The notes: generated by a model from the sequence alone, not told the origin. A DNA stretch of 57,365 nucleotides from Octopus bimaculoides (GCF_001194135.2 NC_068984.1:24752080-24809444), one strand, 5' to 3'; counted from the stretch's first letter, positions 1-57,365 are shown. A program made the numbers and translations.

Positions 1-170
1 ATTATTTCGTATTTTTTGTAAATACCCCAAACGTTTTGCGATGTATTTTTTCATCGTTGTCCCCACTTTTGTTTTTTTTTCTGCTTTGTTTTCGACCCCC
101 TCGAAAAGAAAAACTCTACATTTGTATTTTGTCCCCTCTGTGTTGAGCCCTGTGTGGCTAATAAAGAAAC
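1..170 (+). mobile_element. Putative 3' terminus of a non-LTR retroelement
   Basis: T-rich stretch ending ...GAGCCCTGTGTGGCTAATAAAGAAA (AATAAA signal) directly abutting a (CTAT)n microsatellite; no coding part in the window. Confidence 0.3.
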
Positions 171-171
171 C

Positions 172-235
172 TATCTCTGTATCTATCTATCTATCTCTGT
201 ATCTATCTCTGTATCTATCTCTGTATCTATCTCTG

Positions 236-291
<56 letters not shown>
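172..291. repeat. (CTAT)n microsatellite with CTATCTCTGTAT variant units
   Basis: Direct reading. Confidence 0.95.
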
Positions 292-630
292 AAGGTGTGT
301 ATGCGCGTTTGTATGCGCGCGCGTGTGTGTATTTAACCGCTAAGAAGCCGGTTAAGAATATCGTCCACTTGTCCCGCGGCGCAGTGATGCTTTATACTTG
401 TGTCATCCGTTTGATTAGTCGCCGTTAGAGCCACAGGTTATCAGATGCAAAAACTAACAAAAATAAAAAAAACTGCAGATATGCCTTTCCACCTCCGCTC
501 ATTTGTCTTCTGCATAATCCACACGGCCGTTGCACCACTCACAGATATCGGTGGTGCTGATGATGATGAGGATGATAATAAATCATTATAAAATATATAA
601 TCATTATTAATGATGATGATAATTATAGCA

Positions 631-834
631 ATGTTTTCAAAGTTTGGTACAAGGCCAGCAATTTTGGAGAAGGGGTGAAGTAGACCCCAGTGTTCAACTG
701 GTATTTATTTTATCGATCCCGAAAGGATGAAACACAAAATCAACCTCGGCAGAATTTGAACTCAGAATAGGAAGACGAACGAAATGCTGCTAAGCATTCC
801 GCCTGGTGTGCTAACAATTCTCCCAGCTCGCCGC
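631..834 (-). mobile_element. tRNA-derived SINE, Nin/Deu-domain type (family A), copy 1
   Basis: Reverse complement has head GCGGCGAGCTGG-AGAATTGTTAGCAC, a box-B-like GAGTTCAAATT and the central TTTCATCCTTTCGGGATCGATAAAATAAATACCAG motif shared with the other copies. Confidence 0.85.
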
Positions 835-840
835 ATTAAA

Positions 841-1052
841 TGGTCTCGAATTTTGGCACAAGGTCAGGAATTTTGTGGGGAGGGTAATAGTCGATTACAT
901 CGACCCCAGAGCTCAGCTGGTGCTTATCAACCCCAAAAGGTTGAAAGGCAAACTCGACCTCGGTGGGGTTTGAGTTCAAAGCTTATAGAATCGGAAGAAA
1001 CAGCTCTAAATATTTTGTCCGGCGCTCTAACGATTCTGCTAGTTCGCCGACT
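841..1052 (-). mobile_element. SINE family A, copy 2
   Basis: Colinear with copy 1 by eye. Confidence 0.8.
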
Positions 1053-1071
1053 TGATAATAGTAATCTTTAG

Positions 1072-1276
1072 GGCGGCGAACTGGCAGAATCGCTAGCACG
1101 CCGGACAAAATGCTTAGTGGCATTTCGTTCGTCTTTACGTTCAGATTCAAGTGCCACTGTGGTCGACTTTCATTCGTCCGGGGTCGATAAGATAAATGCC
1201 AGATGAACACTGGGGTCAATGTAATTGACTTAACCGCTCCGCCGAAACTCCTGGCCTTGTGCTGAAATTTGAAACC
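1072..1276 (+). mobile_element. SINE family A, copy 3
   Basis: GGCGGCGAACTGGCAGAATCGCTAGCACGCCGG head, GGGGTCGATAAGATAAATGCCAG core, GGCCTTGTGC tail. Confidence 0.85.
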
Positions 1277-1285
1277 TATAATAGT

Positions 1286-1500
1286 AATCCTTTCTCATTC
1301 AGGCACAGGTCTGAATGTTTTTCTTCGCGGGTGGGGAATCAATTATATCGATACCAGTAATTGACTAGTGCCTATTTCATTGATCCCGAAATATGAAACA
1401 TAAAGTCGATCGCGGCAACATTCGATCTCAAGACGTACAGAGCACGGAGCAATGCCGTTAAACATCTTGTTCAATGCACTAACGATCCTGCCAGATAGCC
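1286..1500 (-). mobile_element. SINE family A, copy 4 (diverged)
   Basis: Colinear with the other copies. Confidence 0.7.
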
Positions 1501-1506
1501 AACTGA

Positions 1507-1528
1507 ATAATAATAATAATAATAGTAA

Positions 1529-1559
<31 letters not shown>

Positions 1560-1590
1560 AATAATGATGATGATGATGATAATAATAATA
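1507..1590. repeat. (AAT)n/(GAT)n microsatellite (tail of SINE copy 5)
   Basis: Direct reading. Confidence 0.9.
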
Positions 1591-1785
1591 ATCCTTTCTA
1601 CTAAAGGCACAAAGCCTGACATTTTTGGGGAGGGGACTGGCCGATTACATCACTGTTACATAATCTATCGACCCCGAAAGGATGGAAGGTAAAGTTGACC
1701 TCGGCGGAATTTAAACTTTGAACATAACGATAGACGAAATAACAAAGTATTTCGCCTGGCGTGCTAACGATTCTGCCAACTCACC

Positions 1786-1787
<2 letters not shown>
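1591..1787 (-). mobile_element. SINE family A, copy 5
   Basis: ATCCTTTCTACTAAAGGCACAA...ATCGACCCCGAAAGGATGGAAGGTAAAGTTGACCTCGGCGGAATTT...GTGCTAACGATTCTGCCAACTC. Confidence 0.85.
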
Positions 1788-1843
<56 letters not shown>

Positions 1844-1860
1844 CATCATCATCATCATCA
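1787..1860. repeat. (TTA)n(TCA)n microsatellite
   Basis: Direct reading. Confidence 0.95.
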
Positions 1861-2029
1861 TTATAATATATCAAATATTAGCCACAGGATACGCTCATGA
1901 AACCATAGAATACAATTCGATACAAAACAGAATTTACAGATGCAGAATTCTACAAAAACGTTTGTGCGAATATATATGTACTGTCCACATAACGCAAAGT
2001 ATACACACACGCATAAATATTCACATACA

Positions 2030-3232
2030 GTAATCTTGTATATAATTCCCATCATTATCGATGACTTCCTTCCATTTACTCACCAGTTTTTTAATTCCAT
2101 TATTGAAAAACTATTTTGGTCTTGATGAGAAGGTAAAGAGATCAGATTCGACCTCTTTGAGGTTTTTGAGCACTAAACAATCAAAATGATTCTGAAAGCA
2201 TTGAAACAAATAGTAATCAGAAAGAGCGAGGTCTGTGGAACAAGACGGGTTAGGAATTTTTTCCCAGCCAAGTTCTTCGATTTTTTTCTGACGTAATCTT
2301 TGTAGTGTGAGGCCTTGTATTATCATGATGAAATGCCATTCCCTTACGATTCGCCAAAACAGGCCTTTTTTTTCTTCAAAGCAGTATTTAAACGCTCTAA
2401 TTGTTTGCAATAGGTGTGAACAGTAATTGTTGCATTAGTAGCAGCTCAAAGTGGACGACTCCAATGCAGTCCCACCAAACAGAAAGAACCTTTTTTTCAA
2501 TGGAGGTCATTTTTAGGTCGTGGTTTAGCCTGTTCTCCTCAACTAAGCCATTGTGTGCGTCACAACATTTTCATTAAAAATCCATTTTTCATTACCATTC
2601 ATTAAACTGTCAACAAATAATGAGATACGTTCACGAGAGTGAAGAGTTGATCAGATGTCCATTCGTGATTTTCGGTTGGCTTCTTTCAAATCATGGGGAA
2701 TCCATTTTCTGAGTGTGGGCACCTTTCCAAGCGGTTGAAGATGGCTGTAAACAGATGAATGACTTGAATTGAGCTTGCTTGCCAATTTTTCAACTGACAT
2801 AGTATTATCCTTCTCAAGCTCTGACAAAAGAAGCTCATCATCAAATTCAACAGGGCGTCCTATTCGTAGCCCCTCTTTCAGGCTGAAATCACCATTTTTT
2901 AACTTTGCAAACCATCTTCCGCAACTTCTTTCATTCATGCACTCTTCTCTATAAACAGAATGGATATTTCATGTTGCTTCTGCTGCATTATTTTCGTTTT
3001 TGATCACATAAAGCATTATTGCTTTAAAAGCTCCTTCAATACGTCCATTTTTGAGGGGTTAATATTAGTAATTAATTCAGTCAGATTATTCTATAAAAAG
3101 AAATTACATTAAGTTAAAGAATTCCAAATTCATATGTGTATCAATCAATGCCATTTGACATTTTAGAATAATGTAAAATCTGATAGAAATTACATATATG
3201 ATATTTCGGACATTATTTACATGATCGCCTGA
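2030..3232 (-). mobile_element. Degenerate mariner (Tc1/mariner) transposon with disrupted transposase
   Basis: Minus-strand peptides WFAKLKNGDFSLKE..RIGRP, LGKVPTLRKWIPHDL, PNPSCSTDLALSDYYLF (mariner YSPDLAPSD motif) and GIKKLVSKWKEVIDNDGNY; TA-flanked TIR-like 5' end at 3232; stops and frameshifts present. Confidence 0.92.
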
Positions 3233-4207
3233 TAGCATCGAAATTTCTTATAACTGTTGCGATGCCGGGTGAATGATCTGAATTTACGAACATTATGAGA
3301 CAATGAACTTCTGAATGCAAAAAGTAAACAGAACATCTCCAGCAAATAAATGAAAGCCATCTTTAAAAATTTAGAGAGAAAGATTTCTGTTGGTTTTAGA
3401 GGAAAAAAAAATCAAATCAAGCTTAAGCGTCATTATTCAATAGTATGGCTGCAACTCACGTCAAAGAAAATGTTAGGGTTATAATAATTACGAAGAAATC
3501 TCTTATAATGTAGCACAGCGGGCAAATTGTCAAAATTTATGAATATTTAGTTAAACATTAAGAAAGCAGAAAGCATTAGTTAAACATTAAGAAAGCAGAA
3601 TGAACTTTCAAATACAAAAGACAACCAGAACAACTGAATAGAGGCACTGTTGCAGTAAGAAAGTAGAGACGCTGTTGGCTAATTTAGAAAACTTCAAACT
3701 GTTTCATTAAATATTATGGGACAAATACAAAAAAATAAGCGCAACAACTCCAGCTTGTGTCAAATGATTTAGAAAGTAAATCTTACAAAGTGAGACAGAT
3801 TCAACTGTTTCAAACGCTAAAGAGTTACTCACATAGACAAATACTAGACAGGTAGAGTATTATATATATATATATATATTGATAACTACAAGAACCAAAA
3901 ATGAAGCTGAAAGCGTGAGCCTGAAGCAGCCGTTTTCGCAGGTGTCGTTCACAAAGGTTTTTAAACGAAAGGACATAAGTATAAGCGTTTTCTCCAAACT
4001 TCCATTTCATATTTCAAAAAATATTGAGACAGTGGATATTCACAAGAAAACCAAGATCGGTTTACCAGTTGATGATCGGAAACGTGTAACGCTGAGTACT
4101 AGAAATCGGAGCCTCACAATTATAATGTACTAAAGTTATAATGTTATAATGTACTAAATTTGTATTGAGCCTGTCCTATTATTTACCGCTTATGGTGAAT
4201 CAACAAG

Positions 4208-4210
<3 letters not shown>

Positions 4211-4300
<90 letters not shown>

Positions 4301-4374
4301 TACACACACAGACACGCACACAGACACACACATAGACACAGACACAGACACACACACACACACACACACACACA
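4211..4374. repeat. Compound (CA)n microsatellite
   Basis: Direct reading. Confidence 0.95.
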
Positions 4375-4402
4375 TTACCTGCATGTATTATATGTGTATA
4401 CA

Positions 4403-4868
4403 CCTTTTACCGTTTACCTTTCAGTTGTTTCAATCATTAGACAGCGGTCAAGCTGGGGCAGCACCTTGAAGAATTTTAGGCGAACTTATCGACCTCAGTA
4501 ATTCATTTTTTATTTATGTAAAACCTGGTACTTATTTCATCGGCCCTTTTTGCCGAACCGTCAAGTTATGGGGGCATAAACACACCAACACCGGTTGTCA
4601 AGCAGTGGTGGGAGACAAACACATATACATACACACACACACCACACATACACATACACACACGCGCATACGCATACACACGCGCATACACATACACACA
4701 CATACATAAGATGGGCTTCTTTTAGTTTCCATCTACCAAATTCACTTACAAGATTTTGGTGAGTCCAAGGTTATAGTAGTAGACACCCAAGATGCCACGC
4801 AGTGAAACTCAACCCGGAACCATGTGGTTGGGAAGCAAACTTCTTACCACACAGCTACGCCTGCACCT
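4403..4868 (-). mobile_element. tRNA-derived SINE (family B, CORE-like) with internal (CA)n and a LINE-like tail
   Basis: Reverse complement: GGTGCAGGCGTAGCTGTGTGGTAAGAAGTTTGCTTCCCAACCACATGGTTCCGGGTT head, internal microsatellite, tail GGTGCTGCCCCAGCTTGACCGCTGTCTAATGATTGAAAC. Confidence 0.8.
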
Positions 4869-5649
4869 ATATATGTATATATACTTACATATGTAAATTT
4901 ATATATACATATATGTATACACAGGCACACACACACACACACACACACACACGGACACACACACACACTCACACTCACACACCTAATGATTGATCGAACA
5001 GTGTGGTGAAAGATGAGCTTGTTGATGAGTGAAATTTTATGCCACCTTCAAAAGAATAAATAAATAACTGAACAATGTAAGTAAAAAAATAATAAAATAT
5101 AAATACTAAATGGATGAATGAAGTAAATAAACTAAACGATATTCATTTAAGTAGAAAATAAATTATGGACGTTGAATTTAGTAGCATAACGAAATTGAGG
5201 GAAAGAATTTTAAAACAAAACAGAGGGTCATTAGTATAGAAGATATATGAACATTATTTTATTACGGACAGTTTTACGCTAGACATATATACATCTACGA
5301 ATATGCGTTTAATAATTACTTCTTGTTGGGGAAATTGTAAAACGAAATACATTATAGCTGCAATATTGATTTTGTCTCCAATTTCAATCACTGCAATTGA
5401 AAAATTATACTCTATTATTTGTTCCAACTTCATGGTTTGCAAACAGTTTCATTATCATTGCTTCAAAACTTGAAAGAATTCTGTATAGAACGTTGAATAA
5501 AACTGCATGGGTACAATCGATATTTTAATATATTGTTAGGATGGAATTAAAAAATAACAAAACACCGAAACATTATTTTAGAAAAAAGTTTAAATTATTT
5601 TTCCTAGCCTAATATTTTTTTATTGAATTAGGACATACATCCAAATGGT

Positions 5650-5659
5650 GTGCGTGTGC

Positions 5660-5700
<41 letters not shown>

Positions 5701-5852
5701 TCCCCCCCCCNNNNNNNNNNNNNNNNNNNNNNNNNNNNNNNNNNNNNNNNNNNNNCGATCAATCTATCTGTCTACCTTACCTGCCTGCCTACCTACTTAC
5801 CTATCAACTTGTTGACATGCCTATCAATCAACCTTCTTATCTTTCAACGTGC

Positions 5853-5885
<33 letters not shown>
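5650..5885. repeat. (GT)n, poly-C, 45-nt N gap (5711-5755), (CTAC/CTAT)n
   Basis: Direct reading. Confidence 0.9.
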
Positions 5886-5887
<2 letters not shown>

Positions 5888-6009
5888 CAAAAAGAGAATG
5901 ATAGTGATGAAGGGAAAAGAAAGAGAGATAAAGAGAACAAAGATCTCCATTCTAAATATTCGTTTACTCATACACAGAATTCTTTTAATATACATGGATA
6001 TATAAATAT

Positions 6010-6620
6010 GCATGTACCCATTCTTACACACAGAAACAATATCGTATTCTATTCCTAAACCTGGATAGCCACAACAAGACGCTTTAAAGCTGCTACAAAT
6101 ACTAGGCCTTACTTTTCCTGGGGATTTCTCAAGACAAATGCACACCCAACAAAGATTATATCCCAAATACTTTCTTCTAAGTAAAATAAAAACCTTTCAA
6201 TCTGTAACAATTGCTAATCTACAGAGCACAGATGACAACCATATTGGAGAACTATTTCTACATCTAGGACGGTGCTACTAGTGCACCTTCCAAAGCTGCA
6301 TAAAAGGGCCACTGTTATTAAAAAGTTGAACACTAATTCGCTCCAGTCTTTCTCACACCGATTTACTATCTATTCTCTCCATCTGTTCAACCATTACTAC
6401 AATGGCTTCTAATATTCAGATCTGGCTAGTCTTATATTTCATCTACCCAGAGACCTCAAATTCACTTGTCTCCCATTTTCTTTTTACCCTACTGTTTTCG
6501 TTTCCAAACTCCATACTCACCCACAGCGTTCAATATAACTCCCCTGTACATCGTCCTTTGAAATGCTTTCCCTGCTCATGTTTAATATGCAGCCTTCAAT
6601 TTGCAGCTATATAAGAGGAA
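6010..6620 (+). mobile_element. Degenerate CR1/Jockey-group LINE, RT C-terminal fragment
   Basis: Frame-broken peptides LQILGLTF, LLIYRAQ..ILE..I*DGATSA, NSLQS.SHR, LHLFNHYYNGF, WNA.PAHV-like, matching the RT thumb/C-terminus layout of this group. Confidence 0.65.
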
Positions 6621-6719
6621 TATTAATTGCATCGATCTCATTAGACTTGGCAGCCAAGAATATTTATAGATAACTCCCAGGTTATGTCTTGATTGGGTAA
6701 ATTTATGAATAAAATAATT

Positions 6720-6850
6720 TAGTCAGTTTATGTATCCAGGACTAGATTATCTAATAAGTTCATCCATTTTTTTGAAGACGGTGGCGTGATACGAGAGACA
6801 TTTGGCTGCCATTTCCTGTGGGTTGCAGCAACCACTTATACGCTCAGACT
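6720..6850 (-). mobile_element. Unnamed (AAC)n-tailed dispersed repeat (family D), partial
   Basis: GTATCCAGGACTAGATTATCTAAT...GAAGACGGTGGCGTGATACGAGAGACATTTGGCTGCCATTTC matches the other copies. Confidence 0.55.
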
Positions 6851-7034
6851 TGCATCTTGCTGGGTTACTCTAGTGCTGTAATCAACAGTCAGTCGCGATT
6901 GCACACTTTTTTTATACAATATAGAGAAGAGAAATAGAGAGTGAGAGAGATAGGGAAAAATAAAGAAAGAGAGAGAGAAAGAGAAAGGGAGAGAAAGAAG
7001 AGATATAAATTAACCCTTCAAAGAAGATATTCTC

Positions 7035-7165
7035 GATAAAATAAGTATCAGACTGAAATAACGACTGAGGTCGAATGAATTTGCTAAAATGCTTGAAGGT
7101 GGTGCCCCAGAGTGGTCGCAGTCCAATGACTGAAACCAGCAACAGAGGAACAGAATAAAAGAATG
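7035..7165 (+). mobile_element. 3' half of SINE family B
   Basis: GATAAAATAAGTATCAG...GAAGGTGGTGCCCCAGAGTGGTCGCAGTCCAATGACTGAAAC, homologous to the 4403-4560 reverse complement. Confidence 0.7.
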
Positions 7166-7367
7166 TTTTTAAAATAGAAAATCATAGTGTGTAAACCAAC
7201 AATACTTCTCTTTTTCACTCTCCCCTCCTTTCCATATCTCTCATTGCATGAACATACATACAAACACGCGTGCATGTAATGTATGTATTTCATGGACCTA
7301 TCATATATGTCTGTATTTATAACCATACCTGTCCCAGCCATAATGCAGTATGCAATGATTTGCGCAC

Positions 7368-7370
<3 letters not shown>

Positions 7371-7447
<77 letters not shown>

Positions 7448-7473
7448 CCCCTCTCTCTCTCTCTCTCTCTCTC
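7371..7473. repeat. (CT)n microsatellite
   Basis: Direct reading. Confidence 0.95.
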
Positions 7474-8054
7474 TATTCTATTTGCCGTAGATGGATATGT
7501 GTGCGTGCGTAGAAAACAAAATATAAAATGTAAAACCAAACTTGAAAAAAAAAATTCGTGTGTGCGTGTGTGTGTGTGTGTGTGTGTATAGACAGTATAT
7601 GTGTGTGGGTGGTACTTGTATGTATTTTCGTGTTTCTGTGTATGCATGAACGTATGTACAACCGCGAGCGTTATCTCGATCTCGTCTGTCGACGTAATCA
7701 ATCACTGGCTACTACACATTTGCTTCAGTGGTTTTCTGCAATCTTTACTGCATGACATGTTAGAAGAGTTGTAATTCTCTGAGCAGAAGTTTCAATTTCA
7801 GTGAAAGCCGTGGAGCATTTTAATAGAATGTTGTTGAGTGATCAGCCAGACTTAAAACTCTAAAGCAATAGATTCAGCTTAAACATTTCATCTGGCATTA
7901 ACATGAAATTATTTAATAGACCGTGATTGGCGCTTGATTTTGCGTTACATTCGTAGCGAATGCATTGCACGGTGTTGTTTGCTTCCTTTCTGGAACAGCT
8001 TAAATTTACGAGGGAGTCGCTAGCGGTTGCTCGACTTACTAGAAATAATAATTA

Positions 8055-8280
8055 CGGTGGGTGGCTGAAAATTTCCTGGCTTTAAGAGTATCTCGAAAGG
8101 GCTGGTTGAAGGTCCAACCTTCCGATTTCTTTTACAGGACTTAGAAAATCTGAAGGACCGCTGCGATGAGTGTATGAAACTGAGAGGGGAATGTGCTGAA
8201 TAAAATCATAACTAACTGATCCTCTTGTATTATTATTTTTTTTGGCGCAGAGCCAGGAACTTTCCAGCCCCCCCCCCTCG
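8055..8280 (+). mobile_element. Mariner-derived MITE (226 bp) with TIRs and TA target duplication
   Basis: TA|CGGTGGGTGGCTGAAAATTTCCTGGCT ... AGCCAGGAACTTTCCAGCCCCCCCCCTCG|TA; internal frame LQDLENLKDRCDECMKLRGECAE* resembles the mariner transposase C-terminus. Confidence 0.88.
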
Positions 8281-8605
8281 TACATCTTGGAATAATACTC
8301 TACTATATAAAAAGAGGAGAGTGATAATACCGTCGGCTGGAATACCTTTGTTCAAAGGTGTGCGCGATCCGTGTTGGTTCAGGACTAAACAACAAGAACA
8401 ACAATAATAAACTAAGCTGCGTTGAAAAAACATAAATATTTCCGTTCTGGTGATACTTTGTTTATCTGATAGTGTAGTGTAGTGGGCTACAAGGTTGATG
8501 TTGATCTCGCAAGGTTTTAAATACTGTATGTTATGGCATACATTTAGAGACATATACAGAGAAATCTAGCGATAAAACCACATACACGTACGTCACATAC
8601 ACATC

Positions 8606-8823
8606 AATAATCCTTTCTACTAGAAGCACAAGACCTGAAATTTTGTGGGAAGAGATAATCGCCTGCATTGACCCCAGTACTCGACTGGTACTTATTTCAT
8701 CCATCTCAAAATGACGAAAGATAAAGTCGACCTCGGCGGAATTTGAACTCAGAACGTAACGACAGTCGAAATGCCTCTAAGCATTTTGCCTGACGTGCCA
8801 ACGACTGTGCCAGCTCGCTGACT
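8606..8823 (-). mobile_element. SINE family A, copy 6
   Basis: Colinear with the other copies. Confidence 0.85.
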
Positions 8824-9065
8824 TCAAACACACGTTAACGATGAGAAAAATAAAACATTATCAGAAATAATAGAGATATCGTTTCTTTATTTACACACTG
8901 ATATATAAGTCTTAGAATTTTCTTTGGGAAATGAAGTGGAATACTGCATAAATCCTTTTATATATTTTTCCTTTTGATGTTCTCTAGCACTGGAGAGTGA
9001 ACACATTCTTTCACAGCTGACCGAAATGCAGTTTGTTACTGACAAGTCATTGAGATTTTTCCCAG

Positions 9066-9163
9066 TTTGATTTGCAACAGCAGTATTTATTTTTCTCTCT
9101 ACATGATCTCATCATGGCAACAGGGATTTATTGAAAGATATTGTCATATAGTATCATATTGGG
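9066..9163 (+). CDS. Candidate internal coding exon of an unidentified host gene
   Basis: Branch-like TACTGAC 9037-9043, TTTTTCCCAG acceptor, G|GTAAGT donor; one open frame LICNSSIYFSLYMISSWQQGFIERYCHIVSYW; no recognised homology. Confidence 0.25.
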
Positions 9164-9284
9164 GTAAGTTGGACGAAGAATAGATATAGATGGCACACAT
9201 GACTTTGTTATCTAGCTAAACCTTGTTTAAAGAAAAAGTGAGACTTGGAAACAGCCTGTTTGTGCAAGTGCAATCAGTCAAAAA

Positions 9285-9620
9285 CTCTTCATACTGGATG
9301 CCAGATTCATCAGGAGAAAATATACATCGTTTTGGGGCCTTTCTCTCGACAACTTTACAACGCACTAATGTGACGACCCAGCATACGGTTCGACTGATTA
9401 GTTTTCGACCTCAAGGCCACTTTGTGATCATCATCTCTCCAGCCAGATTTCATCTTTCCTTTTCAGTCGTATCCAATGGCTGGCTTTCTCAACTGTCACC
9501 CGGATCCCCTTCAAGATGGCACTTGCTGACGTGGGGGATCAATTGACAGCAGCCACCGTCTCAGTTTGGTTCCAATTAAACTCATATACGCAGCTCTTAT
9601 ATGACAGTGTACTGCACTCC
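9285..9620 (-). mobile_element. 3' end of a Hero-like (R2-group, RLE-type) non-LTR retrotransposon
   Basis: Minus-strand LIGTKLRRWLLSI / AILKGIRVTVEKASHWIRLKRKDEIWLER* (stop 9431-9433) resembles the Hero-clade C-terminal AAEKASxWLWLKR motif; a 3' UTR follows. Confidence 0.65.
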
Positions 9621-10755
9621 AACCAGCATCTATACAGCCTTCGAGTAGCGTTTTATAACGCTCATCTTTCTTAACCTGAGCCGCATTTGTACAAGTAATT
9701 TCTTTTTCAGTGAGTAATTAACTTGTGTTTGGAGTGAGTGTGACAAGAAGAGATTTGCACTGCGGTAACCATTTTCAAAAATAAATATCTTTATACTTCT
9801 CTCTAAATATCGATCCACAATGGAACATTGAATATAGCAGGTTGCTAAAATTTCAAAAGTTTCGTATGCAGCGTGTTATACGGTATATATCTGTTTATGC
9901 TTTTCTTTTAGACTTGTAAGTTCAATTATATTATATAAGCTTTGTTTATTTAAGTGTATTTTAGTGTTTTTTTTTATTTTAGTCTTGGTTTTAATTTTAA
10001 TTAAGGAGGTGTAATTATGAAGATATAATTAATGTTGGTTCTTATGGGATTAATAAATCGCTCACATTCACACATAAATGTAGTTTCACTTTTGTTCTCT
10101 TTTATATAGATATAAACAAATATATAATAGTTTATATGAATTTTCCTTATTCTCTTGTGCGTCAAAATTAAGAATTTTGGATAGCATATGCATATAAAAC
10201 ATTTGATCAAAGGATTCATCTGCAAATACCATCTAAAATTTCTTAAGTTTTGACACACAAAAGAATTAAGTATTCATATCAAGTATTGCTATATTCATAA
10301 GAGAGAACAACGGTGAAACAATACATTTAGGAATGTGTGAACGCAAACCACAATTCATTCATATCATAAGAACCATCATTAATTATAGCTTCTTAATTAT
10401 AACTCTTTAATTAAAATTAAAAATAAACCAATATATACGAAAATATGGCTTATTTAAAACTAAAACTGAACTTACGTTATAGAAGCATGCTACACTTCAT
10501 ACTAATCTTTTAGAATATAAAATTATAGTAAATCGCTGCTAGTTTCGCTATTGTCTTGAATAGCTATCAGGTGAGAAGTAGAAATATTTGAACAAAAATA
10601 AAATAAAGTATGATAAAATTAAATAACTGCCTCAAAAGTCCTTTCACGTATTATCCATTTTCAACAGGAATTAAATAGTTCCTCCTCTAAAAATCAAACA
10701 ACCAAAATAATTCTTTGTTTCTTTAAACAATGTTTATTTAGATAACAAAATCATA

Positions 10756-11994
10756 CATGTGAAGATCGCTTGAAAAGGTACTGACCAAGATACTCCCATG
10801 GAATGTGACCAAACGAGGTTTATTTCTCAACAGGCTTCATCTTCTTCTTGTGCACACACTTCTTCCATCGGTGTTGCAGTGCTTGAAGTCCATTGGTGAA
10901 GACGCTTTCATCTTGTTGCTCAAACAAATTATCAGCAACTGATATGACGTCACCGTCACTGCGATACTGGTTCACAGCTAAGTGTTTTTTCATGTTGGCG
11001 ACAGATGATAGTCCGATGAGGCCAAATCAGAAGAAAAGGGAGAGTGATCAACCCATTCAAAGCCACAGTCACGCACAGCGGCTATTGAGACCAAAGACTT
11101 GTGTGCTGGAGCAAAGTCCCGATGAAACCATATCCCTTTCGCCAGTTATCCTCGGCGTTTGAGCTTGTAGTCTTTCGTAACTGCCTCAGCGAGCTGGCGT
11201 AGTACTTTCCATTGATGATGTGACCCTTTTGAACATAGTTAATAGACACAATACCTTTTGCATCCTCAGATGAAACGACCTTCTCTGGAGCAGGTGAAGA
11301 GGGTGTTTCCAATGCATGGATTACCTCTTTGTCGCTGGTTCAAAGTGATGAATCTCATTCTGGCTTAGGAAACGTTCAAGGAAACCAGCAGGATCTGCTT
11401 CAAACAATGTTAGCTTTTCCCGTGATGTCATCAGCCTAGTACACTTTCGATGAGGTGCCAGAAGACGTGGCACCCACCAAGCAGAAACCTTCGTCATGCC
11501 AAGTTCATTGTGCAGAATATTCTCAACTCTCTCACAGAATATGCTAATAATATTGGCTATTTGATTTATGGTCAATCGAGTGTCATCCATCAGCATGTAG
11601 TGAACACGATCAATGTTTTCTTCGGTGGTGGCAGTTGCAGGACGTCCAGATTTGGGGTCAACTTCAAGACTCTCCCTTTCCCCTCCTAAATTCATCTTCA
11701 CACTTTTGCACTGTTGGTATAGCTAGACCGTCATCCCCTAATGTAGAAACCATGTCAGCATGAATGACCTTGAGGCTAAGCTCTTTTTCTGCAAGTATTT
11801 GATAACAACACGATGCAAAATTTTGTCTATTTTGAAGAGAGGTTGCGACTAGTTACTTTTGAAGTCTCCTTTGAAAAGTCGTCAGCTTACTTGGAAAGAA
11901 ACAATGTAGTTATAATAAGAAGGATTGAAACAAATGCGTGAAAGATTTTACTGCTTTAGCATCACTCCTTCATGAACTTTTTAGCGCACTTCCG
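10756..11994 (-). mobile_element. Near-full-length degenerate mariner, copy M1
   Basis: TA-flanked degenerate TIRs; peptides ESLEVDPKSGRPATA, GMTKVSAWWVPRLL, IHHFEPATKR, HSPFSSDLASSDY; stops and frameshifts. Confidence 0.93.
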
Positions 11995-12984
11995 TACAAT
12001 ACACCATCATACCAGCACACAACACACTTTCCAACTGTTTCATCTCTAACATCTCCAAGGAACATTTAACTTTATTAACAACCAACTCATTTCAGATATG
12101 TAGACACTGGGCTTTCCAAATCCCCCGTAGGGGTGCCGGTGTAGATATCTATTTCTTCCCATTCCTCTAAAACTTATTTTGTTTGATTGTTACTGTTGCT
12201 GTTGTCGTCTTCGCTACTTTTGGTACGGATGTTGTTATTTTCTGGTTTGCTTACAGTGTGTTTCCTTTTTATTATAGTTGTAGCAGAAAGCTTTCAAATG
12301 CCCTACAATTGTAGCATTTCAACTTTCAGACTCCAAAATATTCCCGCTTGTCTTTAATTTACTACCAGGAGAGATCAATACTGAGAGGAACAGAAAAAAA
12401 ATACTTTGCGTTACTTCAGGTTTCAGGTTTCAACTGTACTATTATCATCAACTGAATCCCTCGTAGTGCATTATGGATAGTGTTTTTCATTCTGTGACAA
12501 CTCGTGGAAGTACAAGTTAATGAAGTTCTTCTGAGACTCAAGGAACGATGAATTTTTGTTTTCTCTTTTCTTTTATAAAACAAATATTTCTGCCGACCAG
12601 TGGCTGCCTACCTACTATCAGAAATAAATTAATTCCCACAAATTTCTCAGAACTTTCCGACCATTTTTTATTTTTCTATTTAAACAACTGTAAATAGTCT
12701 TTCATAGAGACCAATTTATTTCGTTATTTCAAAACTCTGAACGTAAGACTCGGCAAATCTTTATTGTTGAACCTCGGATTAGTGCTGTATTCAACGGTTA
12801 GTGGATCTAGTAAAGGAAACAGTTCGATGAGTGTTAATTAATGTCGTTGTTGCTATTATCGTGGTTATTACTGTTGATTTCATTATTCTTATTCATTTTG
12901 TAGTTCTTGGTATTTCAAAGTAATTTGGCGTTGTCGATGCTATAATTACTGCTGTCCTCATCTTCACCACTGTTGCTTTTATTA

Positions 12985-13130
12985 TTGTTGAACCCCTAAT
13001 CATTCCTGATCGAGCAAACCTTATCGTCTGTTTTCAGGCAAATTGTATCTGACGTTACATTATCCAATGTGTATCTCCGTTTTTTTAGATGGTAGAGTGT
13101 GATTTCAAGGAGTTACGTCAGCTATCTCTT
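12985..13130 (-). mobile_element. Family D repeat
   Basis: CCTGATCGAGCAAACC...ACATTATCCAATGTGT...TAGATGGTAGAGTGTGATTTCAAGGAG. Confidence 0.55.
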
Positions 13131-13179
13131 GTAAATAAATAATTTAATATAAATTGAATAATCAATGAAAAAGAATTAA

Positions 13180-13373
13180 TCTTTCTAATTGTGGCACAAA
13201 GCCATCAGTTTTGATGGGAAGGGGCAAGTCGATTATCGCGACCCCAGTATTTGACTGGTACTTATTGATCCCGAAAGGATTAAAGACGAAGTCGACCTCA
13301 GAACGTAAAGAGCCGAAAGAAATGTCGCTAAGCATTTTGTCCGACACACCAACGCTTCTGCCAGCTCGCTGCT
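13180..13373 (-). mobile_element. SINE family A, copy 7 (internal deletion)
   Basis: Colinear; lacks the GGCGGAATTTGAACTC segment. Confidence 0.82.
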
Positions 13374-13884
13374 TTAATGAAATCGAACAATGAAAACTGA
13401 ATCGGATAATGAATAGTGAAGTTGCTTTAAACCATTGCATATAATGCATAAATTACATCAAAAGCTGACTGATGCTCTGCTATAGCATGATCGCTATCAG
13501 TTGCAGAAAGAACGTATTTCTATCAACTAACTGACCGGGTAATAAAACTGAAGTAAACATAACCAGAAGGGTAAGTGTGCTTTTATCCGCGGCATGAACC
13601 TCCCTAAATACAATAAATACTAGTGACGTATCAAGGCTGATATAGTCGACTATACTCTACTCCTCAAATGTGAAGCCTTGTGCGCCAATCTTAGGCATCT
13701 TTATGCTGCTTGTTGGTTTTATGTCACACTCTAGGAAAGTTAGTAACGAACGCACCCATAGGATCTAATATAGTTTGATGTAAATCATAAATCAACAGAA
13801 TTCTTTCAGTAGCTGAAGTTAGTGCAACTCCGGCGGCATGATACGAACCTATATCCATCTGTTCAACTATTTGTGACGTCTTTA

Positions 13885-14080
13885 TGTTGTTGCTGTTTAA
13901 CCCCAGGCCAGCACCGCTCATCTAACTCTACGATAAAAGACATACCGCTGATAAGTTTGCTGTCTCTTTGATAATCTAAGATTATATTGTTCAATATGTT
14001 CTTCTTTCTTATAAATTAGCTACGAGAAATTTGGGTAGATGTGACTGTTATTTCTAGCATGTTGCAGTCATATATATAGA
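13885..14080 (-). mobile_element. Family D repeat
   Basis: TTGTTGCTGTTTAACCCCAGGCCAGC...GTGACTGTTATTTCTAGCATG. Confidence 0.55.
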
Positions 14081-14754
14081 CTTTATCGTTGGTTCGCGTG
14101 ACTCTTTTATGGCGACGATGATTAATTAAAAGTGTCGGCGGAGGGGATAATATTTTATTCAAGTAATAATATTTTATACAACAATTGATATTTTATAAGC
14201 CAGATTTAATTTGCAAGAAACTATAATGGGAATTACAGGAAATAAAACTTGTTTGACGACATTGTTACAATGGAATATCATACTGTCTTTTGGTAACCAG
14301 AAACAATACAAAACATTTCTTTGTTAAACCGCAACGGACAATCCAATCAGGTGGACAACGTGTGGAGGCAGAAGCCAGATTTTTATGTATTGTTTAAATG
14401 AGAGGAAAGAAAAGCGATTAGGCCTGAAATGTGAAGATGCAAATGAGAAATAGAAAATACTCAGAAAAAGATTAGACAATTGTCTGTTCAAATTTGTAAA
14501 GGGAAGAGAAGACTTGTTAAAAAATAGCTCTTCAGTTAAGTGATCAATCAGATATAGATTTTTTTTTTTGTGTGTGTGTGCACGCTTTATTTTTCATATC
14601 TTTTTAAATGGGAGATTGAAAATTGTTTCTTTTGAATAGGTTTTGTAGATTTTAACTGCAACTATCACTTTGTTAATCCTGAATTGTATTCTGAAGATTT
14701 GTCAATAGCAGCAGCAAGAACACTGAAAATGTTTTGTACTATTTATCAAATAAT

Positions 14755-15292
14755 AATTCTTTCTAATTTCAGTACAAGGCCAGAAATTTTGAGGGGAGGA
14801 GGAAATCGATTAGATTGACGGCAGTGTTCAAATGGTACTTTTTTTTGCCAGCCCCAAAAGGGATAAAAGGCAAGGTCGACCTCGGAGGAATTTGAAATCA
14901 GAATGTAAAAATACCATCTCTGAAACCACGAACAAAATTACCCTATTGTACCAATTTGATATTCAGAGATCCTCACCTGTTCAACTGCTTACCCGAAGAA
15001 ATAAGAAGTATAAAGGGAAACTCTACTGAAACACTGGATAAATTCCTAACGATGATACTGGACCAGTCAAGCATTCAAGGATACACTCAAGGAAGATCAG
15101 CAGCTACAAACTCAATCATAGACTAACTTCCTGCCATAAAGTGACAATAATACCGATAGGAAATAAGTTAATGCGGTGCTCCAGCACGGTCGCAGTTCTA
15201 CGATTGAAACTATTAAAAGAATAGAAAAGAAGAACAAATCCTCCAAAGCATTTTTGCCCGACGTGCTAACGGTTCTGTCGGCTTACCGTCTT
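14755..15292 (-). mobile_element. SINE family A, copy 8, split by a LINE fragment (parts 14755-14910 and ~15229-15292)
   Basis: The left part ends ...GGAATTTGAAATCAGAATGTAAAA and the right part resumes ...AAGCATTTTTGCCCGACGTGCTAACGGTTCTG, colinear with intact copies. Confidence 0.78.
14911..15228 (+). mobile_element. 5'-truncated CR1-like LINE 3' end (ORF2 C-terminus plus 3' UTR)
   Basis: Open frame IPSLKPRTKLPYCTNLIFRDPHLFNCLPEEIRSIKGNSTETLDKFLTMILDQSSIQGYTQGRSAATNSIID* (stop 15124-15126), homologous to the C-terminus of the 53579-53995 ORF. Confidence 0.8.
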
Positions 15293-15543
15293 AATAGTAG
15301 TTCTGCAATTATCTCTGTTGGGAGGATAACTGAAAAAAAAAAATACCAAAGCCTATATGAGAAAGGCCTAATGCCTGATGAACCTAAAAGCAGTTGAAAA
15401 GTAAACAAAAAAAACAACAAAACAAAACAAAAACAGGAGAACGAAGGCCCAATTAATGATCAAGAAAGCGATTGACAAATTTATGCACCACGGGATCGAT
15501 TATAGAGAAGTGGACAATCTAGTCCCGCACTCAGAAAAGAGTA

Positions 15544-15968
15544 CCGTAAATCCTCGAGTATAGTCCGCCCTTGAGTATAATACGCAGGGAATTTTTAGGG
15601 GGCTGTACCTCTGAAAAACCTAAACCTTGTGTATAATACGCGCCCCTCCTCTAACTTGAGTCAAGGAGGTCTATATAACTTTCTTGGTTTATAAACGTAT
15701 ATACGGTAACGTCCTTTATTATCATTGTATATATAACATAAGGCAAACGTGTAGCGTTTTTGTGCACTTTGTTTGCAGAAAATAAAGAAATAACAGTAAT
15801 AAAGTCAGTGAAAAATAAATATTAAGTAAATTACCTTTACATATTTATCACTTAGAAAATTTTGCTTAGAAAATATTTTTCATTTTTAACCTCGTATATA
15901 GTACGCACTAAAAATTTTGACCTTTAAATTTTGGGAAAAAAGTGCGGATTATACTCAAGGATTTACGG
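15544..15968. mobile_element. Pogo/Tigger-like (Tc1/mariner superfamily) MITE
   Basis: TA|CCGTAAATCCTCGAGTATAGTCCGC ... GCGGATTATACTCAAGGATTTACGG|TA: 25-bp TIRs with 2 mismatches and a TA duplication; no ORF. Confidence 0.88.
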
Positions 15969-17285
15969 TATATACCAGGTAGGAAATGTGACGCATGATC
16001 GATTGTCTTGGAAAAACATTGTTATTTGTTTGCTCTCTATATTCTGAATAAGAAATACATAGTTCAACGACAGAACAGTGAAAAAATATTTTTATCATTT
16101 AGATACAGACATCTCCAGCTCGTTGGATTTCATGAGCGAACAAACAGCAAACAATTACAAGTTGTATTATAATCTTTCTGATCGTCCTGACATAATGTCG
16201 GAAAATATTTACAAGAGATCTCCGATCGCTGAAGCCACTTCATCAACTTCATCAATGATTTCCTCTCAATCATTTTCGATTACATACATTACTGTTGACG
16301 ATGTCAGTCTCCATTATTCTCTCTCCTTTCAGCTATACGCTTCAACGATTTTAAAATTCTGAAATAGTCAACTCAAATTCCATTTTCTATAACAACTACC
16401 TACACTGTATAAAACCTTCATGTACTCTGCCACGGAGTAATTACATTGTAAATCAAGGCTGAGGCGGGCAGCAGGAATAAGTGCCCTCGACTTCATACGT
16501 GTTCCCCAAAACCATTAAAACATAAAATGAAATATTAGATGGAATTAGATTAATCTCCATTTCTGCTACCCTAATTCGTTGAGGCATCTCAAAAACAGAA
16601 TTAGTTCCAAGATATTTGAAAATCTAACAAACATCACAGCAGAAAAAATCGTACCCCACCACATTAAGTCTGTATGTAAAATTGATATCTGTCAAGTGAA
16701 TGATATCGCTAGCTATACGAACTACACGAAACTGCTAGCTATACGAACCACACGAAACTGAATATTGAAACTTATGAAAAGGAACGGACGTCATCAACAC
16801 GCCAACTATGTGACCAACCAAAAGAAAAATATATAAAAAAAAAAGAAGTTACAAAAATCGCTGGTAAACACATGACCTACTCGTATCAGTCAATTTGAAC
16901 CGACGCCATCGACAACACAACCAACCACATAACCATTTACCACGACGCCAACAAATTTTAAAGACGAAAAGCAATAAACCCATTTCATTTTTTCATACAC
17001 TAAGAAGTATCCTTTCGATTAACATTAACCGCCGCATGCTTCCGTGGTAAATTTTCAATGCAAACAAATATGAACGTTTAGTCATCAATTTGTCCTAAAA
17101 TAACTATATATTCTATGGTAATGTGGCTTTCAATAATAAAAATCCCAAGTTTTAACTTTTCCGATTAGCCTAGTAGTTTTGCTTTAGCCTAGTATAATAC
17201 CTTGAATAAGCATCAAGGTCAAACTTCAAATGAGAGAGAATGATGTTTTTTTGTTCAATAATTATCGTGTTCTCAGTACTTACTA

Positions 17286-17644
17286 TGTTGGCTCTCCGTC
17301 GGTTACGACGACGAGGGTTCCAGTTGATCCGATCAACAGAACAGCCAGCTCGTGAAATTAACGTGCAAGTGGCTGAGCACTCCACAGACACGTAAACCCT
17401 TAACGTAGTTCTCGGGGGAGATTCAGCGTGACAAGGCTGGCCCTTTGAAATACAGGTACAACAGAAACAGGAAGAAAGAGTGAGAGAATGTTGTGGTGAA
17501 AGAATACAGCAGGGTTCGCCCCCCCCCCTGCCGGAGCCTCGTGGAGCATTAGGTGTTTTTGCTCAATAAACACTCACAACGCCCGGTCTGGGAATCGAAA
17601 CCGCGAGTCCGCTGTCCTAACCACCGGGCCATTGCGCCTCCACT
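17286..17644 (-). mobile_element. tRNA-derived SINE (family C) with an 11-bp target-site duplication
   Basis: Reverse-complement head GGCGCAATGGCCCGGTGGTTAGG...GGTTTCGATTCCC (A/B boxes); AGTACTTACTA at 17275-17285 and 17645-17655. Confidence 0.88.
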
Positions 17645-17699
17645 AGTACTTACTAACTGCATCAATATTAAATTGTTTCCAATTAACGTTTTAATTTAA

Positions 17700-18760
17700 A
17701 GTAAGTGTAAGTAAACAAAATTTGGTAAGTCATTTATTTGCCGCTCTTGCTGATTTGTATCTCATCCAAATCGTTATTACAGTTTTCCTCCTTGTTCGCA
17801 GCCTTGGCTTATTCTCAAAGAGCATGTTGGCGAATCCACACACTTTTTTCAGATTACAGTTGGTCAGATTAAGTGTGAGACCATCTGCTGAAATACGACT
17901 TGCACTAAATAAATTTCTGTCCATCAATCTTACGCAAAAAAAAAACGTTTATGAACTCTATGGCGTAATAGTATACGCTTCCTCCTTCATTTGCTCCAAA
18001 CAGGAGAAATTAGAACCCTAGCAACATATACTACAATGGATGCAGAAGTCTCGAGCCGAGAGTCGATCTTGAAGATTTATATAGAAAAATTATCCCAAAT
18101 TTTACTGAAAGAAAATTGACTGCTGACGAAATCAAAATTAAACCTTATCTCCGAACAAAAAGAAAAAAATCAACAGAAGAGTAAGACTAACTCTTATTGA
18201 AGACTATGATGAATCATTGGAGAACGCCCGAGATTATTTTCGTAATGACTCCGATGAACATGAATCTGAATTCAAACAATGTATTAGTTGTTCATTCGGT
18301 GATTGCTGAAGCATGAAAGCGGTTTGACACTAGCCACAATTCATGGATTAGTCTACACTCGGTGACAATATCAGAAGTATGACGGAAGTAGAGCTCAGCA
18401 GTTCCAAGAAAAGACAAAAACCTTCACTTAGAATTTATTCCTAGGTAAGGACTTTCTTTACTCTTTTTGTGTTTGTTATTCAAGTGTTTATACCATTTTT
18501 GCGGAGGTTTTGGCTGGTGAATAGGCACAGAAAAATGATAGAAATAAATTCCTGATCGTACTTGGAGACTGCAAGATTTTAGTCTCTTCCAAAGTACTCT
18601 TCCCGGATGTATAATCTTCCACGTGGCATCTTTTCTGGTAAGCTTCACGGTAAGTTGAGAACAATTCAAGCAACTGTTATGAGATCTCGGAACGAAGTTG
18701 GAAGATGTTTATGCAAGAGCTGTCTCAAACTAACACAAGCTATAAAAAGTTTTCTTGAAA
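17700..18760 (+). mobile_element. Possible highly degenerate hAT transposase remnant
   Basis: LFPDVYNL...KLRTIQATVMRS resembles the hAT C-terminal dimerisation domain (SKLKLIKTYLRS); the rest is frame-broken. Confidence 0.35.
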
Positions 18761-19490
18761 AAGATTATATCCTTAAACACAAAGTACGCAATTTCAAATA
18801 CCATAGAAGATAAAATATATAAATATATTTCATTGCTTTACTTTCACATTTATATCTATTGATACCAAATTATGCTTTCTTAAATTAGTCTACCTTTATC
18901 TGTAACAATACCGGGAGACATTTCTATTTCGCACAAAGCTATTGCTATTTAAAAAAAGAACATCTTCAAAAGGTTAGTACACTGTTTCAAATACTATCGA
19001 AGATGGAAAGCAATTTGTTTCACGTCTCAGTTCCTCATTTAAAAAAAAAATGATAATAAATGTGATACAATTATTGAAAATAATAATTTTCAATCTTGCA
19101 TTGATTTGAAACCGTATACAAATTTCTCGAAGATATGACAAAGTAGAATTTAAATAATGATAGCATTGCAAATATATTCAGATATATTCAAATATATTCA
19201 AATATATTCACTCTCTCTCTCTTCTGTATGAGTAGTGTGCGTATCATGAAAGGAGAAAGAGGTTATTGAAAGACCAGGGGAGAAAGAAAACTAGTTTGGT
19301 CTAGCAAAGTGACAACGTTTCTGTACCTCACACTAATACACCTATACTTCTACAAAGAGACCTCGGGCCCAGAGTTTTTTATGCTTGAAATTGGCTGTAT
19401 TTGGATCTCTTCGGGAAATTTGCAAAGGAGTTCTTAAAGAACTGGTCACATTGTTTCAAGACAAACACTGACGCTTATATATATATATAT

Positions 19491-20211
19491 NNNNNNNNNN
19501 NNNNNNNNNNNNNNNNNNNNNNNNNNNNNNNNNNNNNNNNNNNNNNNNNNNNNNNNNNNNNNNNNNNNNNNNNNNNNNNNNNNNNNNNNNNNNNNNNNNN
19601 NNNNNNNNNNNNNNNNNNNNNNNNNNNNNNNNNNNNNNNNNNNNNNNNNNNNNNNNNNNNNNNNNNNNNNNNNNNNNNNNNNNNNNNNNNNNNNNNNNNN
19701 NNNNNNNNNNNNNNNNNNNNNNNNNNNNNNNNNNNNNNNNNNNNNNNNNNNNNNNNNNNNNNNNNNNNNNNNNNNNNNNNNNNNNNNNNNNNNNNNNNNN
19801 NNNNNNNNNNNNNNNNNNNNNNNNNNNNNNNNNNNNNNNNNNNNNNNNNNNNNNNNNNNNNNNNNNNNNNNNNNNNNNNNNNNNNNNNNNNNNNNNNNNN
19901 NNNNNNNNNNNNNNNNNNNNNNNNNNNNNNNNNNNNNNNNNNNNNNNNNNNNNNNNNNNNNNNNNNNNNNNNNNNNNNNNNNNNNNNNNNNNNNNNNNNN
20001 NNNNNNNNNNNNNNNNNNNNNNNNNNNNNNNNNNNNNNNNNNNNNNNNNNNNNNNNNNNNNNNNNNNNNNNNNNNNNNNNNNNNNNNNNNNNNNNNNNNN
20101 NNNNNNNNNNNNNNNNNNNNNNNNNNNNNNNNNNNNNNNNNNNNNNNNNNNNNNNNNNNNNNNNNNNNNNNNNNNNNNNNNNNNNNNNNNNNNNNNNNNN
20201 NNNNNNNNNNN
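19491..20211. other. Assembly gap inside a (TA)n tract (other gaps: 22414-23221, 27254-27367, 33953-34074, 35331-35340, 46407-46710)
   Basis: Runs of N. Confidence 0.99.
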
Positions 20212-22095
20212 TATATATATATTGGTTCTTCACCCAATGTATTCGTTAATTACACCGCTTATATTATCTATCACAAAATATTGCTGAAATCTTACAATAC
20301 AATTTTGCTAACCGAAAGAACAACAATAATATCGATCATACTGTCTGTTATAGTTTGCAATTGCTAAGTATTTCTTCAACATGTATATCCCCTGAAAAAT
20401 TCTTAACTTTTTCTTCAAGGATGGAAACGTGTTTCAGGCCTTGATTCAAAAAGGCATAACAAAAATGCAAAGGGTGAATAATGATATAAAAGCAGGAAAT
20501 ATTATCATATTTATGGCTACTATAACCACTGTTGACAACCTCGTCAGAAAGTCTACTTCACCTCCGAGTCTACGTCGCTTTTGTGAATACGAACAGTAAA
20601 ATTATAAAGGGTAAGTCATTATTATATTCATTACATAACTGAGAAGTTTAGTAATATACTAAAGGCAAATTGTGATTATTTATAATATACACAATCGTAG
20701 TCAATTGATTATTGTTGGAACCTCCAAAACGCTGTTGAAAGAAAATGCTGCTTGGCTTCTATACACTTAAAAATCCATATATACCAAACTTATTACTCTA
20801 CTCACATAGTATTGATGCAACTTAAGATACACAGTTTCCAAACTGTCTGACAGAATGTAAGAAAAATTATAAATAAAACCAAATACCCGAAATATATGGC
20901 TCATTCAGTTATACTTAAAGGAAAACGAATTATTGATTTTACTTCATTGTTGATGTATTTTGTTTCAAAATGTCACTCGTTTGGCAGACTGGTTATTTTT
21001 TAAACATAAATTTGATTATTGCAATCTAATCCTCATATGAAATTTTGAGAAGAGCAGGAAATAGCTTATAAACCACTTTATAGAATAATGTTATATATTG
21101 TCATATTAAAGCGTTAATATGTTTTGTGTCGCAAATATTAAAAATGCTAAATTGAAAAGTTAGCAACTTCGATTCTCTATGATGTTTGTGCAATTTGAAA
21201 TTAGTTGGGCTCTTTTGAAGTTCATAGCATTTCTGCTATGAATGTGACTGTAAACGAAAATCATCTTAGCACTTAGTGTTCAAAACTTAATAGAATGACT
21301 ATAATTTTGTTACTCTGTCACAACTCCTACAGTTCGTAAGGAATAAAAAATAAAACATAATCGAGATAATCACCCTCATCCCCCAGTTCTCATTTTATTG
21401 ACTTCTTGTTTGGTAAAGACCAGTGTTAGCCAATGTGAGATGTGTATTTGTAATGTGGGGGGAACGATAGTAAATATTGTTCGACATTTCGTCCAGCATC
21501 CTAAGGCTTAAACACATAATGGTACTGAATAAATTTTACTATATCATATAGACGACAATAACTAAATACACAACCTTTCAGGTCATATATATATATTTAT
21601 CGTTCAACCTAACTGATAATTTGTTAGCTAATCTAATAGATTATCTCCTAATACAAAGTTTGAATGTAACAAATCAATTCGGCTATTAAAAATGACACAC
21701 ATAGCAATAATATATTTCAAGTATACATAAATTATCTAATCCAAACCAGGGTCTTGATTTTCCTGCAAATGCGACCACTGAATTATAATACCGATGCTAA
21801 GGCAATACTTGAAGATAATTCCAATGATTATCTTTTCTAATAATTCCTCATGATAATTCCAATGATTATCTTTTTTTTTTTAATAAATAATTTAAAATAA
21901 AACAAGAGTATCTACAACATGTGAGTTTACAGATTAAATTTTCCAAAACTATATCCATAGGTTGGAATGGCTTAAAAAGCAGATGAATGAAAAATTAAAA
22001 TAGCAATCTACTGGCATATACTTATTGATTAACTGTTATATATTGCACATATTGGTTTCTTTTGACTAAACATAGGTCAGTTGTTATTCATGAAA

Positions 22096-23567
22096 TCTAT
22101 ATATATAAAAATGAGAATGTGTGTGTGTGTGTCTGTCTGTCTGTCTGTCTGTGTGAATCCCTAAAACTCGAGAACTACGCAACCACTTTCATTCAAATTT
22201 TACACATGCCTTACTTAGGGTTCCAGTTGTGTTTTAGTAAAAAAAAATTATTAACTTCTTGCAGAGTTCGAGCACACGGCAACATAATATCTCCTCCACT
22301 ATTTAAGTATTACGTGTCAAAAGTGAAACAAAAACACTCATGTCAAATACTTTCACTTTAAAAATGAAACTATTCCACTAACTGAAACAATCACATTTCG
22401 ATACTGTAGTGACNNNNNNNNNNNNNNNNNNNNNNNNNNNNNNNNNNNNNNNNNNNNNNNNNNNNNNNNNNNNNNNNNNNNNNNNNNNNNNNNNNNNNNN
22501 NNNNNNNNNNNNNNNNNNNNNNNNNNNNNNNNNNNNNNNNNNNNNNNNNNNNNNNNNNNNNNNNNNNNNNNNNNNNNNNNNNNNNNNNNNNNNNNNNNNN
22601 NNNNNNNNNNNNNNNNNNNNNNNNNNNNNNNNNNNNNNNNNNNNNNNNNNNNNNNNNNNNNNNNNNNNNNNNNNNNNNNNNNNNNNNNNNNNNNNNNNNN
22701 NNNNNNNNNNNNNNNNNNNNNNNNNNNNNNNNNNNNNNNNNNNNNNNNNNNNNNNNNNNNNNNNNNNNNNNNNNNNNNNNNNNNNNNNNNNNNNNNNNNN
22801 NNNNNNNNNNNNNNNNNNNNNNNNNNNNNNNNNNNNNNNNNNNNNNNNNNNNNNNNNNNNNNNNNNNNNNNNNNNNNNNNNNNNNNNNNNNNNNNNNNNN
22901 NNNNNNNNNNNNNNNNNNNNNNNNNNNNNNNNNNNNNNNNNNNNNNNNNNNNNNNNNNNNNNNNNNNNNNNNNNNNNNNNNNNNNNNNNNNNNNNNNNNN
23001 NNNNNNNNNNNNNNNNNNNNNNNNNNNNNNNNNNNNNNNNNNNNNNNNNNNNNNNNNNNNNNNNNNNNNNNNNNNNNNNNNNNNNNNNNNNNNNNNNNNN
23101 NNNNNNNNNNNNNNNNNNNNNNNNNNNNNNNNNNNNNNNNNNNNNNNNNNNNNNNNNNNNNNNNNNNNNNNNNNNNNNNNNNNNNNNNNNNNNNNNNNNN
23201 NNNNNNNNNNNNNNNNNNNNNAAACACTGTCTGTAGCTGGTCTTCTCTTGGAAGAGCCCTGCTTCTCACATGGACAACTGTATGTTGGCTGCTCAAGAGT
23301 GGGCAGCAACAAAAAACCTATTTGTATATGCTCCACAAGGGAAAACAAGGAACATAGTTTACAATGAGGTGTTATAATCACAACAGCAAGAAAGTATGTA
23401 CATGATCACCTTCTTTTACGAAACTTCATTGACTTTCATATATATACGTGTGTTTGGGTGCGTGTGTGTATATACATCTCTATATATAAAGATGATGCGT
23501 AGTCTAGACGGCGTTTTTAGATTTCATTACTCTCTTTAACCCGGGCAACGCCGGGTATTTCTGCTAG
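22096..23567 (+). mobile_element. Helitron (rolling-circle transposon), probably non-autonomous, with a helicase C-terminal remnant
   Basis: A|TCTATATATATAAAA 5' end; after the gap TLSVAGLLLEEPCFSHGQLYVGCSRVGS then (+1 shift) NLFVYAPQGKTRNIVYNEVL* (Pif1-like helicase motif); hairpin ACCCGG-GCAACG-CCGGGT at 23539-23556; CTAG|T 3' end. Confidence 0.93.
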
Positions 23568-24150
23568 TATATAATAAATGGAACGGACTCTAGTAATATT
23601 TATATTTTCCGCGGTTGGATTACGAAATTTGCTGTTCCAATTCATATTTGATAACTGGATTTAGAATATGATTAGAATAGTATTTGGAATAGGAAAGGTC
23701 CACACGCATGCAAATTCCCTTAATTTTCTTTAAATCGGGTTTGCTCATTCAATTTTCCTTTCTTATTACATTGGTTTTATTTAGAAGAGGGTTATGGGCC
23801 CAGAATTGAAAGTCAACGAAACAGCTGACTTATATACTTGTTGCTACCTACAGTAATAAACTTACCATCTCTTTTACTTGGGAGGAATGAAAAACAGCTA
23901 ACGTAAAAATGTGGTTCATATTGGATTATTACTGGTAAATGCAATCACGTGATATTGTATCAGCAACAGTCTTACTCAAAAGGACAAATAAACTCAAAAT
24001 AGAATGATAGAAACATATTTACCTACGTATATGTTTATGATGAGATGTGCAATAATGTCTCAAGAAACAAATACATCCATAACAACAATGTAATAATAGC
24101 CCACCAGTAAAATGATATGGCTAAAATGAATTGTCCACTATAATTTTGTA

Positions 24151-24183
<33 letters not shown>

Positions 24184-26478
24184 TATATACATATATATAT
24201 ATATGTTTCATATTTTGAATCGTTGATATTACTTCCAGTAACATTGTTTGTTATAAACGACATAATCGAATTGATCAAATACTTTATTCAATAAAGTAAA
24301 TGTTTTATCTACAGAAATGTTAAATTCTGCTTTCGAGATAAAATTACTTTACTAGAAATGAAAACTTAAGTCAGAGGTTATAGATTTACCATAAGTAGTA
24401 ATTTATATGGTAAAGGAAATTAAATCCTACCAACACTCTATAATAGTTAAGTGTCAAAGAGATCACATGTTAATTCTATAAAAATGTAAAATTATTTACT
24501 ATTTTGATTTAAGTTATAAGAAATTTCAGTTGTTTATATAAAATTATGGTTACATTTCATCTGTTGTACATTAAATAGTAAATTTCTGTCTTTTGTATTT
24601 CAGTATATTTTAAACTTTTTCTTTTCTTTTTTTGACTGTGTACAAAATAAAGAGACTTGATATAGACATATCTAATAGATAGGTACCGTACGACAGGTTA
24701 AACGCTGGCTTGGAGAGCTTAACTCATTCCAGTTTGATTTATAGATGTACTATGGCTTGACTTTTAACGAAATCTGCTTATAATGTTACAATATATTTCT
24801 ACAATAACGAGTTCTGAACAGTACATGCAAAGAACCCATCATAAACGATAAAACGGAGAAAGAATGGAAATACTAGATAATCCGGAAATATTTGTGGCAG
24901 TGATAATTATTGGGCTTTTATAGCACTGATTTATTTAGAAATGATGCAACAAACATTACAAGAATGGTTTTTTAACCCTTTCCTTGTTATTTGTATTAAT
25001 CTTCAAAATCTTTTTACCGATATTTTTACTTAGGTAAAAACAACACTAGAATATCGAAACCTCGATGCTGGTTTTAGAAAAGAAAGAAGAGCCCCTCCCC
25101 TACAAACATTTGCACACAATACACACGCAAATGTTTGTAAAGTAATTAGCTCTGTGATGCATTGTGAGTTTTTGAAAATATGGCAATTCCAGGGAATTGC
25201 AGATGGTGCTTGATGAGCGGTACATTGAATCAGATGACTCTAAATTACATCTTTGTTAGTTTCGGCTTCAACAGATCGTGTCTGTGATCATTTAACTAAC
25301 ATTCTTGTTGTTTTATTCCACAAGCCTTTTAAGCATAACGAATGCATTAATTTTCAGTGAGATGACATCCTTGATGATTATTTTCGATAGGAAATCAGAG
25401 CCACAATTTCGTTCATCTGAATAAATCCGACTCCTCATTCAAATATTTCCACTTTTCCCTGTGAGTTGTGATTAACTTCATAGGCATCTCATAAATTTCT
25501 TCATGCATTCTTTTTGAAACTTTAGAATTGCAGTTTGATATTATAAAATGTTTAAAATTATATTGAAGGCATCAAAAGGTGTTATAGGGTATGGATTCTG
25601 TCCTGTGTCATGTACCTGACCTGAGGTTATCGCTTGTAATGTAATTGTAACAAACTATGTGTCTTGTTCTATATGTACTGATAACGTTTACTCAAACCTG
25701 TCTCACCTTAAAACTAGCAAGTCTAGTGCTGCCATTATCCTCTGAATACAGTGCCCCGCAATTTTGTACTTGTTTCATCTTCTATCTTTTTGTTTTCTTG
25801 TAATTACGTTGGGAAGATGAATCACATAAAATTTGTACAAACTATGTTAATTTCTTCTTGCTTTTTAAAGGGATATTGAAAATGCAAAATAATTAAATTT
25901 TCCATTAAAATATAGACATTAATGCGATCTTTATGATGTAATAAAATATACAATTTACAGAGAAACAAATAAGTGTAAATGTAAATTTGATATTGTTTTA
26001 TAGAATACATTCTATTCGTTCGATTGATGAAAAGATACGAAATTATAATAAATTAAAGCTATTGCTTACAAATAGATCACGTATTAATTTCATCAACTGA
26101 TGAGCAGCAGACAAGGTTTTATGAAAATGTAGGATGTATAATTGATGCTTTGACCCGAGGCGTTTAGAATTGGCTTCAAGGTACAACCGAGAAAACTGAA
26201 ATAACTAAACACGTGCAATATACTTGAAACCAAGGCCTATAAGTTGATAATTCATACACCTAGATTTCATTTCTTGTTTGCAAAGTGATAAGGCATGTAT
26301 TTGACAGGCTATAACAAAACCTTAAATGTAATGGATTATCATAGTAAAAGTCATCAAATTGATTTCCTACATAGTTGGAAGGCCCCATTTTTGTAAGAGA
26401 AATGAGATTGTGTCACGTTCATGTCCACCGAAATCTTTCAGGCAAAACATAAAGTTCCAGTCAATATGAATTTTATAC

Positions 26479-26512
<34 letters not shown>

Positions 26513-26988
26513 AACGCACATATATGTATGTACATGCATACGAGATGGTTGAATATGTGTGTGTATATATAATACACATGCATTTGCGTACTTTCTCACT
26601 CACACACATATCCCACGATTTCAAGTATGTATGGTTCTATACGAAAAACATTCATTTCATGACATACATGTCCAAACGTATATGTATACATTTAAAACTA
26701 AAAGCACAAATGTACACACGCACGTGCATACATATGTACATACATGTGTGTATGCACATATGTATACGTACATGTATGCATTCATAAATATAGCCTTCAT
26801 TTGCGAAATAATGTTTGAGTTGTTCTTAATAGCTAGGCAGCAATGTATTCTGCAAAACCGATTTTATTCCAGCTTGTCATAAACTGCACATAAAAAATTC
26901 AAAATGCCTTTTAGTAGTGGCAAATAAATATGATTGATGTAAGCAACACGCGGCTGAACAGTTATCAATTTTCGGTTATTAACTGCAG

Positions 26989-27030
26989 AAGTATTTTATC
27001 TGACGCCGAGATACTTGCACAGGCGCCATT
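26989..27030 (+). CDS. Candidate 42-nt exon of an unidentified host gene
   Basis: TTATTAACTGCAG acceptor, ATT|GTAAGT donor, more GC/CpG-rich than its flanks; open frames SILSDAEILAQAP or VFYLTPRYLHRRH. Confidence 0.22.
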
Positions 27031-27220
27031 GTAAGTTGGTGAATGTATCTCCATATTTGTAGAACAAGGACATTACAATTATGGAGAGAGAAACAACTTT
27101 GCTTATCTCTTTTAAAAAATCATTAAATTTAAATGGTAGGATTTAATAAAGATAATTTCAGTACCACTGAAGACATCTTGTTGTATTGCAAATATTCGGC
27201 TCAGCAAGTTCAATTTTAGG

Positions 27221-27253
<33 letters not shown>

Positions 27254-28214
27254 NNNNNNNNNNNNNNNNNNNNNNNNNNNNNNNNNNNNNNNNNNNNNNN
27301 NNNNNNNNNNNNNNNNNNNNNNNNNNNNNNNNNNNNNNNNNNNNNNNNNNNNNNNNNNNNNNNNNNNCACACATACACACATGCACATACACACACACAC
27401 ACACACTATATACATCAATAAATGTGATCATTAAATCTCGTATAGTCATATATTTTTCTCTCAATTGAAAAATGAGAATTTTGCAGCCTTTAAAGGTTTT
27501 TTTTTAACTATAAATCTCTCTCCATTTTTTCAACGCCTACTTGTTATGATTCAACCTTCCCTTCATTGTTAATAAACAATATGTAATATCTGGCCAAAGT
27601 AATTTAGTTCCGGGTACTAGCTTGTTGCGAATAACTATTTTCCACTGCATACCTTTTTATACGCATCACCGTTTAATTTTAGTTACCAATCCAAACTCTG
27701 GCACAGGGTTTCGATTTTTTTTAATACTTAAAACAAAAGTGTACAAGTGCATTTATCGCTCTCTTACCACCCCTTTTCATTACCTTTGGGAGCGGTGCCG
27801 CCCATTTTTATAAACAATGATTTAAAACTATTGCATCAATATCTACAAAGTAAATCTCTTTATTTTGGAATCTCAAATAGTGATTTTTTTAAACTTTACC
27901 GACTATAACAGTTACCAAAAGAGGCATCTAAAGAGGACTGGAGGGTGTGTATTATATATATGACTATTAAAAATAAATTTATCTATTGTTTCAATACAGA
28001 ATCCGCGTCTCTCTTAATTCCCAAAATATTTAGAAAAAATTATGTTGTAATTTTGTAGAATTTGCTTACAGCAGACACTTCATGACAGTTTAGTTCTTAG
28101 CTAAAACAACAAATGAAAGGAACTTATATTTTCTCATCTTGAACACTTAAAAGCCTACAACCCTTAAAAGTCCAATGACATTTTCCTGTTATAACTATCC
28201 TTTATATTTAATAT

Positions 28215-28431
28215 CCTTTCTACTATAGGCACAAGGCTTGAAAATTTGGGGGAGGGGACTGGTCAATTACATCCGCCCCAGTATTCAACTGGTACTTAGT
28301 TTTATCGACCCCGAAAGGATGAAAGGTAAAGTCGACCTCGGCGGAATTTGAACTCAGAACGTCTTTAAGACGGACGAAATGCTGCTAAGCATTTTGCCCG
28401 GCGCACTAACGATTCTGCCAGCTCACCACCT
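28215..28431 (-). mobile_element. SINE family A, copy 9, with a perfect 19-bp target-site duplication
   Basis: TATCCTTTATATTTAATAT at 28196-28214 and 28432-28450; among the least degenerate copies. Confidence 0.92.
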
Positions 28432-29544
28432 TATCCTTTATATTTAATATGAAGTTTATAAGTAATACTTTTTTATCTTTAGCAAATTACTATATCTTAT
28501 GAAATACTAGTTTAAATAAGTAAGATTAATATTTCTATAGAAAAAAACCTTTTTTTTTAAAATTAAGTTTAACTTTTCAAATAAAATGTTGTCGCTCTAG
28601 TCACAAAGTTCAATAATAAAGTATGAGTTGTAATTCCACTCTGGAACGAACCGTACCTACAACTTAAAGTCATTAAAACAAATACCAGTAACAAACTAGT
28701 ATTTATGAAAAACAAATTTAAATGACAACGAGCTTTTTTGTCCTGCCTAAGAGTTGAAGACATAGACAAAGTAATTTAATAAACAAAACAAAAAACACAC
28801 TCTGATATTAAAACAATTTATCCTCAACTTTGGTCATCATCGTGATGACACTGATGGCCGCATATAGTATTTTTTATTGAATCTATCCACCATTGTTGGT
28901 ATTTATTCAGACTTTACTGATAACAAGGAAATAAATCTCTGTGGTGTGCGGCTTTCATTGATATCGGTGCTTTCAATCATAATTTAGTTACACACCATTA
29001 TCTATTATGGAGATTATAAAAGATAATCTACAAAGTTTATGGCCAAGCCTTAGCTGTTCTTGGCCGGAACTATCTTTGATTAGTGATGTCAGATAAATTT
29101 TGATTCATGATATTAAGATTGAATCAACACTCTTGATAACAGTTTTCCAATTATAAGCATTGATTATTCAGATTCTGTAGTGACAAAGTGGGTATTTTAC
29201 ATATAACTGACGATGTGAACAAGATAGGGGAAATACTTTCTGTCATCAACGATGTATCCATCCTAAGTAACGTATTATTATATAAACAGTCGCATTGTAT
29301 CAAGAAGTATGGTGCATCATGAAATATCAAACCTGCTCTCGACTGAAATAAGAATACTGAAGTATGGAATGATAAACACTTGTTGAGGAATCGGTAGACT
29401 TTATTAAACATGTTAATCTTATTAATTTTGAACAAAGGCGAGTGCGTCCCTCACTTATGATAGCCAGGTAATGAAAATGCGTAAAGTTTAAAGGAAATAG
29501 GCGATGTAAGTGAAATAACTTTAAACGGAAATCAAAGTGGAACG

Positions 29545-29815
29545 ATGATGATAGTAATGATCATGATGGATGATGATGGCAATGAGAGACGACGATAGTG
29601 GGGTTGATGATTACAGCGGTGGTTGGAAGGATATTATTGATGACAATGGTTAACGATGATGGTGCTGGTAATGGTAATGATGACGAGTGATGATATTGAT
29701 AAATGATTGATGATAGTGGTGGTGATTTCGATGAAGGCAACAAAAGTAATGATGAAGAATGAAAATGATACGTGATGGCGATGGTGATAATGACAATGAC
29801 GACGAAGATGAAGTG
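29545..29815. repeat. Degenerate (GAT)n-rich low-complexity tract
   Basis: Direct reading. Confidence 0.8.
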
Positions 29816-30544
29816 TAAAAGTGGAATTCAAACAATAAGAATGTAAATGCTGCTGGGAAAATACCAGGAGATTTGGGATTAGAACTCACTAGAGAGACGA
29901 TATCTCACTGTATTAGTTTACAAATCATAGAACTAAGTTATAAATATGACAGTCCACAGAAATTTTATGTTTGATTGCATGGAAAAGTGATAAGTCGAAT
30001 GTTACAGAGGATCTTGTCCTTCAAAGAAATGTAGAGAAAGACCGAGGCGTTATTAGCTTAGCTGTTGTACAATGTACAGCTTACTAGTTTCCACTATTTC
30101 TAGCCTTTTTGCTGTCTCACAACCAAGTTATTGGTTATTTTAGACTACAAATATTGGCAATAAGGGAAGTCTAACGCCTTAACTCATCGACAATGAAATA
30201 ATAAAAACTAATGAGTATCTCGGGAGATATGAAATTAGAGCGTTGAATTTCGAAGAAAGGATGAAAACGATGAGAAAAAGGACAGGAATGGGAAACGGAG
30301 AAACAGGAGAGAGAAAAAAGAAAGGAAGAAAACGAATAAGCAGGAGGAGGAGGAGGAGAAAAGCAGATGAAAGTGGATGATCATAATATGTTCACAACGA
30401 TGAAAGAATTGAACGCTACGAAAACGGAGCAAAAACAAGAGGATACAAAAACAATGATATAAAGACGAAATTGAAAAAGAAGATGGGTTAGTGAATTAAA
30501 CAACTCCCACACATCATAAATCTATTTCATACTTACTTTAATAT

Positions 30545-30753
30545 TGGTTTCAAATTTTGGTACAAGGCCAGCAATTTCGTCAGAGAGGCTAAGTCAATTA
30601 CATCGACTCCAATACTCAACTGGTTACTTATTTCATCGACAACGAAAGGATGAAAAGCTAAGTTAACATCGATGACAGTTGATCACAGAATGTAAGGACG
30701 GACGAAACGCAGCTAAACATTTTGTCCGGTGTGCTAACGATTCTGCCGGCTCG
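30545..30753 (-). mobile_element. SINE family A, copy 10
   Basis: Colinear with copy 1. Confidence 0.8.
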
Positions 30754-30884
30754 TAATATTCAAAGAGGTTTTAGTTCCTTCATTTTGAGAGCACAATCCA
30801 ACTTTTATAATAACTATCACCACTATTTACAATTTAAAATAAACATATAAAATAATACTCATTTATATGCAAATGTATATTATA

Positions 30885-32000
30885 CGAGGATGGGCTGAAG
30901 AGTTCATAGGCTGACTATGAAGGAGTGATGCTAGAGCTGTGAAATCTTGCCTGCATTAATTTCAGCTCTTCTCTTAACTATGTTGTTTCTTTCCAGGATA
31001 ACTGACATCTGATTTTTCAAAGAAGACTTCAAAAGTAACTAATAACGACTTCTCTTGAATATGGAAAAATTCGGCACCGTAGTGTTACCAAGTACGTGCA
31101 GGAAAAGGGTTTAGCCCCCAAGGACATTCATGCTGACATGGTTGCCGCCACATTAGGGGATGACGCTTCAGCTGTATTAACAATGAAAAAGTGGGCAGCT
31201 GAACTTAGGGGTGGGGAGAGTCTTGAAGTTGACCCCAAATCTGGACGTCCTGCAACTGCCACCACCGAAGAAAACATTGATCATGTTCACTACATGCTGA
31301 TGGATGACACTCGATTGACCATAAATCAAATAGCCAATATTATTAGCATATTCTGTGAGAGAGTTGAGAATATTCTGCACAATGAACTTGGCATGACGAA
31401 GGTTTCTGATTGGTGGGTGCCACGTCTTCTGATCGAAAGTGTACTAGGCTGATGACATCACGGGAAAAGCTAACATTGCTTGAAGCAGATCCTGCTGGTT
31501 TCCTTGAACGTTTCTTAAGCCAGAATGAGATTCATCACTTTGAGCCAGCGACAAAGAGGTAATCCATGCATTGGAAACACCTCTCTTCACCTGCTCCTAA
31601 GAAGGTCGTTTCATCTGCAAGGAAGGTGACGGCCTAATTTTGGGGATGCAAAAGGTATTGTTTCTATTGACTATCTTCAAACGGATCGCACCATCAGTGA
31701 AGAGTACAATGCCAGCTTGCTGAGGCAGTTACGGAAGTCTACTAAAAACCAAACGCCGAGGAAAACTGGCGAGAGCGGGCTTGTTTCATCAAGACAATAC
31801 TCCAGCACACAAGTCTTTGGTTTCAATGGCTGCTGTGCGTGACTGTGGCTTTGAACGGTTTGATCAAACTCCCTTTTCTCCTGATTTGGTCCCATCTGAC
31901 TATCATTTGTCCTCTAACATTAAAAAGCATTTGACTGGAAACCAGTGTTGCAATTGTGATGACGTCATGTCAGCTGTTAACGATGTTTTTGACGAACATA
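30885..32000 (+). mobile_element. Degenerate mariner, copy M2 (same family as M1, 3' end truncated)
   Basis: TA|CGAGGATGGGCTGAAGAGTTCATAGGCTGAC TIR; peptides KGLAPKDIHADMV, SGRPATATTEENI, FHQDNTPAHKS, PFSPDLVPSDYHL. Confidence 0.93.
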
Positions 32001-32280
32001 ACAGCTGTACGTGGAAACCACTGTATTGAACAACATTGTATGCAACTATGGAAGCAAAATAATGCGCCAGGATAGATAATTACATTTCAGGACCGAATGA
32101 TTTATTAGTATTATGGAAGAGCTCATTAAATAAATATTCTAAATGATATATTTGTTGATGTAGAACAATAGAAACACTGATTATAAATTTGTGTTAGACG
32201 TCTTGCAATTTAATCAGTCAGTGCTTCTCAACCCTCCGCGCCAACAAATGTGCGATTTGGTAAACTTCCTTAGCGAGGTA

Positions 32281-32420
32281 GGCGAATGACTGGCAGAATC
32301 GTTAGAGATGTGTACAAAAGCCTTGCGGTAAATTATTCTGGCCGTTTGCTTTCTGAAGTCCAAATCTAGTCGCGGTCACATTTTCCTGTTATTTGAAGGG
32401 ATCGATAAATAAAATACCAC
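32281..32420 (+). mobile_element. SINE family A, degenerate copy 11
   Basis: GACTGGCAGAATCGTTAG head and GGGATCGATAAATAAAATACCA core. Confidence 0.55.
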
Positions 32421-32869
32421 TCAAATAGTGAGTCAGTCCCCCCCCCCACACTCACTCTCACAGAATCGGAAAATCTACGTTGAGAGAGAACCGTGGTGGA
32501 ACCACTCACAGATTATCTTTATTTCGAGGAATGGGGGAGGATGAGGAGGATCAAGCGGTGTGGCTAGGTTAGTAACATTCTATCATCGAGCACAAAATAA
32601 AGAAACGTAAGAGCAAGTTAGACGTAGACAGACCGATGTGGCGTCCAACAAAAAATGATTAAATTTAAAAGATTTTTTTTAGCGTATTGCTTGGTTATTA
32701 TTTCAACAATTAACGATAAAGCTCCGTTATACTTCGCTGAAGTCTCAAAATTAAGTATCTTGAGTTATCTGTCTAACTTATCGATGACATGAATAATATT
32801 AGTCACCAATTAAACCTTGTGTGTAAAATATTTTGTAAAATATATTGATCGCCATGTTGGACCGCTGAA

Positions 32870-33045
32870 CTCTACACTTGTTTTTTCATTCTCTCTCTGT
32901 TTATTTTCTCTAATTCCTTTCTGTTGAAGAGCGTAGGCTCGAAGCGTAAAAGACTTTTTTCGTTTTTCCCTAGCGTCAAACTAATACACTTGTTTGTTGT
33001 TCATACACTTGTCTTTGTCTTTTGTTTTTCTATAAATTTCAACTA
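32870..33045 (+). mobile_element. Penelope-like element terminal repeat remnant
   Basis: Contains a GAAGAGCGTAGGCTCGAAGCGT motif in the hammerhead arrangement typical of PLE pseudo-LTRs, followed by a T-rich tail; no RT ORF seen. Confidence 0.5.
32917..32952 (+). ncRNA. Degenerate minimal type-I hammerhead ribozyme motif
   Basis: CTTT|CTGTTGA|A|GAGC-GTAG-GCTC|GAAG|C-GTA|AAAG: stem I, core box, stem II, GAAA-like box, GUA site; two core deviations (A6U, A15.1G). Confidence 0.55.
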
Positions 33046-33199
33046 GAATATATTGTAGCTGTTTAGTATTTCTTTTCATGAAATGTTTATCTTCTACAGA
33101 AATGTAAAAGTATCTGGTGGCTGGTGTCCAAGCCTCGTTTATGTATTTCGAAGTTTGATTCCCTTGCGGATGTTATTGTCGTTGTTACTATTGTTGTTA

Positions 33200-33405
33200 T
33201 TGTTGTTTGAACTCAGCTCAGCTCTGATCAAGCGGACTTGTGAACAATGGGGTTTCAACCGTGACCACTCCGTCTTTCTATAGACCTTTACGACTACAAT
33301 ATCTGTGTCCAATGAAGTGTAATGATATATTATCTAATGTTCTAAAACAAAGGAGGTGCTTGCCATTTCTAGCAGAGTGAACGACCATGTAGAGGCCTCC
33401 TTGCT
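33200..33405 (-). mobile_element. Family D repeat
   Basis: TTGTTGTTTGAACTCAGCTCAGCTCTGATCAAGCGGAC...CCATTTCTAGCAGAGTGAACGACCATGTAGAGGCCTCC. Confidence 0.6.
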
Positions 33406-35290
33406 TTTCATAATTCTCCAGTCAGACAAGTTATCTGACTGGTTGACGTACTTAGTGTTTTTCACTAGCAATGTTTTTTACATCTCTCTCTCTTTCTCTC
33501 TCTCTCACACACACACACACACAAACTGATAAACACAGTAGGACATCGCTGAGTGATGATAATAGGTAGGATTGATGGAAAGAGGCGCTAGACGTAAATT
33601 CATGTCTTAACCTATTTTGGAGAACATAATCAGCCCTGATTTACTTCTTGTAAAGACATATCCTAAAGTCTGGGTAACATCGCTCCTATCTAACTTCCCA
33701 GTTGTAACACATTTGTTCATTATAAGAAACGAATTGCACTGGGCATGTGGATGATAAATATAAAGTATTGGGGAAATTAATTTATGATATTAATAGCAAC
33801 TCCAGTACCACCGTTTTTCGTTTGGCACAAGTTGAATTTTCAAATTAAACTGCATTTCGTCTATCTAGTGTCAATAAAATAAGTCCCTCTATGTATGCAT
33901 GTATGAATATACACATATATGTAAATGCACATATTTGTTTTTGTATATATATNNNNNNNNNNNNNNNNNNNNNNNNNNNNNNNNNNNNNNNNNNNNNNNN
34001 NNNNNNNNNNNNNNNNNNNNNNNNNNNNNNNNNNNNNNNNNNNNNNNNNNNNNNNNNNNNNNNNNNNNNNNNNNTATATATATTTACTTGTGTGTGCATG
34101 TAAGCATGCATCTATATATTAATCTGTTGTTAATAAAGTTAGAGTAATTCAATTACTCCATAATTTGAAGCTTGTCTATAGGATAAAAAAAACTTTGCTT
34201 ATAGCAATCATTTACATTAACTGACTAATATATGGGTGTTATATCGATCTTATGATTTCCATAATTTTTTTTCTATTTTTATAAAGCTTAAAGTCACGAA
34301 GCAATAAGTTAACAACTAATATATTATACATACACAAATATGACTGAACAGTTAATCAGAGATTTAACTTTGTGATTTCAACACATAGGTCTATAAAGAA
34401 AAATGGAATATTTATCGCAAAGTTACTTCGGGAGAATCATCTAGATGTTTCGATGCTTGTTCAACTCATCATCCGTTATTGAACTAAAAGCAATTACTCA
34501 TTAAGCCTCACAATATATTGAAATTGTTGACATCCTGAGGGGTTGGTATAAAAATTGGTCATGAATGGACAAAGGAACGAAGTGGTCATTATATATTGCC
34601 TAGAAACAATATTACTGAAGCGTACTTACGCAAATGATTTGATCTCAGACCGTGTATTAAGACTGAAGCGATAACATCATGGAAGAACCATTTAAGCCAA
34701 TTGAAGACCTACAAAGTCCGTTGACTAAGCTTTCTATTTCTTGGCGCCAAAATTTCGTCGCACAACTGCGACCTGGCCACGATACATTTCCACTCACCTC
34801 AAAAAATAATTGAAATCTGAATTTTCAATCAAATATACGATAGAAGTTACATAGTAGCTATACTAACGTGAGCCTAGGCAGTAAAATCTCAGACCATCCA
34901 AGCGAGAGTGCACAAAGACTCAACAGGTAGTCGGTGCTATTATGTCTATGTGAATTAAACCACCTCTTTATGTGGTATATGTGGAATACTTATCAGAAGT
35001 TTCCTCGCGAGACATCTCGATTTTTCGATGACTATTCCACTAAAGACAGTTGCTCATTTGGTCGCATGTATGCATGTAAGCTGGATTAATGCAATATACT
35101 ATAAACTAAATAATGGGTTTGTCTAGGGAGAGTTATTATTCCAATAGAATTAAATAATAGGTGGCTCAGGAAATATCTCAGAATGGTTTAATTCATCAAA
35201 ATGAAGTTTAAGATGAATGTAAAACTATCCATAGACACAGAAGTAAAAAAGAGATCTAACTTGATTTGAAAACTGCTGTTCAGAAAGGGA

Positions 35291-35330
<40 letters not shown>

Positions 35331-35340
35331 NNNNNNNNNN

Positions 35341-35387
<47 letters not shown>

Positions 35388-35396
35388 AAGAGAATA

Positions 35397-35497
35397 TGAC
35401 GTCATAATATAGAAATCTTATTTTGCATTTATCCCTATTATAATGGTACTTGTTTCTTTAGTGGGAAGAGAAAGAGACAAGAAAGAATATGACGTCA
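35397..35497. promoter_or_regulatory. Two perfect CRE palindromes (TGACGTCA) in a ~93-bp tandem duplication
   Basis: TATGACGTCATA centred at 35397-35404 and 35490-35497; function unverified. Confidence 0.3.
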
Positions 35498-36069
35498 TAA
35501 AAGATATAGAAATCTCTTTCATTTATTCCTTTTATAAGGCTGTCTGCTTTATCTTTTTATGGAGAGAGAGAGAGTATGCGGGAGTGGGTGTTTGGATGTG
35601 TATGTTGTGTTGAGAGTAATATAGGCTGTTAAGGATGGATAATGTTGACATGACGTGAGTACTTCAACTAGTGAGTAATTTCATTTGTTACCGGATCTTT
35701 ACTGTTGGGTTGGGAATTTCGGATCTAATATTCCGTGTTAGTCCATGACACAGATCACCAACCATTTAAACTGACCCAAGTAATTGAATGACCTTTTATT
35801 TTATCGGTACCGGAAAGATAAATAGCAAAGGTATTTGAACTAAGAACATAATCAACTGAAGCAACTAAAGCATCCACCTATCCAACGTACTATAGTACAT
35901 TCAGAAACAAAAACATTTACGATATATTTATACAATAGGAAATTCAAATGACGATGCATACGCTCACTATATCGGTACATATCTGACGTTCATAGAGATG
36001 ATGTTGCTTATACAAAGAAGTAATGAGTTAAAATATAGAAGCTAGTATAATTTTTATAGCATAATTTCA

Positions 36070-38800
36070 CTGTACAACAGCGTTTTTCTGTATGCCTTGG
36101 TTATGTACAGTTTGTATCTCTATCGTATTGAAATTATTGTACACAAGTGCTCTGTACCTATTAGTGCTACTTGATGAATGTTGCGTATATATGTGTAAGT
36201 CCTTGGGTTTAAGTTATATATTTGCTTTCATCTTTATCAATTATTCCAGAGGCACCTATTATTATAGAAATTGCCTGTTTTCATTGCCATATTGACGTTC
36301 TTTTTTTTTTTCGAGATCATTACATTTGGTTAGTTTTTCCATTTTATTTTTTTAGAAATGGAAAAAAAAATCCAAATAGTTTCATCTGTTAGAATAAATA
36401 TAGACTGTTTTCTGTTAAAATTAATAAATCGATTAAATGAGATTCCTTTTCCTGCATATCTTTGACAAAATATTATCTGGTCGATTTGCCTAAAACTTCT
36501 CCGTCTATGTTATATTGGTATGTCTCTTGTTTGCACTCTTTCTCTCTTCAAAATGGTATAATTTCCAGTGTATGTTATGCTTTTTACCATGATTGCATGT
36601 ACATTTTCTACATATCTTGCACCCACGTTTCGTATTCTGGTTTATTAAATGTTTTTGGTAGTTTCTCATGAGAGCGCTTGGGGGTCTTTGTATCCTGACC
36701 AAATATCCTTCTGGCTGAATGACTTATTTAATCACTCCTGCTTTGTTCAGTTTTGTTAGGTATTGGCCATGTAAGAATCTATTGCCATTCAGCATCCAAA
36801 TTGTTAACATAAATGAACTTCTCTGTGTCCAACACAGACAGATTCAGTGAACAAGAGATAAGGAAGTTGAAGTGGTGTATTGTAGCTGCATCCATGTTTT
36901 CTTCTGTCGAATCTTGTTGGTTCGCTTAGCGTTTCGTTATATTGTAACGCATTAGTGGAACAGCTACAGTATTCGTACATTTCACTTTTATTTGTTACTC
37001 AGTTTTAAATATTGAGCTAATGCTTGTATAGAATTCATTTCTAATCTTTTCTTTCATTTGTGTGCGTTGTATATATCTCTATTAATTAATAGCCTAAGTC
37101 TTCGTAAGTTTGTGTTCAGTCTATTTCTAAAATTCTCATCCTGTTTCTTTATTGATTGCGACTTTAGAAGGATTAATTTCCACTTTTCAAGGTACACTTA
37201 CTCAACTCCACCGAAACCCATTCAGTAACTTTAAATATATTTGGTGATTAATTTGCTTTTTATTTTATAGGTAGCATATTACTAAATATAGAGGCACTTC
37301 ATTATAGCTTTATTTTCTAAATTTCAAAAGTAGCAGTTCTCCGACACTACCCCTTATCTGCTTCACAGATTCCTACAAATTGATTATAAATAATGGATAG
37401 TATTTTTATGTTCATATTCCAAATTCTTGCTATCTTACTCGCCACGAAAAATATATCAACCTTCTTTACATAGGTAAATCACATAAATTAGTGTACAAAA
37501 TCCTGGATAGGGATGTCTAGTTGGTTCGCTCTTGTACTTCTGTCTGTATGTGTCTGCATATCCCAGAGAATCGCATCATTTTCATTTTCCACATCAGAAC
37601 GTGTGTGTTTGCCCTTAAATCATATATTTTTAGATTGTTCATGAATTTATATATATATTCTTTCAATTATTTGTGCAAGTAAAATAAATGAATATTTCTT
37701 AATATAATATCTCCAATATTTCAGTGTCACCTTGCCTTGTCCTGTCACATGTTGTTACTCTATCCATTTTCGTACTTGCATAATTATGTCGGTTCCATTT
37801 TTCTGTTGTATTTCATATTGCTAGAGAATTTACCAGTAAAGATATCCAGCTGCTCCTGTTTTGTTTGTACATATCATGTCTTATACAGCACTGGTCAGGA
37901 TGTAAGAAAGGTTTCTTTTTATTTAATTCTCCTTATATTCGACATGTAGCTACCGTTTACGTTATATTAGGATGATAGTTTGGTAATATAGAATATGGAG
38001 TAATTAGTCCTATGTTGTATCAATCGTACATATTTTTATATATAATGACCAACTAATAACAGCTGATAGATATGTCACTGTCATGTTGTTGTTTAGGCCT
38101 GGTCATTTCTGATCGAGTACACCTATAATCAAACGTCTATAAGCGAATTTAATACTGTCTTTTTTTCCAGTCTGTATATCTAGGACTATATTCTGCATAG
38201 TTTTTTTCTTTTAAGCAGTAGGTTGTTGCAATTTGAGGATTGCCATGGAATTGCCTATCCATTCGTTTCTCACTGCTTGATGATATTTTTTCTTTCGCTC
38301 TATTTTTCTCTACTTTTCTATTGATTTATCCTTTTTTTTTTTTTCACGTTCATGATGTAATACTTCAAGGTTTACTTCAGTCTTAAATCTTGTGAATGGA
38401 ATATAGTTATTTTGTTTTTTTTATGACTAATATAACATATGCAACATTTTTCTTCGTTGTCTGTGAATAACATGCAATCCAATTATTGCAGTTTTGTAAT
38501 TGGATTCTACTCATAGCAATTTACTATCTTTTTATATAAAGCTGGTGGATATCTGCCAATTAAATGGTATGTTTTGTATATCACGAAGTCTCTCTTAGTA
38601 CTGGTATCCAATTATAAGGGCTCTAGCTTATGATGTTAATGCTGTATAACAGTAAATATATTGCGATGGAAATCATTACCTCTTACATTTTTTTAATAGG
38701 AAAGAAATGTTCAGGATATTCTCAGGTTTTCCGAATCTGTGATTGATATGGTTGATGTTTAGTTTCAACGTTTGTAAATCGATATCTGCAAGAGAAAAGA
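36070..38800 (-). mobile_element. Highly degenerate R4/Dong-like (RLE) non-LTR retrotransposon
   Basis: Minus-strand remnants RNYQKHLINQN..GCKIC..HWKL (CCHC region), ANRPD..KDMQEKESHLIDL (PD..D endonuclease) and IIIGASGII; faint RT remnants further upstream; upstream boundary uncertain. Confidence 0.6.
38085..38250 (-). mobile_element. Family D repeat nested in the R4-like relic
   Basis: TTGTTGTTTAGGCCTGGTCATTTCTGATCGAGTACACCTATAATCAAA...GTATATCTAGGACTATATT. Confidence 0.55.
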
Positions 38801-39219
38801 TGGCTGGTAACGGAATTGTGTGTTAACGTTCTAGAACAGACATAAACAAGAGCGAGGTTGACAAATACAGTTAAGAGGACTAGCACAGATGGACAGGTAG
38901 TGTTAAACTGAGCTGCATGATATGCCTAAAACTTCTACGGAAACAGCATCAAACTGCACTCACAAATAGACACCACAATATACACGATTAAACGTTTTCA
39001 GAAAGTGATGCTGTTGTTCAGTGACACTACTTCAGCAAACATTCAGATAATAATTTACTGTTTTTGATGTCTTCCGATTTCTGTCCTTTATGTTTTAGAT
39101 GCATTGACTAGAGCTATAAAACGGAAAACAATGAGGACGAATATAGCGAAGACTTCAAACAGGATATTGTAAACGGTGTTAGAGGGTGAAGGAAACATGT
39201 TAAGGCAGTAACACTTAAT

Positions 39220-39465
39220 AGTGGGGGCGCGTGGCTAAGTGGTTAGGGTGTTGGACTCATGATCGTAAGATTGTGGTTTCGATTCCTGGACCGGGCGACT
39301 CATTGTGTTCCTGAGCAAAATACTTCATTTCTCGTTGCTCCAATCCACTCAGCTGGCAAAAATGAGTAAGCCTGCAACGGACCGGCGTCCCGTCCAGGCG
39401 GGGTTTGCATATACACCATGAAATTGGGAAACCGGCCCTTGTGAGTCGGCATAACTCGAGAAGGG
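39220..39465 (+). mobile_element. tRNA-derived SINE (family E; CORE-like plus V/Meta-like central domain) with a 9-bp TSD
   Basis: GGCGCGTGGCTAAGTGGTTAGG...GGTTTCGATTCC head; CCTGAGCAAAATACTTCATTT CORE-like block; CCTGCAACGGACCGGCGTCCCGTCCAGG block; ACACTTAAT at 39211-39219 and 39466-39474. Confidence 0.82.
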
Positions 39466-39866
39466 ACACTTAATGCCAGCAAAATTCACTGAAGCAGTCT
39501 ATAAATAGATTCAAGAGAGGTTTTAAAAAATAACTGCCTTGTTCTTCAAAGTAATACCAACAGATTTTAGATTTCAGTTGGTTTGTCCAATTTACGTATC
39601 GAATTTTCCATTGTTTCGTTATATTAAGATGTATGAGGAAATTGTAACTGTGTAGTGATCTATATGACATTTTGCTCTTAAATTTTGGATGTTAGTCAAG
39701 AGAATTATTGTAGACAAGTTCCTGTGTTTTAGAAGCTGAGAAAAGCACATAATTTCAGCTCATTAGTGTTTGTGTAAGCATTATTGTGTTTAAACACACA
39801 CACACGCTCGCGCGCTCGCAAACACGCACACGCAAACATGCACACACACACGCACACGTGTATGTA

Positions 39867-40431
39867 CATGGTATGATCAATAAGTATCCGGACTACTCAG
39901 AGGCCTACACAAAGTTTTCAAAAAGTTTTCGTCGTTCTTGACACAAACAAGGAGATTTCGTGCAACTCAAACCCGAGTGTCCTTTTGGTCAGTTGAAAGC
40001 AGTTTTGGCACAAACTTGGAAGACACGCGTCTCGTACCCAAATCTTCATTGATAATGAACTGAACTGAACCGTAACTACTTTACACATCTTCTGATAGAT
40101 CGCGGATGGTGATTCGACGATTTTCCCCCACAGCCTCACGCACATCTGCGGTGTTTTCTCAGTTCTGCTGGTTGCAGGTCTCCCAGAACGTTAATCACTA
40201 TCGACATTTTTCGGCCATCTTGGAAGCGTCTGAACTGCTCGTACACTTGTGTGCGGCTCATATACTCCTCTCCATACACTTTCTGCAACTTTGCGTAGGC
40301 CTCTGAGCGAGTATCACCATGACAAATTCCCCTGTCATGGTCAATGCGATGATCACACGTTACACACGTTACTTCGAAACACTGCTGTAAACAGCGGAAG
40401 TTAGAACGTTGGAAGTTAGTGCACATGCACT
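39867..40431 (-). mobile_element. Internally deleted mariner relic (N-terminal HTH region only)
   Basis: TA|CATGGTATGATCAATAAGTATCCGGACT TIR-like end; minus peptides SEAYAKLQKVYGEEYMSRTQVYEQFRRFQDGR and EDLGTRRVSSKFVPKLL. Confidence 0.85.
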
Positions 40432-40452
40432 ATGTATGTATGTATGTATGTA

Positions 40453-40628
40453 TTCTCATGCATATAGTTATATATCTAGACATGCTTATATATATTTAAA
40501 TGATAAACTTCTGGAAAGTTTTACAGATTTTTGCAGTTCCAGTGATGGATTGAATCTGTAGTCTTCGAATTAGCTTTCTCTTTTCTGGTTTTGAGAAGCC
40601 TCATTTATCAAGATTTATATTTAGGCAG
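40453..40628 (-). mobile_element. 3' end of an R4/Dong-like RLE retrotransposon between (TATG)n tracts
   Basis: Minus frame GFSKPEKRKLIRRLQIQSITGTAKICKTFQKFII* resembles the RLE-element C-terminal LQ..xLGT.KI motif. Confidence 0.6.
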
Positions 40629-42439
40629 TATGTATGTATGTATGTATGTATGTATGTATGTATGTTTATTGGCAGTGTTAAATGAGTTTGTTTGATGATT
40701 GTTTGTTGTAGAGATTGTCTTGAACTTTGTGATAGCAGAAATGCTAAACTTAGGAGCATTTTTGTTGTTGCTCTGTTTTCAAGTGAATATGAACTATCCT
40801 TTACATATTCAATAAAAGATGTGCAGAAGTCAGTGTATGTCTACTCACAGGAAAAAAAATCCGTTTACTCAAAGTTTCGGTTATTACGTACGAAATAATT
40901 GCAGCTAGTTATTTGAAGTTTCAAATGGTTGTGTTTGAATTTGTTTATAGATTGTATTTCTGTTCCTTTCTCTTGCCTATCTGACAGCACCAGAGAAAAT
41001 ATATTTGATCATTGCTGACCGTTTCACTGCTTACGTACTATTTTCGCTAAACAATTTACGCCATGTAAATTGTTTACGTTTTCCTTCTTTCAAATCATCT
41101 GATTCATTGAGTTGTGCTGGTAATTAGTAGTTTTAGATGTCTCCTTCGATTCTGATATTTCTGCCTTTTTAGTAATTCAACGTTTCGTGCATATCTTTTT
41201 TTTTATCCTCAGTTATTTATTTGTCTGTGATGGATTCGCATTTTTTTTACAATTGATAAACTCTTTCTGTTTGAGTTAATCTGTTTCTGTATTTTTGTTT
41301 TCCGCAGTGACTAGCTATTCCTTATTAATCTAATATTCTCATGTTCTGTTCTTGTTTGTATATCTTGCTATCTGTTACATAACATTTACATTGGTAGTAT
41401 CTTGTTCATCTGATATGTGTGGATTATTTATGGATTTGCTTTATTTGTATTCTTTTCTCGGTTATCATTTGTGATTGCTATTTTGGTTATATACAGTATT
41501 TGTTCTATACTAATACATTCCACATTTTCAATTTTATGTCTATATATTTTATTAGCTATTCTTTGTAATTTGTATTGTTCGAACCTTAGTTTAGCCTAGA
41601 CTAAAGATATTTCAGCCATGTCTAATCCATGTTTTTCAAGCTTAATGTATCTATCATTACGCGTTTTCTTTCTTTTCAATATAGTTAGATACAATTTGAA
41701 GGAGATTTGGCCACTAAATTATTTGCGGGTTCGCATAGAATCTCGTTTTCTATGTGTATCGTTGTTTTGTAGACAAATGGCTGGAGATGTGTTTTTAAAG
41801 TTAGTTTGTTTTTGTTTGTGGGAATTAAGTATATCTTATACTTCATTATGTTGTTGGAATTCTTATTTACTGTTTTCTAGTTTTCTTATTGCAAGATAGT
41901 TCTATTCCCGAGATATTTTTTATTAATATTTCCTTGATATTCTCTGTGTGACATTGTCCTTGAGTAACATTCTGCCGTGAGAAATGAATGAGTGAATTGC
42001 ATAGAAAACTTTCATAACTTTAAATTAACAAGTCCTTGACCATTTAGCCTTTTTATCGAATATTTCCTTGTAAGTTCTTTCATAAGTAGCTGAGCTCTCT
42101 GGATATTGGACTTTGTAGGATATTTCACATCTGTGCTAAATGTAAACACATTACACTGTAGGTACTTATTGCATGCAAAATTATGGAAGGAGCAAATATA
42201 ATATAATCAGTTTTTTCTTCATATTTAGTTTAATCACTATACCATTGTTTTTGTTTTAGTAGTTAATTTAAAGTTAACTCTGATAATTTTTGTAAACAAT
42301 TTTTATCGAAAGAAAATATTTACTCATATTTTCTCACTGGTATTAATAAAACAGATTGATGTTTTATGGTTCAGTTGTTGATACAAGGAATTTGTGTATG
42401 TATCTTGGTAAGAACTACAGTATTGTTTTCGTACTTACT

Positions 42440-42575
42440 ACCTGCGATAACATACAAAGGGACCTGCTTTGATAACATAGTCCTAAATCGAGTAAATCGG
42501 GGAAAACATATCCTTCTAGAATTGCATAATTGCTTTTATCATGCTTCTCGATCAGGGATGACCTGGCGTTAATCA
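42440..42575 (+). mobile_element. Family D repeat (tail-forward orientation)
   Basis: GATAACATAGTCCTA...CTCGATCAGGGATGACCTGG is the reverse complement of the other copies. Confidence 0.45.
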
Positions 42576-42740
42576 GACACGGCGTTAAGTACGTCGTCTT
42601 TTTTTAGTTATTTTTTTTTACACTTCGCCGTCTTCTTTCAATGATAAAATTCTGTATTTAATTTCACTTCAGCTTCATATAATTTATTGTTTTGACTCTA
42701 TTTACCTTTGAGAATATGACGCTCACACACAATACATACA

Positions 42741-42785
<45 letters not shown>

Positions 42786-42795
42786 GCACAGACAC

Positions 42796-42826
<31 letters not shown>

Positions 42827-45800
42827 AAATTAAATGTTTATACATTAAAATTTCAAAATACTAACAAAAATTTTAAAAAGACACTTGATATATAGTTAGC
42901 TTTAAATCAAAGCATATCTTCAGTTTAAATAATTTTGTTGGCAAATATTTATTTAATTTTGCAGAGGCGTTTGATTTGTAAATTACAGTTTTCATAATTA
43001 AGAGATCTTTAAACTATGAAAAATGATGGTTAGATTAATATGAGCAGAATCCGTATTCATCGTTTATGCCTTTCGGTTATTCCCAAAAACTTTAATGCAG
43101 TAAAAATATTAAATTAAATGAGACACTAAATAATAAAGATAATAAAATACAAAACATTTTCAATTGTAATGTTTGGAGGACTTGCCTTCCATCTTTCTTC
43201 TAATTTCTTTTAATAATTTTCCATCAGAAGAAACCCAACTATAACATTAAAATATTTCGCTAATTAGAGACATCATTTGAAATAAAGTGAAAAAGCAGGA
43301 GATGTCAAGCGATGCTCGTTTTCTTTAAGGGTGAAAACAATTATTTTACAATATTTTTTTAGTTTAGTTTCAATAAATTAACTATAGACACTTGCTTTGA
43401 GTTTTCATCGTTTGGAGTTATTTTAGCAATTTAAAAAAAATTCTACAGCCTGTTCTCCCATAATAATTTAGTTAATAGAGGAAGGGCAACGATGACGACC
43501 TTTTTCGGGACTCTGTGAGTAGCGAAAGGTAGGGAAGAAGTTATCAGTAAACTGGAAACCTGACCCCAATAGTCGAAATTTAGTAAAGTCCGCGAAAGGT
43601 ACCTAAGGGACAGGTGGTGAACCAGAGCTCACATTACAAATGAGAGCCCATTTCAATAAGAGCTCTGCAAGTGATAAATGAGAAATGAACTAAAAATTAG
43701 CGCCTTATCAATGCCCACTACAACCGAAAGGGTTTGATAGCCATTAGATGAGAAAATTAACAGAAAGAAAATGAAATATTCAATCGTGTCTTGCTTTCTA
43801 ATTTGAGTTGGTACTTGGTGTCTCAGTTTATCCTTTTATATATGTTGACAGGGAAATCCTAATCGATCCACAATAAAAATATATGTATAATTATTCTCAA
43901 CAGCAAAAGGGATTTATGATACCATTTCTTTTAAAGAAATGATTTAGTAAAAATGGATTGTCATACATTATCAGCCTGTGGGAAAATACCATTACAAGAA
44001 AACGTCTCTCTCAGCTTATCCATATAATTGTTACATTCCTTCTAAAATATTTGCCTTTCCAATAATATTCAGTAATTTTTGCTTTCAATTTGTTATTTGT
44101 ACCTAAATAAGAGATAACTTTTAATTGTTTGAGCAAATTCTATAAGCAAGCAAGAAATCTGAACTTCTCTGCCAACCTTCATTTGCTATAAGTCTTTGAT
44201 GAAATATCTTACCTTGGATTTTCAAGACGCTAATAGACATATGATACAACGCAAAACTTTTAAGTATAATGGAATAGATTTTCTTGTATATTTGATGTTG
44301 ATCAGTGTCTCAACTACTCACTACAAATATTCCCCACCTCCTGAAATTGGAAACTTGAGCTGGATTTTTTTCTCTAATCTTATATGATATTCGTTTCAAA
44401 ACCTTTGTATTACATCGTAAATTATGAAAGCAACTCGTATAAGTTAACATTGAAATGTCATAAATCTAACTTCTGTTTTCGATTTTGGCCCGCAACTTGT
44501 TACTTGCTTAGCTATTAATTAAATCAATGTTTGTAAGAGCTTTTGCTTCAATAATGATTTCAGCTACCACTACTTTGTTCTATTACTATTTAATGAAACT
44601 ATAGAATCTAAAGATTTTTGGCAGCTTTAAACTCACTAAACTCGTGTTTACATTATTTTATTATTAAAATAATGTATTATATAATTCAAAATTATGTGGC
44701 TATATTTTCCGGGCAGACAGATTGTCTGGTTATGAAAATTAAAACCTACCATAGAAATGAGAAAATTTGGCTTTGAGGTTAATATCATTCATAAAAAGAG
44801 CAAGTAATTTAGCTTCGTTTTTCGAATTATGTTTCAAGTTTCTTATAAGACTCTTGAAAAATGAAATTAATATAATAAATAAAATGAGTAATTTATGAAA
44901 AATATTCTTCTCATAATTAACGATAATGTGATTGGTCTTGTAACCAAATTAACACGTTCAGGGACTCCAACTTGTAGCAAAAGGAATAATCCGGAATGTT
45001 GTTTCTGTTGCCTTGTCTTGCATTCAGGTGGTCTTAACTTCAAATATCCAAGCTACCGAAACACACATCATTTTGTGTAAATAAGGTAGGGTCTCATATC
45101 TAAATAAGGTAGGGTCTCATATGAAAAAACATTGTTTCACATTATCCAAGCAATCAGTAGATAAAATCTCCCACTAAGGAGGGAGTGTTTAAAAACAGTT
45201 ATTAGGAATGTCCACAATAAGATTAATTCATCAAAATTTCTGGACAATACAGACAATGAAGTTTGGTGTGAATCGGATCTTTAAGACAAAATATTTAAAA
45301 AATCGGTCACTTCGATCTTATTAAACCTCATCAGCAAAGCATATTCTACTCTTCTAGCAAGACTGAGAGCCCAATGCGTGTATATATATATATATATACA
45401 CAGAAACAGAATAAAACAAAGCAGGTGCGTTCTTTTATATATTTAGTTACAAAATCCTACAATGAATACTAATAATGAATAAATATCATTAATATGGTAT
45501 AATGAAAATCTTATCTGATTGTATTATAAAATCTTCAGAGATTGCGTAATCTTTAGTATTCATACTTGACAGACAATATTCTTTTGGGATATACAGGAAT
45601 ACAAATGGAGTTCTTAATATCGGTTTTTAAACCAATCAATATCTCTCCACCCATTCTCTTTCCAAATAATTATAGCCGCAGTCAATGGATTGAAAAAAAT
45701 AACAGAATAAATAAGTAAAGGAACATATATATATATGACTCTACCCTCTACTGTTTTCTCTCTCCCCCTTTCGTTTTCTCTCTCTTCCTTTCTCTAATTC

Positions 45801-46348
45801 TTTTTCTCCCTTTCACCGTTTTCTATCTGTCTCTCCCCTTCTCCCTCTTTCTCCTTTACTCTCTCTCTCTCGTTGCTCACACGTGACGATCGTCCATCTT
45901 TCTTTTCTTCACGTGGTCATCTTTCTTTTCATTCAGTCTGTCTTACAGATCAGACGCATTCTTATCTGTCTCCTCTTCTATTTTTTCTCTTGTCAAAGAC
46001 TATTTCTCCAGCGTTCGCTACTTTACCTCGTTTGGCCTAACGACCCTCCATGTTTGTTTTCGTTTGGTTTGTTGTATGTCTCCACTGTCCTTTTTTTGTT
46101 ACCAACTTTGACCATCTGTAAATCCCAAATTTTATTTTCGTTCGCGGGAGCAACTGCCTTTTATTGCCGTTAATTGCTCGAAATGAGGACTAGATGGACA
46201 GCCGACAACCGATGAAGGGTCGTTTTTTATGTTATTTGTCTTGTTTTCCATTTGTTTCTCTCGTTCGCGTACCAAAATTTGTCTTCGTATTTCATGCTGT
46301 TTTGGTATTTCACGTTGTTTTCGCTTTGTGACGTCCTGTACTCATATA

Positions 46349-46406
<58 letters not shown>

Positions 46407-49129
46407 NNNNNNNNNNNNNNNNNNNNNNNNNNNNNNNNNNNNNNNNNNNNNNNNNNNNNNNNNNNNNNNNNNNNNNNNNNNNNNNNNNNNNNNNNNNNNN
46501 NNNNNNNNNNNNNNNNNNNNNNNNNNNNNNNNNNNNNNNNNNNNNNNNNNNNNNNNNNNNNNNNNNNNNNNNNNNNNNNNNNNNNNNNNNNNNNNNNNNN
46601 NNNNNNNNNNNNNNNNNNNNNNNNNNNNNNNNNNNNNNNNNNNNNNNNNNNNNNNNNNNNNNNNNNNNNNNNNNNNNNNNNNNNNNNNNNNNNNNNNNNN
46701 NNNNNNNNNNTATATATATATATATATATATATATTGAATATGAATATGAGTATGATTGAGAGAAAATATATTAGGGGAGTTCTGTTTACTAAATATACA
46801 CACGGCAAGGTTTTACTTACATAATACACAGAGTCGAATAACTTTGATCAAGCGAGATCATTCAAGCAACCACCACGGAAGATAGCTATTTTAATTTTTA
46901 AACACTCTTAGAGGGGTTTTTTCTTTACTTAAGTTTATTCAATTAATGTTCTTGACTTACTCTATTACATATATAAGACGCTACCATATTTGTATTTAGT
47001 ATGTCGAACAATCCTTGAAATATTTCTGTCAGTCATTATCACTTTGTATAATTCATTTCTCAGCGGAGAAATATATACCATTCTCTGTTATTCCTACAGG
47101 GAGCGAATTGAACTTGATTATTAAGTGTTCTTAATACAAATGCAATGTAATTCTGAATACGTAGCATAACCCGGAGACCTTTATTGGTATCACAATAATA
47201 TTATCGTTTATATAATATAACATACATCTTAATGGTCCAAAACCTCTAGTTATTGCCCGAGATGCGACAATATATTCTACGTTATTGTTGTTGAAGCTTC
47301 AAATTAGTCCTACAAGAAATAGCATTCAAATTTCTCTTTAAAAGTACTTAACCATCTTAAAATATGAGCTGACACATTGGACAATGCCTTAGATACACTA
47401 TGTATGAAATAAGACAATCTGGTAATGACTGGAGCGTCTCTTAATCATAGCTCCGATCGAGTAAATCTATATTATCTTTATTCCACTTGGACGCAGTTAT
47501 AAGATCAATCATATTTTGTAATGTTCAAATTTCAATAACTGCGCTCAAATTACATATTTCTTTTCATACCTTATTAAGTGAAATTTTAGTACTGTTTTCT
47601 TTGCCTGAATAGAAAATAAAACTGAAATGTATTAGTGAGAGGTATGACAATCGTTCAGAGGTTTTTAAAGATGGTATTCTCTTTATTTTAAAAGATTAAT
47701 TAATCCAAGAATATATTTTTATATTCTTCATTCTTTTTTAAGTGTGTGGGGATAATCTGAAGGAAATGTTTTGGCTATTTCTAGCAGGTCAAGCAACTGT
47801 ATAAATGCTTTCTCGTTGGCACAAAAATATCTGACATTTTGAGGAAAGCTAGTGAGTAGATGCAATAATTTAATTTAATAATAGCTAGTGAAGCATGAGT
47901 TCGAAAAAAAAAACAAAAGGGTGGGGATAGTGAAAAGAAAAGACAAGCTGAGAAAAGGAGGAAAATTATACCGGATGGGGGCAAACAGAGCAAAGCAAAA
48001 GGTAAAAAGAGAATGAAGATAAACCACAGAGTGAATGTAGAAACCGAATAGTTGCAATAAACGTTGGGTTATGGAAATAGCGAAAGAAAAGCAAGCTAGT
48101 GTGACAGAAAGAATATAAATCAAAAAGCAACAATGGGATTAGTCGGTGAAAACAAACGAGAAAGAAACAGTGAAGAATCATAGAACTAAAAATAAGAGAA
48201 CAGGCAAGTCGATGGAGAAGTTAAAGCAAAGTTGTTCATTCGTTCTGTGTGATAAGAACGCATTCCAAATCAGAAAATAAATTTCCGCTTTAGCGACAAC
48301 ACAGACCGAAATATGACCTGGCTAGTTGAAGTGTTCGCTCGGTTACGGGTTTCATGAGATCGTAAATTATAATTTTGTTCTGGACATCGAAAAGATGCTA
48401 GTGAAACCAATCATCAGATATATTATTTATCGGTATTCTATTTCACCGATATATGTTAGACTGCAAAGTTTACACAGGATGCTGTAGATAAAATTAGAAG
48501 TGATGTTACATACAAGTTGTCGGTGATAAATAAATTCATAACGTTGATAAACGGAGAAGTGAAATACAGAATTAAGAAAATCGCCAAATTAGACTAGAGC
48601 ATGAAATGTTTTAATTTAATGGAACAGGTGAAAAATAAGAAAGAAAATGTAATTCTAATCCTACAGGCCCGATGAAGCAGAGACAACGTCAAAGAAAACC
48701 TAGCCATGACTAAGTTGCTTTTATGAATGTCTAGGACTGTATAATCGAATGTGCCCTTTCTGTTTATTTTAAGACAGTTCAATGTTTCTGTGAGAAATAT
48801 ATATGCTGTGATTTCTGGCATGTTTAAAGACTTCCCTTCAGTTTATGTAATAGTATATCGATAGTGAATGAGAGAGTTGCATCTTAAAAGAAAGACGTGC
48901 TAATACTATACAAATTTTGTCTGCATAACTAAGATTGGGTAAAGGATATTTGTCTGCGCACACATACACACGCACACAGATACACACAGATATATTTTGA
49001 GAGAGGTGTATCGTTCTCAGACAGGTGAAAGCATACCAATGAAGAGTAAGCATGGCTCATCTCTATATTAAGAAGAGTAACATCATAAAGCGTAGCGTTG
49101 ATGGGAACATGTTCGCGAATTCCGGAAGA

Positions 49130-50740
49130 TACTAGTTTGGTTCTACCACTTAATATGGAGGATCTAGTGACAACAATCTATGACAAAATCAGGGAAAGCT
49201 TCTAGTCTTGACAGTATAAGTTTTAAAGACTATCCAGCTCTTCAGATAATACTGGCAATACGGTAACCTCCCTAAATAATTAAAGGATGCGCCGGTAGTC
49301 ACCATTTACAAGTGGAGGGGCAACAAGCAGGAGGTAGAAACTACCAAGGAATTTAATTCCCTTCTCTCAATTCCAGAGAAATACTAGCAAAATTACTCAA
49401 GAGATTGCAAAATATTCCGAACAAATTCTCCTTGAAAGACGGTATGGATTTTGTTTATCTCAGAGCACTAGCAACATGATTTTTAACTTTTGAAAAATCC
49501 AGGAAATGCATTCTACTTTCTGCATTGTGGGAAGACCTTGCTGAAAATGTATGGATACTAGAACAAATTTGGGGAAATAGTCGAATATTTCACCATATTA
49601 TATCTGCCACGATCTCTCCTGGGAGCGACAGCTCTCCCACACCTTATCCGGCTGCTTCTGGAGTAAAACGGTTGTGTACCCGACCCAGTACTATTTGCAG
49701 TATTTCTTACTTCTATACTCAGAAAGATGCCGAAAGAACTCACAGGTTGGGCGTATATCTATACCAGAGTGGATGATGGTTTTTTTAAAACAAATCTAAA
49801 CAAAGATCCATCAGGAAATGCTACAACATTTATATACCCCAAATTAATTTCGCTGATGATTTGACCTTAGTGGCCCATCCCTTAGTATATATATAGAAAA
49901 TTACATACCGCTTTATTAATGAGCGGCGTCAATTTTCGGCCCATCTATAAATGTAAAAAAATACCAATCTAAACTCAGAGTACTAAGACGCAACCCTCCA
50001 GCCATCACGATTGCTAATCAACTTCTAAGTGTGATGAAAAGGTTTACATATTTAAGCAGTGCGATTTCCGACGGCAAGTCTGGATGCGGAGGTTTGATCG
50101 CTGCATACAGTCGGCTACCGTCGTTTTCGGGAAGCTTGAAGATTGACTAGAATCAGCGTGGCATTAAATTACCAACAAAATGCATAGTTTACTGAGCAGC
50201 AGTACTATCCTATCTAGGTATTCTACTGATATACAGCGTGTAGTTGGCATATTAAAAAACTGATGAGTTGTCAGTTGCGAACTATAATGAACATTACTTG
50301 GCGAGGTTTCATCTCCAACCAGAAGGTCTCACAGTATGCAGTTTCGGTTAAATGTTTCCTGTCAGAATCACAGTTTCGGTGGGTGAATACGTGATCTGTA
50401 TGGAAGATAAAATGATCACTAAGGCTGTGCTGTCCAATGAGCTGAAATATGAAAGCCGTCAAAGAAAGCGTCCGAATCTCCACTAAGAGGATATCATCAA
50501 ACGACATACCAGTGAGGCTGATAACCTTATTGTAACTACAAAGAAGACAGTAAATGACTGCAGACAATTGTCATATAAGAGGAGTAAATGTTAGAGGTAA
50601 ACTGGATGAAACAACCGAAAGAAAAGAGAGAGAAAGCTAAAACAAGATTTCCTACACCAGTACTGCCTACAGTATTCGACTATAATTGCAGTTAGTCGTG
50701 CCTTTATTTTTGGTCTACAATTCCATGCTCGATCAAGGCT
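49130..50740 (+). mobile_element. Degenerate RTE-clade (BovB-like) LINE ORF remnant
   Basis: KDAPVVTIYK..G....RNYQGI, INFADDLTLVA, RFTYLSSAISD, GIKLPTK and QFRW..HVICMED peptides in RTE order; many stops and frameshifts. Confidence 0.82.
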
Positions 50741-52164
50741 AATCTATTTTATATATATGTGTGTGTGTGTAGTATATCCTCTCCTGTTCAGTTGTATTAG
50801 GTGAGCTTGCAGATTGTGTCGTGAATAAACGCATCTTTTTTTCCTGTTCATCATTATGAATGCAATTCTTTTATATAACAAAGAATTTTCTTCAGCACTT
50901 AGGTTGATAAAATACGTATCGATCAAGTGATTGAATCAATTCAATCAGCTATGCCTCTTCTCAAATTGTATGATTTTGGAACTATGTGAGAAACACAGCC
51001 CTTTACGTTCTACTGCCGCAGTTAACTTTGCCTTTCGTTCTCACACGGTTAACCCTCATACACATAAAATTCCATTCATTATAGACCTCTATTTTTATTT
51101 TTCAATTAACGTTTAGATACTTTCACTTTTTCACGTCGCTCCAACTCAACTCTTTCTTTTCTGTTTCTCACAAAATTGCATATTTTTCACATTTTCGACC
51201 ATTTGAATTAAGTTATTGTAAAAATAAATAAAAGTTTGTAAAAAAAATCAATCCTGCAAAAGTTTGACATTTTAATTGGATAATCACAACACGTTCATTT
51301 TTAAACAGGCCATTAGGTTTAAGCTGATCATTAAATCAGTTGTTTTCTGCCAATGAAGCAAACCTATCATTTTGTGCAATCTGATATTGATAAGCGATCA
51401 TATATATAAAATGATAAGCAATCAAATGAAATTTATAGCCAAATCTTTATTGCAAAATACAATAAATTTATTGCAAAATTCAATAAATTCAATAAATTTA
51501 CACAAAATATATTTCATTTTTACAATGCTAAATCATATACAACATGATTTCGTCAGTATATCTGCTTATCAACATTTCTCACTTTCAATGTTTAAAGGAT
51601 ATATATATAAATACATAGACATACTTACATACATATATACACACATATACACGCATCTAAGGATATAACATTTATTTTCAGGAAATCAAACAGCACTAAA
51701 TGTGTAATACGAAACTTCTCAGAACACATTGTTACTGGTTGTCAGATGTTTCTAGATGTCTATGGTCACGTGATGTCTTCATCAGCGAGGCTATAAAATA
51801 ATCACTGTAGCACGCAAAACCTTATGCCTTCTAATATTCCTAATAACAAAATATAAAATACATTCAATTTTCTATGAAAAGAAAAACAACTTTGCAACAC
51901 TGATGGAATCTCCAAAATCCATGCTAAAATCAATAATCTAAAAATCATTGTAATAATTATATGGATAAACATTTTATTGAGAATACTTTTGTGTAAATCC
52001 TTAAGATTCAGAGCGATATCATTTACAACATATAAGTACATCTCACACACAGAGATAGTTGAAAATATGACGTACGAATACTATAATACCTCATTTTCCG
52101 TAAGTTAATGATAAATTCTTTTATTAACAATGATATTTGTGAGTCTAGCATTCGTACAAAGGTT

Positions 52165-52457
52165 TTGGTGCAATAAATTGAAGGTTTTTGTTTAGGGTAA
52201 TTCCGGAAGCGCGTTGTGTTCTCGAGCAAGATACTATTTCATGTTGCTTCGGTTCACACAGTTGGCAAAAATTAGTAGTACCTGTAAATCAAAGGGCAAG
52301 CCTTTTTACATTCTATGTCGCGCCGAATCTCCTTAACAACTATGTTAAGGGTACGTGTGTCTGTGGAGTGCTCAGCCACTTGCGCATTAATTTCACGAAC
52401 AGGCTGTTCCATTCGTCGGATCAACAGGAACCCTGGTCTTCGTAATTGACGGAGTGT
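52165..52457 (+). mobile_element. Chimeric SINE: family-E-like CORE block plus family-C 3' half
   Basis: GTGTTCTCGAGCAAGATACTATTTCATGTTGC..CAGTTGGCAAAAAT matches 39300-39365; GTGTCTGTGGAGTGCTCAGCCACTTGC...GGATCAAC.GGAACCCT matches the 17290-17400 reverse complement. Confidence 0.78.
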
Positions 52458-53124
52458 TAGTTGATTATAGATATGTCGGTAGTAATAAGTACTTTACCGA
52501 TTCTCTGTTCTTTACAATTTACGTAAAGTGTAACACAAACGATTCCCTTTGCAAGACGTTGTCAAAGTCATCACTTGAACGTAAACTTCTTCGAGCATTT
52601 AACAGCCAGGGATAGAACACATTATATATTCATGTGGCTTGATTTTATTTTCAAGTGCCTCTTATTAGGTGTGCTCATACATCATTGTATTTATATAATA
52701 TCACTCAAAATCTGCTTCTGTTCACTTTTACTGAGCCCTCCAATAAATCGGTCTGTAAACCATGAATATTTAGATACTTCTATGAAATATTGCTCCTGCT
52801 TTGTGTGTGTGTGTGTCCACACAGTATCAAGATATGATATAATATGTATGCAACATATAGTATAATTATAAACAGGGCAGATTTTAGCCATTTCTCCGGA
52901 GAATGAAAAAATGAACAACCTTAATTGATTTTTGAATCTTATTGGGTTCTCGTCCGAAACAACTACATCATTCTGACAGTCTCCAGACAAACAGGCACTT
53001 AAACTGTTTACATACTCAACAAATGCAGCAGGAATCCATAATTTGCATAACGAAAGTGTTTAACACTCCATAAATACCAGCGGCCTGTCAATGGAATCTT
53101 AGTCCATACAGTTTGAAAGTATTA

Positions 53125-53189
53125 TATAATATATATATATAAATATATATATATACACGAACATATATATACTTGTAGACACACACACA

Positions 53190-53253
<64 letters not shown>

Positions 53254-53454
53254 TATATATATATATATACACGTATACATAAATATATACGTATACATAT
53301 ATATATACGTATACATATATATATATGTATATATATATGTATACACAAACATATATATAATTGTATACACACACACACACACGCATATATACGTATACAT
53401 ATATATATATATGTATATATATGTATACATATAGGCATAAAAATATATATAGAC

Positions 53455-53490
<36 letters not shown>
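53125..53490. repeat. Compound (TA)n/(CA)n/(GCAC)n microsatellite
   Basis: Direct reading. Confidence 0.95.
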
Positions 53491-53491
<1 letters not shown>

Positions 53492-53494
53492 CGT

Positions 53495-54714
53495 AAACTT
53501 AGATATTTATCGACCAAAGATTGGTCCAGGCCCTGTCTAACTTAATAGCACCACCCGATAGGATTATCTAAATCCTTTTTACAGTGAAGTTTCGCCCATG
53601 GTCCATTCAAGTAGTGAGTTCTTATTGAGTGAGTTGTATCCAGGTATGGGTGGCTTGTCTGGTATTCCTTGAAGAAATCTGTCTAGACTTCGTTTACAGC
53701 CGATAAGATCCTTTTCCTCTTTTATCTGTTTCGGGACAATGTTAAACAGGGCAGAGCCTGTTGAGGAAAAGAAATTATGCCGCAGTGTACCTATATGTTG
53801 TGATCCTGAATTGGGCAGGGGACGTATGGCCCATGGTCCCAGCCTTGGATGAACCTTGAAATTAATGTTCAGGTCGTTTGGGCAATGCTGGTGGTATATT
53901 TTCCACATCGTACAGATGATGTACCGCTCGTGGCGGCGCTGGAGAGAGTAGAGCTTCAAGGCTTTAAGGCGGTCCCTGTAATCAAGATCAGTCATGCCTT
54001 CAATTCGTTTAGTGAGTGCCCTCTGGGGTGATTCAATCCTCGAGATGTTTTGTTTTGTATGAGGAGACCACAGGGGGCAACAGTATTCGAGGTGTGGCCG
54101 TACAAAGGAGGAGAAAAGTGGAATGATGACACCTTGTTCTCTGGACCGGAAGGTTCTTAAGATCTAGGAGCTCATCCTACGAGCTATATTGACCTTATTG
54201 TTGATGTGAGAACTCCAATTGAGATTGTTGTCAACAGTTACACCCAAATTTCTGATATTATCGGATGCGGTGAGCGGTTCCCCTGAAAGAAGAGAGTATG
54301 GCTGTTTTAGTATAGACTTTCTTCCAAAATGCATCAGCTCAGATTTTCCCTCATTCACTTTCATTTTATTTTTATCTGCCCATTGACTCACAGCATATAG
54401 ACCAGACTGGAGTTGGGTTCGGTCTTCTTCTTCATTGATGATTTGCTGGAGCTTAGTGTCACCAGCAAATATTTTCACTTTGCAGTGATTTACGACGCTG
54501 GAAAGGTCATTTATATAAATTATAAAGAGGAGTGGGCCCAAGACAGTCCCCTGAGGGACACCACTGGTGACTTTTGCTGGGCTTGAGTGGACTCCATCGA
54601 CCGCAACTTTTTGTGTTCTATTCTCCAGGAAATACTTAATCCAGTGTAAAAGTTTTCCACGGATTCCAACATTTGCCAATTTTGTGAGTAAGATATTATA
54701 GTCAACCCTGTCGA
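53495..54714 (-). mobile_element. CR1-like LINE, 3' half of ORF2 (RT) plus 3' UTR, pseudogenised
   Basis: FDRVDY..GVPQGTVLGPLLFIIYINDL..IFAGDTKL (YADD motif mutated), YRDRLKALKLYSLQRR, LFNIVPKQI..LDRFL..IPDKP; stop at 54164 and frameshifts. Confidence 0.93.
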
Positions 54715-55885
54715 ACTTCCATAAGGCAAACTGGAAACAAATTGAGAAAGAGATCCTCAAACAAAACTGGCCTAAATGTCTCTCCTCACTGGACATCGAC
54801 ATGAAACTTCAACAATTCATGTCTGTAATGCAAGCCATATGCTACAAATGTGTCCCGGAGAGAGAAGCCACTGTACACAAGAACAAAATCCCCAGGGAGA
54901 GGAAAATTCATATGTGACGGCGTACAAAAGTTTCAAATCGCTTAAACAAACAAATTGAAAGCAGTGAAAAGTTCCGTCTGAGAATATAACTGCTGGAGAT
55001 TGAAAAAAATCTGCAACTCTCCCACGAAAAAGAAAGAGCAGACGGAGAAGCCTGGGCTATAGACAATATAATATCTAACTCCAGAACTTTCTACAAGTTT
55101 GCCAAAGAAATAGCTTCAGTGCACTGCAGGATAGGGCCACTCCTCGGAAAAGATGGTACACTCACAGGAAACCCAATGAGGATAAGTGAAATATTAAATG
55201 AGCAATTCAAAAGTGTTTTCACTCCACCCCTAGGACACTTGCAAATCAGCAATCCAACTGACTTTTTTGCCACTGCAGATATAAAAACAGAGGCAGTGAT
55301 GATCGATACATCAATATTAAGGAAGACGATGTAGTAAAGGCTATAGATGAAATGAACCCAAACTCAGCTACTGGCCCTGATGGACTCCCAGCAATCCTAA
55401 AAGCATGTAAGCGAGTCTTAGTAAGACCACTCCAATTCCTCTTTCAGAGATTCCTTGCAACTAGCAAACTTCCAAGAAAACTGAAGGAGGGTAAAATATG
55501 CCCTATTCATAAAGGAAGTAGCAGAGCAGAGGCCAAGAACTACAGACCTATCTCTCTGACCTCGCACATCAGCAAGGTCATCGAACGAATAGTCAGGAGA
55601 AAACTAATCGCCTTCCTTGAAGAAAATGACTTGCTGCCTGACACCCAACATAGTTTCCGACCAGGAAAAAGCTGCCTGACTTAGCTCTTACATACAACAC
55701 TATGACTGGGTGCTGAAACAGCTGATCAACCACTCAAAGGTGGAAGTAATATATCTGGACTTTGCAAAGGCCTTTGATAAAGTCGATCATGAAATGATTG
55801 ATATGTCACAAACTGCGTGATCTCGGCATTGTTGGAAAATTGGGAGAATAGCTTCATGGCTTTCTGAAATATAGAAGTTAGGCGG
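54712..55885 (+). mobile_element. CR1-like LINE, linker plus RT N-terminal part (different family), pseudogenised
   Basis: NFHKANWKQI, ISEILNEQFKSVF, NSATGPDG, KNYRPISLTSHISKVIERIV, QHSFRPGKSCLT, IYLDFAKAFDKVDH. Confidence 0.93.
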
Positions 55886-56087
55886 TAGTAGCCAATATTA
55901 TACACATCATGTATAACACACATTCCCATTTTCTTTACAACCACCCGAGTAACCTAGGACTTATGAAAGGAAAGCTATGAAACAAAGGTTAACTACAAGT
56001 CCGAAAACCAGCATAGATGTTTAGGACAAACTTATGAAAACGATTTCCATAGGTGAAAGGACTAGTCAATTACACCAAACATAGGTG

Positions 56088-56230
56088 AAAGGACTAGTCA
56101 ATTACACCAAACTCAGTATTTGATTGGTACTTTATTTTATCGACTGCAAAGGAATGAAAGGCAAAGTTGACTGCAACAATATTTGTACTCAGAATGTAAG
56201 GAACCGGAAAAAATAAGGCAAGGCATTTTA
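56088..56230 (-). mobile_element. SINE family A, degenerate copy, with a 32-bp tandem duplication at 56049-56112
   Basis: CAGTATTTGATTGGTACTTTATTTTATCGACTGCAAAGGAATGAAAGGCAAAGTTGAC core. Confidence 0.7.
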
Positions 56231-57365
56231 CATCACGAAATTGTAATACGAACATTCCATTCTCTGGTTTAAATAAAGATGGCTTTCATTAATCGCTGTT
56301 GTTCGTAATTTAAAATCCTGCCATCATAATTATATGCGTGGATTTACTGAAATGAGTTAAAACTTTAAACAATGACACAGATTAAGTTAGTTCCATAAAA
56401 ATGAAAATACAATATTGTACTTTTAGCCAAGCTTATCAGCATATTGGTAATTCTTTTCATATTCAATAAGTGTTTAACTTCTTGCCTCTCTACATGCCTC
56501 AGATATGATTACAAAACGATTCACTATTCATTCAGAGATGGATGTTTTATCTAGATTCCGGCATGTTGGGTCAATGAAGGAAGAAGACTGTGGCGATGGC
56601 AGTAGTATTTGCCGTCATCTAATTATAGTCCCATCTTTTACAAAAATCCAACAGCAGGTTAAAACTAATATAATCACTAATAATGGGAGGAGACAGAAGG
56701 AAATTAACTTCCGACCAGAAGAAAAATTAAGAATAGATACATTTATTTTCTTAAGAATGATACTATTTAATTAAAATAAACATATATGTTTTCTTCCAAC
56801 AATTTCATGCGGTTCACCGTCTTTTTATAAAATGAAACGCAAGTCGTATGTGTGTGAGACTGCCTTCCAAAATACATGTGTACACACATTTTTTCATTTA
56901 ACTTTCATATATTAATATACGCCCCTATAGCTTACTCTCGCCCCCACAATGCAAGCCCACGCACATACATACGCACGCGCACTAAGATGCATACGCGTAC
57001 ATACAGACACTCAGTTGCACAGATGTGTGTGTGTATGTACAGATACATGCATGTTTTATTCAAAAAGGTGTAACTAATAATACATATTTTCAATTCAAAA
57101 GAACCCGCCAAAGAAGCCTTTTAGCAATTAAAGATAAAGATATATATATATATATATATATAAAATATACAAGAAATGAGGGCAGGGAATCGTCAATTAA
57201 TAATAGAATTAACAATTAACAATTTTGCCAAGTAGTTCAGTATGAAAAAAACCTTTATCGGTAAGACCATTTATCATCATAAATATAAGGGATTAGCAAT
57301 TGAGTTGCTTCTCCAACATACTGAAAATTTAGAAATAGCAGTCAAAGAACTACTGATTCTAACCT

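What the first reader, a model, noticed from the sequence alone, without database searches (positions are those of the whole stretch)
11267..31617. Sharply bounded ~400-bp near-identical tract between two old inverted mariner copies: ectopic gene conversion candidate
M1 (minus, 11267-11676) and M2 (plus, 31214-31617) differ by only 7 substitutions and 2 indels over ~404 bp (~98%, hand alignment). Adjacent homologous sequence is far more diverged: ~15 differences in 96 nt on the 3' side, and visibly worse on the 5' side. The tract shares inactivating lesions, including the premature TAA after ATKR and apparent small deletions, so independent transposition is unlikely. This fits recent non-allelic conversion or inversion-associated recombination between inverted repeats ~19.5 kb apart. 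If both lie in one pre-mRNA they would form a ~400-bp near-perfect duplex, a strong ADAR substrate in a lineage known for heavy A-to-I editing.
Basis: partly seen in the sequence, partly recalled or inferred. Interest (0 to 1): 0.72.

Follow-up and report, generated by a model that had tools for sequence, protein, structure and literature searches.

The report
Gene conversion between two mariner relics
Two old, dead mariner transposon copies in an octopus genome share a 400-base near-identical patch because one copy overwrote the middle of the other, which is a real but ordinary kind of event.

Summary
M1 (minus, 11269-11676) and M2 (plus, 31214-31615) differ at 7 of 401 aligned bases plus two indels (98.3% identity). 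The homologous flanks are 82% identical. This contrast is not chance (Fisher p = 2e-18; maximum chi-square 66, against at most 29 in 300 permutations).

A related genome turned the candidate into a tested case. Locus L004 from Octopus sinensis is the orthologous region of window 20.9-51.6 kb and carries the M2 ortholog. M2 against that ortholog is uniformly 91.5%, 91.8% and 93.2% identical across 5' flank, core and 3' flank. M1 against it is 80%, 92% and 83%. So M1's core is the foreign piece: M2 was the donor and M1 the recipient.

M1 and M2 also share four derived substitutions and a 6-bp deletion that the O. sinensis copy and the other family copies lack. The transfer therefore happened after the two species split. 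There is no inversion breakpoint at M2, so this was a non-crossover patch.

Three things remain untested. The M1 ortholog could not be fetched. The scaffold join across gap 19491-20211 is unchecked, so the linkage and orientation of M1 and M2 are unverified. Co-transcription and ADAR editing could not be examined. The phenomenon is well known; interest is low to moderate.

The parts
10754..11996 (-). M1: decayed mariner-like element, the recipient copy. It is full length (about 1.24 kb including flanking TA dinucleotides), with degenerate terminal inverted repeats.
   Evidence: Homology to M2 and to ten other Octopus family copies. The stitched translation hits Pfam Transposase_1. TIR-like ends TA|CGGAAGTGCGCTAAAAAG and CTTCACATG|TA were located.
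11269..11680 (-). Converted tract in M1: M2-type sequence replacing M1's own core. The maximal tract by chi-square scan is 11248-11680. The minimal tract by shared derived characters is about 11354-11599.
   Evidence: 98% identical to M2 and 92% to the O. sinensis M2 ortholog, against 80-83% in M1's flanks. Only 2 M1-private substitutions in 401 bp, against 45 in 598 bp of flank. Breakpoints.
30883..32000 (+). M2: mariner-like element, the donor copy. It is truncated at the 3' end at about 32000. Its 5' TIR begins TA|CGAGGATGGGCTGAAGAG at 30883.
   Evidence: An orthologous copy sits at the same site in O. sinensis (L004 about 9853-10945), with collinear unique flanks.
31213..31615 (+). Donor tract in M2.
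   Evidence: M2 against its O. sinensis ortholog is 91.8% identical here, the same as its flanks (91.5% and 93.2%). This segment is therefore M2's own.
31616..31640 (+). A 25-bp segment present in M2, in O. sinensis M2 and in other family copies, but absent from M1 (junction at M1 11269/11268). It marks the 3' edge of the tract.
   Evidence: Alignments; coordinates.
11677..11692 (-). 5' edge of the tract. M1 keeps its own 'GGAGGGGAAAG' form, with 4 bp that M2 and O. sinensis M2 lack.
11452..11458 (-). Seven bases kept in M1 and in O. sinensis M2 but deleted in M2 (junction 31431/31432). This change arose in the donor after the conversion, and it shows that M1's core is not a copy of the assembled M2 sequence.
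19491..20211 (.). Assembly gap between the M1 contig (5756-19490) and the rest, with (TA)n on both sides. The join is not verified.
   Evidence: L004 starts at window 20937.
22414..23221 (.). Assembly gap inside a lineage-specific insertion (22111-23567). The flanks are collinear with O. sinensis.
27254..27367 (.). Assembly gap in a TA/CA microsatellite. It is bridged by O. sinensis (L004 5536 to 5548).

Best explanation
M1 and M2 are two old, independently decayed insertions of one mariner-like family in an Octopus genome. Both were already present and about 17-20% diverged from each other. After this lineage split from O. sinensis, a lesion in the middle of M1 was repaired using M2 as the template. 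The repair was a non-crossover, non-allelic (interlocus) gene conversion, most simply by synthesis-dependent strand annealing. About 410 bp of M2 sequence were pasted into M1, carrying M2's stop codon and small deletions and erasing M1's own accumulated substitutions. The patch ends at two indel heterologies: a 4-bp one on the 5' side and a 25-bp one on the 3' side. Since then each copy has picked up a few private changes: about 6 substitutions and a 7-bp deletion in M2, and about 2-4 substitutions and a 1-bp deletion in M1. This gives today's 98% identity.

Shown: the tract, the direction, the timing relative to the species split, and the absence of a crossover. Inferred: the DSB/SDSA mechanism, the role of the indels in ending the tract, and the physical proximity of the copies.
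For: 1. The tract is sharp and highly significant.

2. L004 is the O. sinensis ortholog of window 20.9-51.6 kb, at about 87-93% identity, and it holds M2 at the same site.

3. M2 against its ortholog is 91.5 / 91.8 / 93.2% identical across 5' flank, core and 3' flank. M1 against that ortholog is 79.9 / 92.4 / 83.5%. Only M1 is mosaic.

4. Quartet-informative sites were polarised with 6-9 other family copies. In the flanks, 21-24 sites support (M2, sinensis M2), against 1 for (M1, M2). In the core, 4 support (M1, M2) and none support either alternative.

5. M1 and M2 share a 6-bp deletion that is absent from O. sinensis M2 and from all other covering copies but L009, which lacks this whole stretch through a larger gap.

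6. M1-private substitutions number 2 in 401 bp of core, against 45 in 598 bp of flank.

7. The M1-M2 core distance is 2.0%, against 8.2% for M2 and its ortholog. The event is therefore younger than the species split, roughly a quarter to a half of its age.

8. The core is not generally better conserved in the family. M2 against six other copies gives 0.71-0.82 in the core and 0.69-0.80 in the flanks.

9. M1's core keeps ancestral states where M2 has changed: five or six sites (5 by the three-way count, 6 when polarised against nine other copies) and the 7 bp. It is a separate sequence, not a duplicated read-out of M2.

10. Gene conversion among dispersed transposon copies, favoured by proximity, is well documented (PMC6598467).
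Against: The flanking homology (80-83%, longest exact match outside the tract 24 bp) is well below what is considered efficient for gene conversion in mammals. Those figures are about 92% overall identity and more than 200 bp of uninterrupted match (PMC3966225). The event is thus an inefficient, rare kind of repair, or it used another route.

The pre-conversion state of M1's core was not seen, because the O. sinensis M1 ortholog could not be fetched.

The M1 contig is joined to the rest only by a scaffold gap (19491-20211). Proximity, which would make the event more plausible, is therefore unverified.

The phylogenetic evidence alone cannot separate a real converted M1 core from a second M2 haplotype wrongly assembled into M1.
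Confidence: 0.78

Rival explanations
1. Replication-based template switch. A stalled or broken fork in M1 switched to the inverted homologous copy M2 by microhomology (MMBIR/FoSTeS-like, or long-range quasi-palindrome correction), copied about 400 nt and switched back. The sequence outcome is the same as gene conversion, but the route does not depend on long homology.
For: The flanks are only 80-83% identical, with exact matches of at most 24 bp. That is below the usual thresholds for homologous recombination (PMC3966225). The copies are scaffolded in inverted orientation. Both tract edges coincide with small indels.
Against: The patch is perfectly in register with homology at both ends, and the junctions carry no added or lost bases beyond the pre-existing indels. 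Known template-switch corrections involve arms tens to hundreds of bases apart, not about 19 kb. The orientation itself is unverified.
Confidence: 0.09
2. Assembly artefact. The M1 core in this gapped scaffold assembly was built from reads of the M2 locus, for example its second haplotype, by repeat collapse, gap filling or polishing.
For: The assembly is gapped and M1 and M2 sit on different contigs. A second M2 haplotype would also share the lineage-specific derived sites with M2. No independent assembly or read set of this species was reachable: there was no protein at 80% identity or more to the core ORF in 5.8 billion proteins.
Against: The two cores differ by 7-9 substitutions and two indels in 400 bp, which would be a very divergent pair of alleles. 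A chimera would need two joins exactly in register between sequences that share no long exact words outside the tract. Both copies lie in N-free sequence, and each core continues seamlessly into its own distinct flanks.
Confidence: 0.06
3. The donor was not M2 itself but another, unsampled copy very close to M2, such as a recent duplicate. Alternatively, M1 was already a chimeric element when it inserted.
For: Only this window and ten other family copies were available. The genome-wide family was not surveyed.
Against: M1's core carries changes that arose in the M2 locus lineage after the split from O. sinensis (4 sites and a 6-bp deletion). M1's flanks are old, with 24 and 21 private substitutions. 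All ten other copies are only 67-83% identical to the core. No protein above 79% identity exists in the database.
Confidence: 0.05
4. Transposase-induced excision of M1, followed by gap repair that switched template from the sister chromatid to M2 and back.
For: Template switching during gap repair after excision is established for cut-and-paste elements (own knowledge: P element, Tc1/mariner). The patch is in the middle of the element.
Against: At the time of the event M1 was already heavily decayed. Its terminal repeats are degenerate and one carries an 11-bp deletion, so excision is unlikely. No intact family member was seen.
Confidence: 0.02

Closest known systems
Non-allelic (interlocus) gene conversion between dispersed transposable-element copies (Alu, L1, HERV LTRs, yeast Ty)
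   Same: A short unidirectional patch of a few hundred bp. The tract and the flanks give incongruent trees. An old copy is partly overwritten by another. The event is favoured between nearby copies (PMC6598467, PMC4921805, PMC8230782).
   Different: This is a DNA transposon (mariner) in a cephalopod. The partners are far more diverged (80-83%) than the usual 92-95% or more (PMC3966225).
Arm-to-arm gene conversion in large inverted repeats and palindromes (e.g. primate Y-chromosome palindromes; own knowledge)
   Same: Intrachromosomal conversion between inverted copies that keeps them near-identical without inverting the spacer.
   Different: Those arms are more than 99.9% identical along their whole length through continual conversion. 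Here a single patch sits within otherwise diverged copies, and nothing suggests repeated events.
NAHR-mediated inversion between inverted repeats
   Same: The same substrate geometry: inverted homologous copies about 20 kb apart.
   Different: A crossover would leave hybrid copies, with one flank of each type, and an inverted spacer. Here both flanks of each copy are of its own type, and the M2 side is collinear with O. sinensis.
Inverted-repeat dsRNA substrates of ADAR (e.g. inverted Alu pairs in human introns and UTRs; own knowledge)
   Same: About 400 bp of near-perfect complementarity if both copies are transcribed on one RNA.
   Different: There is no evidence of co-transcription. The arms are about 19.5 kb apart, whereas edited Alu pairs are usually within 1-2 kb.

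Membership tests
Non-allelic (ectopic/interlocus) gene conversion event | A discrete tract with significantly higher identity than the homologous flanks | tested here: met
   98.3% against 82%. Fisher p = 2e-18. Maximum chi-square 66 against at most 29 in 300 permutations.
Non-allelic (ectopic/interlocus) gene conversion event | Phylogenetic incongruence: the tract groups paralogs within the species, while the flanks group orthologs across species | tested here: met
   Flanks: 21-24 sites support (M2, O. sinensis M2). Core: 4 sites plus a 6-bp deletion support (M1, M2), and none support the alternatives.
Non-allelic (ectopic/interlocus) gene conversion event | Unidirectional transfer: the donor is unchanged and the recipient's own history is erased | tested here: met
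   M2 against its ortholog is uniform at 91.5 / 91.8 / 93.2%. M1-private substitutions are 2 per 401 bp in the core against 45 per 598 bp in the flanks.
Non-allelic (ectopic/interlocus) gene conversion event | No exchange of flanking markers (non-crossover) | tested here: met
   Both flanks of M1 are M1-type and both flanks of M2 are M2-type. Window 27.9-33.7 kb is collinear with L004 across M2. The M1 side could not be compared with another species.
Non-allelic (ectopic/interlocus) gene conversion event | The pre-conversion state of the recipient is seen in an ortholog or another individual | not testable with these tools
   L004 starts 9 kb short of M1. Searches for annotated neighbours found nothing. 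Other O. sinensis copies fetched (L007-L010) are not the ortholog.
Non-allelic (ectopic/interlocus) gene conversion event | Usual precondition: about 92% or more overall identity and a long uninterrupted match between the partners (PMC3966225) | tested here: not met
   The flanks are 80-83% identical, with a longest exact match of 24 bp outside the tract. The pre-event identity of the core itself is unknown. This is a rate-limiting condition, not a definition.
Non-allelic (ectopic/interlocus) gene conversion event | The structure is confirmed by independent reads | not testable with these tools
   No reads or second assembly of this species were reachable.
mariner (Tc1/mariner superfamily) element | Mariner-type transposase domain | tested here: met
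   The stitched M1 translation hits Pfam PF01359 Transposase_1, E = 3.4e-5, 24.1 bits against a cut-off of 24. Relatives carry PF17906/PF13565 and are named Mos1 transposase HTH or SETMAR-like.
mariner (Tc1/mariner superfamily) element | D,D34D catalytic spacing | tested here: inconclusive
   Read directly from the M1 translation, 34 residues lie between the D of 'HRDFAPAH' and the D of 'SSDY'. The first D lies in the frameshifted region and was not located.
mariner (Tc1/mariner superfamily) element | Terminal inverted repeats flanked by a TA target duplication | tested here: met
   M1 reads TA|CGGAAGTGCGCT...CACATG|TA. The M2 5' end reads TA|CGAGGATGGGCTGAAGAG. Similar ends occur in L001. The repeats are decayed.
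ADAR-edited intramolecular dsRNA | Long near-perfect complementarity | tested here: met
   396 intermolecular pairs of about 402-408 nt, -772 kcal/mol.
ADAR-edited intramolecular dsRNA | Both arms on one transcript, with A-to-G clusters in RNA | not testable with these tools
   No RNA data were available. The only gene model at the orthologous locus starts in M2 and runs away from M1. No annotated exon was found on the M1 contig.
NAHR inversion between inverted repeats | Hybrid repeat copies and an inverted spacer | tested here: not met
   there are no hybrid flanks, and the M2-proximal spacer (20.9-30.8 kb) has the same orientation as M2's downstream flank, as in O. sinensis.

The most novel reading that the evidence does not exclude
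The patch was created by homology-poor repair between copies only about 80% alike. The resulting 400-bp near-perfect inverted repeat is now functional: M2 already supplies the first exon of a transcript in O. sinensis. If a longer transcript spans both copies, the pair would form a long hairpin RNA that feeds ADAR hyper-editing or small-RNA production in a heavily editing lineage.
Probability: 0.04. Interest if true: 0.65.

Novelty: new member of a known kind. Interest (0 to 1): 0.3.

Why it matters
This is a clean, datable example of non-allelic gene conversion between transposon relics in a cephalopod. The donor, the recipient, the tract ends and the relative age are all resolved by a cross-species ortholog.

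It has two practical consequences. First, such events make old copies look young in divergence-based repeat 'age' landscapes, and they can create chimeric subfamilies in repeat libraries. Second, conversion can occur between partners far below the roughly 92% identity usually quoted.

It does not reveal a new mechanism or a new element.

Tried and rejected
1. The first Pfam call failed because the frames contained stop codons. It was redone with a stitched translation.

2. I tried to fetch the O. sinensis ortholog of M1.
- P0005 is on the same chromosome but lies at 20.4 Mb, not 133.6 Mb.
- P0003, P0013 and P0014 are on other chromosomes, and their flanks do not match the window.
- A concatenated-ORF query over 5.8-20.9 kb exceeded the length limit.
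- The trimmed version covering 7.6-20.9 kb found nothing at E <= 1e-6.
- The same approach for 0.4-6.9 kb found nothing at E <= 1e-4.
- These searches only detect close relatives, so they show that no annotated or called ortholog is on record. They do not show that no gene is there.

3. I looked for a second assembly of the same species through the core ORF. The best hit was 79% identical, so there is none.

4. I tested whether the core is simply a better-conserved part of the family. It is not: 0.71-0.82 against 0.69-0.80.

5. I rejected selection on the core. It carries a stop codon, frameshifts and non-synonymous differences.

6. I rejected a crossover or inversion.

7. Repeats shared between the window and L001 or L003 did not identify the species. 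The window is an Octopus about 8% diverged from O. sinensis at neutral sites. O. bimaculoides is plausible, but this was not tested.


Full report
**1. Observation**

I read both copies and ran a self-BLAST of the window. It gives one inverted match, 10914-11973 against 31998-30917, at 83% over 1.1 kb.

A global alignment resolves this match into three parts:
- a 5' flank at 81.9% identity (235/287);
- a core at 98.25% identity (394/401), covering M1 11676-11269 and M2 31214-31615;
- a 3' flank at 82.3% identity (289/351).

The core holds 7 substitutions, a 7-bp indel and a 1-bp indel. The 5' side has 23 in 96.

The contrast is not chance. Fisher p is 2.4e-18. A maximum chi-square scan picks M1 11680-11248 with chi-square 66, while 300 permutations never exceed 29. 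Outside the tract the longest exact match is 24 bp; inside it is 125 bp.

**2. Assembly gaps**

The window has seven N runs. The three named in the finding (19491-20211, 22414-23221, 27254-27367) all lie between the copies. Both copies are in N-free sequence but on different contigs: M1 in 5756-19490 and M2 in 27368-33952.

The orthologous O. sinensis sequence (section 4) settles two of the gaps.
- Gap 27254-27367 lies in a TA/CA microsatellite and is bridged collinearly (L004 5536 to 5548).
- Gap 22414-23221 lies inside a window-specific insertion of about 1.46 kb (22111-23567). Its two flanks are adjacent in O. sinensis, and a short target-like duplication bounds the insertion.

Gap 19491-20211 has (TA)n on both sides. 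That repeat is its own reverse complement, so it carries no orientation information, and my comparison sequence does not cover the gap. The distance of about 19.5 kb and the inverted orientation therefore rest on an unverified scaffold join. The conversion inference itself does not depend on them.

**3. What the copies are**

The core ORF finds only Octopus 'uncharacterized', SETMAR-like and Mos1-HTH proteins, at 47-79% identity. A stitched M1 translation hits Pfam Transposase_1 at threshold.

M1 has decayed terminal repeats flanked by TA at 11996 and 10754. M2 has a 5' end TA|CGAGGATGGGCTGAAGAG at 30883 and is truncated near 32000.

Ten other family copies were fetched from O. bimaculoides, O. 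sinensis and ENA assemblies (L001-L003, L005-L010). They are 67-83% identical to M1 and M2. The family is old, and M1 and M2 are ordinary dead relics of it.

**4. The decisive comparison**

Protein P0027 (O. sinensis LOC115210591) led to locus L004, which is CM016862.1:133,576,718-133,610,315. L004 aligns collinearly with window 20.9-51.6 kb at about 87-93% identity and carries the M2 ortholog at the same site.

A three-way alignment gives these identities across 5' flank, core and 3' flank:

| Comparison | 5' flank | Core | 3' flank |
|---|---|---|---|
| M2 vs O. sinensis M2 | 91.5% | 91.8% | 93.2% |
| M1 vs O. sinensis M2 | 79.9% | 92.4% | 83.5% |

M2 against its ortholog is uniform, so M2 is not mosaic. 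M1 is mosaic, and its core is M2-lineage sequence. M2 is therefore the donor and M1 the recipient.

**5. Timing**

In the core, site patterns are 26 with M1 = M2 but not sinensis, 5 with M1 = sinensis but not M2, and 2 with M2 = sinensis but not M1.

I polarised these with six, then nine, outgroup copies.
- 17-18 of the 26 are changes in the O. sinensis lineage.
- Four (M1 positions 11599, 11579, 11443, 11411) are derived in the window lineage and shared by M1 and M2.
- A 6-bp deletion (M1 11355/11354, M2 31528/31529) removes the 'SW' of the conserved D-E-x-W motif. M1 and M2 share it. O. sinensis M2 and all other covering copies but L009 (which lacks this stretch through a larger gap) lack it.

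Quartet-informative sites in the flanks give 21-24 for (M2, sinensis M2) against 1 for (M1, M2). In the core they give 4 against 0 in the opposite sense.

M1-private substitutions number 24 and 21 in the two flanks but only 2 in the core, so M1's own history was erased there.

M2's changes since the split total about 2.5% in the core (4 shared plus 6 private), matching 2.3% in its flanks.

The transfer therefore post-dates the split. By distance ratio (2.0% against 8.2%) or by counts, it happened roughly a quarter to a half of the way back to the split.

**6. Non-crossover**

A crossover between inverted repeats would give hybrid copies and an inverted spacer. Each copy instead keeps its own type on both sides. 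The sequence on both sides of M2 is collinear and co-oriented with O. sinensis. The event is a patch.

**7. Tract ends**

The 5' end lies just inside a 4-bp indel where M1 keeps its own form (about 11677-11692). The 3' end abuts a 25-bp segment (M2 31616-31640) that M1 lacks. The chi-square optimum runs 21 bp beyond that point, but those bases are uninformative. That the heterologies stopped the tract is an inference.

**8. Rival explanations**

*Family-wide conservation of the core.* This is excluded. Other pairs show no such pattern.

*Many copies with the same core.* No protein above 79% identity exists among 5.8 billion, and the core carries M2-locus-specific derived states. A genome-wide DNA search was not possible, however.

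*Assembly artefact.* M1's core keeps five or six ancestral states and 7 bp that M2 has lost, and it has private changes of its own, so it is a distinct sequence. A wrongly placed second M2 haplotype would fit the phylogeny. It would, however, require alleles about 2% diverged with two indels, and two in-register joins without shared long words. I rate this at about 6%.

*Mechanism.* The flanking identity of 80-83% is below the roughly 92% identity and more than 200-bp uninterrupted match quoted for efficient conversion (PMC3966225). A replication-based template switch is a live variant with the same outcome, at about 9%.

*Excision-coupled gap repair.* This is unlikely, because M1's ends were already decayed.

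**9. The ADAR suggestion**

On one RNA the two tracts would pair over 396 bp at -772 kcal/mol. The only gene model at the orthologous locus begins inside M2. Its exon 1 is L004 10001-10294, corresponding to window 31066-31356, with a splice donor inside the core. It then runs downstream to window about 41.0 kb, away from M1.

No close match to any annotated protein was found on the M1 contig. Co-transcription is therefore unsupported, but it is not excluded.

**10. Comparison with what is known, and verdict**

Non-allelic gene conversion among dispersed transposon copies is well described for Alu, L1, LTRs and Ty, and it is favoured by proximity and identity (PMC6598467, PMC4921805, PMC8230782). 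This is a new, well-resolved instance in a cephalopod mariner family.

Its mildly unusual feature is the low identity of the partners. Novelty is limited.

Noticed in passing
window 31066-31356 and 40969-41067 (L004 10001-10294 and 22993-23073): The O. sinensis gene model LOC115210591 (129 aa) takes its first coding exon from the M2 ortholog, with a splice donor inside the converted core. Its second exon lies about 10 kb downstream. This is a transposon-derived first exon or promoter. The window versions are 76% identical at protein level.
   Followed up: partly
window 22111-23567: A lineage-specific insertion of about 1.46 kb, containing assembly gap 22414-23221, is absent from O. sinensis, where its two flanks are adjacent (L004 1581-1596 matches both sides). 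A TATATAATAAAT-like duplication bounds it.
   Followed up: partly
L004 1030-1344, 9481-9690, 12625-13128, 17285-17701; related to window 4413-4880: A repeat of about 0.3-0.5 kb, related to window 4.4-4.9 kb, is inserted at four places in O. sinensis that are empty in the window. This family was active after the species split. One insertion sits 38 bp upstream of M2.
   Followed up: no
window 50297-50431 and 41280-41366 (L004 31728-32250 and 23354-23640): Tandem units present once in the window are present four to five times in O. sinensis. This is a minisatellite copy-number difference between the species.
   Followed up: no
window 2114-2968 (-) and 40136-40426 (-): Two further mariner-like relics of a different family, hitting Pfam HTH_48 and Transposase_1.
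   Followed up: partly
window 53579-55684: Reverse-transcriptase (RVT_1) fragments lie on opposite strands (54164-54802 minus, 55352-55684 plus), next to a 138-aa ORF (53579-53995 minus). This is a rearranged or nested retroelement.
   Followed up: no
proteins P0004 and locus L006: A cichlid fish protein (Amphilophus citrinellus) is 73% identical to the M1 core ORF, as close as the Octopus paralogs. A Tara Oceans marine metagenome contig carries a copy 75% identical at DNA level. This may reflect horizontal spread of the mariner family, or contamination.
   Followed up: no
window 685-838, 855-1048, 1069-1283, 1586-1785, 8610-8816, 13181-13367, 14751-14906, 28207-28433, 30537-30753: At least nine copies of a SINE-like repeat of about 200 bp, 68-82% identical to each other, in both orientations. 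One copy lies about 130 bp upstream of M2.
   Followed up: no
window 19480-19490 / 20212-20222, 27230-27253 / 27368-27405, 46343-46406 / 46711-46740: The assembly gaps examined are bordered by TA or CA microsatellites. They probably mark unassembled simple repeats rather than missing complex sequence.
   Followed up: partly
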